A DNA stretch of 64,000 bases from NCBI GenBank assembly GCA_035373905.1, contig DAOSOK010000004.1, positions 33,271 through 97,270 of the forward strand. Reading direction: 5' to 3'. Origin of the DNA: Candidatus Ozemobacteraceae bacterium. GTDB lineage: Bacteria; Muiribacteriota; Ozemobacteria; Ozemobacterales; Ozemobacteraceae. Positions within the stretch are counted from its first letter, which is position 1, and each line of letters opens with the position of its first letter. Of this stretch, positions 1-64,000 are shown in pieces. The notes beneath the pieces were generated by a model. The model saw nothing but the letters and a program-made list of their open reading frames with translations. It was not told the DNA's origin and did not search any database. The translations under genes were made by a program, and so were the position numbers.

Positions 1-758
1 TGCTGATTCTGTTGAGCCAGGGCGCGAGTTCGGGGGTTCTGCGGGAGAAGCCGACCCGCATGGCGCGCGGTATCATCGGCCTGAAGGACACGCGGCTGTG
101 CGAGATCATGATCCCGAGGCCCAGGCTCGTCGCCCTCGACGTGAGCACTCCGATAGAAAAGGCCCGGAAGCTGGTGATGGAAGGCGGGTATTCCCGCATT
201 CCCGTCTACGAGGGCCGGATCGACCAGGTGATCGGCTTCCTGTATTTCAAGGACCTGTTCCTGCGCCCTCGGCAGCCCGCGTCTCTCAGAGAACTCCTGT
301 CGCCGGCCGTCTTCTCGCCCGAGATGAAAAACGCATTCGAGCAGCTCCGGGAAATGCGCCGAGACAACTTCCACGCGGTGATCATCCTCGACGAGTTCGG
401 CTCGGTGTCTGGCCTCGTCACGCTCGAAGACCTGCTCGAGGAGGTGTTCGGCGAGATCCAGGACGAGCTCGACGAGCCCGTCACCAGCCTGAAGGCGAAT
501 AACGACGGCACGCTGACCGCCCCGGCCGATATGAGCCTCGCGGATTTCCGGAGGGAAACTGGGATAGAATTTATCGAAACCGAAGGCGCATCGACCCTGA
601 ATGGGCTTATACTGGCAACGGCGGGTCGCATTCCCCAGACCGGGGAAAAACTCGGGATCGCCCGCTGCACCTTCGAAATTCTCCAGGCCGACAGCAGGCG
701 GGTGCTGAAGGTCCGGATCGACCCGGGTGACGGAAAACGCGGAGAGAAGAAAACATGA
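1..758 (+). CDS. C-terminal part of a HlyC/CorC-family protein (CBS pair + CorC/HlyC transporter-associated domain); 5' end lies outside the window
   Basis: ORF 12..758 runs to the window edge. Tandem CBS-like segments are followed by the conserved C-terminal CorC_HlyC-like region (GTLTAP...LKVRIDP). Confidence 0.65.
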   Translation, partial: LILLSQGASSGVLREKPTRMARGIIGLKDTRLCEIMIPRPRLVALDVSTPIEKARKLVMEGGYSRIPVYEGRIDQVIGFLYFKDLFLRPRQPASLRELLSPAVFSPEMKNAFEQLREMRRDNFHAVIILDEFGSVSGLVTLEDLLEEVFGEIQDELDEPVTSLKANNDGTLTAPADMSLADFRRETGIEFIETEGASTLNGLILATAGRIPQTGEKLGIARCTFEILQADSRRVLKVRIDPGDGKRGEKKT

Positions 759-1462
759 TCGGTCACGGCAGGGATCGCTTCAAGGACGGTCTGAAGCTCG
801 TTCTCAACGGGTTGAAGACGCTCCACGACATCCTGCGGAGCTATTTTATCACGGGCGTTATATTGGTCGTTCCGGCCTTCGTGACGCTGTTCATCATCTA
901 TCAGCTGTTCATTTTCGCCGACGGCATCCTTGGAAATGCCGTGAGCGGAGCGATCGGCCTGCGGATTCCCGGCTTCGGCCTCATCGCGACGGCGCTGTTG
1001 TTCGTCGTCGCCGGCCGGATCGCTCAGAACGTGATCGGGCAGCGGGTTCTCACCTGGGTCGACCGGTCCCTCGAGTCGTTGCCGGTCGTCCGGTCGCTGT
1101 ATGTCGGCGTCAAGCAGGTTTCCGACGTCGTCCTGCAACAGCACAAGGGCGAGTTCAAGCGCGTCGTGCTTGTCGAGTATCCGAAGGAGGACAGCTGGGT
1201 CGTCGGGTTCGTGACGGGAGATTTTCCGGCGGAGGTCACCGATGGATTCAAAGGGCGGAGCATGCTGTGCGTGTTCGTTCCGACGACGCCGAATCCGACC
1301 TCGGGCTTCCTGCTGATCGTCGACCGGACGAAGATCATCGAAATGAACCTCAGCATCGAGGAGGCGATGAAACTCGTCATCTCGGGCGGCCTCGTGAAAC
1401 CAACCGCGCAGGAGACCCTCCGGCCGGCCCAAACCGACGAAGAGTTTACGATTCCCCACTGA
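755..1462 (+). CDS. DUF502-family membrane protein
   Basis: 235 aa with two N-terminal TM helices and a conserved DUF502-like core (LVEYPKEDSWVVGFVTG ... FVPTTPNPTSGF). The ATG overlaps the upstream stop (ATGA), suggesting translational coupling. Confidence 0.6.
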   Translation: MIGHGRDRFKDGLKLVLNGLKTLHDILRSYFITGVILVVPAFVTLFIIYQLFIFADGILGNAVSGAIGLRIPGFGLIATALLFVVAGRIAQNVIGQRVLTWVDRSLESLPVVRSLYVGVKQVSDVVLQQHKGEFKRVVLVEYPKEDSWVVGFVTGDFPAEVTDGFKGRSMLCVFVPTTPNPTSGFLLIVDRTKIIEMNLSIEEAMKLVISGGLVKPTAQETLRPAQTDEEFTIPH

Positions 1463-1484
1463 CGGGACGAAGGAAAAAGAGCGT

Positions 1485-3389
1485 ATGATATATATAAAGA
1501 ACCGGTCATGGCGATCCCTGGCGGCGATGCTGCCGGCGTTTCTCTGGAACCTGGCGGGAGCGCCCGTTTCGGCCCAGGGATTCGACGACATGAAACAGTA
1601 TCTCGACGTGCGCGACGCCGCTGCGGCCGTGAAGGTGGAGCTGGAACGCGCGGCGGACGGGGCTTCCGGCTCCGTCCTGCTTGCCAATCCGAAAGCCGAG
1701 CAGGAAGTGATGGACATGCTGAACTGGCTCGACGCGCGGGCGAAGGAGTTCGAGAAGCAGGCGAGTCCCCTCTCGATCTATTACAGCGATCGACTGTCGC
1801 GCATTCTGGCCGACTGTCACAGGCTGTATCCGCATTTCATCAAGCGGCGCGCCCTCGCCGCCCGGGCGGGCGTCATGCTCATGCCCCTGAGCCCGTCGAA
1901 AGGCGATCTCGAGGTCATGCAGACCCCGGCCCCCGCCCCGAACCCCGCGTCGGCGATCGCCCCCGCCGTGCATGCGCCTTCCGCGCCGATATCCCCGCAT
2001 GCGGCCGTCGCCGCTGGCGAGCCGCTGCCTGTGGCTTCCGGGCCGAGCGGCCCGAGAACAGCCGTGCTGGACGCTCCCCCGTCTCCCGAAGACGTTGTCG
2101 CCCGGCGGCGCGCGTTCTTTCACCCGATTGGGGTGCGCACCCTCCTGCCGCAGGCGACCGTCGCAGGAATCGCCGCGCAGCCCGTTCCTCCAGCTGCGGG
2201 TGTCGTGCCGGCAAGCGGCGCGGTCGCCGTCACGCCGCCGCCTGCTTCGTTTCCCGAGCTTCCGAGTCCGGTCGCGCAGGCGCCGGCCGCGTTCACCCCG
2301 CTGGAACCCTGGACCGGCGGTTCCGATCCGCAGGTGCGCGAGACGCCCGGCATGCGGCCCCTCGCGATCATGATCGAGAATCACAACCAGGCCCGCCCCC
2401 AGACCGCGATGCACGAGGCCGAGGTGGTCTACGAGATCCCGGTCGAGGGCGGCATCACCAGGTTCATGGCGCTGTATTATCACGTGCCCGAGATCGTCGG
2501 GCCGGTACGCAGTTGCCGGGAATACTTCGTGGACCGGGCGCTCGAAGTGAACGCCCTCTACGTGCATTGCGGGGGCAGTCCGAACGGCTACAAATACATC
2601 GGCGAGCAGAAGGTGTTCTCGATCGACGAGATCAGCAACGGCACGCCCTTCTTCCGCGACAATTCCCGCAAGGCCCCGCACAATCTCTACACAAAGCCGC
2701 AGAAGCTGATCGAGGTGATGAACCAGAAATACCCGATGCAGCTTCCCTATCAGAAACTGCCCCTGCCGTACGGCGAGAATCCCACGGCCGGAAACATCGC
2801 CTGCAACGGCGTTTCGATCCGGTATCACGGGAACTATACCGCTTCATATAAATTCAACCCGCGCACCGGCCGCTACGATCGGTACATGAACGGGGCGCAG
2901 CAGCTCGACCGCGTGACTCTCAAGCCGGTGTCCCCCGGGACCGTCGTCATCCAGATGGCCAACATGCGCGTCATCGACGACAAGGGGCGCCAGGAGATCA
3001 GCTTCATCGGCGAAGGCCGCGGGCTGGTGCTGTACGGCGGAACGGCGCGGCAAATCGTCTGGAAGAAGACCGCGCCGCGCGAGTTCACGCGGTTCTTCGA
3101 CGAGACCGGGAAGCCGTTCTTCTTTTCGAACAAGAGCCCCGTCTGGATCCAGGTTGTGTCACCGATCAACCGGCTCGCGTTCGATCCTCCGGTTCCCCAG
3201 AACATCATCGCCTTCCTGGGCGTTCAGCAGCCCGCAGGAAAGACAGCCGCCGCCGCGCCCGCGAATCGGACATCGACCGCGCCTGCCTCCGCGACGGCGC
3301 CGGTGACACCCCAGCCTGCGGCGCCCCCCGCCCCGGCCTCCGCATCGGCCGGTCTCCCTGCCGTTGCCAACCCGTCCGGCGCCCTCTGA
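1485..3389 (+). CDS. DUF3048-domain secreted protein with long Pro/Ala-rich linkers
   Basis: 634 aa. An N-terminal hydrophobic signal is followed by an extended low-complexity P/A/S/V linker, then a block resembling the DUF3048 N- and C-terminal domains (MIENHNQARPQ ... YYHVPEIVGPVRSCREY ... NLYTKPQ). Confidence 0.55.
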   Translation: MIYIKNRSWRSLAAMLPAFLWNLAGAPVSAQGFDDMKQYLDVRDAAAAVKVELERAADGASGSVLLANPKAEQEVMDMLNWLDARAKEFEKQASPLSIYYSDRLSRILADCHRLYPHFIKRRALAARAGVMLMPLSPSKGDLEVMQTPAPAPNPASAIAPAVHAPSAPISPHAAVAAGEPLPVASGPSGPRTAVLDAPPSPEDVVARRRAFFHPIGVRTLLPQATVAGIAAQPVPPAAGVVPASGAVAVTPPPASFPELPSPVAQAPAAFTPLEPWTGGSDPQVRETPGMRPLAIMIENHNQARPQTAMHEAEVVYEIPVEGGITRFMALYYHVPEIVGPVRSCREYFVDRALEVNALYVHCGGSPNGYKYIGEQKVFSIDEISNGTPFFRDNSRKAPHNLYTKPQKLIEVMNQKYPMQLPYQKLPLPYGENPTAGNIACNGVSIRYHGNYTASYKFNPRTGRYDRYMNGAQQLDRVTLKPVSPGTVVIQMANMRVIDDKGRQEISFIGEGRGLVLYGGTARQIVWKKTAPREFTRFFDETGKPFFFSNKSPVWIQVVSPINRLAFDPPVPQNIIAFLGVQQPAGKTAAAAPANRTSTAPASATAPVTPQPAAPPAPASASAGLPAVANPSGAL

Positions 3390-3407
3390 CCGCCGAAGGA
3401 GACGACC

Positions 3408-4322
3408 ATGAGCGAAGGAAACAAGGAAACCAGATTCGGCGCCGTCGGCGTCTTCGGCCGGGCGAACGCCGGCAAGTCGACGCTGGTGAACGCCCTCGTG
3501 GGCGAGAAAGTGTCGATCGTCTCGAAACGCCCGCAGACCACGCGGCGCAGGATCCTCGGCATCCTTACGGAAGGGGTCTCGCAGGTCGTCTTCTGCGACA
3601 CGCCGGGCCTTCACGCGATCAAAAATCGCCTCGACGCCTTCATGGCGCGCGAGATCGAGGCGACCGCCGAGGGGCTCCAGGGTGCGTTGTATCTGGTCGA
3701 TCTGACGGACATCAGCCCCGAAGAGGATGCGGCCCATCTGAAGGATCTCCTTGCCTGGCTCGGGAGCGATGTGCCGCTGTATCTGGTCCTGACGAAACTC
3801 GACGAGCGGAAAAAAGCCGATCCCGACGGCGTCGCCAAAGAATACGCGGCGTTCGCGTCGTTCGCAGGCACGTTCAGCGTATCGGCGGAAAAAGGCACCG
3901 GTCTCGGCCGGCTGAAGAAAGCCGTGTTCGACGTGCTCGTGCCGAGCCCGCACGCCTACGACGGCGAACTTTTCACGTCCCAGACCGAGCGGGAGATCGC
4001 CGAGGAGACGATCCGCGAGGTCATTCTCGAGAAGTATTATCACGAGGTTCCTCACTCGGTTGCCGTGCTGGTCGAGCAGTTCAAGGAGCGGGAGAACGGA
4101 AAGACGTTCATCGAGGCCCATCTCGTCATCGAACGGGAAAGTCACCGCAAGATCCTTCTCGGTCACGAGGGAGAAGGAATCAAGGCGATCGGTTCTCTCG
4201 CCCGCGAACGGTTGAACGGGATTCTCGGGCGTGATATTTATTTACAGCTTTGGATCAAGGTGCGCCCGAACTGGCGCAAGCAGGATGCCTGGGTCCGGAA
4301 CCTGGGTTATCGCGACCGGTGA
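3408..4322 (+). CDS. era: GTPase Era
   Basis: G1 motif GRANAGKST, G3 DTPG, (T)KLD, and a C-terminal KH domain; 304 aa, typical for Era. Confidence 0.9.
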   Translation: MSEGNKETRFGAVGVFGRANAGKSTLVNALVGEKVSIVSKRPQTTRRRILGILTEGVSQVVFCDTPGLHAIKNRLDAFMAREIEATAEGLQGALYLVDLTDISPEEDAAHLKDLLAWLGSDVPLYLVLTKLDERKKADPDGVAKEYAAFASFAGTFSVSAEKGTGLGRLKKAVFDVLVPSPHAYDGELFTSQTEREIAEETIREVILEKYYHEVPHSVAVLVEQFKERENGKTFIEAHLVIERESHRKILLGHEGEGIKAIGSLARERLNGILGRDIYLQLWIKVRPNWRKQDAWVRNLGYRDR

Positions 4323-4338
4323 CGGGAAAGGAACGCAG

Positions 4339-6021
4339 ATGAACTCGATTCTCATGGTGGTTGTCGCCGTTATCGTTATTCTGCTGGTCTTTGTCATGTT
4401 TTCCCTTGACGACCAGGAAGAGTATACGGTCGACGAGAATCCGGCCCGGCCCGAATCCGAAGACGCCGGCGCGATGAACGCCGCATCGGCGGCGGCTGGA
4501 CAGGCAGGAGGGGCGCCGAACGAACCGCCGGGCGTGTCCCGGGAGGCGGGTGTCGACGTTCCCCCGCAGGCCGTTTCGGCCGCGGCGCGACAACGCCGGT
4601 TCAAGGCGGAACAGGCCGGGGACGCACGTTCCCTGGCCGATATCGACAGCGTCCAGGTCGGCTCGGAAGAGGATCTGAGATATCGTCTCCTCCTCGATGA
4701 CCAGGTGCCGCCGCCCACCGAGGTTTCCGTGAAACAGGGCGTGGCCGTCATCGTCCAGATCCGGCTTCCGGAGGAGCTCCAGACCGACCAGGAAACCTGG
4801 GCCCAGACCTTGGCGAGCGTCGAGGCGATCCTGTCGCCCGAGAAGGCGCCGTTCCCCTACAGCGTCTACCTGACCAGTCAATTCGACCACCTGTGGCTGT
4901 TCGGCATCGACGAGGAGCGTGACGACCCGGTGTTCGAAGCGATCGTCTGCGCGTTCGATGCCGTACGTCGGTTCAAGAAGGCTCTCGAGTCCCAGCCCGC
5001 CCTCCAGGCGGCCAGAGCCAGACTCTCCGTCGGCATTTCCAGCGGAAAAATCGCCCGCATCAAGCGCGGCCCGCTCGGTCCCGTTTCCCATGCGGGAAAG
5101 GCGGTCTATACGGCCGAGGCGCTTTCCGAGGTCGCCGGCGATTTCATGATCTACGTGGATGACGACGTCCACCGCCTCGCCATTCCGCTGTTCGACTTCC
5201 GCGAGTGGAAACCGATCAAACTGCGGCCGGCGCTTCCGCCGATCCCGTTCTACGAAGTCATGGGCTGGAACAAGAAGGAAGAGATGTTCGCCTTCGCCTC
5301 GCACAAGGAATCCTACGCGCGCCGAGCCGTCGCCGTGGCGTTCCGATATCTCGAGTTCGACGATATGGGACCGCTGATCAACCTGATGAACGACGCCGAC
5401 GAGAAGGTTGTTCTCGAGACCCTCGCAACCCTCGCCGAGATCGGCGACCCCCGCGGCATGGGGATGCTCAAGAAGATCCTTCCCGAAGCCCGCGACCCGA
5501 TGGTGCGGAGCGGCATTCTCAAAGCGTTCGGCGGGATCGGCAGTTCCGAGGTGATCCCCTTGCTGAAGGCGTCGATGAAGGATGCCCACTGGCTGGTGCG
5601 CTACCAGGCGGTGCTCTCGATGGCCCGTCTCGGCGGTAGCGATGCGCTCAAGCACATCGAGGAACTGGCGAGTGACGACGACGGCGCCGTCCGGGCCGCG
5701 GTCCATCAGGTGAAATACCTGGAAACCCAGAACAAGGCCGATCTCGATGCCCTCAACGAGCTGCTGGGCGATCTTTCGGGCCGGGCGCGCAAGGCCGCCG
5801 CCGAAGCTCTGATCAAGATCGGCACCCGCGAAGCCCTCTCGATGGTCGCGCGGTCCTTCCATCAGCAGGAACCGGGCCTGTGCAGGCACATCCTCCGGCT
5901 TCTCATGGAATGCCGCTCGCAGAGCCTCTACCAGACGTTCCTCACGCTCTTCCAGCACTCGGGCGAGAAACTGCGGCCCGAAATCGTCGCGGCCGTGCGT
6001 CGCGCGCGGCTCGTGGGCTGA
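4339..6021 (+). CDS. membrane-anchored HEAT/PBS-lyase-repeat protein with a degenerate nucleotide-cyclase-like (CHD-like) middle region
   Basis: The internal ATG at 4339 has an RBS-like GGGAAAGGAACG upstream; the upstream part of ORF 4231 overlaps era. One N-terminal TM helix is followed by an acidic linker. The middle region (LSVGISSGKIARIKRGPLGPVSHAGKAVYTAEAL) resembles a class III cyclase fold without obvious catalytic residues. C-terminal HEAT-like repeats are present (DPMVRSGILKAFGGIG, WLVRYQAVLSMARLGG, DGAVRAAV). Confidence 0.5.
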   Translation: MNSILMVVVAVIVILLVFVMFSLDDQEEYTVDENPARPESEDAGAMNAASAAAGQAGGAPNEPPGVSREAGVDVPPQAVSAAARQRRFKAEQAGDARSLADIDSVQVGSEEDLRYRLLLDDQVPPPTEVSVKQGVAVIVQIRLPEELQTDQETWAQTLASVEAILSPEKAPFPYSVYLTSQFDHLWLFGIDEERDDPVFEAIVCAFDAVRRFKKALESQPALQAARARLSVGISSGKIARIKRGPLGPVSHAGKAVYTAEALSEVAGDFMIYVDDDVHRLAIPLFDFREWKPIKLRPALPPIPFYEVMGWNKKEEMFAFASHKESYARRAVAVAFRYLEFDDMGPLINLMNDADEKVVLETLATLAEIGDPRGMGMLKKILPEARDPMVRSGILKAFGGIGSSEVIPLLKASMKDAHWLVRYQAVLSMARLGGSDALKHIEELASDDDGAVRAAVHQVKYLETQNKADLDALNELLGDLSGRARKAAAEALIKIGTREALSMVARSFHQQEPGLCRHILRLLMECRSQSLYQTFLTLFQHSGEKLRPEIVAAVRRARLVG

Positions 6022-6024
6022 TTC

Positions 6025-7419
6025 ATGGCCATTGAGATTCTCGTTGTCGACGATGAGGACATGATCCGGTGGACCCTCCGGGAGTCCCTGGAAGCCGAGG
6101 GCTACAAGATTTTCGATTTCCCGAACGGCCGGGATTTCATCCGCTACTTCTCTGAAAAAGGCGGAGATATTATATTGCTTGATGTTCGATTGCCGGACGC
6201 GAACGGCCTCGATCTCCTGCTGGAAATCAAGCAGCTCGATCCGAACGTTCCCGTCGTCGTGATGACGGCGTTCGGCGACGTCGAGACGGCCGTGACCGCG
6301 ATGAAACGCGGGGCATACGATTATCTCTCCAAGCCCTACAACCTGGCGGAAGTGAATCTTCTCATCAGGAAGATCGTCGAGACGTCGCTGCTGAAAAATC
6401 AGCTGCAGTACATTCGCGAGCGTGTCGAAAACAACTTCGCGCAGATTCTCGGCGACAACCTGAAAATCAAGCAGCTGCGCGACCACATCGCGATGGCGGC
6501 CCAGAGCGACCGGACGACGGTGCTGATCCGGGGCGAGTCCGGAACCGGCAAGGAGCTGGTCGCCCGCCAGATCCACCAGCAGAGCACCCGGGCCGGCCAG
6601 CCTTTCATCGACGTGAACGCCGCCGCCGTTACAGGCACCCTGCTCGAATCCGAGTTGTTCGGTCACGAAAAAGGCGCGTTCACAGACGCCCAGCGGCAGA
6701 AAAAAGGCTTCTTCGAGCTGGCCGACAGGGGAACCCTCTTCCTCGACGAGATCGGCGATCTCGATCCGAATCTGCAGGCCAAGCTGCTGCGCGTCCTCCA
6801 GGAAAAACGCTTCCGGCGCGTTGGCGGCTCGACCGACATCTCGGTCGATGTCCGCATCATCGCCGCCACCAACGCCGATCTCGAGCGGGCCATGGAAGAC
6901 GGTCGCCTGCGCCGCGACCTGTTCTACCGGCTGAACGTCTTCACCGTCTTCCTGCCTCCCCTTCGGGAACGCCAGGACGACATCCTGCTGCTCGCCCGCG
7001 CATTTCTCGACCAGTTCCGCCGCGAATTTTCGAAGGATATCTCCGGCTTTTCACCGGAGGCCTGCGAGATCCTTCAGAAATACGCGTTCCCGGGCAACGT
7101 GCGCGAGTTGAAGAACATCATCGAGCGTGCGACCCTTCTCGAAACGACGAACAAGATCAGACCCGTCAGCCTTCCCGAGGAAATGCGGAGCTGGCGTGGG
7201 CCCGCCATGACCCAGGCGCCTGTGTTGCCGTCCGACCGGCCCTGGAAAACCCCCGGGTTCAATCTCAAGGAATACGTGGATTCCGTTGAGAAACGGATCG
7301 TGCAGGACGTGATCAGGGAGTGCGAAGGCAAAAAAGGTGAGGCGGCCAAACTCCTCGGCTTGACCAGGTTCGCCCTGCGACACCAGTTGAAAAAGCACGG
7401 TCTCGATGAAGAGGGCTGA
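6025..7419 (+). CDS. sigma54-dependent response regulator (NtrC/Fis family): receiver + AAA+ sigma54-interaction + HTH
   Basis: A receiver domain (DDE..D..K pattern, LLDVRLPDANG) is followed by Walker A GESGTGKE, the sigma54-contact GAFTDA motif, GTLFLDEIGDL, and a C-terminal Fis-type HTH. Confidence 0.9.
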   Translation: MAIEILVVDDEDMIRWTLRESLEAEGYKIFDFPNGRDFIRYFSEKGGDIILLDVRLPDANGLDLLLEIKQLDPNVPVVVMTAFGDVETAVTAMKRGAYDYLSKPYNLAEVNLLIRKIVETSLLKNQLQYIRERVENNFAQILGDNLKIKQLRDHIAMAAQSDRTTVLIRGESGTGKELVARQIHQQSTRAGQPFIDVNAAAVTGTLLESELFGHEKGAFTDAQRQKKGFFELADRGTLFLDEIGDLDPNLQAKLLRVLQEKRFRRVGGSTDISVDVRIIAATNADLERAMEDGRLRRDLFYRLNVFTVFLPPLRERQDDILLLARAFLDQFRREFSKDISGFSPEACEILQKYAFPGNVRELKNIIERATLLETTNKIRPVSLPEEMRSWRGPAMTQAPVLPSDRPWKTPGFNLKEYVDSVEKRIVQDVIRECEGKKGEAAKLLGLTRFALRHQLKKHGLDEEG

Positions 7420-7501
7420 AAACGCATTGAATCGCGATGGGCGCAAGGCCGCTCCTCTGTATGCGGCGTTCCGGGATGGTACGTTTTCCGGAAAGAGGAT
7501 G

Positions 7502-7575
7502 TGTGAAAAAAACACGAGAGAGGAGGGATGTGAAAAAAATACACGTATCCGGCGTGAAAAAGATTGTACATCACG
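7502..7575 (+). promoter_or_regulatory. three tandem GTG-(A-rich)-CAC inverted-repeat motifs, candidate enhancer (UAS) sites for the adjacent sigma54 activator
   Basis: tGTGaaaaaaaCACg at 7502-7516, tGTGaaaaaaataCACg at 7529-7545, and cGTGaaaaagattgtacatCACg at 7553-7575. They lie 10-85 bp upstream of the -24 element. Confidence 0.4.
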
Positions 7576-7585
7576 TATTCCAAAC

Positions 7586-7603
7586 TTGGCATGAATCCTG
7601 CTT
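7586..7603 (+). promoter_or_regulatory. sigma54 (-24/-12) promoter
   Basis: tTGGCATgaatccTGCTt has GG and GC separated by exactly 10 nt, matching TGGCAC-N5-TTGCA. It lies about 40 nt upstream of the 7644 start. Confidence 0.55.
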
Positions 7604-7643
7604 GAACAAAGACAGCAATCGAGCCTACGCAGGAGAAAAAAAG

Positions 7644-8093
7644 ATGATATCGGAACTGCTCCAGGAAAACTTCATCAATCTCGATCTCGACGCCGGTTCC
7701 AAGAACGATGCGATCGCGAGCCTCTCGACGATGCTTTCGTCATCGGGCAAGGTCGTAGATAGCACCTCCTTCGTTCGGGCCGTTCTCGACCGCGAGAAGC
7801 TCGGAAGTACCGCGATCGGTTCCGGGATCGCCATTCCTCACGCCCGTGCCAACACGGTCAACGAAGTGTCCATCGCTTTTGCCCGCTGTGGAAAAGGCGT
7901 CGACTTCAACTCCGTAGACGGTGACCCCGTTCATCTGATCTTCCTGCTTGCCGCACCCATCGAGTCCGGCAGCCTGTATCTCAAACTTCTGGCGCGCATC
8001 TCTCGCCTTCTTCGCTACCAGGATCTCATCGAAGAACTGAAGAAGGCTCAGACGAAAGAAGACGTCATCCGCATCATCGCGTCGAAGGAATGA
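7644..8093 (+). CDS. ptsN: PTS EIIA type-2 domain protein (PtsN / EIIA-Ntr-like regulator)
   Basis: The internal ATG at 7644 is preceded by AGGAGAAAAAAAG. The EIIA-2 fold carries an active-site His in GSGIAIPHAR. The upstream part of ORF 7437 covers the promoter region and is rejected. Confidence 0.75.
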   Translation: MISELLQENFINLDLDAGSKNDAIASLSTMLSSSGKVVDSTSFVRAVLDREKLGSTAIGSGIAIPHARANTVNEVSIAFARCGKGVDFNSVDGDPVHLIFLLAAPIESGSLYLKLLARISRLLRYQDLIEELKKAQTKEDVIRIIASKE

Positions 8094-8587
8094 TCCGGCG
8101 AAGCCGGAGGGGTACGGGTATGACGCTCGTTCAGGCATACGAAGCCGGCGAAAGCAGCACGGTCAGCATGTCCCCGGAGGGCCTGTCTGTTCACATGCGC
8201 ATCCCTGCCGAACGGATGTACATGGCGAACGCGGTGCTGACGCTTCGCGAAATCTGCGACCATCTCTGCCTTTCCCCAGAACGCACCAACCGGGTCGTTC
8301 TGGTACTCGAAGAGGCGCTGATGAACTCGATCGAGCATGCCTACAACGGTGACGGCGGCTTCATCGATCTGCAGTTTTCGATCGAGGGTCCGGAATTCGT
8401 GATTGTCGTCGAAGACTTCGGCAACGGTATGGTCCATGACGTCGACATCGATTCGCTCGAGGCTTCCGATCTGCTGTTCGAGCGCGGGCGCGGACTGTGC
8501 ATCATGAAAGGCATCTCCGACAGGGCCGTCGTCCAGTCGAGTTCCCGCGGCACGCGGGCCACGATGCTTTTTCAGCTCCACAACTGA
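8090..8587 (+). CDS. anti-sigma regulatory factor / Ser-Thr kinase-like GHKL ATPase (HATPase_c_2, RsbW/SpoIIAB-like)
   Basis: About 165 aa with N-box-like EALMNSIEHAY and G-box-like motifs (EDFGNGM, GRGL). The ATG overlaps the ptsN-like stop (ATGA). Confidence 0.6.
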   Translation: MIRRSRRGTGMTLVQAYEAGESSTVSMSPEGLSVHMRIPAERMYMANAVLTLREICDHLCLSPERTNRVVLVLEEALMNSIEHAYNGDGGFIDLQFSIEGPEFVIVVEDFGNGMVHDVDIDSLEASDLLFERGRGLCIMKGISDRAVVQSSSRGTRATMLFQLHN

Positions 8588-8596
8588 GAGGAAGAA

Positions 8597-9066
8597 TGAC
8601 CACAGACAACATCAGGGAACGAACCTTCGTTCTTATCAAGCCTGACGGCATCCAGCGCGGCAAAGCGGGAGAGATCATCTCCCGCTTTGAGTCTAAAGGG
8701 CTGAAAATCGTCGGCATGAAAATGGTTCGCATCACCGGCGAACAGGCCGAGCGCCAGTATGCCTGCCACAAGGGAAAGGCGTTCTACGAGTCGCTCGTCG
8801 CCTTCATGCTTTCCGGGCCGTGCCTGGCGCTTGTGCTCGAAGGCCGAAACGCCATCGATATTGTCCGCAAGCTGATGGGAGCGACCAATCCGCTCGCGGC
8901 CGAACCCGGCACCATCCGGGGCGATATGGCCCTGGACACCAAGCACAACCTCGTCCACGGTTCCGATTCGCAGGCCAGTGTCGACCTCGAAACGCCGATC
9001 TACTTCGCGCCGAGCGAACTCTTCGAATACGATCTCGCGACCAGGGACTGGCTGTATTACACCTGA
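8597..9066 (+). CDS. ndk: nucleoside diphosphate kinase
   Basis: ERTFVLIKPDG, the NxxHGSD active-site His motif (NLVHGSDS), and 156 aa; RBS GAGGAAG before the ATG at 8597. Confidence 0.9.
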
Positions 9067-9093
9067 ATCCGCCCTGACAATCTGATCCACCAC

Positions 9094-9128
9094 GCGGGAG
9101 GGGCTGACCTGCCTCTCCCGTTTTTTCT
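9094..9128 (+). terminator. rho-independent terminator after ndk
   Basis: A GC-rich stem (gcgggaggggctgacctgcctctcccg) is followed by TTTTTTCTT. Confidence 0.5.
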
Positions 9129-9510
9129 TCCCCGAGCGCTTTACGAAGCGCCCGAAAATGCGTTTTTTCCTCCGTGTCTGGTATGTGTGTTTCACTTTGA
9201 GAACCAATCCGCAGATGACGCTGATGAAGCAGATTTCGCAGATGAAACCCTGAAAACCTTCTTGCCCCGGCGTTTCCCATCCCTGGCGAAAAAAAGCTCG
9301 CTTCAGACGTTCGCTCTTATCTGCTCTTCATCAGGTTTTACATCTGCCCTCCATCTATGGGTACATTCCTGAAAACCTCGTTTTTACAACGGAGTGTCTC
9401 CATGACTCTGTGATTCGTTGTTGTTTCAACATACCGGGCATGAGGGGAAACTCATGCGCTCGTTCTGGTAGGGCCTTGCATTGAAGGCGGCGATCAGGCA
9501 TCATGCGGAC

Positions 9511-11115
9511 ATGCGCCTGTTCCGCCTCATGCTCGGATTGGTTCTCGTCGTTCTGTTCGCCGCTCTTGGCGCATGGGGCGCGCTGTCGTCGGCCGCCGGG
9601 AACGAGTATGTCGTGCGCTGGGGGGCGATGATGGCCGCTCAGAACCTCGATGCCGACATGCAGCTCGGACGGGTGACCGGAACGGTGCTGGAAGCCCTGC
9701 GCATCGACGGCGTCCAGGGAATGGTGCGTCGCTCGCGGACGGGATTCGTGGCGGGGCCGGTCGAAATCTCGTTCAACCTGCGCCAGGCCCCACGGCGCGG
9801 TCTCGTCATCGGGACGCTCGATTGCCCCTGGCTCAAACTGTGGGGAGGAGTGCCGGTGCCGCCCTGGTTTGGCGCTTTGCCGGAACTGCCGCCGCCGACG
9901 TGCCAGGCCGATCTGAAACTTCCGGTCGGCATCGACCGTGTCCGCCTCGGCCGCATCGACTGGATGCCGGCGGCATCGGGGCCGGTCGAGGTCACGATCG
10001 CATCGTTCGCGATCGACCCGGCATCACGGACGAACGGTCTCCAGCCCGTCTCGTTCTCACTGTCGGTCCGATTCAAAGGCGCCGAGTTCGCCGCCGCGGC
10101 CTTCGATGGACACCTGGCTTCGACCAGGGCGGCTCTGTCTGGAAAAATAGAAGGAAATATATTTGGCTTTCCCGTCGATAGCGGACTGAAGGTATCGGTG
10201 AAACGGGACGGCGTCTTCGCCGAGGGGACGCTTGCCGAAATGCGGGTCGATCTGACGGTGCTGTCGAAATGGCTCAGTCCGCTCTGGCGGGACACCGTGC
10301 CGCTCTTCGTGAACGGACGGGTCACCGCGGGAGGGACTTGGATGGTCCAGCCGAAGATCGGCTTCGCGGGCCGGTTCCAGGGACGATTCGACCGCGTCGT
10401 GTTCGTGCTGACAGGGTTCAATCTGCCGCTCGCCGAGCTGAACGCCCCCTGGAAATTCTTCGACGACAAACTGCACATCGAGAATGAAAACAGCCGGTTC
10501 ATCGGGTTCCCCGCCTCCTTCAGCGGAGCCGTCGCGCTTGCGGCCGGGCTGAAACCCGACTGGGGCATCGAAGCCCGGGTTGCCGATCTTCCCCTGGCCG
10601 AACTCATCGCAACCCTGCCGTGGGCGGTGCGGTATGGATACGGCGTTCCCTACCTGGCCGGCCTGGCAAGCATGACCGCCCGCTTCGACGGAACCGCGCC
10701 CGGCATCCTCGTCAACGCGACGGCGCTGGTGGCCCGGCAAACCGGATCCGCCGCAACGTCGAGCGTGTCGATTCGCTACCGCCACGCGGCCGGGCAGCCG
10801 GACCGCTGGGATCTCGAATCCCGATGGACGGCTGAATCCGTTATGCCGAAAGGTTTTGCAGGACTCCCCGTGCGGACCGCCCCTTCGGGAGAACCGTTGC
10901 GGACGCCGTTCGAGTTCCGCTTCGAGGGGCACGGGACGCATGTCGACAAGCTCGATGCGAGGCTGGGCATTCTCTGGAACGAATCCTCCGCCTGGGAAGC
11001 AACGGGGCTCCTCGAAGGGCATACGTGGGAGGGCGTCGTTGCCGGACCGGAAGGCACACCGGTGGCGCTCCCTCAGGGCCTCGGCCTGGTCGACTTCCTG
11101 CTGCCGGGGATGTAA
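9511..11115 (+). CDS. hypothetical membrane-anchored protein (single N-terminal TM, large periplasmic/extracytoplasmic domain)
   Basis: ATG at 9511 (MRLFRLMLGLVLVVLFAALGA); a TTG at 9481 is an alternative start. No recognisable catalytic motifs. Convergent with the FapA gene. Confidence 0.45.
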   Translation: MRLFRLMLGLVLVVLFAALGAWGALSSAAGNEYVVRWGAMMAAQNLDADMQLGRVTGTVLEALRIDGVQGMVRRSRTGFVAGPVEISFNLRQAPRRGLVIGTLDCPWLKLWGGVPVPPWFGALPELPPPTCQADLKLPVGIDRVRLGRIDWMPAASGPVEVTIASFAIDPASRTNGLQPVSFSLSVRFKGAEFAAAAFDGHLASTRAALSGKIEGNIFGFPVDSGLKVSVKRDGVFAEGTLAEMRVDLTVLSKWLSPLWRDTVPLFVNGRVTAGGTWMVQPKIGFAGRFQGRFDRVVFVLTGFNLPLAELNAPWKFFDDKLHIENENSRFIGFPASFSGAVALAAGLKPDWGIEARVADLPLAELIATLPWAVRYGYGVPYLAGLASMTARFDGTAPGILVNATALVARQTGSAATSSVSIRYRHAAGQPDRWDLESRWTAESVMPKGFAGLPVRTAPSGEPLRTPFEFRFEGHGTHVDKLDARLGILWNESSAWEATGLLEGHTWEGVVAGPEGTPVALPQGLGLVDFLLPGM

Positions 11116-12575
11116 GGCGTGAATTCGATCCGCTCCTCCGGGATTTTCTGGTAAAACGTCAGGAGTGAACGGTCCGAATCGATGGTCATGCGCGATGCCC
11201 GGATCGAGAGAATGACGCCCTGCCGGAACACGCCGGCCGAGATCGTCGAGCGGGTTTCCTCGAGCAGGACGAGGGCGAGGTCGGCTTTTTTCAGTTCGAG
11301 CTTGGTGATCTGGTCGCTCAGGCTGGCGACCTTGTGTTCGAGGCTGGTCCGAAGCGGCTCCGCCTTGCCAGGCGGCAGTTTTTCCGGAAAGTTCTTCACG
11401 AACAGCAGGTTCTTTTCGGCCTCGTAATGCTGGCGCCGGATGTCGTTGATGATCTTCACGACCAGGTTCAGTCGGCTGAGGGCGGTGTGCGAAACGCCGC
11501 AGGAGACGCGGGTTTCAACGCCGACGGCGTTTCCCAGCTCGCCTGCGGTGATCGAGCGGAAGGAGATGAGCTCGCCGCCGCTGAGCGACTTTTCGATCAT
11601 GACCTCGCCGTTCACGTTGATGCGCGAATTGAGGGCTGAGCGCAGGAAGAGGTCGCCCTGCACCGTGAGGCAGGCGTTTTCAGCGTACAGCGCGCGAAGG
11701 TTGCCGAACACCTTCACTTCGTTCTTGTCTTCGACCTTCCCGGCCGTGCCGAGAATGCCCTTGCCCACGTCGAGATCGCCCCCGACGGTGACGCGGGTGC
11801 CCGCCTCGATCATGCCGTCGACGCGCAGGTTCCCGGTCACGGTCACGGAAAACCCGTACCGGATCGAACCGCGCACGACGAGCGAGCCCTTGAAGCTGAT
11901 GTGGCCGGTACCGAAATCGACGTCGCCCGGAATGACCATGACAGGAGTGACATGCACCGTGACCGAGTTCATCCCGGACTCGACGGTCAGCTGGCCTTCG
12001 CAGGCCGCCCGGGCGATGTCGTTCGTTCCGTCGGACTTCAGGACGACGTTGCGCCCCGCCACGACCCGTTTGTCCTTGCCGGGAACGGCGGGAATCGGCT
12101 TGCCGAAGACCGAGTGGCCCGACTCGCCCTTCGTGGCCGGCCGCTTCACCAGGATGATCTCGTCGGTCGAGACGCTGCGGAACAGGTCGCGCGTCTTGAA
12201 GTCCAGCGTTCCGTCCGGGCGCGTCAGGTGCTCCATCGACGGCCGGGGCACGAGGATGTCGATATGCGCCGGTTCGCCGTCGAGCGGTTGTATTCCTGTT
12301 GCTATTTTTCTCGGCGGAAACGTGATGCGCCGTGCGATGAGGCGCGGAAGCTCGTTCGTGACGAAACCCCGATCGAGCCCGAACAGGATGCGCTCGTTGA
12401 GGGCGTTCTGGATGGTCAGACAGGCGGCTTTGTCATCGAACGAATCGGGAAACGACTCGATAGAGAGGTAGGCTTCCGTCTCGAGCCGGTTCGTCGTCAG
12501 GGAAAGGGAAAAACCGGGAAGTTCCCGTGCGAGGAAGGTTCCCGGTTCCATGCGGTGGGGGATGCCTGCCGGCAA
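11073..12575 (-). CDS. FapA-family protein (DUF342; beta-helix plus C-terminal coiled coil)
   Basis: Repetitive beta-helix-like segment (GDVDFGTGHISFKGSLVVRGSI..VTVTGNLRVDG..VTVGGDLDVGKG) followed by a coiled-coil region, about 500 aa. Start ambiguous between 12575 and 12551. Confidence 0.65.
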   Translation of the reverse strand: MPAGIPHRMEPGTFLARELPGFSLSLTTNRLETEAYLSIESFPDSFDDKAACLTIQNALNERILFGLDRGFVTNELPRLIARRITFPPRKIATGIQPLDGEPAHIDILVPRPSMEHLTRPDGTLDFKTRDLFRSVSTDEIILVKRPATKGESGHSVFGKPIPAVPGKDKRVVAGRNVVLKSDGTNDIARAACEGQLTVESGMNSVTVHVTPVMVIPGDVDFGTGHISFKGSLVVRGSIRYGFSVTVTGNLRVDGMIEAGTRVTVGGDLDVGKGILGTAGKVEDKNEVKVFGNLRALYAENACLTVQGDLFLRSALNSRINVNGEVMIEKSLSGGELISFRSITAGELGNAVGVETRVSCGVSHTALSRLNLVVKIINDIRRQHYEAEKNLLFVKNFPEKLPPGKAEPLRTSLEHKVASLSDQITKLELKKADLALVLLEETRSTISAGVFRQGVILSIRASRMTIDSDRSLLTFYQKIPEERIEFTPYIPGSRKSTRPRP

Positions 12576-12582
12576 AGCCGGA

Positions 12583-14978
12583 TCAGCCGGCCCGCGAGCC
12601 GTTGTTCAGGCCGACCCGCCGTTCGACGTCGGCGATGCTGACGCCCTGGCTGGACAGGAAGTTCTCGAACCAGGCCGTATCGACGCTGAACGAGCGCAGT
12701 TCGCCGCGGAACGCGATGATCAATTGCTCGAGTTCGACCAGGTCGCCGACCCGGAGCTTGGTTTTCTGCTGGCCGCTCATGGAGCGCAGGTTGTCGAGAG
12801 CGGACCGGACGGCGCTCGCGAACTCGTACCGGGTCACCTTCGAGGCATCGTAGAACGGCATGCCGGGCAGGAGCCCCTTCGAGATCACGCGCTTGAGCGA
12901 CTTGAACACCCAGTGGTTCGCCGGCACGTAGACGAAACCGGTTCCGGCCGAGCCGGCGGACGTGGTCATACGGGCGGCGGCGGCCGACTGGGGCATCGGG
13001 GCGCGACCATCGGCCAGCGGGATGTAGAACGCCGAGTCGGCCTCGGCGGCACGGGGCCGGGCGAGAGTTGCTCTGCGGGCCTGGCGCTCGTTCTGCGTTG
13101 TGAACTGCCACGAATAGCGGGCGACGAGTTGCTCGCCCGATTGGCTCTTGATCTTGTCGCTGATGAGAACCTTGTACTGCGTATCCGCGTCGAGAGGGGC
13201 GGCGGGAATGAAGACTGCGCGTTTCTGGCGGCCGTCGTAGGACACGCGCCCTTCGACACGCTCCTGGCGGCCGAAAACCGAGATGTTGATCGGGTTCACG
13301 GTACTCTGCTGGGCGGGTTCGCTGAAGTGAATGACGATCTTGGCGTTGCGGGCGACCTGCTCGGCGTTTGCCGCCGGCAGAATCCCGGTCACCTTGAAGG
13401 TGGAGAGGGCTTCGCGGGGCGCAGCCTTGCGGGGAACGGCGGTTCTCGCCGCCTTGCGGGGAGCGGGGGCGCTCCAGTCGGCGTCCGCTTCCATGGCGGC
13501 GTTGTTCCCGGCGGGAGCCGCTTCGTCATCGAAGCCTTCCAGTTCCCTGGATTCCTGGATCGTTTCGCGCATCACCGGTTGGGCGCGGCGGGGAGCCGCC
13601 TGTTTCGCGGCGGCGGGCGCGCGGCGCACGGGCGCCGCGGCAAACGCTTCGGGCATGGCGGGAGCCGCGGCGGGCGAGGTGGTCGCGAAGGTTGCGGCGA
13701 GGGCGTTCTGCAGCGGGCGGCCGGTCATGTCGGTCACGCCCTGGGTGATGATCACGCGATACGAGCGGTTTGCGTCGAGCACGCCGACGGGGGTGAGCAC
13801 CGCGCGTTTCTGGCCGCTCAGATACTGGATCTTCGCGGGCACCGGGCCGAAATCGTCTTCGACCCGGAAGGTGAACTCGTTCAGGGTTTCAGGCCGGACT
13901 TCCTGGTTGAAAGCCACCGTCACCGGTTGGCTGAGATTGGTGACGACGGCGCCGCTTTGCGGCGACATGCCGACCAGTTTCAGGGGAATCGCCGCCTGCA
14001 TTGCGACGTCGCCGTAGGCGTCGGCCGCGGGGGCGTCGAACGATGCGGTGTTCACCAGGCCCTGGCGGCGCGCCGGAGCAGCGACCGGCAGAGCGGCGTC
14101 GCTGGGCGCTTCCTCGAGAACGTTGTCGGGAACGACCACGTCGACGCTGCCAGAACCGCTTCCGCCGATGCGGAAGGGAATGATGGTGTTCTTCGGAAGC
14201 CTGGCACCCGAGCTTCCCGCGAGCGTCTGGCTGATGGCGATGCCATACTCGTTGCCGGACTTCAGGGGCTGGCGGGGAACCAGCGTCAGGGTCTTCAGGT
14301 CGCGCGACAGGCGGTAATCGACGCCGACCGTTTCCCGGTTACACATCAGTTTCACCGGGGCGTCCTTGAGGGAAGTGATGTCAAGCGCTTCGCTGAAGCT
14401 GACTTCGAGAGGATTCTGCGGGTTGATCACGCCGCTGGACATGTTTGCGTTGGTGATCAGCAGTCTCGCCGCAGCTGCGCCGCCCATGGGGGCGGACATC
14501 GCGGCAGCCCCGGCGGCCTGCATCGGAGCGTTCACGGCATTCTGCGCGCCGGCCGAGCGCTGGCTCCCGGAGGAAGAAACGCGGAAGTTCCACATCTTCT
14601 CGGCCGTTCCGCTCACGCCGTCGCCGAAACTGAGCTGGGCGGTGTACATCTGGCCCGGCTGAAGACCTGCCTTGGGCTTGAACATCACCTGGCGGGCGGA
14701 GGGATTGTAAAACAGCTCGCCGTCGACGGGCTGGCCGTTTTTGAACAGGTTGAGATTGATCGTCTGGTAGAACGCCTGCGAAAGAGCCCCGCCGAACTCG
14801 ACCGTCAGGGGGGTGGTGGCCGAAACGTCGGAGGCCATATCTGCCGGAACGGTCTTGACGACCTGGACCGCCTGGCCTGCGTTCGCCTGCATACCGAACG
14901 CGGCTGAGGCGTGCAGAGCGGGACCGGCACCTACCAGCAGAGCTCCCAGGACGACGGCTCGAATTCCACGGTTCATGA
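12583..14978 (-). CDS. secreted surface protein with several Ig-like (Big/SbsA-type) repeats and a C-terminal SLH-like domain
   Basis: The ATG at 14978 has a GAGGAGG RBS. A signal peptide (MNRGIRAVVLGALLVGAGPALHASA) is followed by repeated about-100-aa Ig-like blocks (TVxF..A, LxxG..Y). The C-terminus (HWVFKSLKRVISKGLLPG...YDASKVTRYEFASAV) resembles an S-layer-homology domain. Confidence 0.55.
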
Positions 14979-15155
14979 ATAACCTCCTCGAAAGGTCCAG
15001 ACGATTCGGTATCATCATCGGCAAAATCGATCGCAACCTTTACCCCATTGTCCGCGTTCGGGATGATCTCCACAGTATTTCGCCATTGCGCTGTAGGAGC
15101 GGGTTTGAAACCAGCCCCTACAGACGATTGAAGAATGAAGGGACATCAAAAGTCT

Positions 15156-15304
15156 TATTGAGTCCTGCGTATCAAAAACCAGCTTCGTGTCCCCGTTCGT
15201 GCTGAGCTTGTCGAAACACGAACAACCACTTGCTGATGGTTCCTCATTTTGCCCTACGACAGGCTCAGGGCGAACGGTTGGTTTTCATTCTGCAGGACTC
15301 AATA
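15156..15304. repeat. MITE-like repeat element (~150 bp) with 13-bp terminal inverted repeats, containing a copy of the palindromic repeat family
   Basis: TIRs TTATTGAGTCCTGC at 15156-15169 and GCAGGACTCAATA at 15292-15304. The interior is about 85% identical to the reverse complement of 44034-44183. Confidence 0.6.
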
Positions 15305-15389
15305 GTCCCATAGGGATTTTGAGGCTATCGGACCCGCGGTTGCGATCGTTCGGGCACCCCCCCGGATTTGCCCTGAGAAGGGGGGGTAT

Positions 15390-15398
15390 GGTATAAAC
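15390..15398 (+). promoter_or_regulatory. candidate extended -10 element (TGgTATAAA) for the V-ATPase operon
   Basis: TGnTATAAA-like motif about 65 nt upstream of atpE; no clear -35. Confidence 0.3.
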
Positions 15399-15463
15399 CC
15401 CGAACCCGGTCATGATGTTCGCCCGGATTTCAAAGGCCGCAGGTCACCGAAGGAGTTTCCGCC

Positions 15464-16075
15464 ATGGGTATCGATGTCGCAACCTTCACCAAGCAGCTTC
15501 GCGAAGACGGAATCGAAGCCGCCCGCCGCGAGGCCGAAAAGATCCTGGCCGATGCGAGGGCGAAAGCCGACCACGAAAAAGAGCAGGCCAGGGCCGCGGC
15601 CCGTCGTATGGTCCAGAAAGGGGAGGCCGAGATCGCCCGGCACCGGCAGAAGGTCGAGGCCGAGCTCAGGCTTGCCGCCCGTGACCTGGTTCTCGACGTC
15701 AAAAAGCGCCTGGAAAACCTGACGCGTGGCCTTCTCCAGCCGGTCGTCGCCGAAAAACTGTCGGCGGCGGACGTCGTCGAGTCCTCCCTCCGGGAACTCC
15801 TGAAAACCCAGAAGACCGGCCGCGAATGGGAGGCGGCGCTCGGCCCCGTCGTCGGTGCGAAACTGACCCAAGCCGCGCTGAGCGACCTGTTCAAAACCGC
15901 GGACGGCCGAGTGAAACTTGGCGAGACGCTCAAGTCGGCCGGATTCACCCTGCGCGACACCGCTTCCGGCGAAGTCATCGAACTGACCGAAACTTCGGTC
16001 GCCGACGCCTTCGGCCGTCTGATCGCGCCCCAGCTCCGCGCTCTGCTGGACAAGTCCGAAAACGCCGGAGCCTGA
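15464..16075 (+). CDS. atpE: V/A-type ATP synthase subunit E
   Basis: About 200-aa Ala/Glu/Arg-rich coiled-coil protein typical of V-type subunit E; AAGGAG RBS; first gene of the operon. Confidence 0.7.
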   Translation: MGIDVATFTKQLREDGIEAARREAEKILADARAKADHEKEQARAAARRMVQKGEAEIARHRQKVEAELRLAARDLVLDVKKRLENLTRGLLQPVVAEKLSAADVVESSLRELLKTQKTGREWEAALGPVVGAKLTQAALSDLFKTADGRVKLGETLKSAGFTLRDTASGEVIELTETSVADAFGRLIAPQLRALLDKSENAGA

Positions 16076-16084
16076 GTCGCAACC

Positions 16085-16789
16085 GTGAGCGCGCGACTCT
16101 ACTACCTCCTTTCCGCCCTGCCGCCCCTGCCGGGGTTCGGCGAGCCGCCCCCGTGCAGCCTCGATGAGGTGCTTGCGGCCATGCGCGCCGAGGAAAACCC
16201 GGCGCTCGACATTCTCGCGGATTGCTTTTCCGTCGAACCGGCCCTGCGCGCAATGCAGAAAAGCCGCCTGGTGGGGCATCTGTCCGAGCCGCCGGCCGAT
16301 CTGATGGAGCTTCTCCCCGACTGCATCCGGGAACGGGTCGCCGTCTGGCCGTCTCGGGAGGAGGAAGTCGCCTGGCACGAAAGCGTCTGCTTCGCCTGGT
16401 TCGAGTTCATGCGCCGGACGGGCCTCGTCATCGGATCCAGGCTGCTTCAGCGCTGGAGCGCGTGGGAAATGACCCTCGCCGTGTATCTGGCGAACGCCCG
16501 TGATACTGCGGAATCCGCCCCGGCAAAGGAACGCCCGGTTCCGCCCGAGGCCCCGGCCTTCGATTACGACGGGCTCGTGGCCGAATGGCACAACGCCGCC
16601 GACCCGATGACCGGCGAGCACAAGCTCGACGAGGCCCGGTGCGCCTTTCTCGCCTCGGAATCGACCCGCTACTCGTTCGAGATCGACGAACTCGTCTTCT
16701 ACCTGTTGAAACTCAGGCTGTTGTCCCGGTATGCGGCTCTCGACCGGGCCACGGCGCTCAAGACACTCGAGGAGGTCACCGTCCTGTGA
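16085..16789 (+). CDS. DUF2764-like protein (conserved gene found between the E and A subunits of bacterial V-type ATPase operons)
   Basis: GTG start; positional equivalence with the hypothetical gene between atpE and atpA in Chlamydia/Treponema-type V-ATPase operons. Sequence-level assignment is weak. Confidence 0.45.
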   Translation: MSARLYYLLSALPPLPGFGEPPPCSLDEVLAAMRAEENPALDILADCFSVEPALRAMQKSRLVGHLSEPPADLMELLPDCIRERVAVWPSREEEVAWHESVCFAWFEFMRRTGLVIGSRLLQRWSAWEMTLAVYLANARDTAESAPAKERPVPPEAPAFDYDGLVAEWHNAADPMTGEHKLDEARCAFLASESTRYSFEIDELVFYLLKLRLLSRYAALDRATALKTLEEVTVL

Positions 16790-18525
16790 GCGTATCCGGA
16801 CGCATCGTAACGATATTTGGAAATATGGTCACCGCCGAGTTCGACGGCGCTGTCCGGCAGAACGCCGTCGCTTACTGCCACCGCGCCGACGGGGTTCGGC
16901 TGATGGCCGAAATCATCCGCATCCGCGGGAACCGGGCCGACATGCAGGTCTTCGAGTTGACCCGCGGTCTCAAAGTCGGCGACACGGTCGATGTGACGGA
17001 CGAGCTGCTCTCTCTCGAACTCGGGCCCGGGCTGCTTGGCCAGATCTACGACGGACTGCAGAACCCCCTGCCGGTGTTTGCCGAAAAGGTCGGCAAGTTC
17101 CTCGAGCCCGGCAACTACTTCAAGCCGCTGAACCGCGAGACGAGATGGGAGTTCACCCCCCTCGCGCAGGCCGGTTCGACCGTTCGCGCCGCCGACGCGC
17201 TCGGCAAAGTGCAGGAAAGCATCTTCGACCATTACATCTTCGCCCCGTTCGATCTCGAAGGCGAGTGGAAGCTCAAAAGCCTCGTCGGAGCGGGGTCCTA
17301 CACGGTCGAACAGACGATCGCCGAACTCGAGGGCGCCGACGGGAAAACAATTTCGGTCAATATGATAAACCGCTGGCCCGTCCGCATCCCGCTGACGCAC
17401 TACGCCGAGCGGCTTCTGCCCGTGACCCCCCTGGTCACGAAACAGCGCATCATCGACACCTTCTTCCCGATCACGCGCGGCGGCACCTACTGCATTCCCG
17501 GCCCGTTCGGCGCCGGCAAGACGGTGCTGCAGCAGATCACCAGCCGCCATGCCGAGGTCGACGTCGTCATCTCCGCGGCCTGCGGCGAGCGCGCCGGCGA
17601 GGTCGTCGAGACGCTGCGCGAGTTCCCGCACCTGACCGATCCGCGCACCGGCAAGACGCTGATGGAGCGCACGATCATCATCTGCAACACGTCCAGCATG
17701 CCCGTCGCGGCCCGCGAGTCCTCCGTCTACACGGCCGTGACGCTCGGCGAATACTACCGTCTCCAGGGGCTCCACGTGCTCCTGCTGGCCGATTCGACCT
17801 CCCGCTGGGCCCAGGCTCTGCGCGAGATGAGCGGCCGTCTCGAGGAGATCCCCGGCGAGGAGGCCTTCCCGGCCTATCTCGAAAGCTCCATCGCCCGCTT
17901 CTATGAACGCGGCGGCTCGGTGAAGCTGCGCGATGGTCGCGAGGCCTCGCTCACGATCGGCGGCGCCGTCAGTCCCGCCGGCGGCAACTTCGAAGAGCCG
18001 GTCACGCAGGGCACGCTCAAGGTCGTCGGCTCGTTCCTCGGTCTGTCATACGCCCGCTCCTACGCGCGCCGTTTCCCCGCGATCGACCCGCTCGAGTCCT
18101 GGTCGAAATACCATGGCATCATCGACGAGAAGAAGGTCGCCTGGGCGCGCTCGTTCCTGCGGCGCGGCCGCTCCGTTTTCGAGATGATGCAGGTCGTCGG
18201 CGAGGAAGGCACCTCGATGGACGATTACGTCGTCTACCTGAAGGGCGAGTTCCTCGATTCGGTGTATCTGCAACAGAACTCGTTTGATGAGGTTGACGCC
18301 GCCTGCCCCCCCGAGCGCCAGCAGGACCTGTTCGGCCGCGTCTGCCGCGTCCTCGGGCACGAATTCTCCTTCGCCAACAAGGACGAGGCCCGCGACACGT
18401 TCTTCACGCTCACCGAGCAGTTCCGCAACTGGAACTACGCGAAGAGCGGCTCGGATGCCATGAAGGATGCCGAAGCGAAGATCGCATCCTGCCTGCAGAC
18501 CGACAAGGAGGCTGCCCATGCGTAA
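16786..18525 (+). CDS. atpA: V/A-type ATP synthase catalytic subunit A
   Basis: GTG start overlapping the upstream stop. P-loop GPFGAGKT; Walker B region [15 protein letters not shown]; about 580 aa, with the non-homologous insert typical of A subunits. Confidence 0.9.
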
Positions 18526-19852
18526 ATACTACACCCGCATCGACCGCATCGCCGGAAACGTCGCCATGCTCAAGGCGACCAACGTCGGTTTCGAGGAACT
18601 CGCCATCATCGAGGGCCGCGTCGGCCGCTCGCTCGCCCAGGTCATCAAGGTGTCCGGCGAGGACGTTTCGCTCCAGGTCTTCTCGGGAACCCGCGGCCTG
18701 TCCACCGGCGACCGCGTGAGTTTCCTCGGCTCGGCGATGCGTTTCAGCTTCTCCGAAGACCTGTTCGGCCGCATCTTCACGGGCGGCGGCGAGCCGCGCG
18801 ACGGCCGAAGCACGCTCACCGAGAACCTGATCGAGGTCGGCGGCCCGGCCGTCAACCCGGCCGTGCGCCTCATGCCCAGCCGCATGATCGCCACGAACAT
18901 TCCGATGATCGACGTGTTCAACACCCTCGTCGAGGGCCAGAAGCTGCCGATCTTCTCGATTCCCGGCGAGCCTTACAACGAACTGCTCGCGCGCATCGCC
19001 CTCCAGGCCGAAGCCGACGTCATCGTGCTCGGCGGGATGGGCCTCAAATACGACGAATACCTGTTCTTCAAGCAGCGGCTCGAGGAGGGCGGCGCCCTCT
19101 CGCGCACCATCATGTTCGTCCACACCGCGTCCGACCCGGTCGTCGAGTGTATGCTCACTCCCGACATTGCCCTGACCGTGGCCGAACGGTTCGCCGTGCA
19201 GGGAAAGCGCGTGCTGGTGCTGCTGACCGACATGACGAACTTCGCCAACTCGCTCAAGGAGATCGCGATCACGATGGAGCAGATCCCGTCGAACCGCGGC
19301 TACCCGGGCGACCTGTATTCCCAGCTCGCCTCGCGGTACGAGAAGGCCGTCGTGTTCGACAACGGCGGCTCGCTCACGACAATGGCTGTCACCACGATGC
19401 CGGGCGACGACGTCACGCACCCGGTTCCGGATAACACCGGCTATATTACCGAGGGCCAGTTCTACCTCAAGGGCGGCTGGATCGAACCCTTCGGCTCGCT
19501 CTCGCGGCTCAAACAGCTCGTCAACGGCCGCACCCGCGACGACCACCGCGCCATCATGGACGGCTGCATCCAACTCTACTCGAAATGCCGCGAAACGCGT
19601 GAAAAGCGCGCCATGGGCTTCGAGATGTCGCCGTGGGACCTGAAACTGCTCAGATACGGCGAGCAGTTCGAGCAGCGGATGATGGATCTGTCGGTCAACA
19701 ACACCCTCACCGTCGCCCTCGATCGGTGCTGGGAGCTTCTGGCCGAGGTGTTCGAACCGCGCGAGACCGGCATCCGGTCGGCGCTGTGCGAAAAATACTG
19801 GCCGAAGAAGACCGGCGCCGGTGTCGAGACCGCCGCCCCCGCCGCCCAGTAA
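18518..19852 (+). CDS. atpB: V/A-type ATP synthase subunit B
   Basis: The ATG at 18518 overlaps the atpA stop. Regulatory-subunit B fold (no canonical P-loop; [32 protein letters not shown]); about 445 aa. Confidence 0.9.
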
Positions 19853-19870
19853 CGCCGGAGACCGTCGCAG

Positions 19871-20485
19871 ATGGCTGAAAAGATCAAGAAGACCCGTCCG
19901 GAGCTGCTGAAGCAGAGACGGTCGCTGGCCCTGTTCCAGCGATTTCTGCCGACGCTTCTCCTCAAGAAACAGCAGATCCAGATGGAGATTCTGAAGGTAC
20001 GCACGCAGCGCACGCGCATTCGGGACGAGATCGACCGCATGGTCCGCCAGATCGAGCCGTGGCTCATCCTTTTCAGCGAGGATCTGCCCGGCCGCGTCAC
20101 GGATCTGGTGCGCGTGAAAAGCCTCGAGCGCGGCGAAATCAACGTCGCAGGCATCCGTCTGCCTGTTCTGCGGCAGGTCGAATACGAGGTCGCCCCCTAC
20201 AGCCGGCTCGTGATGCCGGCCTGGGTCGACGCCGGCGTCGAGTTCGTGAAGAACCTCCTCCAGGAGCGAGAACGGCTCAGAATCCTCGTCGAGCAGGAAC
20301 GACTGCTCCAGTCCGAGCTTCGCAAGGTCACCCAGCGGGTGAACCTCTTCGAAAAAGTGATGATTCCCCGCGCGAAGGAGAACATCCGCACGATCCGGAT
20401 CAATCTCGCCGAGGAACAGACCGCGGGCGTCGGCCGCTCCAAGATCGCCAAGGGAAAATCCGCCGGCGGCGAGGAGGGCGCATGA
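19871..20485 (+). CDS. atpD: V/A-type ATP synthase subunit D
   Basis: About 200-aa basic coiled-coil protein (LLKQRRSLALFQRFLPTLLLKKQQ...) typical of subunit D. Confidence 0.8.
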   Translation: MAEKIKKTRPELLKQRRSLALFQRFLPTLLLKKQQIQMEILKVRTQRTRIRDEIDRMVRQIEPWLILFSEDLPGRVTDLVRVKSLERGEINVAGIRLPVLRQVEYEVAPYSRLVMPAWVDAGVEFVKNLLQERERLRILVEQERLLQSELRKVTQRVNLFEKVMIPRAKENIRTIRINLAEEQTAGVGRSKIAKGKSAGGEEGA

Positions 20486-22236
20486 TTCAGGAAATGCGTC
20501 GCGTGTATATCGCGGCCCGCCAAGGTGATCGCCAGGCGGTTCTTGCGGCCCTGTTCGCCGCCGGGGTCGTGCATGTCGAACCGGCTCGCCCCGATGCGGT
20601 GAAGCCGTCCGCCGAACTGGCGCATGACTTGGCGCGTGGTGAGAAGGCCCTCCAGGCCATCGACGCCGTCGAGCCGGCCGTCGACACCGTTGCGGCGCCG
20701 CCGGGAACTCCGGCCCGGCTGATCGACGAGGTGCATGCCCAGCTCGTGCTGATCGAACGCCTCCACACGGACCGCCAGGAACTCAAACGCGAACTTGCCC
20801 AGGTGAAGCCCTGGGGCCGTATCAGCCAGACCGATCTGGAAAAACTCGCCGCGGCGGGCCTTACCGTCCGTTTTTGCACCTGCCCGGCGGCGTATGTTCA
20901 AGATTCTATATTTGCAGATATTGTGCATGAGGCCGGCGTGTCGGACGGCGTGTCTGCGTTGCTTGCCGTGAGCCGCGGTCCCGTCGAGGTCAGGCCGCCC
21001 GCGCAGGCGGTTCCCGTCCCGCCGCGGGACGCCTCGGAGATCGAGGCGGCGCTCGCCACTCTCAAGGAGGAGGAACGGCGCCTGTCCGGTCAGCTCCGCG
21101 AGCTCGCCATGCGCCGAGAGGACGTGCGGAGCTACCTGGCCGAGCTGAAAGAGCGCATCTCGTTCCAGAACGTCGAGGCCGGGCTTGCGGAAGAAGGTCC
21201 CGTCTTCATCATGCAGGGGTGGGTGCCCGCAAACCGGGTCGAGGCGCTTCACGCCGCTCTCGAGGGAACCCGGCTTCCCGTCGGCGTCGTGACCCAGGCG
21301 CCGGCGGACGACGAGGCGCCGCCGACGGCGTTCGCGAACTCGCCCTGGGTGCGCCCCATCGAGTGTCTGTTCTCCCTGCTCGGCGTTACGCCGGGGTATC
21401 GCGAGGCCGACATCAGCCCGGCGTTCCTGCCGTTCCTCACGATCTTCACCGCCATGCTCGTCGCGGACGCCGGATACGGCGTCGTGGCGCTCGTCGCCCT
21501 GCTGGCGGCTCGGAAACCCCTGATTTCGAGGGGCGTGCCGGAGCAGGTCCTGACGTTGTTCACGATCCTGTTCGCGGGCGTCGCCGGGTGGGGAGTGTTG
21601 ACGAACGCCTGGTTCGGGGCGCCGCTGATGAACAAAGCGCTGATCCTGACCGGCGACCAGCAGAAGGACGAACTGTTCCTGAAGCAGCTGTGTTTTCTGA
21701 TCGGCGCCGTTCACCTGACGGTCGCGCATGTCTGGAAGATCCGGCGCGCCGCGCTCGGCCTCGCGACGATCGCGGAAGCCGGGTGGGTGCTGTTCATCTG
21801 GGCGATGTGGGCGCTGGTCGAAGTGCTTGTGAACGGGAGCCCGGCGCCGTCCTGGATGCTGCCGCTGTTCGGCGTCTCCCTGGTCATGATCGTCCTGTTC
21901 ACGGACTTTTCGTGGAACCTGTTCGCGGCGGTCGGCAAAGGACTTGGCGCCGTCGCCCTCAACGCGGCGGGCTTCCTCGGGGATATCATCAGCTATATTC
22001 GCCTCTGGGCCGTCGGGCTGGCCGGAGGCGTGCTGGCGGCGAGTTTCAACCAGATGGTGAAGCCGCTTCCCCTGCTGCTCGTGGCGGTCATCCTGGTCGC
22101 CGCCCACCTGCTGAACTTCGCGCTCGGTCTCGTCGCGATCTTCGCGCACGGGGTGCGGCTGAACCTTCTCGAGTTCTCGAATCATCTCGGTATGGAATGG
22201 ACGGGCCGCGTATACGACCCGTTCGGCAAAAAGTAA
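20482..22236 (+). CDS. atpI: V/A-type ATP synthase subunit I (membrane a-subunit)
   Basis: The ATG at 20482 overlaps the atpD stop. A soluble N-terminal coiled-coil half is followed by a polytopic membrane half with a conserved Arg (YIRLWAVGLAGGVLA); 585 aa. The upstream part of ORF 20059 is rejected. Confidence 0.8.
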   Translation: MIQEMRRVYIAARQGDRQAVLAALFAAGVVHVEPARPDAVKPSAELAHDLARGEKALQAIDAVEPAVDTVAAPPGTPARLIDEVHAQLVLIERLHTDRQELKRELAQVKPWGRISQTDLEKLAAAGLTVRFCTCPAAYVQDSIFADIVHEAGVSDGVSALLAVSRGPVEVRPPAQAVPVPPRDASEIEAALATLKEEERRLSGQLRELAMRREDVRSYLAELKERISFQNVEAGLAEEGPVFIMQGWVPANRVEALHAALEGTRLPVGVVTQAPADDEAPPTAFANSPWVRPIECLFSLLGVTPGYREADISPAFLPFLTIFTAMLVADAGYGVVALVALLAARKPLISRGVPEQVLTLFTILFAGVAGWGVLTNAWFGAPLMNKALILTGDQQKDELFLKQLCFLIGAVHLTVAHVWKIRRAALGLATIAEAGWVLFIWAMWALVEVLVNGSPAPSWMLPLFGVSLVMIVLFTDFSWNLFAAVGKGLGAVALNAAGFLGDIISYIRLWAVGLAGGVLAASFNQMVKPLPLLLVAVILVAAHLLNFALGLVAIFAHGVRLNLLEFSNHLGMEWTGRVYDPFGKK

Positions 22237-22248
22237 GGAGCTGAAACC

Positions 22249-22746
22249 ATGATTGAACTGCTTGGCAAGTTTGCGTGTGGTCTCGTTCTCGGCCTTGGCG
22301 GCATCGGAAGCTGTCTCGGCATCGTCTCTGCCGGCACGGCGGCGGCCGGCGCCTGGGCAAGCGAAGGAAAAGCGGGCAAGAACCTGTCGTTCCAGTACAT
22401 CATCATGGTTGCGGCGCCCATCAGCCAGACGCTGTATGCGATGATCGTCATGCTGACCATGATCAAAGTCGCCGGCAACCCGGAAAACGCCCTGTTGTGC
22501 CTCGGCGTCGCCCTCGGAACCGGCATCATCGAACTCTTCTCCGCCTGGTATCAGGGCCTCATCGGCGCCGCCGGCATTCGCGCGATGGTCGAGAACGGCG
22601 GCAAGGGCTTCGGTCTGCTGATCATCGCCCTCGGCATCATCGAAACCGTCGGCATCTTCGGCATGGTGTTCGGCCTCCAGATTCTCAACTCGGATCTCGC
22701 CAAAGCAGCCATCACGGCCGGGGCCGCGGCGACAGGCGCCCAGTAA
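22249..22746 (+). CDS. atpK: V/A-type ATP synthase proteolipid subunit K (c-ring)
   Basis: 165 aa consisting of two duplicated Gly/Ala-rich TM hairpins, with the essential carboxylate in GIIETVGIFGMV. Confidence 0.85.
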   Translation: MIELLGKFACGLVLGLGGIGSCLGIVSAGTAAAGAWASEGKAGKNLSFQYIIMVAAPISQTLYAMIVMLTMIKVAGNPENALLCLGVALGTGIIELFSAWYQGLIGAAGIRAMVENGGKGFGLLIIALGIIETVGIFGMVFGLQILNSDLAKAAITAGAAATGAQ

Positions 22747-22787
22747 ACTCCTTCCGGCGCAGCCGTTCCGGCTTCGCTCGATCAGAT

Positions 22788-22830
22788 GCCGGGTTTTCCG
22801 CGAAAACGGAAAACCCGGCATCGTCGTTTT
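22788..22830 (+). terminator. hairpin terminator-like structure after the V-ATPase operon
   Basis: A perfect 13-bp stem (gccgggttttccg / cggaaaacccggc) with loop cgaaaa, followed by a T-containing tail (tcgtcgttttcgg). Confidence 0.45.
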
Positions 22831-22948
22831 CGGTCGTGAAGGAAAAAAGTTGTCAAGATTGCACGAGATAGCATATAGTAGTGATTGAATGGAGCTTTTC
22901 TGCCGGTTGATCGTGCGCCGGCCGATCGGATACAACGCCACTCAAAGG

Positions 22949-24049
22949 ATGACATCTATGACCGCCACCTCCTTTGGAAAATATATTATATATATAAATA
23001 TATATTGGTTTCTTGCGGGCTTCGCTCTGCTGGGATGCGTTGCGGAAGCGAAACCGGGGGAGGGGCTGGTGCTCATGAGCGGCGACCTTTCCCACCGGTT
23101 CATGGTGAAGACCATGACCGAACCGAACGCCGGGGCCGGCAAGGAAAAACACAGTTTCGCCTCCAAGGCTCAGTTGAACCTCTTCCGGACCGACGGAGAC
23201 CGGGAGTGGCATGTGTCGCTCTCCACGCTCGACAACAGTCATCTCGCGTCGTCACTGAAGACGCTTTCCCGCGAAGGAACCCGCATCCTGACCGTCCGGG
23301 ACTTCCAGTTCGTGAATCTGTATGGCCGATGGTCGCTGCCGGATGGCACGGCCGTGAGGATCGGCCGGACGCAGGTGCCGTTTCTGAAATTCAAGAGCGA
23401 GCTACTGTGGGACAACGACATCTACTGGGACGGCTTCTGGCTCGAGCATCCGGCGCGCGGGCTCGGCAGGAAGGCCGTCTGGCACGGCGGCGCCTTCGAA
23501 ATCCACCGGGATCTCCGGTTCAGGGGCGACCGGCTGTATGTCATGGGCGCCATGGGACAGCCGAAGGCCGGCCGGACGCAGCTCGAGTGGCGGATCGACC
23601 GGTTCCAGTACGGCATCGACACGGCAGGCTGGGCCCGGACGACGGCCCCCGGATATCGGATCGTGAACGGATACGTCGCCGCCGAGTGGCCTTCTCAGGT
23701 GCGGGTGACGTTCGACTGGGCGAGAAACTTTCTGGCTGATGGTCCCGGACCCCTCCATCGGGGCGGGGACGCCTGGAACGCGACGCTGCTGCTCGGCAGG
23801 ATGAAACGCGCGGGACGCTTCCAGGTCATTTCGCAGTATTTCCAGGCCGGCGCCGATGCGGTGCCCGGAAACTTCGTCGCCTACGAAAAGCGGAACAACA
23901 TGCAGGGAATCCTGCTGACGATGAAATACAAGCTGGCTCCCCGCGTGGACATCGTCGCGAGCCACCTGGATTGGAGGCGTATCGAGGCAGCCGCCGGCGG
24001 CGACCGCCGATACCGCCGCTGGGAATGGGCGCTCAACCACTCCTTCTAG
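22949..24049 (+). CDS. putative outer-membrane beta-barrel protein (porin-like), possibly lipidated
   Basis: The signal with a lipobox-like FALLGC follows a strikingly AT-rich codon stretch; alternating amphipathic beta-strand pattern and a C-terminal ...WALNHSF ending in Phe. The alternative start at 22889 is less likely. Confidence 0.45.
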   Translation: MTSMTATSFGKYIIYINIYWFLAGFALLGCVAEAKPGEGLVLMSGDLSHRFMVKTMTEPNAGAGKEKHSFASKAQLNLFRTDGDREWHVSLSTLDNSHLASSLKTLSREGTRILTVRDFQFVNLYGRWSLPDGTAVRIGRTQVPFLKFKSELLWDNDIYWDGFWLEHPARGLGRKAVWHGGAFEIHRDLRFRGDRLYVMGAMGQPKAGRTQLEWRIDRFQYGIDTAGWARTTAPGYRIVNGYVAAEWPSQVRVTFDWARNFLADGPGPLHRGGDAWNATLLLGRMKRAGRFQVISQYFQAGADAVPGNFVAYEKRNNMQGILLTMKYKLAPRVDIVASHLDWRRIEAAAGGDRRYRRWEWALNHSF

Positions 24050-24068
24050 GTTCTTGCGATCGGGCGGT

Positions 24069-26931
24069 TCAGGCGTGGTGCTTCCGGAAATGCCGGAGCC
24101 AGGCGAGGAACTTCTCGGTCTGGGAACCGATCAGTTCGGTCAGGAGGATCGCCTCGCGGTCCTGGTAGTTCTTGAGGGCGAACTCAGACAGCAGGTTGAG
24201 GCAGCCGGGGTCGCTGAACAGCTCGAGCAGACGGTCGAAATGATGCCTGAACTCCTCGGCCTTCTTCTGCCGCTCCTCTGACGAAAGACTTGGACGACGC
24301 AGTTTGAGCCGCTCGAGGAGAGACAACGGCTGGTTGAAGAGCTGGGCGAGACAGGTCGGACCCCGCGGCTGGCGTGCCCAGATATACAGGATGTCGAGCA
24401 TCGCGGTGAGCCGCACGTCGCGATCGTGCGAGCTCAGGCGCGGGAGCAGCTCGCTGAGGTCGCGCTTGCGGATGACGATGCGCTGGCTGTATTTCCCGAA
24501 GCCCTCGATGAAGCCGCCCACGACGTCGGACCAGAGTTTCGCCTGAACGATGCTCGGAATGCCGATCAGGTTGCCGATCGGCGCGAAGGTCGTCGCGAAC
24601 GGCCAGGCGAGCACCGTGCGGAAGAAGTTCGCCCGGATGACCCGGCGGTCGAAGTTGCGCAACCGGTTATGGGTGCTGATGTAGATTCCGTTCGCCATGC
24701 AGAGGAAGAAGAACTTGGCGCCCTCGAACAAGAAGCCCGACTTCTCGAGCGGCCAGTTTTCGTCGAACGCGATTTTCACGATGCCCAGGATCGGGACGCT
24801 GAAGCCGGTCCAGAATAAGGACTGAGATATATTATCGAAGTTGACGTTGCGGAGGCTCCAGTTCCGGATGAGGATCCCGGAGCTTGCGAGCAGGTCGACC
24901 AGCATGTTCCGGGTGCCGGTGATCAGGAACCAGATCGTCGCAAACATCACCCCGGCCAGCTGGCCGAACTGGTAATTCATGAACGAGAACGCCACGATGA
25001 ATCCGATGGTGATGCGCCAGAGGCTCTTGAGGCCGGGGTTCACATACGCCCAGAACTCTCCGGGCGGGACGAGGGCGAGCGCTTCCTCGTCTCCGACCAG
25101 ATTCCGGAAGGGCTTCCCGATCTTTCCCATGCAGACGACATCCGACGCGCTTCCAATCGGCGCATCGGGGCTGTCGTTCTTCTTTCCGCCGTGGATGACG
25201 AGGTCGGCGATCGGCCGGGGCACCTTATAATGCGATTCGAGGAATTCGGGGCGCACCGACTCGGGAATGTTGCCGACCTTGATGAAGCCCATGCCCGGGA
25301 TCGTCGGGTCGCGGCCGGTCGAATCGCTGCCGCAGACGGGAACCAGCGGCCGGCGTGCGATGAGTTCCCGGGCTTTTCTGACCTGCTCGCGGGTTCCGCC
25401 CGTGATGCCGTGCTGCTCGAGGAAGTTCACGATGTCGTCATCGGTGCCGTTGTTGAGCAGGTAGACGAACTTGTTGAAGATGATCAGGTCGTTCGGGTTG
25501 CGCGACGAACTGTCGCGCAGGTTCAGGGTCTCGATGTGCGAGATGCGGGCGATATGCTTGAGCAGGTGCTGCATCGAGTCCTTGAGGCCGATTTCGAGGG
25601 GGTGAATCATCACGATCCGGCCGCCTTGGCCGATCAGCGTGTCGAGAATCGGCTCTTCTTCGGCGAACTCGCTGTCGTAATCGACGACGTCCCGGCCCTC
25701 CATGTAAGCGGCGCGCAGGCTTTCGGGCGTCATCGTCTCATACTGCTCGCGGACGGCCTCGTATTGCGACGAGATGTTCTTGAACTCCCACTCACTGTAG
25801 ATGCCCCGCGCGAGCCGGTCTTCGGCGGCCAAGACCTGTGCCTTCAGCTGGAGGACGCGGCGCTGAAGGATGTCGCGAAACTTCTGGAACAGGAGTTCGC
25901 CGATATGAACCCGGGAAATCTGGCCGCAGGCGACGATACGGTCCAGTTCCTCGAGGGTGAGGGGGGGGAACCAGCAGGGGCTGTCGGGCTCCCAGCCGGA
26001 ATTGAGCCGGGGCCGCTGGAGCGTGTTGAATCGCTCGACGGCCGCGACCATCGTCTTGTGGCGGCTCGCCGCGTTCGTGCGGAGGCCGCTTAGAAACGGC
26101 GTGAAAATCATCCGACGTTCGTCGAAGAACGCGAAGAACTCCTTGCTGTCCGCGGTCTCGGGAGGCACATACATGTAGTGCCGACGTGCGCCGCTGTGTC
26201 CGACGCTGAACTCGATGCCGATGTTGACCTTGATGCCGAGCAGGTTCCCGGCGGTGATCGCCTCGTGGATCATGCGCCGCTCGTCGAGGTTCGAATACAC
26301 GATGGTGAGGCGTGAGATGCCCTTCACAAAAGCATCCAGCAGCACCTGCGTCGGAGTTTTGCGGCCTTCCGACAGGAAGTCGTGAACGTGGTCGTCCCAG
26401 CCCATGTCGAGCTCGCGGAGCGGTTTCTCCTCTTCGGGCACCTCGACCAGGTGGAGCTTGTTGAGGAACCGGCGGACGACCGCTTCCTGTCCGAACGAGA
26501 CCAGACCGAAGTCGGCCATGGCTTCCATCTGGCGTCGGCGGTTGCTGCGGGACTTGACGACCTCTTTCATCAGGTCGATCTGGATGCGCGCCGTGTTCAG
26601 CGGCATGTTGATCGTCTTCGCGTGCAGGGACTGGTCGACCAGCATTGAGAGGGCCGCAAGCCGCTCCTCGGCGGAGTTCGGGGAAAGGTCGCGCGCGATC
26701 TTGATATAGGCGCCCGCGATGCTGAGACGCCGTTTGCCGAAGTCGCGGACGAATCCGCCGGGGTGGGAGAGGTGCCGGACGTTCAGTCGGGTCGGAGGCT
26801 CGTCGAGCTTGTGGTTGACGGCATCGACCAGCGACTCGATCTCGTTGTTGAAGCTCAACCAGTCGATCAGGCGGGACAGCAGGCCGACGGCCGTGTCGTG
26901 GGAGGTTTGCAGCAGCCAGCGGAGCATGTTC
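24069..26931 (-). CDS. large conserved hypothetical protein (~954 aa): N-terminal soluble region plus C-terminal polytopic membrane domain
   Basis: Start chosen at the ATG at 26931 (MLRWLLQTSHD...). The track ORF continues upstream to 28508, but that part is antisense to glmM. The C-terminal 250 aa contain 5-6 hydrophobic helices (ITIGFIVAFSF..., FATIWFLITG..., FWTGFSVPILGIV...). No family recognised. Confidence 0.45.
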
Positions 26932-27123
26932 GGATCCTGATCCTTTCTCGATGCCGGCCTTCGCCGGATGCCGTGATCGTGCGGTTGCTTCTTTTGCGTG
27001 TAACACAAAAAGGGAAAACCCGCCCCACCCCCGACCCGGTTTCGGACATCGGGGCGAACGCAACAGGGTTTCCCTCGGACCTCAACATTATACCCCCCCG
27101 ATCGGGAAAATTCAATCGGAAGG

Positions 27124-27134
27124 TGTGATATACT
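27124..27134 (+). promoter_or_regulatory. extended -10 promoter element (TGtgaTATACT) for glmM
   Basis: gTGaTATACT lies 34 nt upstream of the glmM ATG; the same motif recurs upstream of 33707. Confidence 0.35.
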
Positions 27135-27167
27135 CATTTCATTCATCACGTCCCCGGAGGTTTTTCC

Positions 27168-28517
27168 ATGGCACGACTGTTCGGTACCGATGGTGTTCGA
27201 GGTGTGGCCAACCAGTATCCCCTGACGGCCGACATGGCGTTCCGGATCGCCCAGGCCGGCACCCGCCACCTGCTCCTCAACCACAAGAAACACGATCGGC
27301 CGATCTTCGTCGGCAAGGACACCCGCCTGTCCGGCGACATGCTCGAGCACGCCGTGGCGGCCGGCATCGCCTCGATGGGCGCCGAAGCCCGACTGCTCGG
27401 CGTGGTTCCGACCCCCGCCGTCGCCTTCATCACGCGCGAAATGCAGGGCCTCGGAGGGATCGTCATCAGCGCTTCGCACAACCCCTTCCAGGACAACGGC
27501 ATCAAGATCTTCGCCGCCGACGGATATAAAATATCGGATGCTACAGAAGACGCCATCGAGAAGGACGTGACCGGCACCGCTTCGTTCATCCTTCCGACCG
27601 GGGAAAACCTTGGCCGCGTGACGGCTGATACGGCCTCGGTGCAGTTCTGGCTGGCCCATCTCGCGAAGATCCTCGGCGACTCTCACGGGGCGAAACGCCT
27701 CAAGGTCGGCCTGGACCTGGCGAACGGCGCCCTGGCCCCCTGGGCCGTGAAGTTCTTCACCGATCTCGGGTTCAGCGTCGACGCCATCGGCAACTCGCCC
27801 GACGGGCGCAACATCAACGCGAACTGCGGATCCACCCACGTTCAGCATCTCGTCGAGATGATGGGGCGCGAGCATTTCGACGTCGGCTTCGCGTTCGACG
27901 GCGACGCCGACCGGGTCATCGCCGTGACGAGCCAGGGCGACATCATTGACGGCGATTATATATTGGCCATTACAGCAAAATACCTCAAGCAGCAGGACAA
28001 GCTGCCGGGCAACTCGCTCGTCACGACCGTCATGAGCAATCTCGGCCTCGACCTCGCCATGAAGGGCCTCGACATCAAGGTGCTCAAGACGAAGGTCGGG
28101 GACAGGTTCGTTCTCGAGGAGATGAAGCGCACCCAGACGATCGTCGGCGGCGAACAGTCGGGTCACATCATCCTTTCCGACTACGCCACCACCGGAGACG
28201 GCCTGCTGACGGCCTGCTTCATTCTCAAGATCATCCGCGACACCGGCGCTTCGCTGAAGGAACTCAGCGAGGTGATGATGAAGCTGCCCCAGGTGCTCGT
28301 GAACATCCGGGTCAAGAACAAGAACTTCGATGCGGTCCCCCAGATCCAGGAGGAAATCCGCCTTTCCGAAAAGAAACTCGCCGGCCGTGGTCGCGTGCTG
28401 GTCCGCCCGTCCGGCACCGAGAACCTCGTGCGCGTGATGGCCGAGGGGCCTGACGAACGCGAGATTCGCCACCTCGTCGACGGGATCGCGAAGGCGATCT
28501 CGAATCATCTCTGCTGA
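27168..28517 (+). CDS. glmM: phosphoglucosamine mutase
   Basis: MARLFGTDGVRG N-terminus, active-site Ser in SASHNP, the four alpha-D-phosphohexomutase domains, and 449 aa. Confidence 0.9.
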   Translation: MARLFGTDGVRGVANQYPLTADMAFRIAQAGTRHLLLNHKKHDRPIFVGKDTRLSGDMLEHAVAAGIASMGAEARLLGVVPTPAVAFITREMQGLGGIVISASHNPFQDNGIKIFAADGYKISDATEDAIEKDVTGTASFILPTGENLGRVTADTASVQFWLAHLAKILGDSHGAKRLKVGLDLANGALAPWAVKFFTDLGFSVDAIGNSPDGRNINANCGSTHVQHLVEMMGREHFDVGFAFDGDADRVIAVTSQGDIIDGDYILAITAKYLKQQDKLPGNSLVTTVMSNLGLDLAMKGLDIKVLKTKVGDRFVLEEMKRTQTIVGGEQSGHIILSDYATTGDGLLTACFILKIIRDTGASLKELSEVMMKLPQVLVNIRVKNKNFDAVPQIQEEIRLSEKKLAGRGRVLVRPSGTENLVRVMAEGPDEREIRHLVDGIAKAISNHLC

Positions 28518-28526
28518 CGGGAAGCG

Positions 28527-29144
28527 GTGCGGGCGATGCGAGAAAACGGAACGATGAAGCCCCTTTCGAGGCGGTTCGCCGTTTTCTTTGCCGCCGCCCT
28601 GCTGCTTGCGCCCGGGTGCGGCCGCAAACCCCAGAACCCCGGCCAGAATGATCCCGGGAAGAAATCGCCGGATTCCGTCGCCGTCACCGGCCGGGCTTCC
28701 GATACGGTCTCGCCGGCAGGTGCCGGAAACGGCGCCATCTCATCGGGCGGCGCGCTCCTGCCGGGCCGCGGCGAGGCCCAGAAGGCGCCCATGACTCCCG
28801 CCGTCAGGCGCGAGTTCGAGCGCCGCTACGACAAAGGCATCGAACTCCTCGAAAAGCAGGAATACGGCGAAGCTTCCCGCATTTTCGAACAACTCCTCAC
28901 CGAAAGCTCCGATCCGCAGGATGCGAGCGTTGCCGCCTACTGTCTCGCCGAGATCTGCTTCCGGAACAAGTCGAATGCCCGGGCTCTCGAACTGTTCAAG
29001 GAAATCGTCGAGAAGTATCCCGGCACGCCGGCCGCCGACAATGCGAAGGCCGGCATCGAGTACCTCGAGAATTTCCACAAGCACGAGGCCGATTACGTTT
29101 CCCCGGACGTGGAGGATCGGAAGCGCCGGGGAGCGGGCCGATGA
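28527..29144 (+). CDS. TPR-like helical lipoprotein (YbgF/tol-pal-like fold)
   Basis: An N-terminal hydrophobic segment ends in LAPGC, then a G/S/P-rich linker, then TPR-like helices (YDKGIELLEKQEYGEASRIFEQLL ... AAYCLAEICF ... ALELFKEIVEKYPG). Start may be 28554. Confidence 0.5.
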   Translation: MRAMRENGTMKPLSRRFAVFFAAALLLAPGCGRKPQNPGQNDPGKKSPDSVAVTGRASDTVSPAGAGNGAISSGGALLPGRGEAQKAPMTPAVRREFERRYDKGIELLEKQEYGEASRIFEQLLTESSDPQDASVAAYCLAEICFRNKSNARALELFKEIVEKYPGTPAADNAKAGIEYLENFHKHEADYVSPDVEDRKRRGAGR

Positions 29145-29175
29145 TGGACCCGTGCGGCGAAAAGGGCAAAATGGC

Positions 29176-29655
29176 ATGAAACAGGCGTTCGAACGGCGAC
29201 ACGGTTTCTCGATCATCGAAGTGCTCCTGGCGATGCTCATCATCGGTGCCGGCGTCGTGCCGGTGCTGTCGCTGTTTCTGACCGGTTCCCGCACCGTCGA
29301 GAAGGGCGGGTTGCTGCTGTCGGCCACCATCGCGGCCCAGAACGTTCTCGACCGCGCGAAGAGCGACGCGTTTCTCTGGGGCAACGTCCCGCTCACCCTG
29401 GATTTTCCCGATCCCGATCATCCGCAGTTCACGCTGCCCGCCTTCTTCGCGAAGAAATACAGCGCGTCCGGGACGCTGATCATCGAGGAGGCTCCCGGCC
29501 ACACCGTCATCGGCACCGGCGAGAAGGAGACGAACCTGGTCCAGGTCAGCGTCATCATTCGCTGGATCGAAAACAAGACCGCGCGGTCGACCAGGCTCGT
29601 GACGTACCGTGCGAACACGAACTGCTTCGACCTGAAGACGTCCGCGAAATTCTGA
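29176..29655 (+). CDS. prepilin-type N-terminal cleavage/methylation domain protein (pseudopilin/type IV pilin-like)
   Basis: Internal ATG at 29176. Class III signal ...RRHG|FSIIEVLLAMLIIGAG, with Glu at +5 after the Gly. Confidence 0.7.
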   Translation: MKQAFERRHGFSIIEVLLAMLIIGAGVVPVLSLFLTGSRTVEKGGLLLSATIAAQNVLDRAKSDAFLWGNVPLTLDFPDPDHPQFTLPAFFAKKYSASGTLIIEEAPGHTVIGTGEKETNLVQVSVIIRWIENKTARSTRLVTYRANTNCFDLKTSAKF

Positions 29656-30308
29656 TGAACCGCGAGGAACGAGTGAAACGCATCTCGGTGATGGCGCGCC
29701 CGGCAAGCGGTTTTACGCTCGTCGAACTTGCAATATCCGCCGTTATCGTATCGCTGATCGGTCTCGTGCTCGTGGCCGTCTTCCGAAGCAACCTCGCCAC
29801 CTGGAAATGGGGCCAGGAACGCATGGAGTTCAACCAGAAGATTCAGCTCGCCATGAAGCAGGTATTCACCGACATCAAGCGCATCAATCCCGTCGTCCTC
29901 ACCGACACCCAAGGGAATCTCTGGTTCAAGGGGGAGCGCATCGGCGACCTGTTTCCCAACGTCATCGAAGTCGTCGACACCGACAAACAGCCGGAAAACG
30001 GAGGCGAGGAGCTGATCTTCCAGCATACGACCTATCGCAAGCCCGGCGAGCGGACGCAGGTGCGGCTGTTCCTCGAGCAGGGGGCCCTCATGCGCGAGAC
30101 GACGGACCAGAACGGGACCCGCTCCCGCGTCGTGATCTCCGACAAGGTTTCGAACCTGCATTTCGTGCGCAACACGGCCGACATCAACGAGATTTCCGTT
30201 TCGATGACGATCGCGGATGACATGAACCCGAAGCTCACCGAGGACCTCGTCTTCGCCGTCCGCCTCGACACCGATCTCGTATGCGTGAAAGCGAGGGACG
30301 GCTCATGA
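29655..30308 (+). CDS. prepilin-type N-terminal cleavage/methylation domain protein (pseudopilin-like)
   Basis: ...ASG|FTLVELAISAVIVSLIGLVLVAV; the ATG overlaps the upstream stop (TGATG). Confidence 0.7.
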   Translation: MNREERVKRISVMARPASGFTLVELAISAVIVSLIGLVLVAVFRSNLATWKWGQERMEFNQKIQLAMKQVFTDIKRINPVVLTDTQGNLWFKGERIGDLFPNVIEVVDTDKQPENGGEELIFQHTTYRKPGERTQVRLFLEQGALMRETTDQNGTRSRVVISDKVSNLHFVRNTADINEISVSMTIADDMNPKLTEDLVFAVRLDTDLVCVKARDGS

Positions 30309-30799
30309 TCGCCAGACGCGTCTCGAAGCGAGGATTCATCGCGTTCTACTCGTTCATCCTGCTGCTCATCCTGGGCATTTTCGGCATTTCCTACTGGGCC
30401 GTCTCGCGACTCTCGACGAGCGGCATCGTCCAGGAGGCCGGCCGCATTCGCGCGAGATGCCTCGCCCAGGCGGGCGTCGAGAAGGTGATGATCAACATCG
30501 TCAACCAGTATCGCCTGGGCAACCGCAACCTCGCATACCCCGGCAAATTCAGCCGGGACCGCACCGACAAGGAATACAACGTCGAGTTCGGGGACGGTTC
30601 GTACCGGGTCGAATCGGTCCAGCCCTACACGGCGCCGGGAAGCAGCAAGGTCATGACGCAGGTGCCGTATTACCAGCGCCAGACGGCCATTGGGACCTAC
30701 GACATCTGGAAGATCGTCGTCGTCGGCGAAGTGCCGGAAGGCGCACAGGCGCGGGTCGAGACGCTCGTCAAGATCATCAGGCAGTATGCCCGATACTGA
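30305..30799 (+). CDS. small membrane-anchored pseudopilin-like protein (non-canonical prepilin signal)
   Basis: The ATG at 30305 overlaps the upstream stop. KRGFIAFYSFILLLILGIFGISYW hydrophobic N-terminus; gene order is that of minor pilin sets. Confidence 0.4.
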   Translation: MIARRVSKRGFIAFYSFILLLILGIFGISYWAVSRLSTSGIVQEAGRIRARCLAQAGVEKVMINIVNQYRLGNRNLAYPGKFSRDRTDKEYNVEFGDGSYRVESVQPYTAPGSSKVMTQVPYYQRQTAIGTYDIWKIVVVGEVPEGAQARVETLVKIIRQYARY

Positions 30800-30825
30800 C
30801 GGGCGAAGTCGCGGGAGGAAAATAT

Positions 30826-32139
30826 ATGGCTACATATAAAAATGCGTTTCGGGGCGCTGCCCGTGCCGCGTTTCTCGGAGGCTTCCTACTCGCTTCCGTC
30901 GCGGGAGCGGGGGCGGCGGACGACGGGCCCCGGTTCAGCGGGTTTTCCGCCAAGGTTTCCGGCGACATCTACGGCCAGCCGCGGGTCATCGAGGACATGG
31001 ACGGGGACGGAAAGCAGGACCTGATCTTCGGCGCCACGGACGGCAAGGTGCATATCTACTCGTCGAGCGGCAAGGAGATCATCAGGCCGCCGAACTGGCC
31101 GAAACAGACGGGAGCCCCGATCCTTTCCGATGTGTCGGTCGCCGACCTCGACAACGACGGGAGCTCCGAGATCATCGTCAGCTCGCTGAACGGAAAGGTC
31201 TACTGCATGGACCGCCGGGGCGTGCAGAAATGGGAAGTCAACACCCGCGGCACGATCCGCCTCTCGTCCCCCGAGGTCGCCGACGTCGACGGGACGGGGA
31301 ACATGTCCGTCTTTATCGGATCGAAAGCGGGCACCGTGAGCCGGATCGACAAGGACGGGCGGCTGATCTGGGAGGTCCCGATGTCGACCTCCGTCTCGTC
31401 GCGCGTCGTCGCCGCCGACATCAACGGCGACGGCACCAAGGAGCTGGTCGCGAAGGACGACAACGGGAAGGTCACGGTCCTGAACATGCGCGGTTCCGCG
31501 GAGAGCGGCTGGCCCCAGTCGACGGTCCCGAACCTGACCTGGCCCTTCGAGGTCGGTGCGGGCGACATCAACGGCGACGGCATCAAGGAGATCTTCACGA
31601 CGACTCCGGAAAAAAAGTTTCTGATATGGAACAGGGACGGCAGCCTCCGGACGCAGTTCGGCCTTTCCGACGCGTCCCACTCGGCTCCCCGCCTCGCGGA
31701 CCTGAACGGGGACGGCCGCGACGAGTTCGTCATCGGCCAGGCGGACGGGGTGGTGATGGTGTGTGATCGCGACGGCAAACCGCTTCCCGGGTGGCCATTC
31801 AAGACCAGACATTCGATCTATCACACGCCGCAGGTGATCGACGTCGACGGCGACGGCCGGCTCGACGTGGTGTTCACGGCCTGGAACCCCGAAGGCGTGG
31901 GCAAACAGGCGGGATACGTGATGGCGCTGGGTCGTGACGGGACCCCGCTCCGCGGGTATCCGAAATACATCGGGAAATCCATCGCCCCGCTGACCTTTGC
32001 CGATCTCGACGACGACGGGTATCTCGAGATGATCGCCGCGGGCGGCATCAACTACACCGACGATCAGCTTCACGTCTTCCCGACCGGCGCCCGCGTGCAG
32101 ATCCGGCTGGCGATTCTCGGCAGCGAGGTATCCTTCTGA
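30826..32139 (+). CDS. FG-GAP/VCBS-like beta-propeller repeat protein, secreted
   Basis: The ATG at 30826 follows GGGAGGAAAATAT. Signal peptide, then seven repeats of D-x-D/N-G-D-G-x-x-E (DMDGDGKQD, DLDNDGSSE, DVDGTGNMS, DINGDGTKE, DINGDGIKE, DLNGDGRDE, DVDGDGRLD). Confidence 0.65.
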   Translation: MATYKNAFRGAARAAFLGGFLLASVAGAGAADDGPRFSGFSAKVSGDIYGQPRVIEDMDGDGKQDLIFGATDGKVHIYSSSGKEIIRPPNWPKQTGAPILSDVSVADLDNDGSSEIIVSSLNGKVYCMDRRGVQKWEVNTRGTIRLSSPEVADVDGTGNMSVFIGSKAGTVSRIDKDGRLIWEVPMSTSVSSRVVAADINGDGTKELVAKDDNGKVTVLNMRGSAESGWPQSTVPNLTWPFEVGAGDINGDGIKEIFTTTPEKKFLIWNRDGSLRTQFGLSDASHSAPRLADLNGDGRDEFVIGQADGVVMVCDRDGKPLPGWPFKTRHSIYHTPQVIDVDGDGRLDVVFTAWNPEGVGKQAGYVMALGRDGTPLRGYPKYIGKSIAPLTFADLDDDGYLEMIAAGGINYTDDQLHVFPTGARVQIRLAILGSEVSF

Positions 32140-33497
32140 TGCGGTTCGTCCCCTTTCCCGCTTGGCGCAGGGCTTTCCTGGCGGCGCTCTGCGCGGCTTC
32201 GGTGTGCGCCGGGGGCGCATGCGCCCAGGAAGAGGATGACGTCCGCGAGTTCCTGACCAAGGGGCAGGTTTGCTACCAGAAACGCGACCTGGCGGGTGCC
32301 GCGCTCGAGTTCGAGAACGTGCTCCTCCTCGATCCGGCGAATTTCGAGGCGTCGATCTGGCTGGCCCAGATCTATGCCGACCAGAAGAACATGTTCAAGG
32401 CCCGGCAGATGCTCCAGCAGGCGAAACGGATCATGCCGACGCACGCCCGCGTGATCGCGCTCGAGAAACTGTTCGGTGCCGACAAGCCTCGGGTCTCGAA
32501 AAAGGAAACCGACCTGGTGATGCACGAGGCGCTGACCCTGCTCGGTTCGGGAACGAACCTGCGGCCATACGGCCTCGTCGTGCCCGAGCGGAAGGTCCGG
32601 GCCGCCGGCGTCCAGTCCTCGACGATGGCCGCGTTCGAGGACGTGGAAATTGCGATCGAACCCTCGCTCGGAACGGCCCCGGCGAACGCTCCTGCCGGTA
32701 TCGACGCGTTCGCGAAGGAGGAGGGACCGCTCGCCCCCGTGTTCGAGGCGCGGACGGTCGAGGGACTGGCGAAGGCGCTCGACGTCTATTTTGAGATCGT
32801 CGGGAAGGACAAAACCCTCGTCGAACAGGATGACAAGGGCTTGCTCACCGAGGGAATCGCGTTCTACGAGCCGAAACTCCGCGCGAATGCCAGCGACACC
32901 GAGGCCGTTTTCTATTACGGCATGATCCAGTTCTACAACGGGGCGGTCGAAGAAGCGTTCAAACTCCTCGAGCCCCTGCGTGACAACGAGACGCCCTACG
33001 GCGACCGGCTCCAGGTCGTCTGGAATGAGATCGACAAACGGAGACGCGAGGAGGAAGCCCGCCGCGAAGCCCTCAGGCGCGAGGAGGAGGCCCGCGAAGC
33101 CGCCCGCATCGCCGCCGCCGAACAGGCCGCCGCCGCGTCCGCCGCGATCGCCGCCGCCGCAGGAAGCGCTCCCGCCGGAACCGTCGCCTCCGCCTCGAAC
33201 CCTGCTGACGCCCTTCACGCCGAAGGCTACGAACTGTACAAGAAGGGCCAGGTCGATGCCGCGATCGAGAGGTTCAATACCGCCATCAGCCGCAACCCGA
33301 ACGAACCGAATTACCACTACCACCTCGGCCTCGCCCTCACGGACAAGGGACTCGGGGGGCAATACGACGCATTTGACCGGGCGATCGAGTCGTTCAACCG
33401 CGTTCTGCGCCTCGCCCCGCCCGGCGAAAAACTCGCGAAAGACGCCGAAGCCATGGTTCGCGACATCACCGCCGCCAAAAACACCCTCAAACGCTGA
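32139..33497 (+). CDS. secreted TPR-repeat protein with a central Glu/Arg/Ala-rich coiled-coil region
   Basis: Signal peptide; TPR-like motifs (GAALEFENVLLLDPANFEASIWLAQIY; ...LHAEGYELYKKGQVDAAIERFNTAISRNPNEPNYHYHLGLAL). Confidence 0.6.
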   Translation: MRFVPFPAWRRAFLAALCAASVCAGGACAQEEDDVREFLTKGQVCYQKRDLAGAALEFENVLLLDPANFEASIWLAQIYADQKNMFKARQMLQQAKRIMPTHARVIALEKLFGADKPRVSKKETDLVMHEALTLLGSGTNLRPYGLVVPERKVRAAGVQSSTMAAFEDVEIAIEPSLGTAPANAPAGIDAFAKEEGPLAPVFEARTVEGLAKALDVYFEIVGKDKTLVEQDDKGLLTEGIAFYEPKLRANASDTEAVFYYGMIQFYNGAVEEAFKLLEPLRDNETPYGDRLQVVWNEIDKRRREEEARREALRREEEAREAARIAAAEQAAAASAAIAAAAGSAPAGTVASASNPADALHAEGYELYKKGQVDAAIERFNTAISRNPNEPNYHYHLGLALTDKGLGGQYDAFDRAIESFNRVLRLAPPGEKLAKDAEAMVRDITAAKNTLKR

Positions 33498-33670
33498 ACC
33501 CCGAAGATTCAGAACGCCCCCCAGGGAAACGGCCACAGACGTTTATCCCGGGGACATCCCGCGATGTATTCGTGGGAAGGAAATTCTTTCGAACTCTTCG
33601 GTTTTGCGGCACAGCGGTTCGTTGTATCATGCAAAGGCCAAAAAGATCGGTTGCGGTCGGGGATTTGTGA

Positions 33671-33676
33671 TATACT
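33671..33676 (+). promoter_or_regulatory. extended -10 promoter element (TGtgaTATACT) for the 33707 gene
   Basis: The identical gTGaTATACT decamer as upstream of glmM, 31 nt upstream of the ATG. Confidence 0.3.
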
Positions 33677-33706
33677 TTCCGCGTTTGCCACAAGGAGAGA
33701 GTCGAG

Positions 33707-34450
33707 ATGGGTGTGACAACGAAACACAATCGCGGCCAGGAAATTTCCCCTGACCTCGATGCCGGTGAAAACGGCGTCGCCGTCGAGGTGCCGGTGACCC
33801 GCCCCTTCGAAGGGTACACCTACATCCGCAAGGAATGGGTCGACCAGGAAGACGGGATCGAGAAGGTCACTTTCAACATGACGCTCGGGCCGGTCAATCT
33901 TCCCGCCGACTGGAGCCGCACCCAGACGTTCGTCATGATGCCGGAATGGGGCACGTCCCCCCTCCGCCGCACCTGGATCGTGAGACTGCCGACGCATCTC
34001 GAAGGGCACGAACAATATCTTTTCCACTATTTTTTTCAGACCTACTATGCGAACGGTGAGGAGCGCGTCAGCAGCATGTTCGCCCAGTTGATCCAGCCGC
34101 GCGAGATCGAGTATATCGATTACGGAGGCGAGCTCGTCAACGTTCGTCTCCACTGGAGCGTCGGCGACTGGGCATACGCGCAGGACACCGAACTCGAGGT
34201 AGACGGCATCGAGTGGGGAAGCGAATTTTCCGTCAGCAGCGCGCCCTATCGCGCCAAAGACCGTCTGTATCAGAATGGCCGCACCCTCGTGATGCGCCGT
34301 CTGCCCGTTCCGCGAAGGTTTCACGGCCTGATCTGGGCCCCGAAGGGCGCCGAGGTCCGCTTTTGCTTCCAGCTCGTGCGGCACCGCCCCGACGGCCAGG
34401 ACCTGCTGTGGGACAACAATTTCGGTAAAGATTACTCTCTGACCATCTAA
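33707..34450 (+). CDS. hypothetical protein (247 aa, Trp/Tyr-rich; no family recognised)
   Basis: Good RBS (AGGAGAGAG). The protein has no evident signal peptide. Confidence 0.45.
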   Translation: MGVTTKHNRGQEISPDLDAGENGVAVEVPVTRPFEGYTYIRKEWVDQEDGIEKVTFNMTLGPVNLPADWSRTQTFVMMPEWGTSPLRRTWIVRLPTHLEGHEQYLFHYFFQTYYANGEERVSSMFAQLIQPREIEYIDYGGELVNVRLHWSVGDWAYAQDTELEVDGIEWGSEFSVSSAPYRAKDRLYQNGRTLVMRRLPVPRRFHGLIWAPKGAEVRFCFQLVRHRPDGQDLLWDNNFGKDYSLTI

Positions 34451-34471
34451 TCGGCGAGGAGACCGTCACCC

Positions 34472-35038
34472 ATGAGACACCCCGACATTCTTACCCGCGA
34501 AGGCGCCGTCCTTCTCATCACCGATGTACAGAAGAAGTGCATCAAGCCCATCTACCGCAAGGAACCGATGATCAACAATATCAAGACCCTCGTTTCCTAC
34601 GCCGGCATGATCGGCCTGCCCATCCTCCTCACCGAACTGGCTCCCCAGACGTTCGGCGGAACGATCGAAGAGATCAAGAAGCTGATTCCGCGTCTCGAGC
34701 CGATCAAACGCAGCCGCTACAGCGCCTTCGGCAGCGAAGATCTGACCCTGCGACTCGAGGCGATGAACACCAATACCCTCGTCGTGGTCGGCATGGAGAC
34801 CCACGTGTCGGTCTGCCAGACCGTGCTCGATGCGCTGACCCGCGGCTTCCGCGTTCACGTCGTGCTCGACGCGTCCAGCTCGCGCCGCAAGGTCGACTGG
34901 AAAGTGTCGCTCGAGAAGATGCGCCGCGCCGGCGCCATCGTGACGACGATGGAACTCGTGATGCACGAAATGATCGAGCGCGTCGACGTGCCGCAGTTCG
35001 ACAAGTTCCAGGAGCTGCTGAGCAACATCGGCCGCTGA
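34472..35038 (+). CDS. isochorismatase-family cysteine hydrolase
   Basis: GAVLLITDVQ (catalytic Asp), ..K.., and the Cys nucleophile context TLVVVGMETHVSVCQTVLDA; GAGGAG RBS. Confidence 0.75.
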   Translation: MRHPDILTREGAVLLITDVQKKCIKPIYRKEPMINNIKTLVSYAGMIGLPILLTELAPQTFGGTIEEIKKLIPRLEPIKRSRYSAFGSEDLTLRLEAMNTNTLVVVGMETHVSVCQTVLDALTRGFRVHVVLDASSSRRKVDWKVSLEKMRRAGAIVTTMELVMHEMIERVDVPQFDKFQELLSNIGR

Positions 35039-35050
35039 CGGCATTCGGAC

Positions 35051-35821
35051 ATGACGATGCCGATCGACGATGCCGCCGTCATTTTCCTTATCGGCGGACT
35101 GGGAGCCGGAAAGACCGAGCTCGCGCTGAACCTCGCCATCCGGCGGGCGCGCAGGCTCGGTTCCGGCCGTTCCTATCTGCTCGATCTCGACATCGTCAAC
35201 CCCTTCTTCCGCGTCCGGCACCTGCGCGACGCCCTGACCCGCGAGGGCGTCAAGCTGATCGCGCCTGACGCGCAGGTGACCGCGAACGACATGCCGGCGA
35301 TTCCCGGCGCGGCGTTCGGCGTTCTCCAGAGCCCCGACACGGCCGTCGTGTGCGACGTGGGCGGGGGGGAACTCGGACTGCGCGTCCTCGGCCGGCTCGC
35401 CCAGCAGGCGGCGGCGAGAAAGGCGCGGACGTATTTCGTCATCAACCCCTTCAGGCCCGGTTTCACGAACCTCGACACGATGCGCCGCAGCTTCGAGATT
35501 CTCACCGAACTCTCGGCCCTGCAGGTGACGCATATCGTCGCAAACCCGCATCTGATCAATGAGACAACCCCCGACCTCTTCGCCGCAGGTCTCGAGAAGG
35601 TCCGGAATTTCGCATCGGGCATGAACCTGCCGATCGCGTTTTCCGTCGCGGCGCCGGCGCTCCTCAGACAGTTGCCGCACACGGCGGCGCAGCCGTCCGA
35701 CGAAGCACCCACGAATCTGGTAGAGTATGACGGACAGCCGCTCCTCGTGCTGGACCGTTACTGGGAAACACCCTGGATCATAGGAAAGGAACAGGAGGTA
35801 GCAACATGCCCAAATGGGTAA
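35051..35821 (+). CDS. P-loop NTPase with a deviant Walker A (MinD/ParA/CooC-like fold), function unknown
   Basis: IGGLGAGKTELALNLA near the N-terminus, an Asp-rich switch-like region (LLDLDIVNP), and DVGGG as a Walker B-like element. The 3' end overlaps the ferredoxin-subunit gene by 16 nt. Confidence 0.45.
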   Translation: MTMPIDDAAVIFLIGGLGAGKTELALNLAIRRARRLGSGRSYLLDLDIVNPFFRVRHLRDALTREGVKLIAPDAQVTANDMPAIPGAAFGVLQSPDTAVVCDVGGGELGLRVLGRLAQQAAARKARTYFVINPFRPGFTNLDTMRRSFEILTELSALQVTHIVANPHLINETTPDLFAAGLEKVRNFASGMNLPIAFSVAAPALLRQLPHTAAQPSDEAPTNLVEYDGQPLLVLDRYWETPWIIGKEQEVATCPNG

Positions 35822-36012
35822 TCAATGAAGACCTGTGCAAGGGTTGCGGGATCTGCATCGCCCGCTGTCCGCAGAAGGTGCTCGGCGTTTCCGACAACCT
35901 GTCTGCGAAGGGATACCACCCGACGAAAATGCTGAACGAAGAGAAGTGCACTTCGTGCGCGCTGTGCGGCCGAAGCTGTCCCGACGTGGCTATCGAAGTT
36001 TTCAAAGCCTGA
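35806..36012 (+). CDS. 2-oxoacid:ferredoxin oxidoreductase delta subunit (2x[4Fe-4S] ferredoxin)
   Basis: Two CxxCxxCxxxCP motifs (CKGCGICIARCP; CTSCALCGRSCP), 68 aa, AGGAGG RBS. Confidence 0.8.
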   Translation: MPKWVINEDLCKGCGICIARCPQKVLGVSDNLSAKGYHPTKMLNEEKCTSCALCGRSCPDVAIEVFKA

Positions 36013-36035
36013 ATCATCCAGAAACGGAGAGAACA

Positions 36036-37121
36036 ATGGCTGAAAAGATCCTGATGAAAGGCAACGAGGCGCTCGCCGAGGCCGCCGTCCTGGCCGGTTG
36101 CCGACACTATTTCGGATACCCCATCACCCCGCAGAGCGAGCTTCCCGAGTATCTCGCGAAGCGGCTTCCCGAGGTCGAAGGCGTGTTCCTTCAGGCCGAG
36201 AGCGAAATCGCGGCCATCAACATGGTCTACGGCGGCGCCAGCGCCGGCGCCCGCGTCATGACGAGCAGCAGCAGCCCCGGCATCAGCCTGAAGCAGGAAG
36301 GGATTTCCTACATCGCCGCGGCCGAGCTTCCCTGCGTCATCGTCAACGTGATGCGCGGCGGCCCGGGCCTCGGCAACATCTCGCCGGCCCAGTCCGACTA
36401 CTTCCAGGCCACCAAGGGCGGCGGCCACGGCGATTACCACCTGATCGTCCTGTCGCCCAACTCGGTCCAGGAAATGGCCGACATGACCGTCAAGGCGTTC
36501 GAGGCCGCCGACATCTTCAAGAACCCCGTCATGATCCTCAGCGACGGCGTTCTCGGCCAGATGATGGAGCCGGTCGTGCTGCCGGAGCCGACCGATTACG
36601 ACATCAACAGCAAAAAATGGGCGCTCGGCTACCGCGGCGCCGACAAGAAGGAACGCAACCTCGTCACGACGATCTTCATGAGCGTCGAGAACCTCGAGGA
36701 ACACAACTGGCACTTGTACCAGAAATATCAGTACATCCGCGACGAGTTCGAGAAAGGCTCCTGGAAAGATCTGTCGGTCGAAGAGCACGAGTGTGAAGAC
36801 GCCGACATCATCCTCGTCGGCTACGGCATCATCAGCCGCATCCTCAAAACCGTCGTCGAGAAGTGCCGCAAGCGGGGCATCAAGGCAGGCCTGCTGCGAC
36901 CCAAGTCGCTGTGGCCCTTCCCGAGCGGCCGCGTGGCCGAACTCGCGAAGAAGACGAAGCAGTTCCTCGTCGTCGAGATGTCGTGCGGCCAGATGGTCGA
37001 GGACGTCAAACTGGCGGTCGACGGAAAGAAGCCCGTCTACTTCTTCGGCCGAACCGGCGGAACCATCCCGTCAGACTTCGAGATTCTCACCGAAGTCGAC
37101 AAGATCGTGCGCCCCGACTGA
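36036..37121 (+). CDS. 2-oxoacid:ferredoxin oxidoreductase alpha subunit
   Basis: Internal ATG at 36036 with a GGAGAG RBS. POR/KOR alpha-subunit core (GNEALAEAAVLAGCRHYFGYPITPQSE ... NVMRGGPGLGNI). Confidence 0.85.
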   Translation: MAEKILMKGNEALAEAAVLAGCRHYFGYPITPQSELPEYLAKRLPEVEGVFLQAESEIAAINMVYGGASAGARVMTSSSSPGISLKQEGISYIAAAELPCVIVNVMRGGPGLGNISPAQSDYFQATKGGGHGDYHLIVLSPNSVQEMADMTVKAFEAADIFKNPVMILSDGVLGQMMEPVVLPEPTDYDINSKKWALGYRGADKKERNLVTTIFMSVENLEEHNWHLYQKYQYIRDEFEKGSWKDLSVEEHECEDADIILVGYGIISRILKTVVEKCRKRGIKAGLLRPKSLWPFPSGRVAELAKKTKQFLVVEMSCGQMVEDVKLAVDGKKPVYFFGRTGGTIPSDFEILTEVDKIVRPD

Positions 37122-37151
37122 CGGCGCCGCGCAAGAGAAGGAGCGAAGCAT

Positions 37152-37901
37152 ATGCAGAAAGTTTTCTCGCGGCCGCAGAGCCTGAGCGCGAATCCGACCC
37201 ATTACTGTCCCGGCTGCGACCACGGCGTCGTCCATCGTCTCGTGGCCGAATCCGTCGACGAACTCGGCCTGGCCGAACGCACGATCGGCGTCGCGCCGGT
37301 CGGTTGCTCGGTGTTCGCCTACGAATACTTCAACCTCGATTTCATCTCCGCCGCGCACGGCCGGGCCCCGGCCGTCGCAACCGGCATCAAGCGCTGCCGG
37401 CCCGACTCGATCGTCTTCACCTACCAGGGCGACGGCGACCTTGCCGCGATCGGCACCGCCGAGATCATTCACGCCGCCAACCGCGGCGAGAACATCTCGG
37501 TCGTGTTTATCAATAATGCCATCTATGGAATGACCGGCGGCCAGATGGCCCCGACCACCCTGATCGGCATGAAGACTGCCACCTCGCCGTACGGCCGCGA
37601 TGCGTCCCTCTCCGGCAATCCGATCAAGATGTCCGAGATGATCGCCGTTCTCGACGCGCCGGCCTATGTAACGCGGGTGACGATCAACACCCCGGCCAAC
37701 CTGATGAAGGCGAAAAAGGCGATCAAGAACGCCTTCCAGCTCCAGAAGGACGGCAAGGGCTTCTCGTTCGTCGAAGTGCTGTGCATCTGCCCCACCAACT
37801 GGGGCAAGCCGCCCGTCGAGGCGCACAAGTGGCTGGCCGAGAACATGATTCCGGTCTTCCCGCTGGGCACCTTCAAGGACAAGCACAAGATCGAGGCCTG
37901 A
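37152..37901 (+). CDS. 2-oxoacid:ferredoxin oxidoreductase beta subunit (TPP-binding)
   Basis: HYCPGCDHG Cys cluster, and GDGD...N TPP motif (FTYQGDGDLAAIGTAEIIHAANRGENISVVFINNAIYGMTGGQ). Confidence 0.85.
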   Translation: MQKVFSRPQSLSANPTHYCPGCDHGVVHRLVAESVDELGLAERTIGVAPVGCSVFAYEYFNLDFISAAHGRAPAVATGIKRCRPDSIVFTYQGDGDLAAIGTAEIIHAANRGENISVVFINNAIYGMTGGQMAPTTLIGMKTATSPYGRDASLSGNPIKMSEMIAVLDAPAYVTRVTINTPANLMKAKKAIKNAFQLQKDGKGFSFVEVLCICPTNWGKPPVEAHKWLAENMIPVFPLGTFKDKHKIEA

Positions 37902-38102
37902 GTTCCGCGGCCGGCCGCGCATGCCTCACGGCATCGCATCCCGTCATCGAGAGACATGGGCGACCCGCAAGGGTCGCCCGTTCTCATCAGGCCGGAAAAC
38001 CGCACGCCATTCCGCGGTGCATCCCGCGTTGTTCGCAGGGGCGCATCGCGATGCGACCGCTCTCCGGCAAATATAGAATATAAAATATTAACAGGAGAAT
38101 AT

Positions 38103-38657
38103 ATGAAAGCCATGCAGGGAAAGGAAGAGGTCATCATGGCCGGGTTCGGCGGCCAGGGCGTGCTGTTTCTGGGCAAGGTCGTCGCCGAGGTCGGCATGGC
38201 GGCCGGGAAGAACGTCTCGTGGCTGCCCTCCTACGGCCCCGAGATGCGCGGCGGCACCGCCAACTGCTCGGTCGTCATCTCCGAGGAGCCGATCGCGTCT
38301 CCGATCGTGAACGAGCCCGACATGCTGATCGCCATGAACCGTCCCTCCGTCACGAAGTTCCTGCCGAAGGTCAAGAAGGGCGGCGTCATGATCTACAACT
38401 CGAGCCTGATCCCCGCCGAGACATACCGCGACGACGTGACGGTCATCCCCGTGCCCGCCAGCAAAATCGCCGGCGATCTCGGCAGCGAGCGCGTCGCCAA
38501 CGTCGTCATGGCCGGCGCCTTCCTGCGCGCCTGCCCCGTCATGACCCTCGAGCAGGCCCTGAAGCAGATCGAACACCTGACCCCCGCGAAGAAGAAAGAC
38601 CTGCTCGACCTCAACAAGACCGCCTTCACGAAAGGCTACGAATACACGCATCAGTGA
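38103..38657 (+). CDS. 2-oxoacid:ferredoxin oxidoreductase gamma subunit
   Basis: Internal ATG at 38103 after AGGAGAATAT; [13 protein letters not shown]...[13 protein letters not shown] signature of the gamma subunit. Confidence 0.85.
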
Positions 38658-38725
38658 CATGCCGGCCCCACCGCCCGTGATTTCCACGGCGCGGTGGGGA
38701 TGGCCCTGACGGAACGATGCGCCTG

Positions 38726-38754
38726 TTGCTCTCTTCGCACCAGATGGGTATACT
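38726..38754 (+). promoter_or_regulatory. sigma70-like promoter (TTGCTC-17 nt-TATACT) upstream of the ABC-F gene
   Basis: The -35/-10 hexamers have a 17-nt spacer. The predicted transcript start gives a roughly 245-nt leader before the 39007 ATG. Confidence 0.4.
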
Positions 38755-39006
38755 CGAGACGATCACTGGCGAATGTGCCGGTTTCGGAGGAGGGGCTGGG
38801 GTTGAAGAACTGAGACGGAAGCGCTGAAAACGATTGGAAGCGGGCTTTTTTCAGGCTCGTTGGCGCGTTCCGTCGTGGGTGAGACGCTCGAAGTGAAGCC
38901 CCACCTTCGTTCTTGCCCCTTCACATCAGCTGGAATTCGATGGAAGTTCCCCTGATGTCCTGACAGCGATACGGACCGCTCGGCCTGCCAGGAAGATGAG
39001 GGGTCA

Positions 39007-40497
39007 ATGATCAGATTCGTTGATGTGTGTTTCACACATTCGGACGCGGGTGAGCCGCTGTTCGAGAATGTCAGCCTCCAGTTCGACGCGGGCTGGACGG
39101 GCCTCGTGGGCACGAACGGTTCGGGGAAGACGACGCTGCTGAGGCTTGCAGCCGGCGAGTTGGAGCCGGACGCGGGCCACGTTTTGCGGAAGGGCAGGGC
39201 GGCGTTCTGCAGGCAGCGGACGGACTTCCGCCCCGACGGCTGGGAGACGTTCAGTGCCGCGGTTGATGCCGATGCGGCGCTGCTCAAGGGCGTGCTCGGT
39301 ATCCGGCCGAACTGGTGGGATCGGTGGGAGACGCTGAGCCACGGAGAACGGAAGCGGGCGCAGATCGCCGTCGCTCTGTGGGAAGAGCCTGAGATACTGC
39401 TCGTCGATGAACCGACGAACCACCTGGACGGGGAGAGCGGGACGATGGTCCGCGAGGCGCTCGCATCCTTCAGGGGCATCGGCATTCTCGTCAGCCATGA
39501 TCGGCGGCTCCTCGATGATATATGTGTGAATATTGTATTCATCGAGCCTCCGGGCGTGCTTGTGATTCCCGGCAACTACTCCGATGCGGCCGAACAGAAG
39601 GCGCTTGGCGAAGAGCATCAGCGGCGCCAGCGGAGCGCCGCAAAGGACGAACTCTCGAAACTCCGGCGGGAAGCGGCCCGAAGGCAGGCGGAGGCGGCAA
39701 GGTCGGTCCATCGCCTGTCGAAGCGCCACCTGCACCGCAATGACTCGGACGGCCGGGGAAAGCTCGATCTGGCGCGTCTGACCGGCAAGGACGCGATCGC
39801 CGGCAATTTCGCCCGGCAGCTCCGCAACAGGGTCGTGAGGACGGAAGAGAAGCTCGATTCGATCGGCTTCAAGAAAGAATACGATCTCGCCTATCACATC
39901 GACGGCGAGCGATCGCACCGGGATGTGCTGCTGCGCCTCGGCCAAGGCGTTCTTCCCCTCGGGCCGACGGAAACCCTCGCGTTTCCGGGCCTCGTCGTCG
40001 GGCCTTCAGACAGGATCGGTCTCAGCGGGCCGAACGGCACGGGCAAGAGCAGCTTCGTCAGGCATTTGCTCGGCCGGCTGATTCTGCCGCCGGAGCGGGT
40101 GGTGTATCTTCCCCAGGAAATCCCGGTAGACGAGGGCGAGCGGCTGATCCGCGAAGTGCGAAGCCTGAGCGCGGACGAACTCGGCCGCGTCCTGGCCTTC
40201 GTGAGCTGCCTCGGCACCCGGCCCGAGCGCCTCCTGCGCGGCGACCTGCCCAGTCCCGGCGAGATCCGGAAGATCCTGCTCGCGCTCGGCATCGCCCGGC
40301 GGCCCCACCTGATCGTCATGGACGAGCCGACCAACCATCTCGATCTTCCCGCCATCGAGTTGCTGGAGCGTGCCCTGCGCGACTTTCCCGGCGCTCTGAT
40401 CCTCGTCAGCCACGACACCCGCTTCCTCGACGCCCTCGCGACGGCCCGATGGCGGTTCGAACGGACGGCGGGCGGGGCGCGAATGGAGAAATCATGA
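39007..40497 (+). CDS. ABC-F-type ATPase (two tandem ABC ATP-binding domains, no transmembrane domain)
   Basis: Domain 1: GLVGTNGSGKTT, LSHGERKR, LLVDEPTNHLD. Domain 2: GLSGPNGTGKSS, LSPGEIRKI, IVMDEPTNHLD. An Arg/Glu-rich interdomain linker lies between them. 496 aa. Confidence 0.8.
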   Translation: MIRFVDVCFTHSDAGEPLFENVSLQFDAGWTGLVGTNGSGKTTLLRLAAGELEPDAGHVLRKGRAAFCRQRTDFRPDGWETFSAAVDADAALLKGVLGIRPNWWDRWETLSHGERKRAQIAVALWEEPEILLVDEPTNHLDGESGTMVREALASFRGIGILVSHDRRLLDDICVNIVFIEPPGVLVIPGNYSDAAEQKALGEEHQRRQRSAAKDELSKLRREAARRQAEAARSVHRLSKRHLHRNDSDGRGKLDLARLTGKDAIAGNFARQLRNRVVRTEEKLDSIGFKKEYDLAYHIDGERSHRDVLLRLGQGVLPLGPTETLAFPGLVVGPSDRIGLSGPNGTGKSSFVRHLLGRLILPPERVVYLPQEIPVDEGERLIREVRSLSADELGRVLAFVSCLGTRPERLLRGDLPSPGEIRKILLALGIARRPHLIVMDEPTNHLDLPAIELLERALRDFPGALILVSHDTRFLDALATARWRFERTAGGARMEKS

Positions 40498-40571
40498 GCG
40501 TACTTGTGGAATTTCCATGGAATGTGATGTAAAATCACGGGGAATGACCATATCTCCGAGGAGGCTCATGC

Positions 40572-41180
40572 ATGTCTGCAGAGGTTGAACGGATCATCCT
40601 GGCCGGGTTTGGCGGCCAGGGCATTCTGTTTCTGGGGAAAGTTCTCGCCGAGGTCGGCATGCGCAACGGCAAACACGTTTCCTGGCTGCCCTCGTACGGC
40701 CCCGAAATGCGCGGCGGCACCGCGAACTGCACGGTGATCCTCTCGGAGCACGCGATCGCTTCCCCGCTCGTCACGGTGCCCGACACGGTCATCGCGATGA
40801 ACCGCCCGTCGGTGTCGAAGTTCAACCTTCGCATCAAGGCCGGCGGCATGCTGATGTACAACTCGTCGCTGATTGAGCGGCAGGAGTTCCGCGACGACAT
40901 TCGCCTGGTCGAAGTGCCGGCCAGCGAGATCGCCGAAGAGTTGGGCAACCCGCGCGTCGCCAACCTCGTGATGGCGGGCGCCTACGCGAAGTTCAGCAAG
41001 CTCATCTCCTACGAGACGATGGCCGAGAACCTCCCCAAGATCACGCCGAAGGCCAAGAAAGAGCTGATCGACACGAACCTCAAGGCCCTCGAACGCGGCT
41101 ACCAGTTCGTGACCGAGAAGAAATACATGTTCGGCCGGTACGTCTACTCGGTCTTCAGGGGAATCGGCAGCAACGCTTGA
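40572..41180 (+). CDS. second, stand-alone copy of a 2-oxoacid:ferredoxin oxidoreductase gamma subunit
   Basis: About 55% identical over 180 aa to the gamma subunit at 38103-38657 (GFGGQGILFLGKVLAEVGM...[13 protein letters not shown]). No alpha/beta/delta partners are adjacent. Confidence 0.8.
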   Translation: MSAEVERIILAGFGGQGILFLGKVLAEVGMRNGKHVSWLPSYGPEMRGGTANCTVILSEHAIASPLVTVPDTVIAMNRPSVSKFNLRIKAGGMLMYNSSLIERQEFRDDIRLVEVPASEIAEELGNPRVANLVMAGAYAKFSKLISYETMAENLPKITPKAKKELIDTNLKALERGYQFVTEKKYMFGRYVYSVFRGIGSNA

Positions 41181-41255
41181 CGATCACGCGCGGTTCCGCG
41201 TCGGACTGGCGGCCGGCCAGCCTCCGGGCGGAACCGTTTTCTTTTCACGGAGGCT

Positions 41256-41906
41256 GTGCAAGCGTCTCCTGACATTCAAAAGGCGAAGGACACCATGACG
41301 GAAACCACGAAAAAAAACACCAGGAAGACGGGCACGGCGAAGACAACGGCCAAAACGGCCGGAACGAAGAACCCGGCGGTCGCGAAAAAGCCTGCCGCTT
41401 CGAAAAAAGCCGCTTCAACGGCCGGTTCGACAGGGCCCGTCAAACGCACACGAAGCGCTGCCGTTGCGAAAGGTGTGGCCGCCATCAAGCCCCCGCGCCG
41501 GAAAGTCGCTCCGAAGTCCCGCAGCGAAGAGCGCCTCAGCACGCCTCGCAAAGCTTCGTCCCATCACCTTCCCGAACTTCTCCGGAACGTACTGAAGGCG
41601 CTTTCCGACAAGAAGGTCGTCGACCCGGTCCTGCTCGATGTCGAAGGACTGGTTTCATACGCCGACTACTTCGTCCTCGGCACCGGCAACAACACGCCCC
41701 ACGTGCAGGCCATGGCCGACGCGGTCGCCAGGCTGCTCAAGGTGCCCGGCGTGAAGGGCGCCCGCGTCGAGGGCGATTCCCAGGCCTCCTGGGTCCTGAT
41801 CGACGGCGGGGACTTTGTCGTCCACCTGTTCCAGCCCGATGCGCGCCGTTTCTACGCCCTCGACGACCTGTGGGGTGATGCGGCGAGGATTCCCGTCGAG
41901 TCATGA
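41256..41906 (+). CDS. rsfS: ribosome silencing factor RsfS (Iojap) with an about-100-aa Lys/Ala/Thr-rich histone-H1-like N-terminal extension
   Basis: C-terminal 110 aa: VVDPVLLDVEGLVSYADYFVLGTGNNTPHVQAMADAV...WVLIDGGDFVVHLFQPDARRFYALDDLW. N-terminal region: TTKKNTRKTGTAKTTAKTAGTKNPAVAKKPAASKKAAS... Start may be the Met 13 codons downstream. Confidence 0.7.
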   Translation: MQASPDIQKAKDTMTETTKKNTRKTGTAKTTAKTAGTKNPAVAKKPAASKKAASTAGSTGPVKRTRSAAVAKGVAAIKPPRRKVAPKSRSEERLSTPRKASSHHLPELLRNVLKALSDKKVVDPVLLDVEGLVSYADYFVLGTGNNTPHVQAMADAVARLLKVPGVKGARVEGDSQASWVLIDGGDFVVHLFQPDARRFYALDDLWGDAARIPVES

Positions 41907-42607
41907 GTGACCAGGTGCTCGTTCCCCACGCGCGGGTCCTCGAACCTGCGGCGGACGGGGTGCTGAGCGACGAAAACCGGCATTATCTCGAACGTGTCCT
42001 CAGGCTGCGCCCCGACGAGGCGTTCACCCTCACCGACGGCTCCGGCCGTGAAGCCGTCGCGGTTCTCGGGGAAAAGGGGGCATACCGGCTTCAGGAATGG
42101 AGCGACCCCGGCCGCGAACCCGCGTTCGAGACGACGATCTTCTGCGCCGTCTCCAAGGGAGACCGATTCGAGTGGCTGATCGAGAAAGCCGTGGAAATGG
42201 GCGTGCGGCGTATCGTGCCGCTGCTGAGCTCGCGCGTCGTCGCGCCGGTTCCCGGGCCTGCGAAGATCGAGCGATGGCGCAAGATCGCCGTCACCGCCAT
42301 GCTCCAGTGCGGCGGTTGCAGAATTCCGGACGTCACGGAGCCTCTGCCGTTCAAGCATCTGCCCAAACCGGACGAACGCGTGCTGCCGGTGCTGCTTCAC
42401 GAGATTCCGATGGCCGTCTCGCTTCACGAGCTGCCCCGCGCCGAACGACCGGCTCTCTGGCTCGCTTCCGGTCCCGAGGGCGGGTTCGATCCGAACGAGG
42501 TGAAGGCCTTCCTCGAGGCAGGCTGGCGCGCCGTCTGGCTCGGAAAACGCCTGTTCAAGACCGACACGGCCCCCGTCGTCGCGCTTGCGCGGTTGCTTTC
42601 TCATTGA
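41903..42607 (+). CDS. rsmE: 16S rRNA (uracil1498-N3)-methyltransferase
   Basis: RsmE/SPOUT signature (IFCAVSKGDRFEWLIEKAVEMGVRRIVPLLSSR ... LASGPEGGFDPNEV); the ATG overlaps the rsfS stop. Confidence 0.85.
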   Translation: MSDQVLVPHARVLEPAADGVLSDENRHYLERVLRLRPDEAFTLTDGSGREAVAVLGEKGAYRLQEWSDPGREPAFETTIFCAVSKGDRFEWLIEKAVEMGVRRIVPLLSSRVVAPVPGPAKIERWRKIAVTAMLQCGGCRIPDVTEPLPFKHLPKPDERVLPVLLHEIPMAVSLHELPRAERPALWLASGPEGGFDPNEVKAFLEAGWRAVWLGKRLFKTDTAPVVALARLLSH

Positions 42608-42700
42608 AAACATCCATATCGGCCGAGTGACCGGCGGATTTGAAACCCGCCCGGATGGCGCACCGGGATAGGCAAAAAGATACGCCTTTTATGGTGTAGT

Positions 42701-43984
42701 ATGAAATATACATTTTTACTCAAATCGCTGGGGTGCAAGGTCAGTCAGTATGACGGCATCCGCATCGCGGAGTATCTGAGCGGCTGTGGCCTGCGGCAGG
42801 CGGGCGAAGGCGAAACGCCCGATCTCTATATCCTGAACGGTTGCGCCGTCACCGGCAGGGCTTCCCAGAAGGTACGCCAGGCGTTACGGGCCATACGTCG
42901 GCGCTGGCCCAGCGTGAAGCTCGTTCTGGCCGGATGCGAGGCGCGGCTCGCCGAAAAGCGCGCACCGGAGGAGGGGGATGAGCCTGCCGTGGAGATCGAC
43001 GGGGCGCTTCCGTACGCGACGCCGCCCGCCGTTCGCGAGCTGCTCGAACATCTCGACCTTCTCCGTCCCGATATTCCCGATGCCGGCGACGAGGCCCACG
43101 TTCCCGAAGAGTTGATCGGCAGCGAACGGACCAGGGCGTTTCTGAAAATCCAGGACGGCTGCTCGCAGTTCTGCGCCTACTGTATCGTTCCCCACCTGCG
43201 CGGCCCCGAGACCTCCCGCGGGCGAGCCGAACTCGTCGACGAGGCGCGTCGGATCGTCGCGACGGGCCGTCGCGAGATCGTCGTGACCGGCATCCACGTC
43301 GGCCGGTACGCGCATGGTCTCGTCGCCCTGCTGCGTGAACTGTCGGCCATTGCCGGTCTCGACCGAATCCGGCTGAGCTCGATCGAGCCGGTCGAGGTCG
43401 AGAGCGACCTCGTCGAGTGGCTCGCGACCGATCCGAAAGCCTGCGCGCATCTGCATCTTCCCCTTCAGTCGGGGTGCGACGAGACGCTACGCGCGATGCG
43501 CCGCCCCTACGACACGGCGACCTTCGCCGCTCTCGTGGGGAGGTTGCGCGCTCGCATGCCGGACATCGGCATCAGTACCGACCTGATCGTCGGTTTTCCC
43601 GGCGAGACGGACGAGCGGTTCGCCGCGACGCTCGCCTTCGTCGAACGCCAGAGTTTTTCGCGGATACATATCTTTCGCTATTCTACGCGCGACGGTACGC
43701 CCGCCGCGACGATGCCCGGCCAGGTGCCGAACGCGGTCAAACAGACCCGCGCGAAAGCCGTCGAACGCCTCTGGAAATCTTCGGCCGCCTCGTTTCACGG
43801 CCGCTTCGTCGGCCGCTCCGTCGATGTCCTGTGGGAAACCCGGGAAAACGGCTTCTGGCATGGTCTCAGCCGCGAATACGTCCCCTGCCGCACCGCCACC
43901 GAAGCCGACCTGCACAACGTCATCACCCCAGCGACCGTCACTGCCGCCGACCCCGACGGCTGTGTCACACGCATTGATCCTTAG
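42701..43984 (+). CDS. mtaB: radical-SAM methylthiotransferase of the MiaB/MtaB/RimO family (MTTase N-domain + radical SAM + TRAM)
   Basis: N-terminal UPF0004 Cys triad (LGCKVSQYD, NGCAV, AGC), radical-SAM CSQFCAYC, and a C-terminal TRAM-like region. The mtaB assignment (rather than miaB/rimO) is tentative. Confidence 0.7.
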   Translation: MKYTFLLKSLGCKVSQYDGIRIAEYLSGCGLRQAGEGETPDLYILNGCAVTGRASQKVRQALRAIRRRWPSVKLVLAGCEARLAEKRAPEEGDEPAVEIDGALPYATPPAVRELLEHLDLLRPDIPDAGDEAHVPEELIGSERTRAFLKIQDGCSQFCAYCIVPHLRGPETSRGRAELVDEARRIVATGRREIVVTGIHVGRYAHGLVALLRELSAIAGLDRIRLSSIEPVEVESDLVEWLATDPKACAHLHLPLQSGCDETLRAMRRPYDTATFAALVGRLRARMPDIGISTDLIVGFPGETDERFAATLAFVERQSFSRIHIFRYSTRDGTPAATMPGQVPNAVKQTRAKAVERLWKSSAASFHGRFVGRSVDVLWETRENGFWHGLSREYVPCRTATEADLHNVITPATVTAADPDGCVTRIDP

Positions 43985-43993
43985 AGAAGACGA

Positions 43994-44218
43994 TCCGCAG
44001 ATGACGCAGATGGCGCGGATTGGCAGGGAAATCTATTGATTTCTGCAGAATGAAAGCCACCCGTTTGCCTTGAGTCTGTCGAAGGGCAAAATGAGGAATC
44101 ATCGGCAAGTGGCTGTCCGTGCTTCGGCAAGCTCAGCACGAACGGAGACACGAAGCTGGTTTTTGATATGCAGGACTCAATAACCAAAAAATCTGCGTCA
44201 TCTGCGAAATTTGCGGAT
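43994..44218. repeat. composite MITE-like element: outer inverted repeats (ATCCGCAGATGACGCAGAT) flanking an inner ~150-bp element homologous, in inverted orientation, to 15156-15304
   Basis: Outer arms at 43994-44012 and 44191-44218 (reverse complement, with a 9-nt insertion). The inner element at 44034-44183 has degenerate TIRs CTATTGATTTCTGCAG / GCAGGACTCAATAA and an internal copy of the palindromic repeat. Confidence 0.55.
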
Positions 44219-44267
44219 TGTTCTCCCTGTCCTGCGGTGTCGTTGTGGGCGGCAACATATCGCCCGC

Positions 44268-45773
44268 TTACTTCGTGGTGGCGAGGTTGGCTTTCGCTTC
44301 TTCGATGACGTTCAGGTTGTCGATCGCCATTTCCTTCGTGCGGAGGGTCTCGGCCTTGCTTTTCCCGAAATTGAAGACCTGCTTGTTTGCTTCGTAGGCC
44401 TTGACCTTCTTTTCGTTGGTGCCTTCGTTCATCCAGGCGAGGTTGCACTTCGCATATTCGGACTTCACCTTCTCCATCTCGGCGCACTTCTTCTCGATCA
44501 TCGCCTCGATGGCGGCCTTGTCGGTGCCGGTTTTCTCGCTCAGGCGAAGTTCCTTCGCCATGTTGGTCCGAAGCTCGTCGGTCGTCGCCGGATACTGATC
44601 GATGAGCCGGGTGAACTGCTTCATTTTTTCGGGGTTTTTCTTGTCTTCCTCGCTCAGTTTCTCTATCGCCTTCTCGATCTGCCGGTCGGCCAGCTTCATC
44701 TCGTAGGCTTTCTTCTGGGCATCGGCCATCTCTTTCTGGGACGCGTCTTTCTCATTGTATATCGATGCGAATGATTTCCTGAAAAACTCCTTCTCGTCCT
44801 CCTGGATTTTTGCATCTACCTGCTTCAGAATCTTGTCCGCCTTGTCGGAGGGGCGCTCGCCTTTTTCGGGAAGATTGCCGTCGGGACATTTGATGTCCGC
44901 AAGCTTGTTTCTCATGTCGGTGGCGAACGCGACGTCCGGGTCGGTGCCGACGATCCAGTCATACCACTTCTTGCCCGTATCGATGTCCTCGATCTGCTTG
45001 TTGAGCTCCTTCAGATCGTCTTTTGCCTGGGTGATCGTGTCTTCCTGGACCTTGCTCATGTCGTCGAGCTGCTCTTTCGTCAGGTTCTTGAGAGAGTCGG
45101 CGGACAGCTCCTTGTCGAACCAGGTGCTCTTGTCTGCTTCGTCGATCTTCTCCTTGATCGCCGATGCCGTCTGGAGATTGCTCGCATAGCTTTTGTTCGC
45201 CAGCTGGTAATAATCGTCGCGCATGATCACTGACGTGCGCTCGGTATGCCGGATTTCCTTCTTCGAGCCGGGAACCCGCATCTTGAGGGTGACGGCGACG
45301 TCCACCCGCGCCGACTGCTGGGGATTGGCTTCGGCCTCTTCGGGGGAAAGAGTTTTCTTCGCGACGGTCACGACGTCGACGTGACCCGAGAGCGTGCGCG
45401 GCCCCTTCCCGCTCAACTCGCGCCTCAGAAGCGGCTTGAGGAATGTGTATTTCACGGCGAGGGTTTTGTCCGTCGAAAGCTTTTCCTCACCCTTCGATTT
45501 CTCGTCGACGGCGAACCGTTCAAACTCCATCGAGAGGGGATCGGCCGTCGTTTTGAAGGTGTTCGCCTTGACGGCCTTCAAGTCGGCCGTCAGCATCTGG
45601 ACGATCAGGCGGCTGTCGTGCTGGAGGATCTGACGCGTGCTCGTGATGGCCATGCTTCGCTGCGCCTGGCTCCAGAGATTCATCGTGACGCCGAGGACGA
45701 GCGCGAAGAGGGCGATGCTCACCATGACTTCCGTCATGGTGAATCCCCGTCTGCGTCCAGTTTTCATCGCCAT
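44268..45773 (-). CDS. prepilin-type N-terminal domain protein with an about-400-aa Lys/Glu-rich coiled-coil C-terminal region
   Basis: Start chosen at the ATG at 45773 (MAMKTGRRRG|FTMTEVMVSIALFALVLGV). The C-terminal two thirds are highly charged heptad-like sequence (KEKIDEADKSTWFDKELSADSLKNLTKEQLDDMSKVQED...). The track ORF extends 105 codons further upstream. Confidence 0.6.
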   Translation of the reverse strand: MAMKTGRRRGFTMTEVMVSIALFALVLGVTMNLWSQAQRSMAITSTRQILQHDSRLIVQMLTADLKAVKANTFKTTADPLSMEFERFAVDEKSKGEEKLSTDKTLAVKYTFLKPLLRRELSGKGPRTLSGHVDVVTVAKKTLSPEEAEANPQQSARVDVAVTLKMRVPGSKKEIRHTERTSVIMRDDYYQLANKSYASNLQTASAIKEKIDEADKSTWFDKELSADSLKNLTKEQLDDMSKVQEDTITQAKDDLKELNKQIEDIDTGKKWYDWIVGTDPDVAFATDMRNKLADIKCPDGNLPEKGERPSDKADKILKQVDAKIQEDEKEFFRKSFASIYNEKDASQKEMADAQKKAYEMKLADRQIEKAIEKLSEEDKKNPEKMKQFTRLIDQYPATTDELRTNMAKELRLSEKTGTDKAAIEAMIEKKCAEMEKVKSEYAKCNLAWMNEGTNEKKVKAYEANKQVFNFGKSKAETLRTKEMAIDNLNVIEEAKANLATTK

Positions 45774-45808
45774 ACCTCGATTCTTCGGCCGGAACGGTCG
45801 ATCCGGTT

Positions 45809-46306
45809 TCACAGGAACTTCGTTTCGGGATTGAACACCAGGGCCGTGGCTCTGAGTCTGCGTTCGGGCTGATTGACGGCGGTCTTTCCGCCCTTGTCGC
45901 GCCATCGGATCTCGGCCTCGAAGTAAATCTCGACGAGCTGGTTCGACTCGTTTTTCGTGCCCGTCATCGAGGTCTCCACCCAGAACTCCCGGTCGCCCGT
46001 CTTCTTCTGTTCGTCGAGCGCGGCGACCGTCTCGGGATAATACTTTTCGGGAATCGCGAACTTCTTTTCCTGCAGTACGTCGGGACATTCCTTCACATAC
46101 GTCGCAAAGGGAACGTGCTTGACCTCTTCGATCAGCCGATTGAGGATGGCGGCAGCCTGCGACTGATTGCTGGTTCGCGCCGTGGCGGTGTAGTTGCCGG
46201 TTATCAAACGCAGGAGCGGCAGGAGCGCGAGGGCGATGATGGCGACCGCGACCATGATCTCGATCATGGTGATGCCGCTCCGGCGCCGGTCACGACAAGC
46301 CGTCAT
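45809..46306 (-). CDS. prepilin-type N-terminal cleavage/methylation domain protein (pseudopilin-like)
   Basis: Start at the ATG at 46306: MTACRDRRRSG|ITMIEIMVAVAIIALALLPLL, with Glu at +5. Confidence 0.65.
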   Translation of the reverse strand: MTACRDRRRSGITMIEIMVAVAIIALALLPLLRLITGNYTATARTSNQSQAAAILNRLIEEVKHVPFATYVKECPDVLQEKKFAIPEKYYPETVAALDEQKKTGDREFWVETSMTGTKNESNQLVEIYFEAEIRWRDKGGKTAVNQPERRLRATALVFNPETKFL

Positions 46307-46307
46307 G

Positions 46308-49187
46308 TCAGTCCACCTTCCAGGTCGACCATTTCGGCGACAGAACGAGGTGATACCGGCGCGGGTCGAACTTGCCGGTTTTCGGATGGAGGCTGCCGAG
46401 AGAGGCACGGACGCGCGAGGCGATGTAGTCGATCATCACGTGGCCTTGCATGCGCATCTTGTCGACGCGGTTCGTCACCCAGTTCCCCTGGATGTTCAGC
46501 GACGTGCTCGGGGAGACGTAGAGGCCGACGTTGGTGTACAGGGAGCCTTCGAACGTCAGATTTCCGGGCTTGGTGGCGATCAGGCCGCCGTTGCGCACGA
46601 TCAGGCTGAACACCGTTCGCTTGTCGGGGTTTTCTGCTGCGGCCGCGTCGTCGATGCACGCGACGTTGCAGCCGAGATAGGCGTTGCCGGAGCAGACGAT
46701 CATGCCCTTCCCGACGACGTTGAAGGTGTCTCCCTCGGCCGGGGCGAAGGGCTTTTCATCCGAGCCGAGCGAGCCTGCGATGAAGTTGACGCCGTTCAGC
46801 ATGAACGCCTTGCCCTTGGGGGTGTCGACCATGCGGTTGGGCAGGTCCTTCAGGAACGCTTCGTAGGTGGGGTAATAGTAGGTTGCCTTCTTCGCGAACT
46901 GCTCGATCGCGTAGAAATTGGCGGGACAGTTGATCATCTTGGCCGGGTCATACGCCGTCAGAGCCGTGTCGGCGGCGTTCGTCTCGACGTCGAACGGCTT
47001 GAGGAACCACAAATTATAGTCATATTTATTGATGACTTCGTCGCAGAACCATACAGGGATCGGAACCGGCGGGACGAAACACCACGGCGGCGGGAACGGC
47101 AGCAGCGGGAGCCGGTCGGCCTGCGACAGGCCGATGATCGTGACATGCCACTGGCGGTAGCGCTTCGCCACCATGCCTTCGATGTCGCGGGACAGCGTCG
47201 GATACTGGCTGTTCGTGCCGAAGAAGTGGGTCTTGTTCTGGCCCCATCCCAGTGTCGGAAGGGTATAGATGCTGTTGCGCGTGCCCATCCAGGGGAGCTC
47301 GAAATCGATGAACGCATCGTCCTCCATCATGGGGTCGCCGAACGAGATCGTGGCGTTCGGGAGGGACTTGCCGAGCCCCCGGAGGGCGAGGGATATGCCA
47401 AAATGAATGATGGTGCTGCTGACCTTTGATATGTCGGGAATGAAGTTGATCCCGTCCGGCTTGTCTTTGTCGGGAGATTCCGCCGGCGGTTCGGGGGCCC
47501 ACCATTTGCCTGCGTTCACCCGCTTGATGCTGGAACGCCATTTTTCGCGGTTCTCCTTGTATACCGGATCCTTGTTGAGGAATTTCGCTTTCCCGGAGAT
47601 ATCCGATGAAAAGGCGAAGCCGCGGTTCAGCTTCTCGAATTTCAGGCTCTTGATGCTCGGAATACCGTATTTTTCGGCGTCGAGCTTTTTCGATTTCGTG
47701 TAGAAGGTCAAATCGACGTTATAGTCCGCCTTGGACACGACCATGTCCTTGTCCCGGCCGAGCATCATCAGGCCGTCGATGCCGCCGGAGAGATTCAAAA
47801 AGGTGTTCCCGACCGCGTTCTGGGCGAACTGCGGCCCCTTCCAGTCGCCCATCATGGAGCAGTTGACCAGCAGGGGCGTGCCGGGCTCCTCGTCGCTCTT
47901 GTAATCGTCGGGCATGTAGTTGATGCGGATCTGGCCGCCGACTTCCTTGTTCTTCTCGCGGGTTTCCTTGTCCTGGATCCGGCCGCCGCTGTTGTTGACG
48001 TAGAAGCTGCCGCCGTAGTCGTTGAAATTCATCTTGTCGTTGCTGAGGTTCGCCGCGAAGAAGCTGTACAAGGGCGCCATCGGCTGGATATCGGATACTT
48101 TGAATTCCTTCGTCGCCTCGATGCGGCGTTCCGAGAAGGTGCCGTCCTTGAAATTGATGCGAGCGACCGACAGCAGCTTGATTTCGCCGTATTTCTCGAC
48201 GTGATACTCGAACCCGGTCGGGATCTCGCCTATTCCAGCGGGCCAGAGATCCGCGATCTTGGGAAAGAAGTTCTCGTCATACAGCCACTTGAAGGGGTAG
48301 ATGTTCGGCTTGCCGAACGCCTGGGCGATCATGCGCGCGATCACGTCGAGCGTGAAATAATCATTGACGCCGAGGCCGTCGGGGCGGTTGCAGTTCGACG
48401 CGAACTCGCTGCCCTTGGTGAGGGGCTTGACCGCGAGGTCGATCACCGGCGTCGGGTCGATCGTCGCGAGCGTGATCTCCTTGTTGATCAGGGGGATCCA
48501 CACCTTGATGGGAATGGCGAAGTTGAACAGCTTCAGCCAGTCAGGAAAATACAGCAGGAATGCCATTCTGCCCTTGTTTTCGAGGAAGTCGAGGATGTCC
48601 TGACGCGTCGAAAACTCGATATCTATACCAGGAACTTTATATTCTCCCTCGGCGGGCTTCTTCGGGGCGATGCGGAACGCTTTGTCGATCTCGACGGTGA
48701 CCGTGACCTCGAAGTCCTTCGCCCTGCCGTCGCCCATGTAGTCGACGAGCTTGTCCATCGTGTCTTCTCCCTGCGGCTTGAGGCGCAGGTCGGCGGTCTT
48801 GAGCTCGATCTTGTTCTTGAACGGCGTGTTGTCGAACCCCTTCACATCGAGTAGTTCGTCGGTTCCGAGGTCTCCGCCGAAGGTGTAGGGATTGTTCGCG
48901 GCGGCCTTGAGCGGGTAGCGCAGCAGGATCGCGAAGTTCTGGATCTTCGCGTCGGACTTGAACATGTCGGGATTGTTCATCGACTTGCTGAGCATGTGGA
49001 CGGCGCGGTTGAGCCCGGCCTCCGCGAGACAGGCTGCCTGGTCTCCCGTGACGGAGCGGCGCGTCTGCCTGCCCCGTTCGACGGTCGAGTTCGCCAGATG
49101 CATCGACACGAGGAAAATCAGCGACAGGAAGACGATGACGACGGAAAGGATATTCCCTTGCCGAGCGAATGCTTGCCTGTTTCGCAT
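46308..49187 (-). CDS. very large (~960 aa) N-terminally membrane-anchored secreted protein, encoded in a pseudopilin cluster
   Basis: Start at the ATG at 49187 (MRNRQAFARQGNILSVVIVFLSLIFLVSM). No enzymatic motifs recognised; Trp/Tyr/Asn-rich. Position and N-terminus resemble GspK/PilX-type large minor-pilin-like proteins. Confidence 0.45.
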   Translation of the reverse strand: MRNRQAFARQGNILSVVIVFLSLIFLVSMHLANSTVERGRQTRRSVTGDQAACLAEAGLNRAVHMLSKSMNNPDMFKSDAKIQNFAILLRYPLKAAANNPYTFGGDLGTDELLDVKGFDNTPFKNKIELKTADLRLKPQGEDTMDKLVDYMGDGRAKDFEVTVTVEIDKAFRIAPKKPAEGEYKVPGIDIEFSTRQDILDFLENKGRMAFLLYFPDWLKLFNFAIPIKVWIPLINKEITLATIDPTPVIDLAVKPLTKGSEFASNCNRPDGLGVNDYFTLDVIARMIAQAFGKPNIYPFKWLYDENFFPKIADLWPAGIGEIPTGFEYHVEKYGEIKLLSVARINFKDGTFSERRIEATKEFKVSDIQPMAPLYSFFAANLSNDKMNFNDYGGSFYVNNSGGRIQDKETREKNKEVGGQIRINYMPDDYKSDEEPGTPLLVNCSMMGDWKGPQFAQNAVGNTFLNLSGGIDGLMMLGRDKDMVVSKADYNVDLTFYTKSKKLDAEKYGIPSIKSLKFEKLNRGFAFSSDISGKAKFLNKDPVYKENREKWRSSIKRVNAGKWWAPEPPAESPDKDKPDGINFIPDISKVSSTIIHFGISLALRGLGKSLPNATISFGDPMMEDDAFIDFELPWMGTRNSIYTLPTLGWGQNKTHFFGTNSQYPTLSRDIEGMVAKRYRQWHVTIIGLSQADRLPLLPFPPPWCFVPPVPIPVWFCDEVINKYDYNLWFLKPFDVETNAADTALTAYDPAKMINCPANFYAIEQFAKKATYYYPTYEAFLKDLPNRMVDTPKGKAFMLNGVNFIAGSLGSDEKPFAPAEGDTFNVVGKGMIVCSGNAYLGCNVACIDDAAAAENPDKRTVFSLIVRNGGLIATKPGNLTFEGSLYTNVGLYVSPSTSLNIQGNWVTNRVDKMRMQGHVMIDYIASRVRASLGSLHPKTGKFDPRRYHLVLSPKWSTWKVD

Positions 49188-49228
49188 ATGCGTTTCTCCC
49201 TGTTTCGCCTTGGAGCGTGATGTCGCCA

Positions 49229-50044
49229 TCAGCCGCCCGGATTTTTCGGATAGATGGATTCGCTGTCCGGAAGGTCGGTCGGGTGGAGCTTGCGGGCCTC
49301 TTCGATCGCCTTCATGAATGTCGTCACGTCGACGTTTGTTCCCATTGCGAGATTGCCTTTGACCAGTTCCTCGCGCAGGCGGCCCGGGTCGACCTTCGCG
49401 AGCTGGGCGAACATCTCCGACGCCCTGGCGATATTGTCGGCCACCGGCCCGTAGACGTGCTTGAGCTTCTGCGCCGCGAGGGCGTAGTTTTTGAACGCCT
49501 TCACGAACTCGTCGATATTGCCGGCGCGCTTGTAAACCTCCATCAGACCGCCGTAGGCCTCGACTTCGAGAAACGCATTGTCACGCGCCTGGGAAACGGC
49601 ATTCTTGTAGAATACCTCGGCCGCCTTGAGATCGCCTCGGTCGAGGCAGGCGTTGCCTTCGATCATGTCGGGGTTGTCGGCGACCTCCGACATGCTGACG
49701 CCTTCAGGGGACATGCCCTGCGGATACGCTTGACTGCGCGGGGCGGACTGGATTTTTTCCCAGGCCTTGTCGAGTTCTTTTTCGACATGGCTCTGCCCGC
49801 TTTCGATCTGGGCCATGACCCCTCCGCCACCGGCCGACGAGCCGCCGCCCGAGCCCGAAGGCCGGGTTTGCAGGATGTCGAAGGCCGATGCGCGACTCTC
49901 GAGCGTGTGCGACGAGAACGACTGCTCTTCCGTCGATTTCTCGATGGTGACGAGGATATACACCACCGGAATGAGCAGAAGGAGACAACCGGCGAGAAAC
50001 CAGCGGATGTCGCTCAAATCGATTCTGTCGTAATACCTGCTCAT
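49229..50044 (-). CDS. membrane-anchored helical (TPR-like) protein
   Basis: N-terminal TM (IRWFLAGCLLLLIPVVYILVTI), a Gly/Ser-rich linker, and helical TPR-like repeats (GDLKAAEVFYKNAVSQARDNAFLEVEAYGGLMEVYKRAGNIDEFVKAFKNY). First gene of the minus-strand operon. Confidence 0.45.
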   Translation of the reverse strand: MSRYYDRIDLSDIRWFLAGCLLLLIPVVYILVTIEKSTEEQSFSSHTLESRASAFDILQTRPSGSGGGSSAGGGGVMAQIESGQSHVEKELDKAWEKIQSAPRSQAYPQGMSPEGVSMSEVADNPDMIEGNACLDRGDLKAAEVFYKNAVSQARDNAFLEVEAYGGLMEVYKRAGNIDEFVKAFKNYALAAQKLKHVYGPVADNIARASEMFAQLAKVDPGRLREELVKGNLAMGTNVDVTTFMKAIEEARKLHPTDLPDSESIYPKNPGG

Positions 50045-50139
50045 CGTTTGATCCCTTTTTCACTATTATACTCGGTGTACCTGAGGAGTGGGCAGATTCA
50101 GATTTCAAGCCGGTTGCGCCGATAGAGAAGAGAAGACAT

Positions 50140-51321
50140 GTGAAGTCGCATCGGAGAGTAAACGGAACACCCCACGCCCGGTGGGCGGCAATCGCGCTGC
50201 TCATCGGTATTTTGGCATGCGGTACATCCCTCTTCGGGCTTCCTGTGCCGATGCAACTGGCGCCCCCCTGCTCGCTCGAACGAACCGAGCGGAACGTCAC
50301 CACCCCGTTCGGACCCTGGCGCGAACGGTCGGAACAACGAATTACCTACGGCCATTTCACGCCGTATCTCTCGAGCGAATTCCAGTTCCGGCACGCGATC
50401 TTCAAGCATGAGTGGGGCACCAGGACAGGCCGCGACTTCCTCACGCAGGCGTCGTTTTCCGGCAGAAACATGAACTCCCCCATGAGCTTCAAGGTGGGGC
50501 GCATCTGGAGCGGTAACGCCCTGTTCCGGCCGGTCGACGGCGGCTCCTGGACGTATCCGTGGGGCAGGCGGCTGAGTACGACCCTCGAAGCCGGCCGGCT
50601 CGCGACGCACGATCTCAAGGACGACACGAACAAGCCGGGATATTTCGAAGGCCGCCTCAACTACCGGTTCAACGAGCAGACGACGTTCGCGATCCTCTCG
50701 GAACAGGAATGGCACGACCGGTATAGCGCCGCGCAGCTGGGATACGTGATCGACGCGCTCCGGCTGATCGGGGAATACCGCTCGAGCGGAGCGACCGACA
50801 CGTGGCGCATGGGCATGCAGTATTACGACGGGAAGTGCGTCGATCTGACCGCCGATTACCGGCTCAACTACAACGATGCCACCAACTCGGGGGTCGGCCG
50901 TGCGACCGCCGGGTTCGAATCGGGCCAGATGTATTTCGAAAGCTCGGTTGGAGGTCGATTCTTCTTCGAGAAGGAGAAAATTCCGGACAGCACGTTTTAC
51001 GAGGGGAACGTCACCTGGGGAAACACGCGACTCGGCGAAAGCACCGCGGGGCTTGGTTACACGGTCGAGTCGGGGGTGGCTTCGGTGAGCCGCACGATTT
51101 CCGGCACGGTCGAGCGCGTCGTCACGAAACGCACCCGGATCGGCCTGACGCTCGCCGAAACCCGTTTCGATCAGGGCAAAACGAACGTGCAGAACATGGA
51201 AAGCCGGCTCCATCGGCGCGTCGACTGGGGATTTTACGAACTCAGGTTCGCGCTGATTTCCGGCGGCGCTGACTCGGATCTCGAAAAGGACATCGCTCTC
51301 AGAGCCGGCTACGAATTCTGA
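50140..51321 (+). CDS. putative outer-membrane beta-barrel protein
   Basis: GTG start and signal peptide; alternating Tyr/Gly-rich amphipathic strands; C-terminus ...LRAGYEF ends in aromatic-x-Phe, as is typical for OMP targeting. Confidence 0.5.
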   Translation: MKSHRRVNGTPHARWAAIALLIGILACGTSLFGLPVPMQLAPPCSLERTERNVTTPFGPWRERSEQRITYGHFTPYLSSEFQFRHAIFKHEWGTRTGRDFLTQASFSGRNMNSPMSFKVGRIWSGNALFRPVDGGSWTYPWGRRLSTTLEAGRLATHDLKDDTNKPGYFEGRLNYRFNEQTTFAILSEQEWHDRYSAAQLGYVIDALRLIGEYRSSGATDTWRMGMQYYDGKCVDLTADYRLNYNDATNSGVGRATAGFESGQMYFESSVGGRFFFEKEKIPDSTFYEGNVTWGNTRLGESTAGLGYTVESGVASVSRTISGTVERVVTKRTRIGLTLAETRFDQGKTNVQNMESRLHRRVDWGFYELRFALISGGADSDLEKDIALRAGYEF

Positions 51322-51411
51322 TTCGCACGATGTGCCCTGATCTGACAAGTTCCTGTGCGCATTTCCAGCTTCCCGTCCCTGACGTATCTGCATCCTGACA
51401 CGATGAAAGGT

Positions 51412-51465
51412 ACCCGTTCGCCCTGAGATTGGCGAGAGGCAAGTGTTTCGACAGACTCCGAACGG
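51412..51465. repeat. degenerate copy of the hairpin-forming palindromic repeat family
   Basis: cccgttcgccctgagattggcgagaggcaagtgtttcgacagactccgaacggg; the arms are related to CCGTTCGCCCTGAGCCTGTCGAAG / CTTCGACAGGCTCAGCACGAACGG. Confidence 0.5.
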
Positions 51466-51635
51466 GCGGCAACGCGGAGCTGGCTTTTGCAATGCAGAAA
51501 TCAAATGAATATCGAACCTCCGCAGTTTCGTTCTGGCCTCGGAATGCTCGTTGATTCCTGTTGCCGGGGCATCTTCGTTCGCGTAGACTTGGATGCATAC
51601 CGTTTTGACCAGCGATTCCCGCCAGGAGGTCCCCC

Positions 51636-54600
51636 TTGCTTTTCGAGAAGATCCTGAGGATTGAACAACTGCCGTTCGATGCCGGCCGCATTGCCGTTTC
51701 CTGCGATGTCGGCGAGGGCCGTTGGGTCGACATGACCTACGGGGAGCTCGTCGAGATCGTGGGCGAGGTGGGCCGCATTCTCGGCGAGAGCGGCGTCAGA
51801 AAGGGCGAGCGCATTCTCCTCGTCGGCGAGAATCACTACAAGTGGCTGCCGGTGTTCCTCGGCATCACGGGATACGGCGCCGTCGCCGTGCCGGTCGACG
51901 GGATGCTCGCGGACAAGCGCCTGCTCGGCATCATCGAGAACTGCAACCCCCGGGTCATCATCACGTCGAAAAAGTTCCAGGACAAGACGGCCGCCCTGGT
52001 CGATCAGCTCGGTGCAACATGTGGTGTCGTCAATTTCCACTTCGACCTGGTGCGGGTTCATGGCGAAAAGGAAACGGCACGCCTCGCTCCGGCGACGATC
52101 GAGCCTGAAGACACCGCCGCGATCATCTACACGTCGGGAACAACCGGCCGTCCGAAGGGAACGATCCTGAGCCATCGTGCTCTCGTCGCGGCCGCAGCGA
52201 TGGGTCTGTCTCTCGGAAATTATCGGCAGACCGACGTGATGCTGGCTCTTCTTCCGTTCACGCACGTGTACGGCCTCGTGAACACCGGCCTCTGCCCGCT
52301 GATGGTCGGGTCGAAGATCGTCATGACGGCTTCCTACAATCCGATCGAGATCCTGCAGGCGATCGTGCGGTTCCGCGTCAGTTTCCTGCTCGTCGTTCCG
52401 CGTCTCGCTGAAATCTTCGTGATGGCGCTCCGGCAGATGGCCCAGCCCATGCCGATCCCGAGCATGACGATGATCATCGGCGGCGCCTCGGTCGCGCCGA
52501 AGGTCATCGAAGCGCTCCGGGCGTGCGGCGTCAGGGCGTTCCAGGGCTACGGCATGACCGAGACGTCGGGCGGCATCGTCGCGTCGATGGATGGTCCGGT
52601 CAGTTCCGTCGGAAGGGCGCCCGAGGGCGTCGAGTTCAAGCTCGAGAATGCGAAGAACGGCGTCGGCGAGCTGCTGGTTTCCTCGCCGACCCTGTGCAGC
52701 GGCATCTTCGGCAGCGCCGAGGACACGAACGCGCTGTTTTCGGGAGCGTTTCTGCGGACCGGCGACCTGTGTGAGATAGATAGCGATGGCTATATATACG
52801 TGCGCGGCAGGGAAAAGGACGTCATCATCCCGCCCGGCGGCGTGAACGTCTACCCCGACGAACTCGAAATGCGGCTCGGGGCGCTGCCCTTCGCCGAGGA
52901 ATACGCCGCGCTGGGCTTTTCCGAAAACGGAAGCGAGTATCCGGCGCTGGTCGTCAAGCCGTCGAAGGCGATCCTGCAGACGAAACCGCCGGCTGAAGCC
53001 GCCGCCTTCATCGAAGAGGAGATCCGACGCATCACCGCCGACTGGCCGGAATGGGAGCGGTTCCGCAGGATTCACGTCGTTTCCGCGCCGCTGCCCCGCT
53101 CCGCGAGCCAGAAGGTGCAGCGGAACCGGCTTCTCGAAACCCTGGGGGGCGGCGCGGCTCCTGCCGCAGCGGAGCAGCCTCGGAAGAAGGCGCCCGTTTC
53201 GTGCGGCGTCGAAGCTGACCGGCAGTTCGAGATTTTCCGGAAAATCACGGGTCGGTTTCTCAACGTCGCACCCGAGGCCATCACACGCGGGAAGCGGTTT
53301 GCGGAGTTCCTGCAGCTCGATTCGCTCGGCATGGTGGCGCTCGTTTCGCAACTCTGCGAAGAGTTCCGGATCCCGATGCGCGAGCTCCAGATCGAGACGG
53401 TGCAGGATTTCGGCGGACTGTTCGACCTGCTGATCGCCGGCGGCGGCGTCGCGGCCGGAGAAGCGGTGTTCGACGAGGCCGAGCTCGAAGGACGTCTGCC
53501 GCCGCTTCTCGATTACAGCCCCGACGCCGTGAAGGCGCGCCAGCGGTTCCTGCAGAAGCGCACGGGGGCGAACGTGAAGTGCATTCCGCGCCCCGAGGAC
53601 GCGCGCTTCCTGAGCGGTAACGTCGAGGGCTTCATCGGCTTCGGCGAGATTCCGCTGGGGCTGATCGGCCCCCTCAAAGTGGCGGGCGATCACGCCCGCG
53701 GCGATTTCTACATCCCGCTGGCGACGACCGAGGGCGCGCTCGTCTCGTCCGTCGCGCGCGGGGCGCAGGTCATCACCCTCTCGGGCGGCGCGCGCGTCAA
53801 GGTCATCGCCGACAGCCTCGTCCGGGCGCCGATCTTCGTCTTCGAGACGCTGTTCGACATGATGTCCTTCAACCAGTGGATCGAGAACCATTACGACGAT
53901 CTGAAGGCCGCGGCCGAGTCGACCACGCGGCACGGCCGGCTGGAAGCGATCGAGCCGTTCCCGATGGGGTCGACCCTCTGCCTTCGGTTCGTGTATTCGA
54001 CGGGCGACGCGTCGGGCCAGAACATGACCACGATCGCGACCCACGCGGCCATCAAATGGATCGCCGCCCATTACCGGGGGCCGATGACCGACTGGTTCCT
54101 CGAGTCGAATCTGTCGGGCGACAAGAAGATCAACGGCGTCAACTTCACGCGCAATCGCGGGAAGCGCGTGATCGCCGAGGCCGAGATTCCCCTGGCGATC
54201 GTCGAGAAGCATCTCCATACCTCGGCCGATCGCATGGTGCGGCTGGGCCAGCTCTCGATGATGACCTCGCTGCACGCCCACGCGTTCGGCTCCCAGGCGC
54301 ACTACGCGAACATCCTGGCCGCTATGTTCATCGCGGCCGGCCAGGACCCCGCCTGCGTGGCCGAGTCGGCGACAGGCGTCACGAGCCTCGAACTGCGCCG
54401 CGACCGGCTTGCCGTCTCGGTCACGCTGCCGGGCCTGATGGTCGGCACCGTCGGCGGCGGCACGCGGCTTCCGACCCAGCAGGCCTGCCTGCAGATCCTC
54501 GAATGCGACGGCCCGCGCCGCGCGCGCAAGCTCGCCGAGATCGTGGCGGCCGCGGTGCTGGCCGGCGAGATCTCGCTGATCGCGGCGATGGCCGCCGACG

Positions 54601-54650
54601 AGTTCGCCGGCGCCCATGCCCGGTACGGGCGGAGCGGCGGCCATGGCTGA
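51636..54650 (+). CDS. tri-domain fusion protein: acyl-AMP ligase (adenylation) domain + phosphopantetheine carrier (ACP/PCP) domain + class-I HMG-CoA-reductase-like reductase domain
   Basis: TTG start with an AGGAGG RBS. A domain: IIYTSGTTGRPKG, GYGMTETSG, TGDL..D.DGY..RGR.KD. Carrier domain: FLQLDSLGMVAL (Ser attachment motif). C-terminal 370 aa align motif-by-motif with the HMGR catalytic domain: EGFIGFGEIPLGLIGPL~ENVIGYMPIPVGVAGPL, LATTEGALVSS~MATTEGCLVAS, TGDASGQNM~SGDAMGMNM, GDKKING~TDKKPAA, AGQDPA~CGQDAA, GTVGGGTRLPTQQACLQIL~GTVGGGTNLLPQQACLQML. Catalytic Glu/Lys/Asp and the C-terminal His are present. Confidence 0.8.
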   Translation: MLFEKILRIEQLPFDAGRIAVSCDVGEGRWVDMTYGELVEIVGEVGRILGESGVRKGERILLVGENHYKWLPVFLGITGYGAVAVPVDGMLADKRLLGIIENCNPRVIITSKKFQDKTAALVDQLGATCGVVNFHFDLVRVHGEKETARLAPATIEPEDTAAIIYTSGTTGRPKGTILSHRALVAAAAMGLSLGNYRQTDVMLALLPFTHVYGLVNTGLCPLMVGSKIVMTASYNPIEILQAIVRFRVSFLLVVPRLAEIFVMALRQMAQPMPIPSMTMIIGGASVAPKVIEALRACGVRAFQGYGMTETSGGIVASMDGPVSSVGRAPEGVEFKLENAKNGVGELLVSSPTLCSGIFGSAEDTNALFSGAFLRTGDLCEIDSDGYIYVRGREKDVIIPPGGVNVYPDELEMRLGALPFAEEYAALGFSENGSEYPALVVKPSKAILQTKPPAEAAAFIEEEIRRITADWPEWERFRRIHVVSAPLPRSASQKVQRNRLLETLGGGAAPAAAEQPRKKAPVSCGVEADRQFEIFRKITGRFLNVAPEAITRGKRFAEFLQLDSLGMVALVSQLCEEFRIPMRELQIETVQDFGGLFDLLIAGGGVAAGEAVFDEAELEGRLPPLLDYSPDAVKARQRFLQKRTGANVKCIPRPEDARFLSGNVEGFIGFGEIPLGLIGPLKVAGDHARGDFYIPLATTEGALVSSVARGAQVITLSGGARVKVIADSLVRAPIFVFETLFDMMSFNQWIENHYDDLKAAAESTTRHGRLEAIEPFPMGSTLCLRFVYSTGDASGQNMTTIATHAAIKWIAAHYRGPMTDWFLESNLSGDKKINGVNFTRNRGKRVIAEAEIPLAIVEKHLHTSADRMVRLGQLSMMTSLHAHAFGSQAHYANILAAMFIAAGQDPACVAESATGVTSLELRRDRLAVSVTLPGLMVGTVGGGTRLPTQQACLQILECDGPRRARKLAEIVAAAVLAGEISLIAAMAADEFAGAHARYGRSGGHG

Positions 54651-55413
54651 GCCCATGCGGGTGGTGTTCGTCACCTCGGATGTCACCTACGTCCGGGACA
54701 ACTACCATTCCCTCGTCCGGCGCGTCTGCGACAGGAACGCTCTGCCCGAAGGCGTCGAGCCGGTCGGCCTGGTGCTGCTGCACGTCAGCAGGGCCGTGCT
54801 CCTGAAGAACATCCTCGGGCTGCCGCTCGTCGGGGCGCCGCAGTTCGCCTTCACGCTCGCCCGCAACCTGATGCGGGCCTCCCTGCGGGACCCCCGCCCC
54901 GAGGCCGCCGAACGGGCGGGCGTTCCCGTTTTCCGGTGCGACAGCGTGAACCGGCCCGAAGCGGTGGAGTGGCTTCGCGGTCGCCGGCCAGACCTGATCG
55001 TGAACATGCGTACTAGAAATATATATAAAGATATCGTTCTTGGCCTGCCGACGATCGGGTGCATAAATATACATCACGGTATACTTCCCGAAAACCGCGG
55101 GACGATGTGCGATCTGTGGGCCTGGGCCGAGGGACGCCCCGTCGGCTTCACCATCCACTGGATGAACGCGAAAATCGACGACGGCGACATCCTCGTCCGG
55201 CGCGAGGTCGATGTGAAGGGGTTGCGCTGCTACCTCGACATTCCCCAGGCCTCGAGCCGGGTCGAGGCGCAGGCGCTGCTCGACGTGCTCGGCAGGATCC
55301 GGCGCGAAGGACGGTGGGTCGGCATACCCAACCGCACCGACGCCGTCGATTACAGGCGGAATCCAACGCCGGCGCAGATCGGCATGCTTCGACGGAAGGG
55401 ATTGAGCCTCTGA
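54643..55413 (+). CDS. stand-alone formyltransferase-fold protein (Fmt/PurN N-domain-like), without a tRNA-binding C-terminal domain
   Basis: Catalytic-loop motif GCINIHHGILPENRG (~INxHxSLLPxxRG) and downstream DDGDI (~DTGDI); the ATG overlaps the upstream gene end. Confidence 0.65.
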   Translation: MAEPMRVVFVTSDVTYVRDNYHSLVRRVCDRNALPEGVEPVGLVLLHVSRAVLLKNILGLPLVGAPQFAFTLARNLMRASLRDPRPEAAERAGVPVFRCDSVNRPEAVEWLRGRRPDLIVNMRTRNIYKDIVLGLPTIGCINIHHGILPENRGTMCDLWAWAEGRPVGFTIHWMNAKIDDGDILVRREVDVKGLRCYLDIPQASSRVEAQALLDVLGRIRREGRWVGIPNRTDAVDYRRNPTPAQIGMLRRKGLSL

Positions 55414-55430
55414 CGGAAGGGGAGGGCAAC

Positions 55431-56261
55431 ATGGGTGTTTTCAGCGAGGGAAGCATCAGGCTTCCGGGGCGGGAGGTTCTCGCGTTCGGCGAATGCGGAA
55501 AAGGCACGCCGGTACTGATGCTTCACGGGAATCCCGGCGACCGGGACGACTGGGCCGGGCCGGCGAAACTTCTCGCCGAGCGCGGGTTCCGGTGCCTGGC
55601 CGTCGACCGGCCGGGGCACGGCCTGAGCAGCCCCCTGCCCGCCGAGCCTGGCCAGGCAGCCGACGCCTGTGCGGCGCTTCTCCGTTCGAACGCGGGCGGC
55701 AAGGCGATCGTCGCGGGGTACTCGATGGGGGCGCACGTTGCACTCGATCTCGCGCAGCGGCATCGGGACCTCGTTTCCGGGGTTTGTCTTGTCGCACCCT
55801 ATCTGATGCCGCGCGACGAGAACGAGCAGCCGTCCGGCCTCCCGGGACTGCTTGACATCCCTCTGCTGAGAGCGGTCCTCGGGTTGCTCCTTCCCATGCT
55901 TGGCGGAGGGAAAATCCGCCGGCACCTCGAAACGACGTTCAAACCGGCTGCCGCCGATCCGGCTCTCGTGGACGAGCTTGCCGGCAGATTCTCCACGTTC
56001 GCTTCGCTCGAGGCGACGCTCAGGGATAAAAATCTGTTTCTCGATACATACAAAAAGGTTCTGGAAGGCACGGCGACGCTCACCTGCCCCGTGCTGATGA
56101 TCACCGGCGCGGAAGATGCCGTTTCGGGAACCGCCAGCGCCGAAGCGATCAGAAAGGCGATTCCGGGCGTTCTTTCCACGGTCGTCGACGGCGGTGGCCA
56201 CGCCCTCCCCTGGACCCACGCGTCGCTCGTCGCCGACCGCATCTCCGGACGATCGGCGTGA
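55431..56261 (+). CDS. alpha/beta-hydrolase-fold protein
   Basis: Nucleophile elbow GYSMGAH, HGNPGD oxyanion region, and a C-terminal ...DGGGHALPW with His. RBS GGAAGGGGAGGG. Confidence 0.75.
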   Translation: MGVFSEGSIRLPGREVLAFGECGKGTPVLMLHGNPGDRDDWAGPAKLLAERGFRCLAVDRPGHGLSSPLPAEPGQAADACAALLRSNAGGKAIVAGYSMGAHVALDLAQRHRDLVSGVCLVAPYLMPRDENEQPSGLPGLLDIPLLRAVLGLLLPMLGGGKIRRHLETTFKPAAADPALVDELAGRFSTFASLEATLRDKNLFLDTYKKVLEGTATLTCPVLMITGAEDAVSGTASAEAIRKAIPGVLSTVVDGGGHALPWTHASLVADRISGRSA

Positions 56262-56374
56262 TGGCTGGCGCTCAACGATTCGTGCGATTGTGAAAACTTT
56301 ATGAAACTCTCGAGGTAATATCTGGGAAGATCGCCAGAAGCAGGTCTTTGTGAATCCCGCAAAGGGGAAACCCT

Positions 56375-56439
56375 CCGTTCGCCCTGAGCCTGTCGAAGGG
56401 CGAGAGCCTCTCGTGCTTCGACAGGCTCGGCACGAACGG
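56375..56439. repeat. hairpin-forming palindromic repeat (near-perfect copy)
   Basis: ccgttcgccctgagcctgtcgaagggcgagagcctctcgtgcttcgacaggctcggcacgaacgg; a 25-bp inverted arm on each side. Confidence 0.6.
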
Positions 56440-56538
56440 GAACGACACATTGGCTATTGTACTGGTATGCAGGAACCAATACCGGGCAGCGTCTGGAAAT
56501 TCATGGGCCTTGAAAACGATGAAAGGATGGATGAAAAC

Positions 56539-57417
56539 ATGATCGAATTGAGAGGGATGTCGGGAATACGGTCGTGGCGGAAGTTTCAACTCTCGACTGC
56601 GATCGTTTGTCTTGCGTTGACCCTGTCCGTGGTATTCATGCCGGGATGTGGCAAGGAGGCTCCGCCGGCTTCAACCCCGCAGGCGGGCGTCGCCGCCCCT
56701 GCCGCGTCGCAGGCTCTCGCTTCCGCGCCCGTGCCGGCTCCGGTCGCCGTGGCTTGGGCAGCCGTTTCCGGCCAGGGCGGGGCGATCGGTCTGCCCGACG
56801 GTTCGAAACGGCAGATCACCGCCGAGGCGACGATCGTTCCCTCCGGCGGCATCGTCGAACTCACCGACGCTTCGTCCGCCGTTCGGCTTGCCTACGACGG
56901 CGGCGGCACGATCGACGTGACGGGCAAAGGCGTCATCCAGAGCCGTTCCGACGGGTTCGAGACGAAGAATGCCGCGTTCACCGCCGCTTTCAAACGCGGC
57001 AGGAAAGGCTTCTCGGTGCGCGTTCCGGGCGCGGTGCTCGGCGTCCGGGGAACGACGATCGGTTTCAACCTGAATGACGGCATCGGCTCCGTCACCCTGG
57101 TCGAAGGCCAGGTCGCCGTCCAGCCCGAGCAGCAGGGCATGGCCGAGTTCGAGTGGCGGGTGGGCCAGACGCTCGCCCTGGCCGCCGGAAAGATCGACAA
57201 GGTCATTCCCGCGAAGGAAGAAGCAACGCCTGTCGTCGAACCCGACACACAGCCTCAGCCTGACAAGCCTGCCGATAAGCCTGCCGACAAGCCGAAGCCC
57301 GAAACCGGCAAGCAGACGACGGAGCCGAAGAGCCCCTTCGAAAACAAGCCCGAATCCGTCTTCCAGCAGCCCGACACGATGACCGGCGACGGCGGCGACG
57401 GCTTCGGCGGCAACTGA
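56539..57417 (+). CDS. FecR-domain protein with a C-terminal Pro/Lys/Asp-rich tail, likely periplasmic
   Basis: Start chosen at the ATG at 56539 (MIELRGMSG...) after AAAGGATGG; the track ORF begins inside the palindromic repeat. FecR-like block VRVPGAVLGVRGTTIGFNLNDGIGSVTLVEGQVAV. Tail PDKPADKPADKPKPE. Confidence 0.5.
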   Translation: MIELRGMSGIRSWRKFQLSTAIVCLALTLSVVFMPGCGKEAPPASTPQAGVAAPAASQALASAPVPAPVAVAWAAVSGQGGAIGLPDGSKRQITAEATIVPSGGIVELTDASSAVRLAYDGGGTIDVTGKGVIQSRSDGFETKNAAFTAAFKRGRKGFSVRVPGAVLGVRGTTIGFNLNDGIGSVTLVEGQVAVQPEQQGMAEFEWRVGQTLALAAGKIDKVIPAKEEATPVVEPDTQPQPDKPADKPADKPKPETGKQTTEPKSPFENKPESVFQQPDTMTGDGGDGFGGN

Positions 57418-57615
57418 CAAAAGAAGACTTCGTCGCGGGAACGCCGAGATATCTTTTCTTGATTCTGTCTCGTCTTTGGGTTGTCTCTGCGTTTCTGCGC
57501 CTCCGCGGATGAATCACTGCGGCGCAGGCGTGATACATTCCCGGTATCGCCGTGGTATCATGAGGGGGGACCGGCTCTTCTTCTGCCGGTCCCTCGCAAA
57601 TTTGACGGAGATTCG

Positions 57616-59724
57616 ATGCCAGAACCGATGACCGGCCCCACGTGGAATACGCAGCGACCGGCGGCCCTCGCCGCGCGTCGCGGCTTTCTCCTGCCGGCCA
57701 TCGTTCTCATCGCGCTCGTACTAGCCCTGATGTTCGGCGCCCTCAGCTACATGACGAGAGGCCAGGTGCATAGTGCCGCATATTTTATCGACGCCAGTCG
57801 GGCGCTCGGGCTTGCCGAAGCGGGGGCGGGGTGGGCGATCGCCGCCCTTGCCAGCGGATCGTACACCGAGTCGCCGCCGTTCGTCCGTCGCGCTTTCTAC
57901 GACGCCATGTTCAGCGATGGCGGAACCGACTACGAGGGCGACGTCGAGCCGTGCGACGAGTTGAAGCAGTATATCAACAAACTGGGCGGCGATCTGTCGC
58001 TTCGGGTGCGGCTTTCCCGGTGGCAGCCGCTCGTCGCGGGAGCGCCGGGCTTCAAGAACGATCCGGTCGAGAAGATGGGCCGCATCGACGTGGAGGCCGT
58101 CGCCGAGGTGGGAAACGCCCGCCGGAAGGTCCGCATGAGCCGCGGGGTCAAGGTGTATCTCGCGGTGCATCCGGTGATCGGGAAGTTCACCTGCTTCATC
58201 CGGAAGAAGCCCGCTTCCGACGATCTGGTGAACGCCCTCGAACGCACGACGAACGGCGCCGGCTTCACGAACGGCACCCCGCTGGTGCTGAACAATCGCG
58301 GCGCCGGCAACGGATTCAACGTGGTGACTCCGGCTCTCGACCTTGGTGCTCTTCCGGACCTCAACGAACTGTCCAAATCATCCGGGTGGGTGTTCCTCAA
58401 TTCCGACACCGCTCCTTGGACGCTGAACCTCGCAGGTTCCGCCAATGACACCGATTACGACGACCGGTCGATGCTCCGGTTCGGGGCCTACAGCAACGAT
58501 GCTCTGCTGACGGCGGTCAACACCCCCCCGCAGGCCGGCGGGACGACGGTGACGCAGGTCAACGAGAAGTTCCAGGGCCTGAAACGCGATTACACGATCA
58601 GCAAGGGCGGCTCCGTCGTCGTCGCATCCGACTTCCTGAGCGTTCGGCATCTGTTCCCGTCCCTGCCCAAGGCCAGCATCATCCGGCCGTTCGGTACGAA
58701 CGGCGACCTGTCGCCGACCCTGCTGTTCGGGCCCGTTCTCAGGCGGTATCTTCGGGTGCGGTCGGTGGATTGCAAGATCAACATTTCCGGAGTGGACAAG
58801 ACGTTCAAGGAAGTCGGCGTTCCCGGTTTCCCCGACGAGTCGAGCTTCAAGCAGGCCTTCCTTCACCCCCCGACCTCGCCGCGGGACTACGCCGACGATT
58901 TTGTTCTATACGCACAATTATGGAACATGATCGCCGACGCGCCGGGTCTCGCCGCCGGCTGGAACAAGTGGCGGAGTTCCCAGACGACGCTGGTGTCGGA
59001 GCCGTTCATCGAGGGGCTGAACTATCTGGCTGTCGCCGAACGGGAAACCGGGACGGTGCAAAACCCCGTGTCGAAGGCATACACCGACCCGCCACCCGAC
59101 GTCGTCACCGGCCTCGACCTCTGGGCGGGAGGGTCGGAAGGGCTTCGAAAGGCGGAAGGCATCTTCGGCGCTTCCGGAAAACCCCTGTTCGAAGGGGGGC
59201 TGGGCGAGATCGAGGGGATACGGGAATTCGGACCGAAGATCACCGCCATGTATGCCGCGCCGAAGGCGTATCTCGACAGGCATCTCGACCAGTCCGGCAA
59301 CATTGCGGTGGCCGGGGTCGTGTATCTCGGGCCTGAAGACCTGCTCATCGACAGGAAGTGGAACGTGACGGCAGGCGGCGTGCTCGTCGTCGGCGGAAAC
59401 ATCGACATTCGGGCCGGCATCCGGTCCGCAGAGCCCCTGACGCTGGTCAGCACTGAAAATATAACGATAGATACATCCGAGCCGGTCGAAGCGCAGTTGA
59501 TCTGCCTGCGCGGAAAATTCACGCCCCGTAACGCCTTCACGATCAGAGGCGGCGTCGCGGCGGGAGAGATCGATCTGACCAATATGGTCAACTCTCAGAA
59601 GAAGCAGATCAACTGGGACTCCAGGTTCGATCCGTACGCCGTTTCCTCGGCCATGTCGGTCGGCTCCCCCTATCGGTACAGGGTGTCCGAAGAGGAGGAA
59701 TATGTCGTCGAACCCGGCAAGTAA
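57616..59724 (+). CDS. large (~700 aa) N-terminally membrane-anchored hypothetical protein opening the third pseudopilin cluster
   Basis: ATG at 57616 (MPEPMTG...RRGFLLPAIVLIALVLALMFGALSYM). No catalytic motifs. The C-terminal part is Gly/Val-rich and beta-helix-like (VAGVVYLGPEDLLIDRKWNVTAGGVLVVGGNIDIRAGIRS). Confidence 0.45.
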   Translation: MPEPMTGPTWNTQRPAALAARRGFLLPAIVLIALVLALMFGALSYMTRGQVHSAAYFIDASRALGLAEAGAGWAIAALASGSYTESPPFVRRAFYDAMFSDGGTDYEGDVEPCDELKQYINKLGGDLSLRVRLSRWQPLVAGAPGFKNDPVEKMGRIDVEAVAEVGNARRKVRMSRGVKVYLAVHPVIGKFTCFIRKKPASDDLVNALERTTNGAGFTNGTPLVLNNRGAGNGFNVVTPALDLGALPDLNELSKSSGWVFLNSDTAPWTLNLAGSANDTDYDDRSMLRFGAYSNDALLTAVNTPPQAGGTTVTQVNEKFQGLKRDYTISKGGSVVVASDFLSVRHLFPSLPKASIIRPFGTNGDLSPTLLFGPVLRRYLRVRSVDCKINISGVDKTFKEVGVPGFPDESSFKQAFLHPPTSPRDYADDFVLYAQLWNMIADAPGLAAGWNKWRSSQTTLVSEPFIEGLNYLAVAERETGTVQNPVSKAYTDPPPDVVTGLDLWAGGSEGLRKAEGIFGASGKPLFEGGLGEIEGIREFGPKITAMYAAPKAYLDRHLDQSGNIAVAGVVYLGPEDLLIDRKWNVTAGGVLVVGGNIDIRAGIRSAEPLTLVSTENITIDTSEPVEAQLICLRGKFTPRNAFTIRGGVAAGEIDLTNMVNSQKKQINWDSRFDPYAVSSAMSVGSPYRYRVSEEEEYVVEPGK

Positions 59725-60139
59725 CCGCATTCCAGACATCCGCACGCCGATCCCGAAGGGGGGGCGTGGTTTCACGATGATCGAACTCGTGGTCGTGGTG
59801 CTGGTTCTGACGTTGGTCGCCGGGGCGTATTTCTACGTCTGGCGCCAGCAGGGGCGTCTCTCGGCGAGCGACCAGGATGTCGCCGCGTATTACATGGCGG
59901 CGGCATCGTTCATGGACGTGTTCTACAGCGACACCAGAATGGCCCGCAGGATCGAGCCGACAACGGACGGCTGCATCATGGAAGTCATGACGTCCGGCGG
60001 CCTCCAGCAGGTGACGTACACCCTGCGAGACAACGGCATCGAGCGACTCATGAGCGGCAAGACGAAAGTGTACACGTTCGGGAAGCCGTTGCGCGAAAAT
60101 GCGAAGGTGCTCTTCCGTGTCCGGGAATTGGCTCCCTGA
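59702..60139 (+). CDS. prepilin-type N-terminal cleavage/methylation domain protein (pseudopilin-like)
   Basis: ...KGGRG|FTMIELVVVVLVLTLVAG; overlaps the upstream gene end. Confidence 0.65.
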   Translation: MSSNPASNRIPDIRTPIPKGGRGFTMIELVVVVLVLTLVAGAYFYVWRQQGRLSASDQDVAAYYMAAASFMDVFYSDTRMARRIEPTTDGCIMEVMTSGGLQQVTYTLRDNGIERLMSGKTKVYTFGKPLRENAKVLFRVRELAP

Positions 60140-60193
60140 CCGTGCGTGAAAGCGAGATTGGCCCGTGAACCATCCAACAAGGAGGTCGTTGCC

Positions 60194-60952
60194 GTGAATC
60201 GGTCTTTCGACAATGTCGTGTTCCGAGGCGCGTGTGCCCTTGCCCTGGCGTTCTGGCTGGCTGGCGCCGCGCTGGCGGTCGCCGCAGAGCCGAAGCCGCG
60301 GTATGGCGTCACCTTCGGACAGGAAGGGAACGAAGTCGAGATGCAGGTCGTTCCCGCCCGCCTGGGGGTCGCCTCGAACGCGATGCCGGCCCCGGCCGAC
60401 CCGTCGGTGCAGGGCATCGTCGCTGCCCCTTCGAAACGGCCGACGGCGCCCCTTTCCACGAGCGCTCCGGCAACTCCCGTCGAATTGAAATCCGAGTCGG
60501 TTGCGGACTACAAGGAGGACGGATTCGACGTCAGCGTCGATGATGTGGCGGGCGAGGCCGTCGCGAATGACCTGGACGCCTCCGGCAAACTTTCACTCGC
60601 GATCCTGTTCAACAACGATTCCCATGAGGTCGACCTGTCGGATGCGAAGACGATGAAAACCCTCAACAGCATCCTGAAGATGATGAAATGCCGGGCGACC
60701 CTCAAGATTCTCATCGAGGGATATGTCGATTATACGGGCACCATGGAATGGCATGCGCTGGGCAAGGCGCCCGACTTTGGCCAGGCCACATCGGAAGCCC
60801 GTGCCTATGCCGTGAAAAAATGGCTTGTCGACAACGGAATCTCCTCGCTCAGAATATCCTGCGTCGGAAAAGGGATGCGAGGCGCAGAGGGCGATTCCGA
60901 GGCGCAGCAGAAGCTGAACCGGCGCGTCGATATCGTGAAACTGTCCGAATGA
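60194..60952 (+). CDS. OmpA-family peptidoglycan-binding-domain protein (copy 1 of a tandem pair)
   Basis: GTG at 60194 with a perfect AAGGAGG RBS and signal peptide. C-terminal OmpA-like domain (IEGYVDYTG...ARAYAVKKWLVDNGIS...NRRVDIVKL). Confidence 0.7.
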   Translation: MNRSFDNVVFRGACALALAFWLAGAALAVAAEPKPRYGVTFGQEGNEVEMQVVPARLGVASNAMPAPADPSVQGIVAAPSKRPTAPLSTSAPATPVELKSESVADYKEDGFDVSVDDVAGEAVANDLDASGKLSLAILFNNDSHEVDLSDAKTMKTLNSILKMMKCRATLKILIEGYVDYTGTMEWHALGKAPDFGQATSEARAYAVKKWLVDNGISSLRISCVGKGMRGAEGDSEAQQKLNRRVDIVKLSE

Positions 60953-61007
60953 GTCCTCAGGCGCGGAACGGCGGATCCGTCGCCGGGTGGCATACGGGAG
61001 GGAAAGG

Positions 61008-61721
61008 ATGCGGAAGATGGCTGATGACGTGTGGTGCCGGACGGCGTTCGTCTCGCTCGGCACGGCCGTGTTCATGATCGTTGCCGCCTCTGCCGGCGCC
61101 CAGCCCCACCGATATGGGGTTGTGTTCGGCCAGCAGGGAAACGAGGTCGAGATGCAGGTGGTGCCGGCCCGCTCCGGGATCGCCACGAGCCCCATGCCGT
61201 ATCCGGGGGACACTGCCGTGACGGCGATCGTCGGCGCCCCCGTGAAACGACCGACCGGCGCCCTCCCTCCGAAACCCGCTGAAATGCCGGTTCCCCTCAA
61301 ATCCCAGTCGGTGTCGGAATACAAGGAGGACGGGTTCGACGTCAGCATCGACGGGGTCTCCGGAGAAGCGTTCGCGCAGAAGCTCGACGCGGCGGGAAAG
61401 GTGTCCGTCGACATCCTGTTCGATTTCGATCAGGCGACGATCAAGGCCGAATCCGTTCCGGCGCTCAACGCGATTCGCTGCATGCTGAAAAACAACCCGG
61501 AGCAGAGAATCCGGGTTGAAGGGTATACGGACTACCGGGGTCCGGTCGATTACAATTTCGAACTGTCCGTGCAGCGGGCGTATGCCGTCAAGCGGTGGCT
61601 CGTCGAGCGAGGCATCGAATCGACCCGGATCGATTACGTGGGAAAGGGACAGCGCGGCGAGGCCGGCGACTCCGAGGCCCAGCAGGCCCTGAACAGACGC
61701 GTCGACATCGTTAAACTGTAG
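61008..61721 (+). CDS. OmpA-family peptidoglycan-binding-domain protein (copy 2, paralog of 60194-60952)
   Basis: RBS GGGAGGGAAAGG. The N-terminal mature region is about 55-60% identical to copy 1 (RYGV.FGQ.GNEVEMQVVPAR.G.A...P.P.D). OmpA-like C-terminus (VEGYTDYRGPVDYNFELSVQRAYAVKRWLVERGIES...NRRVDIVKL). Confidence 0.7.
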   Translation: MRKMADDVWCRTAFVSLGTAVFMIVAASAGAQPHRYGVVFGQQGNEVEMQVVPARSGIATSPMPYPGDTAVTAIVGAPVKRPTGALPPKPAEMPVPLKSQSVSEYKEDGFDVSIDGVSGEAFAQKLDAAGKVSVDILFDFDQATIKAESVPALNAIRCMLKNNPEQRIRVEGYTDYRGPVDYNFELSVQRAYAVKRWLVERGIESTRIDYVGKGQRGEAGDSEAQQALNRRVDIVKL

Positions 61722-61722
61722 T

Positions 61723-62205
61723 GTGTATAACGTGAAATATATAATATTCGAAGACAGCTATTGCCGAAGGGGACGAAACGGCCGGGGCATCCGCGGCCGC
61801 GGCTTCACGCTCGTGGAGCTCGTCGTCGCGATGATCGTGCTGGCGGTGCTGCTGCTGCCCCTCGTCAGGCACTTCGTCAGCACGCGACGCGTCTCGATCG
61901 CGGCGCGCGACGCCGTCGTGGCGAACTCGCAGCTCCTCTCCTGCCTCGCCGACTTCCAGGCGATGAGGTTCGATGAGATTGCGAACGCCACGAACGCGAC
62001 GTTCACGAGGGTGTTCCAGCGCTGGGACGGCGACCGGACGGTCGGCAGCGTGACGTATCACATGTCGGTCAACGTGAGCGCCGGGGCCGACCCGCGTTAC
62101 AGGCTCATCGACGTCGAGACGCAGTTTCGCATGCCCGGGGCTCCCGCCAATGCGCCGAAACGCAAGATGAGCATCAAGGGGTTCGCCTATGCGCCGCCGA
62201 ACTGA
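61723..62205 (+). CDS. prepilin-type N-terminal cleavage/methylation domain protein (pseudopilin-like)
   Basis: ...RGRG|FTLVELVVAMIVLAVLLLPL; GTG start, exact start uncertain. Confidence 0.6.
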   Translation: MYNVKYIIFEDSYCRRGRNGRGIRGRGFTLVELVVAMIVLAVLLLPLVRHFVSTRRVSIAARDAVVANSQLLSCLADFQAMRFDEIANATNATFTRVFQRWDGDRTVGSVTYHMSVNVSAGADPRYRLIDVETQFRMPGAPANAPKRKMSIKGFAYAPPN

Positions 62206-62743
62206 ACCCCGTTCCAGGGGCGGCTTCACCATGACCGAACTCCTGGCCTACATCTTCGGAGCGGCGATCCTGCTGACCCTCGTCATGGGAATCTTCTCGA
62301 AACTCGGCCGCCAGAGCCATACGGGATCGCAGCAAGCGCACGTCCAGACCGTCTTCCTGGCGCTCGGAAACCGGCTCGAGAAAGACCTCGCCGGTTGTCT
62401 CGACTGGCGCACAGACTTTCACCTCGGCGGCGAAATGTCGCTGATCGTCGTCCGGCCCGAGGGAACGATAACGTATGATACATATCCGTCCCGAAGCGAG
62501 GTCGAGCGCGGGTCGAAAGCCGGGACCGAGGTATTCCGGTTCTGGACCGGCGCGCCGATGAAATGCGAGACGCTCGAACTGAACAGCGGCGCGAAGAAGA
62601 ACAAGTCCGTCAAAATGGGCATCAGCATGCCGGGGTCGCCTCCCATCGTGATCGAACGGTCCCTGCCCATCCATCCTTCGACGACGAAGACGGGAAACGC
62701 CGAGACCGCCGAAGGCTTTTTCCCCGTCGCCAGCATGCCGTAA
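62189..62743 (+). CDS. prepilin-type N-terminal cleavage/methylation domain protein (pseudopilin-like)
   Basis: MRRRTEPRSRGG|FTMTELLAYIFGAAILLTLVMG; overlaps the upstream gene end. Confidence 0.65.
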   Translation: MRRRTEPRSRGGFTMTELLAYIFGAAILLTLVMGIFSKLGRQSHTGSQQAHVQTVFLALGNRLEKDLAGCLDWRTDFHLGGEMSLIVVRPEGTITYDTYPSRSEVERGSKAGTEVFRFWTGAPMKCETLELNSGAKKNKSVKMGISMPGSPPIVIERSLPIHPSTTKTGNAETAEGFFPVASMP

Positions 62744-62757
62744 CGGGCCGGGCACTT

Positions 62758-62825
62758 CCGTTCGCCCTGAGCCTGCCGAAGGGGGCGAGATTCCGTTCGT
62801 GGTTCGACGGGCTCACCACGAACGG
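62758..62825. repeat. palindromic repeat copy (diverged)
   Basis: ccgttcgccctgagcctgccgaagggggcgagattccgttcgtggttcgacgggctcaccacgaacgg. Confidence 0.55.
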
Positions 62826-62916
62826 GATCGGGGACTGAACGCCCAGAACGTATTACTGCTCGTCTCATATGTTAGACGACGGGTATCATGAGTGAAATGA
62901 GTGCGTCCGGACCGAC

Positions 62917-62980
62917 ATGATACATCCGTTCGCCCTGAGCTTGTCGAAGGGCGAGAGCATTCGTGCTTCGACAGGCTCAG
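62917..62980. repeat. palindromic repeat copy (near-perfect)
   Basis: ccgttcgccctgagcttgtcgaagggcgagagcattcgtgcttcgacaggctcagcgcgaacgg; two copies lie within 230 bp here. Confidence 0.6.
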
Positions 62981-63103
62981 CGCGAACGGTACCGAAAGTG
63001 CATGTGGTTGTCGTGTTCCTTTTGAGACAAGGAGGAGAATGTATATATACGATGACCGGCCCCGGGAGATGCTTTCGGGGCCGGTCGTGTCATCCGGATT
63101 CCG

Positions 63104-64000
63104 TCAGGAGCCCTTGATGTGCGTGAGGGCCCGTTCGGCCTCCTCGCGGCTCTCGTAGATGTAGGGCGAAACGCCCCGCTCGCTCAGCGCCTCGCCGAGT
63201 TTCACCCGCAGGAAGGCGCTGGTCGTGTATCGCGTGACGCCGCTGTAATACGTCTTGACGAGCCGCTCGACCATGGACGTGTAGCTGTCCACGAGATCGG
63301 GCGAGATCGTGAAATGGTCGTAGTTGACGATCGCGCCGACCTTTTTGCCGAGCGGCTTGATGAGCGCGGCCACAGCCTCCTCGATCTGGGTGATCTGCGT
63401 TTCGGACTTGATGTTGTAGCCCTCGAAGTTCACGAACAGCACGCCCTGCTGCGCGTTCAGCGTCAGGCGGGCCGAGAGCGGCACGGTGAGCAGCGCGTCG
63501 CGAAGGCCCATCGGGCCGTCCTGGAAGATGCGCGGATCCATCAGCTTCGGCGGGCTCTTGATGACGGGCTGGAACTCCATCTGGGCGAGGATGTCGCGCT
63601 CGAGATCGATGCCCGGTGCGATCTCGACCAGCTCCATGCCTTCGGGGGTGAGGCGGAACACGGCGCGCTCGGTGATGTACAACACCGGCTGCTGGCGCAG
63701 CACGGCGTGTTTTCCGCTGAACGTGACGTGCTCGACGTGCTGGATGAACTTCTTCGCCTTGCCTTCGCTCTTCACGGTCAGCTTGCCGTCGACGATTCCG
63801 AGCTCGAGCTTGCCCGCGGTGAACGTTCCGACGAAGACGACCTTCTTTGCATTCTGACTGATATTGATGAAGCCGCCGGCGCCGGCGAGGCGCGGGCCGA
63901 ACTTGCTGACGTTCAGGTTGCCCTCTCGGTCGGTCTGGGCGAGGCCCAGGAACGCCACGTCGAGGCCGCCCCCGTCGTAGAAGTCGAACTGATACGGCTG
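63104..64000 (-). CDS. C-terminal part of an acyl-CoA:acetate/3-ketoacid CoA-transferase family protein (propionate CoA-transferase-like); 5' end lies beyond the window
   Basis: The reading frame continues without a stop to the window edge. Conserved block [25 protein letters not shown]..., typical of the C-terminal domain of family-I CoA-transferases. Confidence 0.65.

Follow-up and report, generated by a model that had tools for sequence, protein, structure and literature searches.

The window analysed here is a 64-kb stretch of a Candidatus Ozemobacteraceae (Riflebacteria) MAG contig, in which the gene of a response-regulator activator is placed at the end of a housekeeping cluster (ybeY–corC–DUF502–DUF3048–era) and is followed by enhancer-like dyads, a -24/-12 element and genes for EIIA, GHKL and nucleoside diphosphate kinase proteins (Table 1). 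All genes of the module are on the plus strand. The order era–HEAT–activator–EIIA–GHKL(–ndk) was found to be common to 13 genome species and to two further loci, L032 and L034, the latter of which was read from a 5.2-Mb contig. Homologue searches revealed Riflebacteria as the sole group with the GHKL family, the HEAT protein or the complete gene order, which supports the view of the first-pass annotation that the arrangement is uncommon. An EIIA ortholog was also present in another context (L033), without the activator, the promoter or the GHKL gene.

Table 1. Positions of genes and of observed or predicted regulatory features in the 64-kb window.
Feature	Position	Strand	Basis
HEAT protein: hydrophobic N-terminal segment (putative membrane anchor), degenerate class-III-cyclase-fold domain, C-terminal HEAT repeats	4339..6021	+	Pfam, AF2, Foldseek
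Sigma-54 enhancer-binding response regulator, REC–AAA+–HTH_8, GAFTDA loop	6025..7419	+	Pfam, NCBIfam
Enhancer site 1 (predicted), GTGTGAAAAAAACAC, GTG-N9-CAC	7501..7515		conserved position
Enhancer site 2 (predicted), GTGAAAAAAATACAC, GTG-N9-CAC	7530..7544		conserved position
Third repeat of the first-pass annotation, GTG-N15-CAC, contains TGTAC	7554..7574		alignment of intergenic regions
Sigma-54 -24/-12 promoter, TGGCATGAATCCTGCT, GG at 7588-7589, GC at 7600-7601	7587..7602	+	pattern scan, conservation
Ribosome-binding site GGAG, 8 nt before EIIA ATG	7632..7635	+	read from sequence
Stand-alone PTS EIIA, Fru/Mtl/Ntr superfamily	7644..8093	+	Pfam, NCBIfam
SpoIIAB/RsbW-fold GHKL protein, N, G1, G2 and G3 boxes all intact within the window's clade	8120..8587	+	Pfam, AF2, Foldseek
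Nucleoside diphosphate kinase, ndk, last gene of the unit	8596..9066	+	Pfam (NDK, 4.4e-53)
Intrinsic terminator (predicted), 11-bp stem with 8 GC pairs, then T run	9094..9131	+	terminator prediction

Extent of the operon

Besides the EIIA and GHKL genes, the predicted operon includes ndk. The intergenic gaps were 26 nt between EIIA and GHKL and 8 nt between the GHKL stop codon and ndk, and ndk adjoined the GHKL gene in 12 of the 13 species loci and in L034. The stem-loop after ndk was the only plus-strand intergenic terminator-like site in 5900-9600; the other plus-strand match, at 6149-6167, was a weak stem of 6 pairs that falls within the activator gene. Since no terminator is present between the activator gene and the operon, read-through probably supplies a basal level of expression. 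A 544-aa protein encoded at 9481-11115 was considered as a further operon member and was rejected because a strong terminator and a gap of ~400 nt are situated upstream of its gene; this protein was also observed downstream of EIIA in L033. Alignment of the orthologous intergenic regions revealed that CAGGAG, at the ribosome-binding site of EIIA, was conserved in most of them, and a search with Rfam over 5900-9600 yielded no RNA element.

The -24/-12 element and its upstream dyads

The element TGGCATGAATCCTGCT showed the correct GG-N10-GC spacing and ended 41 nt before the EIIA ATG. It was the single match to TGGCAYN6TGCW in the 64 kb and also received the highest score in the weighted sigma-54 scan of the window that had been proposed as a check; at least one match to the pattern was obtained in 22 of 100 shuffles, and the in-window match alone is not significant. 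Upon comparison of the 13 species loci, we found TGGCAYG-N4-HTGC to be invariant at 35-54 nt upstream of the EIIA start codon, and the strict promoter pattern occurred exactly once per locus in 19 of 19 module-carrying loci and in 0 of 12 other loci. Two further lineages contained the element as TGGCACGAAAAATGC (L034) and as the variant TGGTACGTTTCTTGC (L032). The canonical promoter sequence described in the first-pass annotation was thus confirmed, and divergent Riflebacteria lineages, 17 in all, share the -24/-12 element, with flanking sequence that could not be aligned between clades. According to the usual geometry of sigma-54 promoters, transcription would start near 7613. A regular expression for the RpoN box detected no rpoN within the 64-kb window, and a literature search that combined Riflebacteria with RpoN gave no match.

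Relative to the -24 GG, the centres of sites 1 and 2 were 80 and 51 bp upstream, respectively, which places them at approximately -105 and -76 from the predicted start and 29 bp apart. In 17 of 17 lineages, the GG was preceded by a GTG-N9-CAC site centred 80±2 bp upstream, and in 13 of the 17 by a second such site 51±1 bp upstream; overall, 15 intergenic regions contained 30 GTG-N9-CAC sites, compared with 0.8 in shuffles. Additionally, three of the five matches to GTGAAAAA in the window fell within 7503-7561. Where three tandem repeats had been annotated previously, two conserved GTG-N9-CAC sites therefore stand, and the third repeat (GTG-N15-CAC) was found to be clade-specific and to overlap TGTAC at 7565-7569. 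We considered whether this repeat could be one more activator site, in keeping with a 29-bp periodicity, and rejected the idea; the GTG and CAC arms of the repeat were not conserved beyond the window's clade, and it is thus not a conserved copy of the other two. The TGTAC motif was conserved only within Ozemobacteraceae. Of 15 loci compared, 13 had it 21-23 bp before the GG, and L032 and L034 lacked it there.

The adjacency and co-conservation of the activator gene and the dyads suggest that the adjacent activator binds these sites. The combination of GTG-N9-CAC and promoter offers a ready-made motif for regulon searches in Riflebacteria genomes; a metagenome scan with the full pattern of two dyads and promoter revealed three loci, all of them orthologous, and no extra regulon members.

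Proteins encoded by the module

Pfam analysis of the activator identified a receiver (Response_reg, PF00072, 1.1e-28), an AAA+ sigma-54 domain (Sigma54_activat, PF00158, 7.7e-69) and a C-terminal Fis-type HTH (HTH_8, PF02954, 2e-07), which together define the class of enhancer-binding response regulators. The coordinates and domains of the NtrC-class activator beside enhancer-like dyads and a sigma-54 promoter agreed with the first-pass annotation. The best NCBIfam matches were AtoC (474, cut-off 714) and NtrC (434, cut-off 558.6); every NCBIfam match was below its curated cut-off, and no named equivalog (NtrC, AtoC, ZraR or others) was reached. The sigma-54 contact loop reads GAFTDA, compared with the canonical GAFTGA, and was kept in 15 orthologs, as were the receiver motifs surrounding the positions where acidic, Thr and Lys residues are expected. 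GAFTDA is among the natural variants that are compatible with activation, as exemplified by DVU2106 of D. vulgaris, to which sigma-54 targets have been assigned (PMC4641369); the effect of the variant was left open in another report (PMC10714721). The receiver appears to be an orphan, as proposed earlier: no kinase gene was found nearby, and HisKA was found in none of the Pfam-scanned candidate ORFs (44/45) in the 64-kb window, six further candidate ORFs, three of which are probably spurious opposite-strand frames, being outside the scan.

In every lineage, the activator gene was immediately preceded by the HEAT gene, the start of which was set from ortholog N-termini; in the window, the HEAT stop codon was 3 nt upstream of the activator start codon. 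Its product matched HEAT_2 (2.6e-23), and the AF2 model (pLDDT 90.9) revealed adenylyl/guanylyl cyclase domains as the top Foldseek matches (5oyh, 2w01, 3r5g and 1wc1; E ~1e-8, TMt 0.75-0.80). Sequence searches were blind to this domain: no Pfam Guanylate_cyc match and no PDB match with a profile were obtained, and a comparison by hhalign with a genuine cyclase domain from Riflebacteria yielded a probability of 0.2%. The canonical cyclase motifs (catalytic metal-binding Asp, Asn and Arg) were judged by eye to be absent. The degenerate cyclase-like domain noted earlier is therefore confirmed at the level of the predicted fold. Based on the invariant close abutment of the two genes, it is plausible that the HEAT protein serves as a sensor for the activator.

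The EIIA protein matched PTS_EIIA_2 (9.1e-42) and contained GIAIPH as its active-site motif, and among the homologues listed, GxG[IVL]A[IVLF]PH with the active-site His was present in 120 of 120. No EIIB/C or PTS transporter gene was found among the Pfam-scanned ORFs of the window. EIIA was the most conserved protein of the locus, ahead of Era and Ndk; its identity across lineages was 72-99%, compared with 48-97% for Era and 30-96% for the GHKL protein in the same lineages. The protein scored 92 bits against the NCBIfam PtsN model TIGR01419 and did not reach the cut-off of 138.7, and it passed the Fru-type IIA domain model TIGR00848 (118.9, cut-off 103.5). We also found a second EIIA of 151 aa, hpf-linked and near hprK, in the same MAG as locus L015. 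The operon EIIA is a second paralogue, and the hpf-linked protein occupies the PtsN-like position. The earlier description of the operon EIIA as PtsN-like therefore holds for its family and active-site His, but not for the PtsN cut-off or the linkage to hpf.

The GHKL protein matched HATPase_c_2 (3.7e-20), and the best Foldseek match of its AF2 model (pLDDT 83) was SpoIIAB (1th8_A, TMt 0.86, rmsd 2.2 Å), followed by RsbW (6m37). Alignment revealed the invariant residues E65, N69, D99-x-G101-x-G103, G123-R-G125 and G144-T-R146. Scores against the RsbW and SpoIIAB models of NCBIfam were far below the cut-offs (44 vs 145). In L019, L032 and L034, a GHKL remnant of 139-157 aa was present, in which the N-terminal half was kept and the G1 and G2 boxes were gone. 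The proposal of an RsbW/SpoIIAB-like kinase was thus supported by the fold and by the boxes in the Ozemobacteraceae clade, but because the truncated proteins of other lineages are devoid of the G1/G2 ATP-binding boxes, kinase activity is unlikely to be the conserved function. A STAS or sigma-70-family gene was found neither among the scanned ORFs of the window nor in the orthologous loci, except for L019, where an ECF sigma/anti-sigma pair follows the degenerate GHKL copy, and no PP2C gene was found among the Pfam-scanned ORFs of the 64 kb.

Interpretation and relation to known systems

The transcriptional wiring of the activator, the sites, the promoter and the EIIA operon is well supported by these comparisons. 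The best explanation overall, to which we assign a probability of roughly 0.7, is a phylum-conserved, enhancer-dependent transcription unit with the following input, mechanism and output. An unlinked kinase would phosphorylate the receiver Asp of the orphan NtrC-class activator, which would bind as dimers to the two dyads, form an AAA+ ring and, through its GAFTDA loop, open the sigma-54 holoenzyme at TGGCAT-N6-TGCT. The product would be a leadered mRNA for EIIA, the SpoIIAB/RsbW-like GHKL protein and Ndk that ends at the terminator after ndk, with read-through as the probable source of basal expression and the sigma-54 promoter as an inducible boost. The output is the least certain part: EIIA may be an additional paralogue with a regulatory role and a phosphorylatable His, and EIIA and the GHKL protein may function as a pair in which the latter binds EIIA or a sigma factor. 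ATP-dependent kinase activity of the GHKL protein would be optional, given that the ATP-binding boxes are gone from this protein in other lineages. EIIA-Ntr proteins act through bound partners, including the sensor kinases KdpD and PhoR (PMC5363084). Counted against this explanation were that an ndk gene transcribed by sigma-54 only would be odd, that the promoter match in the window is not significant by itself, that none of 10 long GHKL relatives was an EIIA fusion and that the L033 EIIA is found without the activator, the promoter and the GHKL gene. The labels "self-contained" and nitrogen/carbon-status node, which the first-pass annotation had used, are unsupported.

The same wiring could also be true with EIIA as an ordinary PTS/PtsN-type phosphocarrier-regulator and the GHKL protein as an ordinary anti-sigma kinase, whose STAS and sigma partners are encoded elsewhere, the two being merely operon mates; we consider this a tentative alternative, with the odds against it. 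The closest GHKL relatives outside Riflebacteria reside in classical STAS–kinase–sigma (spoIIA-type) operons, and among the 6355 relatives from an exhaustive profile search, the 10 longer ones tested for fusion contained STAS, PAS, SpoIIE or unassigned domains and no EIIA (0 of 10 EIIA–HATPase_c_2 fusions). The L033 EIIA without a GHKL gene points in the same direction, as does a literature search on EIIA-Ntr and partner-switching, which gave no match; the only paper found to name both PtsN and RsbW concerns the Pseudomonas TOL network. However, EIIA and GHKL genes are adjacent phylum-wide, including in lineages whose GHKL protein has 30% identity or is truncated, and no STAS, PP2C or matching sigma gene was observed in the scanned ORFs of the 64 kb. 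Loss of the ATP-binding boxes would also disable a classical STAS-phosphorylating switch, and the remnant is nonetheless kept in place. A further and rather unlikely reading is that EIIA replaces the STAS antagonist, such that the GHKL protein, which would hold a sigma factor or another regulator, is itself released or engaged by EIIA, the choice depending on how far the His of EIIA is phosphorylated by way of the HPr/HprK branch of the PTS; the sigma-54 activator would induce this switch, and the HEAT/pseudo-cyclase protein may gate the activator. If so, Ser phosphorylation by the GHKL protein would be dispensable, which would explain the remnants without ATP-binding boxes beside an extremely conserved EIIA.

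As for the cis elements, it is improbable that the dyads are bound by another regulator (a repressor or a nucleoid-bending protein) and that the adjacent activator works elsewhere in the genome. The A/T-rich spacers of the dyads are typical of bent DNA, and the extra conserved TGTAC indicates that more than one factor may act; in contrast, dyads with half-sites ~12 bp apart would suit a dimeric Fis-type HTH, and two sites ~75-105 bp upstream of a sigma-54 promoter conform to standard enhancer geometry. In every lineage, the activator gene also occurs together with the sites and the promoter, and all of these are jointly missing in L033. We regard it as very improbable that the -24/-12 match does not function as a promoter and that EIIA–GHKL–ndk is transcribed only by read-through from era–HEAT–activator or from an unrecognised sigma-70 promoter. 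Such a reading is consistent with the lack of a terminator after the activator gene, with the L007 intergenic region of only ~150 bp and with the insignificance of the single-window match, but it is opposed by the GG, GC, spacing and position, which are invariant in 17 lineages whose surroundings have diverged beyond alignment, and by the scan of the region, in which no plus-strand sigma-70-like site was found.

Every component of the preferred enhancer-dependent unit belongs to a well-known family and the cis logic is that of a textbook sigma-54 system, and the locus is therefore a clean but ordinary transcriptional example, which comes from an unstudied, uncultured candidate phylum (Riflebacteria). 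The payload is unusual, in that a second regulatory EIIA is coupled with a SpoIIAB/RsbW-type protein without a STAS partner, the ATP-binding boxes of which have been lost repeatedly. If EIIA and the GHKL protein truly form a switch, the phosphorylation state of the PTS would be tied to partner switching, for which the literature searched held no precedent.

Similar to proteobacterial PtsN, the EIIA described here is a stand-alone member of the Fru/Mtl/Ntr superfamily with an active-site His, no EIIB/C nearby and a link to sigma-54. In contrast to ptsN of the rpoN–hpf–ptsN operon, its gene follows an activator gene and is predicted to be transcribed by sigma-54, and it differs further from PtsN in its score below the cut-off and in the hpf-linked paralogue that holds the PtsN-like position elsewhere in the genome. 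The GHKL protein resembles SpoIIAB and RsbW in its modelled fold, its HATPase_c_2 domain and the N, G1, G2 and G3 boxes of the window's clade; unlike theirs, its gene adjoins EIIA and has neither a STAS antagonist gene nor a cognate sigma gene as a neighbour.

The REC–AAA+–Fis-type HTH architecture of the activator, the two dyads ~75-105 bp upstream of a GG-N10-GC promoter and the position of the regulator gene beside its target operon are shared with the NtrC, AtoC and ZraR systems. The activator differs from these proteins in its scores below the equivalog cut-offs, its GAFTDA loop and the lack of an adjacent histidine kinase gene, and to our knowledge, no activator with a GTG-N9-CAC site has been described. 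Its input is also unusual, since the neighbour that the activator gene abuts encodes a membrane pseudo-cyclase/HEAT protein and not a kinase. In the NifL–NifA pair, the anti-activator gene is directly upstream of, and translationally coupled to, the sigma-54 activator gene; likewise, the non-kinase HEAT gene immediately precedes the activator gene, from which it is separated by 3 nt, and the pairing is found in all lineages. The HEAT protein, in which a hydrophobic N-terminal segment is combined with a pseudo-cyclase domain and HEAT repeats, is unrelated to NifL, and unlike the activator of the NifL–NifA pair, the activator described here also has a normal phospho-accepting receiver.

Gene order and the transcription unit

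All six genes of the module, era–HEAT–activator–EIIA–GHKL–ndk, were located on the plus strand of the window (62.6% G+C), and Pfam domains were given for five of them. The genes were closely spaced: HEAT and activator are 3 nt apart, EIIA and GHKL 26 nt, and GHKL and ndk 8 nt. The hairpin just 3' of ndk was the sole plus-strand intergenic terminator-like site in 5900-9600; one further plus-strand match in this range was a weak stem within the activator gene. From the small gaps and the position of this terminator, EIIA–GHKL–ndk was delimited as the transcription unit, which could possibly also be reached by read-through from the activator gene. No HisKA, STAS, PP2C, PTS EI/HPr or rpoN was found among the 44 scanned window ORFs, in agreement with the first-pass annotation, which had described the activator as an orphan receiver without an adjacent sensor kinase.

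Scanning genomes with the GHKL alignment retrieved loci from 13 species of Riflebacteria that share this arrangement of genes, era–HEAT–activator–EIIA–GHKL–(ndk)–544-aa protein. The names carried by homologues were Candidatus Ozemobacteraceae or Riflebacteria, and an identical EIIA protein was also encoded on JAKPPM010000033.1 (GCA_029547365.1) and on one JGI metagenome contig.

Elsewhere in the window, we observed a fusion protein with an unusual ligase–carrier–reductase architecture, in which the HMG-CoA-reductase-type domain is C-terminal; a formyltransferase-like gene is next after it. Three very large ORFs had no Pfam match. A prepilin-type N-terminal methylation motif was present in three proteins, two of which adjoin large ORFs, the third (44268-46088) being separated from the 973-aa ORF by about 220 nt.

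Features of the module and of other regions of the window
Feature	Position	Strand	Remark
Era	3408-4322	+	
HEAT_2 protein	4339-6021	+	start from ortholog N-termini
REC–Sigma54_activat–AAA_lid_14–HTH_8 activator	6025-7419	+	Pfam
Dyad 1, GTG-N9-CAC	7501-7515		centre 80 bp upstream of first G of -24 GG
Dyad 2, GTG-N9-CAC	7530-7544		centre 51 bp upstream of first G of -24 GG
Third motif	7554-7574		15-nt spacer
Sigma-70-like site ATGCCA-18-TACAAT	7563-7592	-	sigma-70 scan
TGTAC	7565-7569		21-23 bp upstream of GG
-24/-12 element TGGCATGAATCCTGCT	7587-7602		GG-N10-GC spacing
PTS_EIIA_2 protein	7644-8093	+	Pfam
HATPase_c_2 (GHKL) protein	8120-8587	+	start from orthologs and GGAGGGG ribosome-binding site
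NDK	8596-9066	+	
Terminator	9094-9121	+	strong hairpin and T run, just 3' of ndk
544-aa protein	9481-11115	+	hydrophobic N-terminal segment
Large ORF	24069-28508	-	1479 aa
Prepilin-motif protein	28921-29655		
Prepilin-motif protein	44268-46088	-	
Large ORF	46308-49229	-	973 aa
AMP-binding + PP-binding (carrier) + HMG-CoA-reductase fusion	51636-54650	+	1004 aa
Formyltransferase-like gene	54616-55413		
Large ORF	57481-59724	+	747 aa
Prepilin-motif protein	59702-60139		

The sigma-54 promoter and its upstream dyads

The element TGGCATGAATCCTGCT was the only place in 64 kb that matched TGGCAYN6TGCW, and it ranked first in a weighted consensus scan. Since 22 of 100 shuffles gave at least one match, this single-window result was weak when taken alone. 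Comparison between lineages revealed TGGCAYG-N4-HTGC at 35-54 nt 5' of the EIIA ATG in all 13 species loci, where the surrounding intergenic DNA was unalignable between clades. The strict pattern occurred once per locus in 19/19 module-carrying loci and in 0/12 other loci, and two more distant module loci kept the promoter, L034 (on a 5.2-Mb contig) as TGGCACGAAAAATGC and L032 as the variant TGGTACGTTTCTTGC. In sequence terms, this cross-lineage comparison settles the question that the single window had left weak, and the -24/-12 promoter with GG-N10-GC spacing proposed in the first-pass annotation was upheld. Taking GG as -25/-24, transcription is inferred to start near 7613, which would give a leader of 31 nt containing GGAG at 7632-7635.

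The sole minus-strand report of a sigma-70 scan overlapped this region. The reverse complements of the conserved ATTGTA/TGTAC element and of TGGCAT make up its -10 and its -35, respectively, and the site is probably coincidental; if real, it would read antisense into the activator gene.

GTGAAAAA had five matches in the window, three of them upstream of the promoter within 7503-7561. The centres of the two GTG-N9-CAC dyads, putative enhancer sites, were 29 bp apart. A dyad centred 80±2 bp upstream of GG was present in 17/17 lineages and one at 51±1 bp in 13/17; across 15 intergenic regions, GTG-N9-CAC was observed 30 times versus 0.8 in shuffles (shuffle maximum 5). Three tandem GTG-A(n)-CAC motifs had been noted earlier, and all three exist, but only two are conserved sites: the arms of the third were kept in the window's own clade only, and it was rejected as a conserved site. 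The TGTAC element inside this third motif was conserved within Ozemobacteraceae and absent at the corresponding position in L032 and L034. A metagenome scan for the full two-dyad-plus-promoter pattern returned orthologous loci only. The parts and their arrangement were observed, as was the conservation of both promoter and dyads. As read from its sequence, the region is a genuine sigma-54 enhancer–promoter unit, strongly conserved and with an ordinary cis logic.

The EIIA and GHKL proteins

No other protein of the locus was as conserved as EIIA. In the module locus L018, identities to the window proteins were 82% (EIIA), 67% (activator), 46% (HEAT), 55% (Era), 48% (GHKL) and 62% (Ndk); in L019, a low-GC distant lineage in which no ndk homologue was found, they were 79% (EIIA), 67% (activator), 55% (HEAT), 48% (Era) and 30% (GHKL). 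The active-site His motif was present in 120/120 listed EIIA homologues. The protein passed the generic Fru-type IIA domain model and failed the PtsN equivalog (92 bits, cut-off 138.7). The homologues formed two groups, both from Riflebacteria, namely orthologs of 70-94% identity and a stand-alone 151-aa paralogue of 44-55%. The paralogue, which shares a MAG (JAAYVD01) with the module locus L015, was encoded directly 3' of hpf and 5' of secA, near hprK–cofD–whiA (L028 1709-8887; L030 190-11366), with no rpoN adjoining it in these two loci. Both paralogues scored alike against the PtsN model. Because the hpf-linked paralogue holds the PtsN-like position by context, the module EIIA was taken as an additional, lineage-specific regulator. 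The earlier label of a PtsN-like EIIA therefore stands for the PTS_EIIA_2 domain and the active-site His, but not for the PtsN assignment itself. The presence of hprK suggests a regulatory PTS based on HPr. The hpf–EIIA–secA / hprK–cofD(yvcK-like)–whiA region mixes the proteobacterial hpf–ptsN arrangement with the firmicute hprK/yvcK/whiA arrangement.

In L033, an EIIA ortholog (72% identity) was found in another context, without the activator, promoter or GHKL gene. Directly 3' of this relocated ortholog was a homologue (7559-9193; 21% identity, E 3e-28) of the 544-aa protein, which had no Pfam or NCBIfam match and whose gene lies 3' of the operon in 12/13 species loci and in L034. Its recurrence there is a hint of a functional link with EIIA, even though a terminator intervenes in the window.

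The AF2 model of the GHKL protein (pLDDT 83) was structurally most similar to SpoIIAB (1th8_A; TMt 0.86, rmsd 2.2 Å), followed by RsbW and UsfX. An exhaustive profile search of 1.84 billion representatives delimited a narrow family of five representatives at <=1e-41, followed by a gap to 1e-20, where generic anti-sigma kinases start; the closest relatives outside Riflebacteria belonged to STAS–kinase–sigma operons of the classical type. Within the window's clade no variation was seen in the N box (E65…N69), G1 (D99-x-G101-x-G103), G2 (G123-R-G125) or G144-T-R146. The earlier description as anti-sigma-kinase-like thus fits the fold and the intact boxes of this clade, but not L019, L032 and L034, where the product was only 139-157 aa and had lost G1 and G2. 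These remnants retained the N-terminal half (…HMRIPAE…LTL…ICDH…) and aligned to RsbW models at positions 7-85 only, with sub-threshold Pfam scores. Since they are without G1 and G2, the phylum-wide function cannot be ATP-dependent phosphorylation, and binding is the more likely conserved function. In L019 (5032-7254), the remnant was followed, in place of ndk, by an ECF-type sigma gene (Sigma70_r2/r4_2) and a zf-HC2/FecR anti-sigma gene. L032 also had no ndk after the remnant, and a tandem pair of genes encoding large HAMP–Guanylate_cyc proteins (10170-14450) lay a few kb 3' of its module.

We propose, with low confidence, that EIIA and the GHKL protein function as a pair. EIIA-Ntr proteins act through partner binding; KdpD and PhoR, both sensor kinases, are among the partners (PMC5363084). 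Leaving aside a single paper in which PtsN and RsbW are both named, our literature search gave no report linking EIIA-Ntr to partner-switching.

The activator and its HEAT neighbor

All orthologs retained the receiver motifs of the activator around the positions where the acidic, phospho-acceptor, Thr and Lys residues are expected, and the activator's nearest NCBIfam models were AtoC and NtrC, below all equivalog cut-offs. The sigma-54 contact loop was GAFTDA in 15/15 orthologs. This loop is among the natural variants expected to stay active, and Desulfovibrio vulgaris DVU2106, which has it, has assigned sigma-54 targets (PMC4641369); its effect was left open in another report (PMC10714721). 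By established family knowledge, the phosphorylated activator would bind the dyads and remodel the sigma-54 holoenzyme, giving an inducible boost on top of basal read-through.

The HEAT family was found in Riflebacteria only, with 67 clusters at E≤1e-65 and unrelated HEAT proteins beyond these. In the AF2 model (pLDDT 90.9; 46-sequence alignment), the N-terminal domain superposed on the catalytic domains of class III adenylyl/guanylyl cyclases (5oyh, 2w01, 3r5g and 1wc1; E ~1e-8, TMt 0.75-0.80, 12-16% identity), to which no relation was detectable at the sequence level. The degenerate cyclase-like domain suspected earlier was thereby borne out at the fold level. Visual inspection revealed neither the canonical metal-binding motifs nor the transition-state motifs, so the protein is probably a pseudo-cyclase.

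Both the pairing of EIIA with a SpoIIAB-like protein on the output side and the pseudo-cyclase/HEAT neighbor on the input side are unusual and lineage-restricted, and we concur with the first-pass annotation that the arrangement is uncommon. That the HEAT and activator genes invariably adjoin closely is the one observation suggesting that the HEAT protein may be the partner of the activator; this placement is reminiscent of nifL–nifA.

Follow-up and report, generated by a model that had tools for sequence, protein, structure and literature searches.

We searched the window, that is, the whole 64-kb stretch of DNA analysed here, for a 27-mer core (CCGTTCGCCCTGAGCCTGTCGAAGGGC) and found six matches at three or fewer mismatches (expectation from shuffles, 0.00). 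A covariance model trained on unit copies from unrelated genomes gave 10 units in the window (E < 3 × 10−4), arranged as five head-to-head doublets; it also recovered a degenerate pair at 51410-51469, and no other match was found in the window. In total, the window holds six elements (12 hairpin units), all of them intergenic according to the gene calls on the public copy of the contig (Table 1), and further copies are present on other contigs of the same metagenome. The window contains no tRNA or tmRNA genes. The first-pass annotation had described a dispersed, intergenic, hairpin-forming and REP-like family at these places, and our results agree with it. Its coordinates are correct except for 62917-62980, which begins at the start of a spurious ORF; the repeat itself lies at 62926-62989.

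Table 1. Repeat elements and 27-nt units in the 64-kb window.
Feature	Position	Strand	Description
MITE copy, 149 nt	15156..15304	-	subfamily 'GAGTCC...AAAACCAA'; between divergent genes
Ends of this MITE	15156-15157, 15303-15304		TA at both; terminal inverted repeats TTGAGTCCTGC.../...GCAGGACTCAA
Centre of this MITE			core doublet with 31-nt spacer
27-nt unit	15193..15219	+	stem type GTGC/(A)CAC; 42.1 bits, E 4e-7
27-nt unit	15251..15277	-	stem type GCCC/GGGC; 36 bits
Target of the 44034 MITE	43993..44218	.	palindrome of a second repeat family
Arms of the target palindrome	43993-44011, 44191-44218	+, -	ATCCGCAGATGACGCAGAT
MITE copy, 149 nt	44034..44182	+	subfamily 'GATTCC...AAAGCCAC'
147-nt insert of this MITE	44036-44180		duplicated TA at 44034-44035 and 44181-44182
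27-nt unit	44061..44087	+	stem GCCT/GGGC; 3 mismatches to core
27-nt unit	44119..44145	-	stem type GTGC/GCAC
Old, decaying MITE copy	51385..51506	+	same family as the 15156 and 44034 MITEs
Degenerate units of this copy	~51414-51440, 51443-51469	+, -	15 and 14.6 bits
Short-spacer MITE copy, 132 nt	56350..56481	+	mutated ends
Core doublet	56375..56439	+	11-nt spacer; 47.1 and 41.2 bits
Units of this doublet	56375-56401, 56413-56439	+, -	GCCC/GGGC; GTGC/GCAC
Doublet	62758..62825	+	units 62758-62784 (+) and 62799-62825 (-, GTGG/CCAC)
Doublet	62926..62989	+	units 62926-62952 (+) and 62963-62989 (-); 10-nt spacer

Three ORFs that overlap the repeats had been suspected of being spurious, and their translations confirm this. 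ORF 62917..63117 (MIHPFALSLSKGE...), ORF 62901..63158 (SVRPELVEG...FDRLSANG) and the 5' part of ORF 56350..57417 (SVRPEPVEG...LRQARHER) are translated repeat, and no Pfam or NCBIfam model matched pseudo-peptides of the PFALSLSKGE, VRPELVEG, FDRLSANG or LRQAQGER type. Short-read contigs end exactly inside the hairpins at 56375 and 62758.

Four of the six window doublets (15156, 44034, 51385 and 56350) lie inside MITEs of about 120–150 nt, which are small, contain no ORF and are bounded by terminal inverted repeats. The two 149-nt elements, at 15156 and 44034, are 89% identical and inversely oriented. The annotation had correctly seen copies of the repeat embedded in these larger elements; the elements themselves are MITEs with TA duplication, and the copies that it listed beside them at 56375 and 51412 are real and belong to the same MITE family. 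Further copies had also been expected. A search with the outer repeat of the larger elements found 31 additional metagenome stretches, giving 29 distinct elements when the window's two are included, and 27 of these are exactly 149 nt long. Their flanks are unrelated and follow the pattern Y-TA...TA-R. The start is TA or a one-base variant in all but one of the 29 copies, and the end is TA in all but two.

The DDE transposases of the IS630/Tc1-mariner group insert at TA and duplicate it. We found an empty site for the 44034 MITE in GCA_964389325.1, where the sequence reads GGGAAATC-TA-ACCAAAA with one TA; the filled site in the window reads GGGAAATC-TA-(147 nt)-TA-ACCAAAA, and the BLAST segments at this site overlap by exactly the TA. 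One TA in the empty site and TA-insert-TA in the window are the signature of IS630/Tc1-mariner transposition. The single TA occurs in a relative whose neighbouring MtaB protein is 89% identical, and this MITE is absent from relative L310. In the window it was inserted at a TA between the two arms of the target palindrome. A second, older empty/filled pair lies at 56350-56481: in relative L312 (86% identity of the neighbouring protein) the site holds 2 nt, and by BLAST coordinates the whole 132 nt is absent from it. The 51385 copy is common to L312 (neighbouring protein 86% identical), where it is better preserved, and is absent from L313; the relative lacking it stands at 77% identity. The doublets at 62758 and 62926 are absent from both L312 and L313. 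Altogether, at least one related genome lacks the copy at the corresponding site in four cases; a fifth copy, now decaying, is also present in one relative. The family displays both the TA target-site duplication and the insertion polymorphism of MITEs of the IS630/Tc1-mariner type. The 149-nt elements are the mobile unit in the Ozemobacteraceae genome, and the copies in the window represent insertions made at different times rather than regulatory sites kept by conservation. An autonomous IS with the same terminal repeats was sought at the 31 metagenome loci, and no long element was found between terminal-repeat pairs; a tblastn search with an IS630 transposase against all fetched DNA matched only the query itself.

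The unit is 27 nt long (CCGTTCG-NN-CTGAGCYTGTCGAAG-NN-C), and its edges are sharp, with information of about 0 outside positions 1–27. As a single strand it forms a hairpin with the pairs G7-C27, N8-N26, N9-N25, C10-G24, T11-A23, G.A/A.G and G14-C20 and the loop CYTGT. The loop (TGAGCYTGTCGAA) and the tail (CCGTTCG) are 95–99% conserved across phyla, whereas the stem varies. We collected 161 exact units from 120 genome loci with a search pattern that left NN free. The NN pairs were Watson-Crick in 152/161 and 157/161 of these units, with 10 complementary dinucleotide types. Among 393 distinct units, the two NN pairs were complementary in 351 and 363 (expected, 135 and 183). In our covariation analysis, 95.1% were paired (shuffles, 78.1%), and the covariation score was 0.412, compared with 0.113 in shuffles, of which 0 of 500 reached the observed value; slid controls for stem pairing gave 55.7% at most. 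Covariation is seen at four to five stem pairs, and the unit is, like a REP, a short imperfect palindrome that forms a hairpin.

Three forms of the unit were found: alone (154 of 408 units are singlets), alone and closed by a following GAACGG (14 of the 154 singlets), and in head-to-head doublets (n = 127), whose two arms share a stem type in only 8 cases. A tandem array of units in L164 adjoins a large gene. The doublet forms a long hairpin built from its outer CCGTTCG/CGAACGG tails and the two complementary loops, for which DNA folding gave −28 to −31 kcal/mol, compared with about −7 for each of two small hairpins. Because the doublet thermodynamically prefers the long hairpin, the small stem can be relevant only to singlets or to strands that are transiently single, which counts against the movement proposed below. 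The right unit at 62758 closes on itself (CCGTTCGTGG...CCACGAACGG), and as single-stranded DNA this doublet is predicted to form two separate hairpins.

Doublet spacers are lineage-specific, and identical or near-identical spacers recur within lineages; therefore whole doublets replicate as units. Wings occur in different combinations around the cores, which suggests recombination at the cores, and the flanks of the 62926 doublet resemble a second set of wings around other copies in the same lineage. One explanation is that all members of the family, the bare doublets among them, are ordinary DDE MITEs. The unit would then be an inverted repeat at or near the ends, bound in double-stranded form, and no hairpin would be recognised on single-stranded DNA. 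The four window copies inside TA-duplicating MITEs agree with this, as do the flanking inverted repeats around about 9% of doublets elsewhere (11/126) and the biased base beside bare doublets (T/C on the left, A/G on the right). However, no target duplication of any length was found around bare doublets (n = 2, 8 against 7.5 in controls; n = 3, 2 against 1.8), and singlets are common. Recognition of a double-stranded inverted repeat does not predict stem covariation within arms while the arms differ. Conservation lies inside the element, and it is the outer wings that differ from lineage to lineage; a normal MITE shows the opposite. We therefore consider this explanation unlikely.

Another explanation is that the hairpins are RNA elements selected by the host, such as terminators, mRNA 3'-end stabilisers or other cis-regulatory elements, and conserved for their function. 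The annotation had placed all copies at operon boundaries and suggested a check of the RNA fold. Folding as RNA was much better than in shuffles for four of the five intact elements, at −59.8 kcal/mol for 56375 (z −6.6), −59.5 for 62926 (z −7.1), −67.2 for 15156 (z −8.6) and −55.5 for the other 149-nt element (z −4.1); the fold at 62758 is weaker (z −2.5), and that of the degenerate copy at 51390 is no better than shuffles (z −0.9). Such very stable hairpins with covarying stems would suit an RNA element, as would the intergenic location, where convergent gaps are somewhat over-represented (30% of elements; 22% of gaps). Rho-independent termination was rejected: a terminator scan called no copy in 50000-64000, the tails are not T-rich, and no copy has a T-tail. 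The operon-boundary reading is not supported either, since the 15156 copy, like about 15% of elements elsewhere, lies between divergent genes, and the 62758 and 62926 copies still have a native terminator-like hairpin next to them; relatives without copies also retain their own. The orientation of singlets to transcription showed no significant bias (20 vs 11). The Rfam search of the whole window at gathering score gave 0 matches, and in E-value mode a search with two copies matched nothing but generic hairpin (miRNA precursor) models, at 27 bits or less where 53–100 are needed. The 150 neighbouring ORFs (100–340 aa) fell into 170 unrelated Pfam families, none with more than three members among the top 25 listed. 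Selection as RNA elements is thus quite improbable.

We then considered the distribution of the units, with host taxa read from record titles. Exact units were found in Alpha-, Beta- and Gammaproteobacteria, Myxococcota, Chloroflexota, Nitrospirota, Dadabacteria, Cyanobacteria and Candidatus Ozemobacteraceae (Riflebacteria), so the 27-mer spans at least nine phyla or classes nearly unchanged. The stem types CC/GG and TG/CA are common to Alpha, Beta, Gamma, Chloroflexota, Nitrospirota and Anaeromyxobacter. AT-rich plasmids of Moraxella osloensis carry GC-rich unit copies; an empty site was sought on the Moraxella plasmids, and every related plasmid has the copy. This sharing of an almost unchanged core across phyla goes beyond what the first-pass annotation described. 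A full-text literature search for the DNA core, its peptide translations and palindromic repeats of Sphingomonadales gave no relevant match.

BIMEs bind IHF, gyrase and Pol I. The loop and tail could similarly be the binding site of a conserved host protein, with copies spread by recombination or other elements and the conservation across phyla due to this binding instead of a dedicated transposase, and the strongly conserved loop and tail beside a variable stem, the arms of different type that recall the Y/Z REPs of BIMEs and the mixed wing combinations would all fit; but no candidate protein emerged, and the patchy distribution (no unit in 5,426 E. coli genomes or in isolated phages, and presence or absence varying between close relatives) is more in keeping with a mobile agent than with a universal host factor, which makes a host-protein site very unlikely.

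Evidence for a partner enzyme was sought in the neighbourhood of the units. A scan for the HUH...YxxNP motif over about 1.5 Mb of fetched loci gave three false hits and no RAYT or Y1 transposase, and the Pfam scan of the same 150 ORFs showed no transposase among the top 25 of the 170 families. All-against-all clustering of ORFs near units returned only GTA/prophage head genes, an outcome that mirrors the sampling of the viral collection. Pairs of + ... - units 0.2–5 kb apart enclose housekeeping genes (for example rlmH, maf and RNase G) and no transposases.

We consider it fairly probable that the family has two layers, a 27-nt mobile hairpin unit and a TA-inserting MITE carrier. The second layer is observed directly: in the Ozemobacteraceae genome, MITEs of about 120–150 nt have the doublet at their core, insert at TA and duplicate it. 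Since these MITEs carry the doublet here and insert at TA, the copies probably multiply mainly as MITE passengers; the MITE would be mobilised in trans by an IS630-type transposase located elsewhere. In the first layer, the structure of the unit is established, and the mechanism of its movement is proposed. On this view the unit is non-autonomous mobile DNA of the REP/REPIN/BIME kind that has spread horizontally across phyla. An enzyme acting in trans would move it, recognising on a single DNA strand both the hairpin and its conserved loop and tail. The best candidate is an HUH/Y1 nuclease (RAYT- or IS200-like), given that bare doublets end sharply and lack a target duplication and that their stems covary. 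A more specific reading is conceivable but doubtful: the unit may be what a single-strand DNA nuclease or transposase recognises, an enzyme that is widespread, moves horizontally and differs from the classical GTAG-REP RAYT. Such an enzyme would be one so far not linked to repeats, and its module would spread across phyla and be captured repeatedly in the middle of lineage-specific MITEs or other palindromes (Riflebacteria, some Sphingomonadales, other loci). The family might then be a pan-bacterial 'hitch-hiker' repeat superfamily in which the loop, not the ends, is conserved.

REP-like repeats are usually treated as lineage-specific and vertically inherited, so one 27-mer shared by distant phyla, and kept GC-rich even in AT-rich Moraxella plasmids, is a puzzle. 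It suggests that horizontal spread has an agent not yet recognised, and that an enzyme with conserved loop-and-tail specificity exists. A universal core inside variable MITE wings also reverses the normal MITE design. In practice, the family breaks short-read assemblies and generates spurious ORFs, and its copies give presence/absence markers between close relatives.

Among known systems, integron attC sites are also imperfect palindromes with variable central spacers and act as folded single strands. However, the outer CCGTTCGNNC (GTTCGNN) does not fit the R''/R' core GTTRRRY, and attC was rejected; the outer parts here are CCGTTCG.../...CGAACGG, and single copies are dispersed between housekeeping genes without a cassette array or integrase context. 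Nezha of cyanobacteria is an example of a bacterial MITE derived from IS630/Tc1-mariner. The 132–149-nt elements resemble this type in their terminal inverted repeats, lack of an ORF, many copies and unrelated flanks, and in the Y-TA-R target with the duplicated TA shown by the empty site. They differ in that their centre is a cross-phylum doublet, wingless in most other lineages, and no autonomous partner was found for the elements here.

The likeness to REPs, REPINs and BIMEs is broad. Both families consist of small, GC-rich and imperfectly palindromic sequences scattered through intergenic DNA, and in both a unit may stand alone or be paired with an inverted partner, the pair then folding into a single long hairpin. 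The doublets here combine two arm types, like the Y/Z REPs. Neither family duplicates its target, complete doublets are copied within a lineage with their spacers conserved, as REPINs are, and spurious ORFs and assembly breaks are found in both. Catalogued REPs are mostly marked by a GTAG or CGTC tag (PMC3733652), whereas the foot of the unit starts with CCGTTCG and has neither; here the loop and 5' tail are conserved, not the stem. The unit motif is absent from that survey (PMC3733652), from Nunvar 2010, and from the table of REPs beside tnpA-REP genes in Quentin 2018 (PMC6006769). REPIN-RAYT systems have been described as vertically inherited and lineage-specific (PMC5581495), whereas the same 27-mer and stem types cross phyla here, and no RAYT was found beside any unit copy examined. 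Of the RAYT association suggested by the annotation, the REP-like architecture stands, and the missing tag and the lack of a RAYT in the scanned loci speak against the rest; the family is REP/REPIN-like in architecture and not a demonstrated RAYT-REP member.

IS200/IS605 ends, PATEs and HUH origins offer a further comparison. The unit hairpins are inverted rather than direct, in difference from IS200/IS605, and no TnpA/TnpB was found nearby. What they have in common is a variable, covarying stem with conserved single-stranded bases, and the recognition logic of HUH/Y1 enzymes, in which there is no target duplication and terminal inverted repeats are not needed.

We searched the 64 kb of the window with a covariance model (alignment A3, model R1) built solely from copies of the repeat in unrelated genomes. 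The search returned ten 27-nt units (E < 3 × 10−4), which form five head-to-head pairs, or doublets, and the same model also recovered a degenerate pair at 51410-51469; no further units were found in the 64 kb. The 27-mer core gave six matches at ≤3 mismatches in the window and none in 100 shuffles. The first-pass annotation had described hairpin repeats at these places, and they are present there with matching sequence; the sole correction is that the copy assigned to 62917-62980 lies at 62926-62989. Three ORFs that it considered translations of the repeat (56350.., 62917..63117 and 62901..63158) are so, and the peptides translated from the repeat matched no Pfam or NCBIfam model.

In RNA folding, four of the five intact elements were far more stable than shuffles: the 56375 element (−59.8 kcal/mol, z = −6.6), the 62926 element (−59.5 kcal/mol, z = −7.1) and two 149-nt elements (−67.2 and −55.5 kcal/mol, z = −8.6 and −4.1). 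The 62758 copy folded more weakly (z = −2.5), and the degenerate 51390 copy no better than shuffles (z = −0.9). Gene calls were taken from contig JAKPPM010000033.1 (MAG GCA_029547365.1), a public copy of the window that is also found in JGI metagenome 3300009689. Identical and close proteins carry the source name Candidatus Ozemobacteraceae (Riflebacteria). As had been claimed, every window copy lies between genes. In another run, a short-read contig begins within the hairpin at 56375-56439 and stops within that at 62758-62825, which is the expected effect of a multi-copy repeat on assembly.

Positions of repeat copies and other features in the window and in public records (L-numbers denote loci of the latter)
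Feature	Position	Setting	Basis
Repeat copy	15156	gap between divergent genes	contig gene calls
Repeat copy	44034	gap between convergent genes	contig gene calls
Repeat pair	62758/62926	gap between convergent genes	contig gene calls
Repeat copies	51385 and 56350	gaps between co-directional genes	contig gene calls
Second repeat family	9207-9240; 43993-44011 (+); 44191-44218 (−)		
Two paralogous 2-oxoacid:ferredoxin oxidoreductase gamma-subunit (PF01558) genes	38124-38360 and 40587-40823 (also 38451-38520 / 40914-40983)	2463 nt apart	~80% identity over 237 nt
Tandem array of five units	L164 668-931	Chloroflexota MAG CAXXVD010000001.1, at one end of a large ORF	
Moraxella osloensis plasmid doublets	L228 3001-3061; L229 3001-3067	AT-rich intergenic DNA	
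Doublet in a different MITE-like element	L039 700-758	low-GC contig IMGVR_UViG_3300035138_000071	

The repeat is a structured 27-nt unit that occurs as singlets, closed singlets and hetero-armed doublets. Public collections were scanned with a pattern in which both variable dinucleotides were unconstrained, which yielded 69 viral-collection loci and at least 120 genome loci. Among the matches listed, conservation in 399 distinct copies begins exactly at position 1 and ends at position 27, and the flanks carry zero information. Positions 8-26 were complementary in 351 of 393 copies (135 expected) and positions 9-25 in 363 (183 expected), with ten complementary dinucleotide types (CC/GG, GG/CC, TG/CA, TC/GA, GC/GC, CA/TG, CG/CG, TA/TA, GA/TC and CT/AG). 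The pair 10-24 flips from C-G to G-C 18 times, 12.22 (G.A) and 13.21 (A.G) are invariant, and 14-20 is G-C. In a formal count, 95.1% of cells were paired compared with 78.1% in shuffles, and the covariation score was 0.412 compared with 0.113 (reached by 0 of 500 shuffles); when the alignment was slid by 1-3 columns as a control, pairing was just 36-56%. On this comparative evidence, each unit forms a stem-loop when single-stranded, and both its loop and its 5′ tail (CCGTTCG) are conserved.

Among the matches listed, 254 of 408 units make up 127 doublets with spacers of 1-85 nt, and the other 154 are singlets. The two arms of a doublet nearly always differ in stem type (they agree in just 8 of 127); thus, the long two-arm hairpin has mismatch bubbles exactly at the self-complementary sites of each arm. 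GAACGG directly follows 14 singlets and pairs with the 5′ tail, which gives a perfect, closed hairpin of ~33 nt. In the 62758 copy, the right unit is closed in this way, and folding as single-strand DNA predicts two separate hairpins for the copy. Doublet spacers are recurrent and lineage-specific: CCAATT appears four times in Dehalococcoidia, Sphingomonadales have YGTCCTTCTT...AAGAAGGACR, and one betaproteobacterial MAG has three near-identical spacers. Replication thus acts on the doublet as a whole, as it does for REPINs. No target-site duplication of any length was found around bare doublets, and flanking inverted repeats exceeded the control 99th percentile in only 11 of 126. In the L164 array, which resembles a BIME cluster, the five units share one orientation at a spacing of 48-70 nt, and each is followed by GAACGG or a one-base variant. 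At L231/L232 (IMGVR_UViG_3300027284_000097), upstream of the protease gene, a small nested palindrome, GGTGTCGCTGCGCGACGTCTGCGACTCC, splits the loop of the left unit, and the right unit is intact.

In the source genome, the unit is transported inside MITEs that duplicate a TA target. The two 149-nt window elements are 89% identical. We scanned metagenomes for their outer repeat and obtained 31 stretches representing 29 distinct elements, the window's two included, from the same and related anaerobic-digester and activated-sludge samples. Most are exactly 149 nt long with unrelated flanks; each has a central doublet, the ends TA-TTGAGTCCTGC...GCAGGACTCAA-TA and the context Y-TA...TA-R. A related genome (L310, GCA_964389325.1) is collinear with the window, with a neighbouring MtaB protein 89% identical. 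There the 44034 site is empty, GGGAAATC-TA-ACCAAAAAATCTGCG, and in the window it is filled, GGGAAATC-TA-[147 nt]-TA-ACCAAAAAATCTGCG; the BLAST segments on the two sides have precisely this TA in common. The insertion duplicated its TA target site, the signature of IS630/Tc1-mariner transposition. Its target was a palindrome, which it entered between the two arms; these belong to a second, unrelated family of repeats (ATCCGCAGATGACGCAGAT and its variants) that form palindromic pairs. That family is also present in a related locus, L313, where it occupies the orthologous site of window ~51400, and a short-read contig of another run stops exactly at window 9207.

The 56375 doublet lies within a MITE of the same family whose spacer is short and whose ends are mutated. 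In place of window 56350-56481, a second related locus (L312, with a neighbouring protein of 86% identity) has 2 nt. The copy at 51385-51506 likewise belongs to this kind of element; L312 has it too, in a better-preserved state, and L313, a 77% relative, lacks it. Other copies in the source lineage combine varied left and right wings around one core, which suggests recombination at cores. At L039, other wings captured the core independently: the doublet forms the centre of the element, between flanking inverted repeats of 23 nt (AATAAGTACCTGGACAAAATTA...). The whole family might be regarded as pure DDE-type MITEs, and the local window elements agree with this reading. However, bare doublets, singlets and within-arm covariation are at odds with it.

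The annotation had proposed a dispersed family, and further copies were indeed found in genome, viral, plasmid and metagenome records. By record title, the genome matches listed, which include isolates, complete genomes and long-read chromosomes, cover Sphingomonadales, Burkholderiales, Nitrosomonadales and Methylococcales, as well as Anaeromyxobacter, a deltaproteobacterium, Dehalococcoidia, Anaerolineae, Nitrospirota, Dadabacteria and a cyanobacterium; plasmids of Moraxella osloensis, Methylobacter, Variovorax and Comamonas also carry the unit. Identical stem subtypes recur in different phyla. Neither 50,697 phage records nor 5,426 E. coli genomes contained a match. In Moraxella osloensis, a human skin bacterium, GC-rich doublets stand in AT-rich spacer DNA; the L228 doublet was kept in 9 of 9 related plasmids found and the L229 doublet in 7 of 7. 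One small intergenic gap of the Sphingomonadales gene-transfer-agent (GTA) cluster holds the family in 5 of 78 loci, and is empty or occupied by other hairpin families in the rest. Several such families, CCCTCCC-GCAAGC-GGGAGGG and GTTCACGCGGAGACGCGGAG among them, have a hot spot in this gap (L230-L309), which precedes the prohead protease gene by ~260 nt; in L284, a doublet is nested within a GTTCACGCGGAGACGCGGAG element. A putative host-protein binding site would match this patchy distribution poorly.

The 150 neighbouring ORFs of 100-340 aa that were scanned are housekeeping genes and fall into 170 different Pfam families. With a rough gene caller, gaps holding elements were 55% co-directional, 30% convergent and 15% divergent, compared with 60%, 22% and 18% for background gaps. 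The suggested role as terminator or mRNA stabiliser is contradicted by missing T-tails, a copy between divergent genes, a non-significant singlet orientation bias (20 versus 11), the lack of gene association and insertion polymorphisms. The 62758 and 62926 doublets are absent from L312 and L313, where the gap has a short terminator-like hairpin. The window has a similar GC-rich hairpin (GACCGGCCCCG...CGGGGCCGGTC) at ~63054-63086, beside the 3′ end of the CoA-transferase gene on the minus strand; insertion of the doublets thus seems to have left the native terminator-like hairpin in place.

The unit has sharp ends without duplication, differs in presence between relatives and is spread across phyla. 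The universal core is probably REP/REPIN-like non-autonomous DNA, mobilised by an enzyme that may read the single-stranded hairpin together with the conserved loop and tail; an HUH/Y1 nuclease is the most plausible candidate. No HUH/Y1 gene was seen in a motif scan of ~1.5 Mb of loci or among the most frequent Pfam families of the 150 neighbouring ORFs. We found no description of the sequence in Rfam 15 or the open-access literature, and it may have been mentioned elsewhere. The label REP-like holds for the manner of working, which is that of REP/REPIN elements; membership in a RAYT-REP system is not established. Catalogued REPs carry a GTAG/CGTC tag, whereas the 27-nt unit lacks it, and REPIN-RAYT systems give a picture of vertical inheritance (PMC5581495), in contrast to the cross-phylum range of the unit. 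The kinds of element are already known: REP/REPIN-like hairpin repeats, here together with an IS630-type MITE that carries one.

Follow-up and report, generated by a model that had tools for sequence, protein, structure and literature searches.

A probable 145-bp MITE of Candidatus Ozemobacteraceae enclosing a hairpin doublet that recurs in many bacterial phyla

Introduction

Bacterial MITEs are elements of less than 200 bp with terminal inverted repeats (TIRs), 5'-TA-3' termini and target-site duplications (TSDs) (PMC2229807). Well-described examples are Correia/NEMIS of Neisseria, ERIC/IRU of enterobacteria and RUP of S. pneumoniae, which are non-coding, measure 100-160 bp, occur in many intergenic copies and fold into a long stem-loop (PMC2229807). 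RUP is thought to be mobilised in trans by an IS630-family transposase, as proposed for the pair RUP and IS630-Spn1 (PMC2229807). Integration at TA is the habit of Tc1/mariner elements (PMC2831304), and IS711, which belongs to the IS427 group of the IS5 family, duplicates the TA of YTAR (PMC2266754). A TA duplication in YTAR characterises two bacterial groups known so far, namely IS630/Tc1-mariner and IS711 of IS5/IS427.

A different kind of small repeat is the REPIN (PMC3116915), which consists of two inverted REP hairpins with a short spacer, has neither outer TIRs nor a TSD, and is also described in the form of head-to-head heterodimers (PMC3733652). REPs are defined by their stem and their tag, which is GTAG or CGTC-AT, and the loops of the CGTC families have 4-5 nt. 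Repeated sequences are also met among transcripts: in an RNA-seq study of Aggregatibacter actinomycetemcomitans, 35 of 120 sRNAs had near-identical copies elsewhere in the genome (PMC5909427).

The locus studied here lies in a stretch of 64,000 nucleotides (the window), which the source annotations assign to Candidatus Ozemobacteraceae, the next relatives being Candidatus Riflebacteria. The same sequence is also found in contig JAKPPM010000033.1 (MAG GCA_029547365.1) and in the JGI metagenome contig Ga0116186_1000019. Two inverted regions of the window are very probably copies of a recently active, 145-bp, non-autonomous MITE of a Candidatus Ozemobacteraceae (Riflebacteria) population that inserts at TA. 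The interior of the element is a pair of hairpins that also occurs by itself in distant bacteria.

Two inverted copies in the window

A reading made from the sequence alone had proposed two inverted copies of about 150 bp with some 85% identity. Alignment with MAFFT showed end-to-end identity between the two, and the agreement was slightly higher than proposed: copy A and the reverse complement of copy B are identical at 129 of 145 positions without a gap, the longest exact run being 22 nt. A repeat finder reported the inverted arms as 15155-15305 and 44033-44183 (151 nt, 89% complementary). The same reading had named a likeness confined to the palindromic core as the observation that would speak against it; when this was examined, the likeness was found to span the TIRs, the linkers, both hairpin units and the 26-nt spacer, so that similarity of the core alone does not describe the pair. 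The interval given for A, 15156-15304, proved to be exactly TA, element and TA. Terminal inverted repeats were present as proposed, perfect in A (TTGAGTCCTGC / GCAGGACTCAA; 11 nt, or 13 nt when the flanking TA is counted) and of the form TTGATTTCTGC / GCAGGACTCAA in B, and the internal palindromic repeat of each copy resolved into two head-to-head hairpin units (Table 1).

Table 1 Coordinates of the element copies, their parts and related features in the window
Feature	Position	Strand	Remarks
MITE copy A	15158..15302	+	145 nt, 92.4% identical to family consensus
TA left of copy A	15156..15157	.	putative TSD, by analogy with site B
TA right of copy A	15303..15304	.	
Left TIR of A	15158..15168	+	TTGAGTCCTGC, contains GAGTC
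Right TIR of A	15292..15302	-	GCAGGACTCAA
Hairpin unit 1 of A	15193..15223	+	CCGTTC GTGCT GAGCTTGTCGA AACAC GAAC; stem and conserved 11-nt loop
Hairpin unit 2 of A	15251..15277	-	CCGTTC GCCCT GAGCCTGTCGT AGGGC; strand opposite unit 1
MITE copy B	44036..44180	-	145 nt, 95.2% identical to consensus, inverted relative to A
TA TSD left of B	44034..44035	.	single TA at empty site in L136
TA TSD right of B	44181..44182	.	single TA at empty site in L136
Hairpin unit of B	44061..44087	+	CCGTTT GCCTT GAGTCTGTCGA AGGGC
Second hairpin unit of B	44119..44145	-	CCGTTC GTGCT GAGCTTGCCGA AGCAC
Host hairpin, left arm	43993..44021	+	CGCAGATNN 9-mers; outside the MITE, B in loop
Host hairpin, right arm	44190..44218	-	same hairpin as left arm 43993..44021
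Empty TA target site	9318..9319	.	145-nt MITE present there in sister populations L149 and L169
Old, degenerate member	51390..51504	+	right end ATGCAGAAATCAA still recognisable; common to L136, absent from L137-L139
Second-subfamily member with TIRs	56351..56483	+	17-nt spacer between units; right end GCAGGAACCAA-TA
Compact hairpin doublet without TIRs	62758..62825	+	
Compact hairpin doublet without TIRs	62926..62989	+	

Both copies are intergenic. Copy A is located between a divergent gene with a Big_5 domain and the first gene of a V-type ATPase operon, 160 nt upstream of that operon and about 60 nt upstream of a block (approximately 15366-15415, with a TATAAA-like hexamer inside) that is conserved in all relatives. 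Copy B has as its neighbours a convergent gene for a MiaB/MtaB-type methylthiotransferase and a gene of the prepilin type (N_methyl). The GC content of the element is 52% and that of the window 62.6%. A long hairpin is predicted for each strand of copy A, with folding energies of -68.6 and -68.8 kcal/mol (z = -7.6 and -6.5 relative to shuffled sequences). No promoter-like or terminator-like signal of the element's own was found; from the predicted fold, the element, when transcribed, may probably serve as a 3'-end or terminator structure. The coding capacity of the 145 nt is negligible, since five of the six frames contain stops and the open one has only 47 codons and lacks a start codon. Six-frame translation gives the strings ...LSLSKGE... 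and ...FDKLRANG..., which we take to be familiar from 'hypothetical proteins' of many phyla.

Insertion at TA

The comparison that bears most directly on mobility was made with L136 (GCA_964389325.1), a relative whose MtaB protein is 89% identical and whose DNA is 91% identical over 21 kb, with the gene order of the window. There the intergenic region at site B is 148 nt shorter and the site is empty, reading ...GGGAAATC-TA-ACCAAAAAA... with a single TA. At the junction itself, L136 has ...GGCAGGGAAATC-TA-ACCAAAAAATCTGCG..., and the window has ...GGCAGGGAAATC-TA-(TTGATTTCTGCAG...GCAGGACTCAA)-TA-ACCAAAAAATCTGCG..., where the parentheses enclose the element. When the 145 nt and one TA were excised in silico, the flanks matched L136 at 192 of 214 positions and the junction was identical. 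The check for target-site duplications that the sequence-only reading had proposed thus gave a duplicated TA at copy B. The reverse situation is found at 9318-9319, where the window is empty (GACGTTCGCTCT-TA-TCTGCTCTTCATCAGG) and L149 and L169 hold a full 145-nt copy flanked by TA. These filled and empty sites indicate that the element is TTGA...TCAA, 145 nt long, and that it duplicates TA. Judged by these alignments, it carries a 2-bp TA target-site duplication, with the formal limit that TA is palindromic, so that a filled/empty pair cannot separate a 2-bp duplication from an element with one terminal TA. The sequences compared all come from metagenome assemblies, in which repeats are prone to error.

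For copy A, no clean empty site was found among the relatives: those of 96% and 88% identity that are without A differ over a larger block, and in the 96% relative copy A is missing along with about 160 nt of adjoining sequence. The duplication at A is therefore read by analogy with site B. The independent short-read assemblies L006-L009, L012 and L147 break inside the element, which is the behaviour of a repeat in assemblies.

It had also been proposed that copy B is nested between longer inverted repeats. These repeats are real (CGCAGATGACGCAGAT at 43996-44011 and 44191-44206), but they are not part of the element, as they are present without it in L136. Each arm of this host hairpin holds three CGCAGATNN 9-mers, and copy B is located in the apical loop. 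In L136 the hairpin without the MITE lies between convergent genes and has a predicted folding energy of -43.8 kcal/mol (z = -7.0); the combined fold of the host hairpin and the inserted copy B reaches -106.7 kcal/mol. The comparison identifies the outer repeat as a pre-existing, segmented host hairpin that received the element in its loop. A supposed solo relative of the outer motif at 9208-9250 turned out not to be solo. It pairs with 9320-9347, and the two form the left and right arms of another hairpin of this kind, the right arm starting at the TA that is filled in the sister strains.

Copies, target sites and subfamilies

When a 23-nt probe from the left end was searched against a metagenome collection, 28 stretches were retrieved from three digester or sludge metagenomes, including the source metagenome. 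BLAST with the consensus gave 32 full-length copies at 29 distinct insertion sites, at least eight of them on further contigs of the source metagenome Ga0116186. The full copies are about 145 nt long, are 90-99% identical to the consensus and differ from one another by 6.1% on average. The ends are TA-flanked TIRs of 11-13 bp (TTGANTCCTGC, i.e. TTGANTCCTGC...GCAGGANTCAA), and TTGAGTCCTGC / GCAGGA(A/C)TCAA was present in all full copies. On the left side of the target, T was found at -2 in 29 of 29 sites, A at -1 in 27 and Y at -3 in 25; on the right side, TA occupied +1/+2 in 25-26 of 29 sites and R position +3 in 24. The flanking TA with Y and R outward of it defines the target as YTAR. All 29 sites fell outside predicted coding regions according to a crude ORF caller, whose strand calls are unreliable (that at site A was wrong). 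The presence of near-identical copies at no fewer than 29 intergenic sites points to recent activity.

Two sub-variants of the element were recognized by four linked positions, one of which is the N of the GANTC in the right end. Older subfamilies have the same ends and the same hairpin core with other linkers, examples being 56351-56483 of the window, L161:4709-4850 and L164:10341-10466. The window holds four further, more diverged members of the family, at about 51.4, 56.4, 62.76 and 62.93 kb. The copy at 51.4 kb is shared with L136 and is missing from more distant relatives, which suggests a long history of insertion for the family.

Structure of the core hairpin doublet

Each element contains two hairpin units on opposite strands, arranged head-to-head. 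A unit consists of a 5' tag, mostly CCGTTC, a stem NNNCT/AGNNN and the 11-nt loop GAGCYTGTCGA; the stem has 5-9 bp, of which 5 bp covary. In 147 units (one per locus) the 5-bp stem was paired at 90.9%, and 161 double-sided changes were counted in it, compared with 60 +/- 5.5 in column shuffles (0 of 500 reached the observed value). With the partner shifted by one column, the pairing breaks down. Hardly any variation is seen in the loop and the two closing pairs. All four combinations of the Y of one loop with the R of the other occur, which gives no sign of selection for loop-loop pairing. The two units of a doublet usually differ in their stems (GCCCT versus GGGCT or GTGCT), and this disfavours one long perfect hairpin. 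Head-to-head pairs accounted for 416 of 475 units, a proportion biased by the way in which the loci were retrieved.

On the GAGC strand of each unit, 64 G-T pairs and 22 A-C mismatches were found at stem positions 3-5. As the units lie on opposite strands, no single transcript would profit from the G-T pairs of both; the excess of G-T speaks, if weakly, for a fold formed in the DNA strands and not in a single transcript.

Occurrence of the doublet outside the lineage

The doublet, with its 11-base loop almost unchanged, was found in at least eight bacterial phyla, and the phyla and classes concerned include Proteobacteria, Actinobacteria, Bacteroidota, Chloroflexi, Cyanobacteria and Calditrichia. 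The string of the core motif is CTGAGCYTGTCGAAG, and the 15-nt hairpin motif CT-GAGCYTGTCGA-AG occurs in hundreds of copies in many genomes. In the GTDB species collection, a strict two-unit pattern matched at least 120 genome stretches from many phyla; among the matches listed, the hosts were Chloroflexia and Leptolinea; Microbacterium, Plantibacter, Agromyces and Aeromicrobium; Ferruginibacter, Mucilaginibacter and Bacteroidales; Calditrichaceae; Synechococcus; and alpha-, beta-, gamma- and delta-proteobacteria. BLAST against plasmids matched 35 records, from Sphingobium, Sphingomonas, Moraxella, Methylobacter, Variovorax and Comamonas, always in unannotated intergenic DNA. In the AT-rich Moraxella and Methylobacter the doublet forms a GC-rich island. 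It is carried by 25 IMG/VR contigs and by none of 50,697 cultured phage genomes.

Outside the lineage the doublet is usually alone, with neither TIRs nor a duplication. At the borders of compact or isolated doublets no target duplication was detected at offsets 0 to 9, and an outer inverted repeat of at least 11 nt was found in only 13 of 99 isolated doublets, the sequences being mutually unrelated. Among nine related Moraxella plasmids searched for an empty site of a compact doublet, all nine were filled. The outer helix is specific to lineages: CCGTTC in Sphingomonadales and Burkholderiales, CCTCA in other Alphaproteobacteria, CGGTC in Microbacteriaceae and TGTC in Bacteroidota. Around the 120 loci listed, the recurrent neighbour genes were of generic families only, a survey that a single-copy gene would escape.

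Methylobacter and Methyloglobulus have a form of 112-118 nt, TA|T(T/A)GATTCGGCC...doublet...GGCCGAATCAA|TA, which shares with the window element the first seven bases (TTGANTC) and the TA flanks, the linkers being unrelated. The ORFs adjoining the Methyloglobulus copies encode GTPases and a cupin, and no transposases. As the TIRs and the core are conserved across a phylum boundary and the linkers are not, the element can be read as having two layers. We read it as a REP-like hairpin pair that would also travel inside a MITE shell of TA-flanked TIRs.

The motif was also compared with catalogued families. The CGTC super-family of REPs of Di Nocera 2013 (CGTC tag, 8-9-bp stem starting with AT, 4-5-nt loop, CCA tail) was considered and rejected, as the doublet has a CCGTTC-type tag, a covarying 5-bp stem and an 11-nt loop. 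No matching sequence was found in the text and supplements of a survey of REPs (PMC3733652). A literature search with sequence and peptide strings returned unrelated primers only. At gathering thresholds, Rfam gave no match in the whole window; permissive scans of the elements returned sub-threshold similarity to RF02901 (AaHKsRNA41) and chance miRNA and snoRNA matches only. The scores of RF02901 were 11.6 bits for copy A and 22.4 bits for a copy from Moraxella, the gathering score being 97, and its consensus holds the doublet (CUGAgCUUGcCGAAGC..GgUUCGgCAAGcUCAg). Rfam has no family for the doublet except inside this species-specific entry.

Discussion

The 145-nt element falls within the size range of a MITE, about 50-300 bp, has no coding capacity, and shows the TIRs, the filled and empty sites with a TSD and the multiple dispersed copies of such an element. 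Like Correia/NEMIS, ERIC/IRU and RUP, it lies within 100-160 bp, is non-coding, has TIRs with terminal 5'-TA-3' and a TSD, is present in many intergenic copies and folds into a long stem-loop (PMC2229807). It differs from them in that no sequence similarity was seen, the host is a MAG of the Riflebacteria lineage, and the interior is a hairpin doublet that is also free-standing in many phyla rather than a deleted IS. The element agrees with a Correia/ERIC/RUP-type MITE in every testable character, the partner insertion sequence being the exception.

In 416 kb of sequence from the lineage, neither a longer copy nor an autonomous element with these TIRs was found, inverted end pairs 0.2-4 kb apart included no real one, and multi-copy ORFs among the MITE-bearing loci were orthologues only. 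It had been claimed that the window encodes no transposase, and no transposase domain was indeed present among the annotated window genes examined. Taken together, the lack of a longer copy, of spaced end pairs, of a multi-copy ORF and of a transposase domain indicates that the element is non-autonomous. The proposal of non-autonomous, MITE-like elements was borne out by the two filled/empty pairs, the 29 TA-flanked sites, the assembly breaks within the element and the absence of a transposase domain.

The candidate families of the enzyme are those suggested by the target site. An element mobilised by an IS630/Tc1-mariner enzyme inserts at TA and duplicates it, and IS711 shares both this behaviour and the YTAR consensus of the 29 sites; the difference is that no such gene and no full-length element with TTGANTCCTGC ends were found in the sequence searched. 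The element is probably moved in trans by an IS630/Tc1-mariner-like or an IS5/IS427-like transposase, of which the IS630-like enzyme may be somewhat more likely. A DDE transposase encoded elsewhere in the genome would bind the TIRs, make a 2-nt staggered cut at TA and then integrate the element.

Other explanations of the two regions have to be weighed against the MITE. The sequence-only reading suggested that the copies could mediate inversion, and they might be products or substrates of a rearrangement in which the 29-kb segment was flipped by recombination between them. The copies are indeed inverted, 28.7 kb apart and 89% identical, but the relatives that lack B (L136) or A (L142 and L143) have an unchanged gene order across both junctions, so no sign of inversion was found, and two independent assemblies of 194 kb show colinearity with the window. 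No exact match between A and B exceeds 22 nt, a length at or below the minimal efficient substrate of RecA. With identity uninterrupted over so short a run, recombination between A and B should be rare, and an inverted segment is the least credible of the explanations considered. Hardly more credible is the view that the regions represent a pair of paralogs encoding a structured sRNA related to Aggregatibacter sRNA 41, which would be kept by selection for a regulatory function and would not be mobile DNA. Their folds are very stable, and RF02901, the only similarity in Rfam, has the same doublet in its consensus; it also resembles the window sequences, in particular a form with a 37-nt spacer, in its outer helix acggcuuG/Caagccgu and its 44-nt spacer. 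AaHKsRNA41 was detected by RNA-seq (PMC5909427), which implies that at least one version of the module is transcribed. The RF02901 model nevertheless describes a species-specific transcript with its own terminator and with the units paired as one long hairpin, and it is not annotated as a repeat or as mobile. The score on copy A is far below the gathering score, the 29 sites lie in unrelated gene contexts and in both orientations, close relatives are polymorphic for presence and absence with a TA duplication, and the element has no promoter-like or terminator-like signal of its own.

It is unlikely, although less so than either of these, that the elements are REPIN-type doublets copied through single-stranded DNA by a single-copy HUH tyrosine transposase (RAYT) and not MITEs. 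The core has the two inverted hairpins and short spacer of a REPIN: like REP doublets, it is a head-to-head pair of short hairpins, usually with different stems, each following a conserved unpaired 5' tag (CCGTTC). It is intergenic and multi-copy, the isolated doublets of other phyla have neither outer TIRs nor a target duplication, and the excess of G-T pairs would suit folding of DNA strands. The CGTC super-family is a further parallel, as it too is found across phyla and lacks a transposase of its own (PMC3733652, PMC3116915). Against this, the 145-nt copies end in TIRs of 11-13 bp about 35 nt outside the hairpins and are flanked by TA at no fewer than 27 of 29 sites, where the empty site has a single TA, whereas mobility of the IS200/IS605 and RAYT types duplicates nothing. 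The tag here is CCGTTC, CCGCTC or CCTCA and not GTAG or CGTC-AT, it is the 11-nt loop that is invariant and the stem that varies, and no RAYT gene was seen in the part of the genome that was read. REPINs are without enclosing TIRs and TA duplication and the doublet of the window has both; on account of these outer repeats and the duplication, the 145-nt element is not a REPIN. Insertion of a MITE at TA remains the preferred reading of the two copies.

The hairpin pair inside the MITE calls for an explanation of its own. The invariant loop, the covarying stems and the lineage-specific outer helix would imply a sequence-specific recognition partner, presumably a protein with single-stranded DNA or RNA as its substrate, and this protein would have to be extremely conserved or else to travel with the module. 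The core is a separable module that would be a REP-like pair of single-strand DNA hairpins with its own recognition protein; in Ozemobacteraceae and Methylococcaceae it rides inside a shell of TA-flanked terminal repeats. An alternative to an independent module is that the isolated doublets are decayed MITEs. We tentatively propose, as a possibility short of an even chance, that the doublet is an uncatalogued, pan-bacterial, REP-like module with a recognition partner, and that the Ozemobacteraceae and Methylococcaceae elements are two-layered, with a DDE-type enzyme as a second route of mobility.

Significance

Taken as a MITE, the element adds one more example to a known kind. It is a well-documented transposon with recent activity, and its host belongs to a candidate phylum (Riflebacteria/Ozemobacteraceae) from which mobile DNA has hardly been described; it accounts for contig breaks in several public assemblies, and its insertions are markers that are polymorphic between strains. 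The further interest comes from the core pair, which is pan-bacterial, supported by covariation and uncatalogued. Its motif would explain a class of spurious conserved 'hypothetical proteins' that arise from its translation and, if a dedicated recognition protein exists, the doublet would represent a widespread, unrecognised DNA-protein or RNA-protein system that is directly testable.

Variation of the hairpin doublet

Among the loci from many bacterial taxa that carry the doublet (L016-L135), the two head-to-head hairpin units at the core of the MITE, the loop is universal and the outer helix is lineage-specific (see the table). In several outer-helix lineages, every unit of the doublet is a complete hairpin of its own, with 9-11 bp. 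Some genomes of Burkholderiales and Microbacteriaceae have tandem arrays, adjoining a complete doublet, that arose by amplification of hairpin half-units; one such array has a period of 24 nt (CCTGAGCCTGTCGAAGGAGCCTGT).

In Gammaproteobacteria, the same doublet lies inside a TA-flanked form of 112-118 nt with TTGATTCGGCC ends, which is a cross-phylum relative of the MITE in the window; its linkers are unrelated to those of the window element. The end of the Methyloglobulus morosus contig also falls within a copy. The doublet from Moraxella (L014:2987-3081) gave a weak full-length match to the plant MIR439 precursor model (19.3 bits, E = 0.21), which arises via a common CCUGUCGAA...UUCGACAGG palindrome and is most likely due to chance.

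Terminal repeats

The terminal repeat of the MITE reads TTGANTC in all variants, N alone being different (GAGTC, GATTC or GAATC), and the same holds for the Methylococcaceae form. GANTC is a CcrM/HinfI-type methylation site. It has been described in the CIR repeats of Caulobacter as well (PMC2229807).

Positions and taxa of the repeat features
Feature	Position	Source
Outer helix CCGTTC/GAACGG		Sphingomonadales, Burkholderiales, source MAG of the window
Outer helix CCTCA/TGAGG		Other Alphaproteobacteria
Outer helix (C)CGGTC/GACCG		Microbacteriaceae
Outer helix TGTC/GACA		Bacteroidota, Calditrichia
Outer helix ACCGTA/TACGGT		Sphingopyxis
Half-unit tandem arrays	L083:300-390; L057:1-60; L060; L102; L118:5700-6200	
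TTGATTCGGCC-ended form	L108:803-914	Methyloglobulus morosus
TTGATTCGGCC-ended form	L015 ~2962-3082	Methylobacter plasmid
TTGANTC ends	15158-15164, 15296-15302	Window, copy A
TTGANTC ends	44036-44042, 44174-44180	Window, copy B
TTGANTC ends	Copy ends in L146-L173	Metagenome loci
TTGANTC ends	L015, L108	
CGCAGATNN array hairpin	43993-44021 / 44190-44218	Window
CGCAGATNN array hairpin	9208-9250 / 9320-9347	Window
CGCAGATNN array	63384-63399	Window
CGCAGATNN array	L136:11288-11382	Relative GCA_964389325.1

Other repeats in the window

A lone palindrome, CTGTAGGAGCGGGTTTGAAACCAGCCCCTACAG, is located at 15091-15123, 35 nt to the left of copy A, and its sequence looks like that of a GTAG-tagged REP. 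Beyond this site, no further copy was found in the window or in the other loci compared. The entire block ~15058-15365, palindrome included, is absent from a 96%-identical relative (L141). The direct repeat 38124-38360/40587-40823 (80% identity, spacing 2463 nt) belongs to a pair of paralogous genes of the pyruvate:ferredoxin-oxidoreductase gamma type (PF01558); it is an ordinary gene duplication with no relation to the MITE.

The lineage has another family of repeats, the CGCAGATNN 9-mer arrays, which is kept in the 89% relative. Inverted pairs of these arrays give segmented long hairpins 3' of genes, in which helices of 8 bp each are separated by 2-nt internal loops. MITE insertions are found in or adjoining such hairpins at 3 of the 29 sites.
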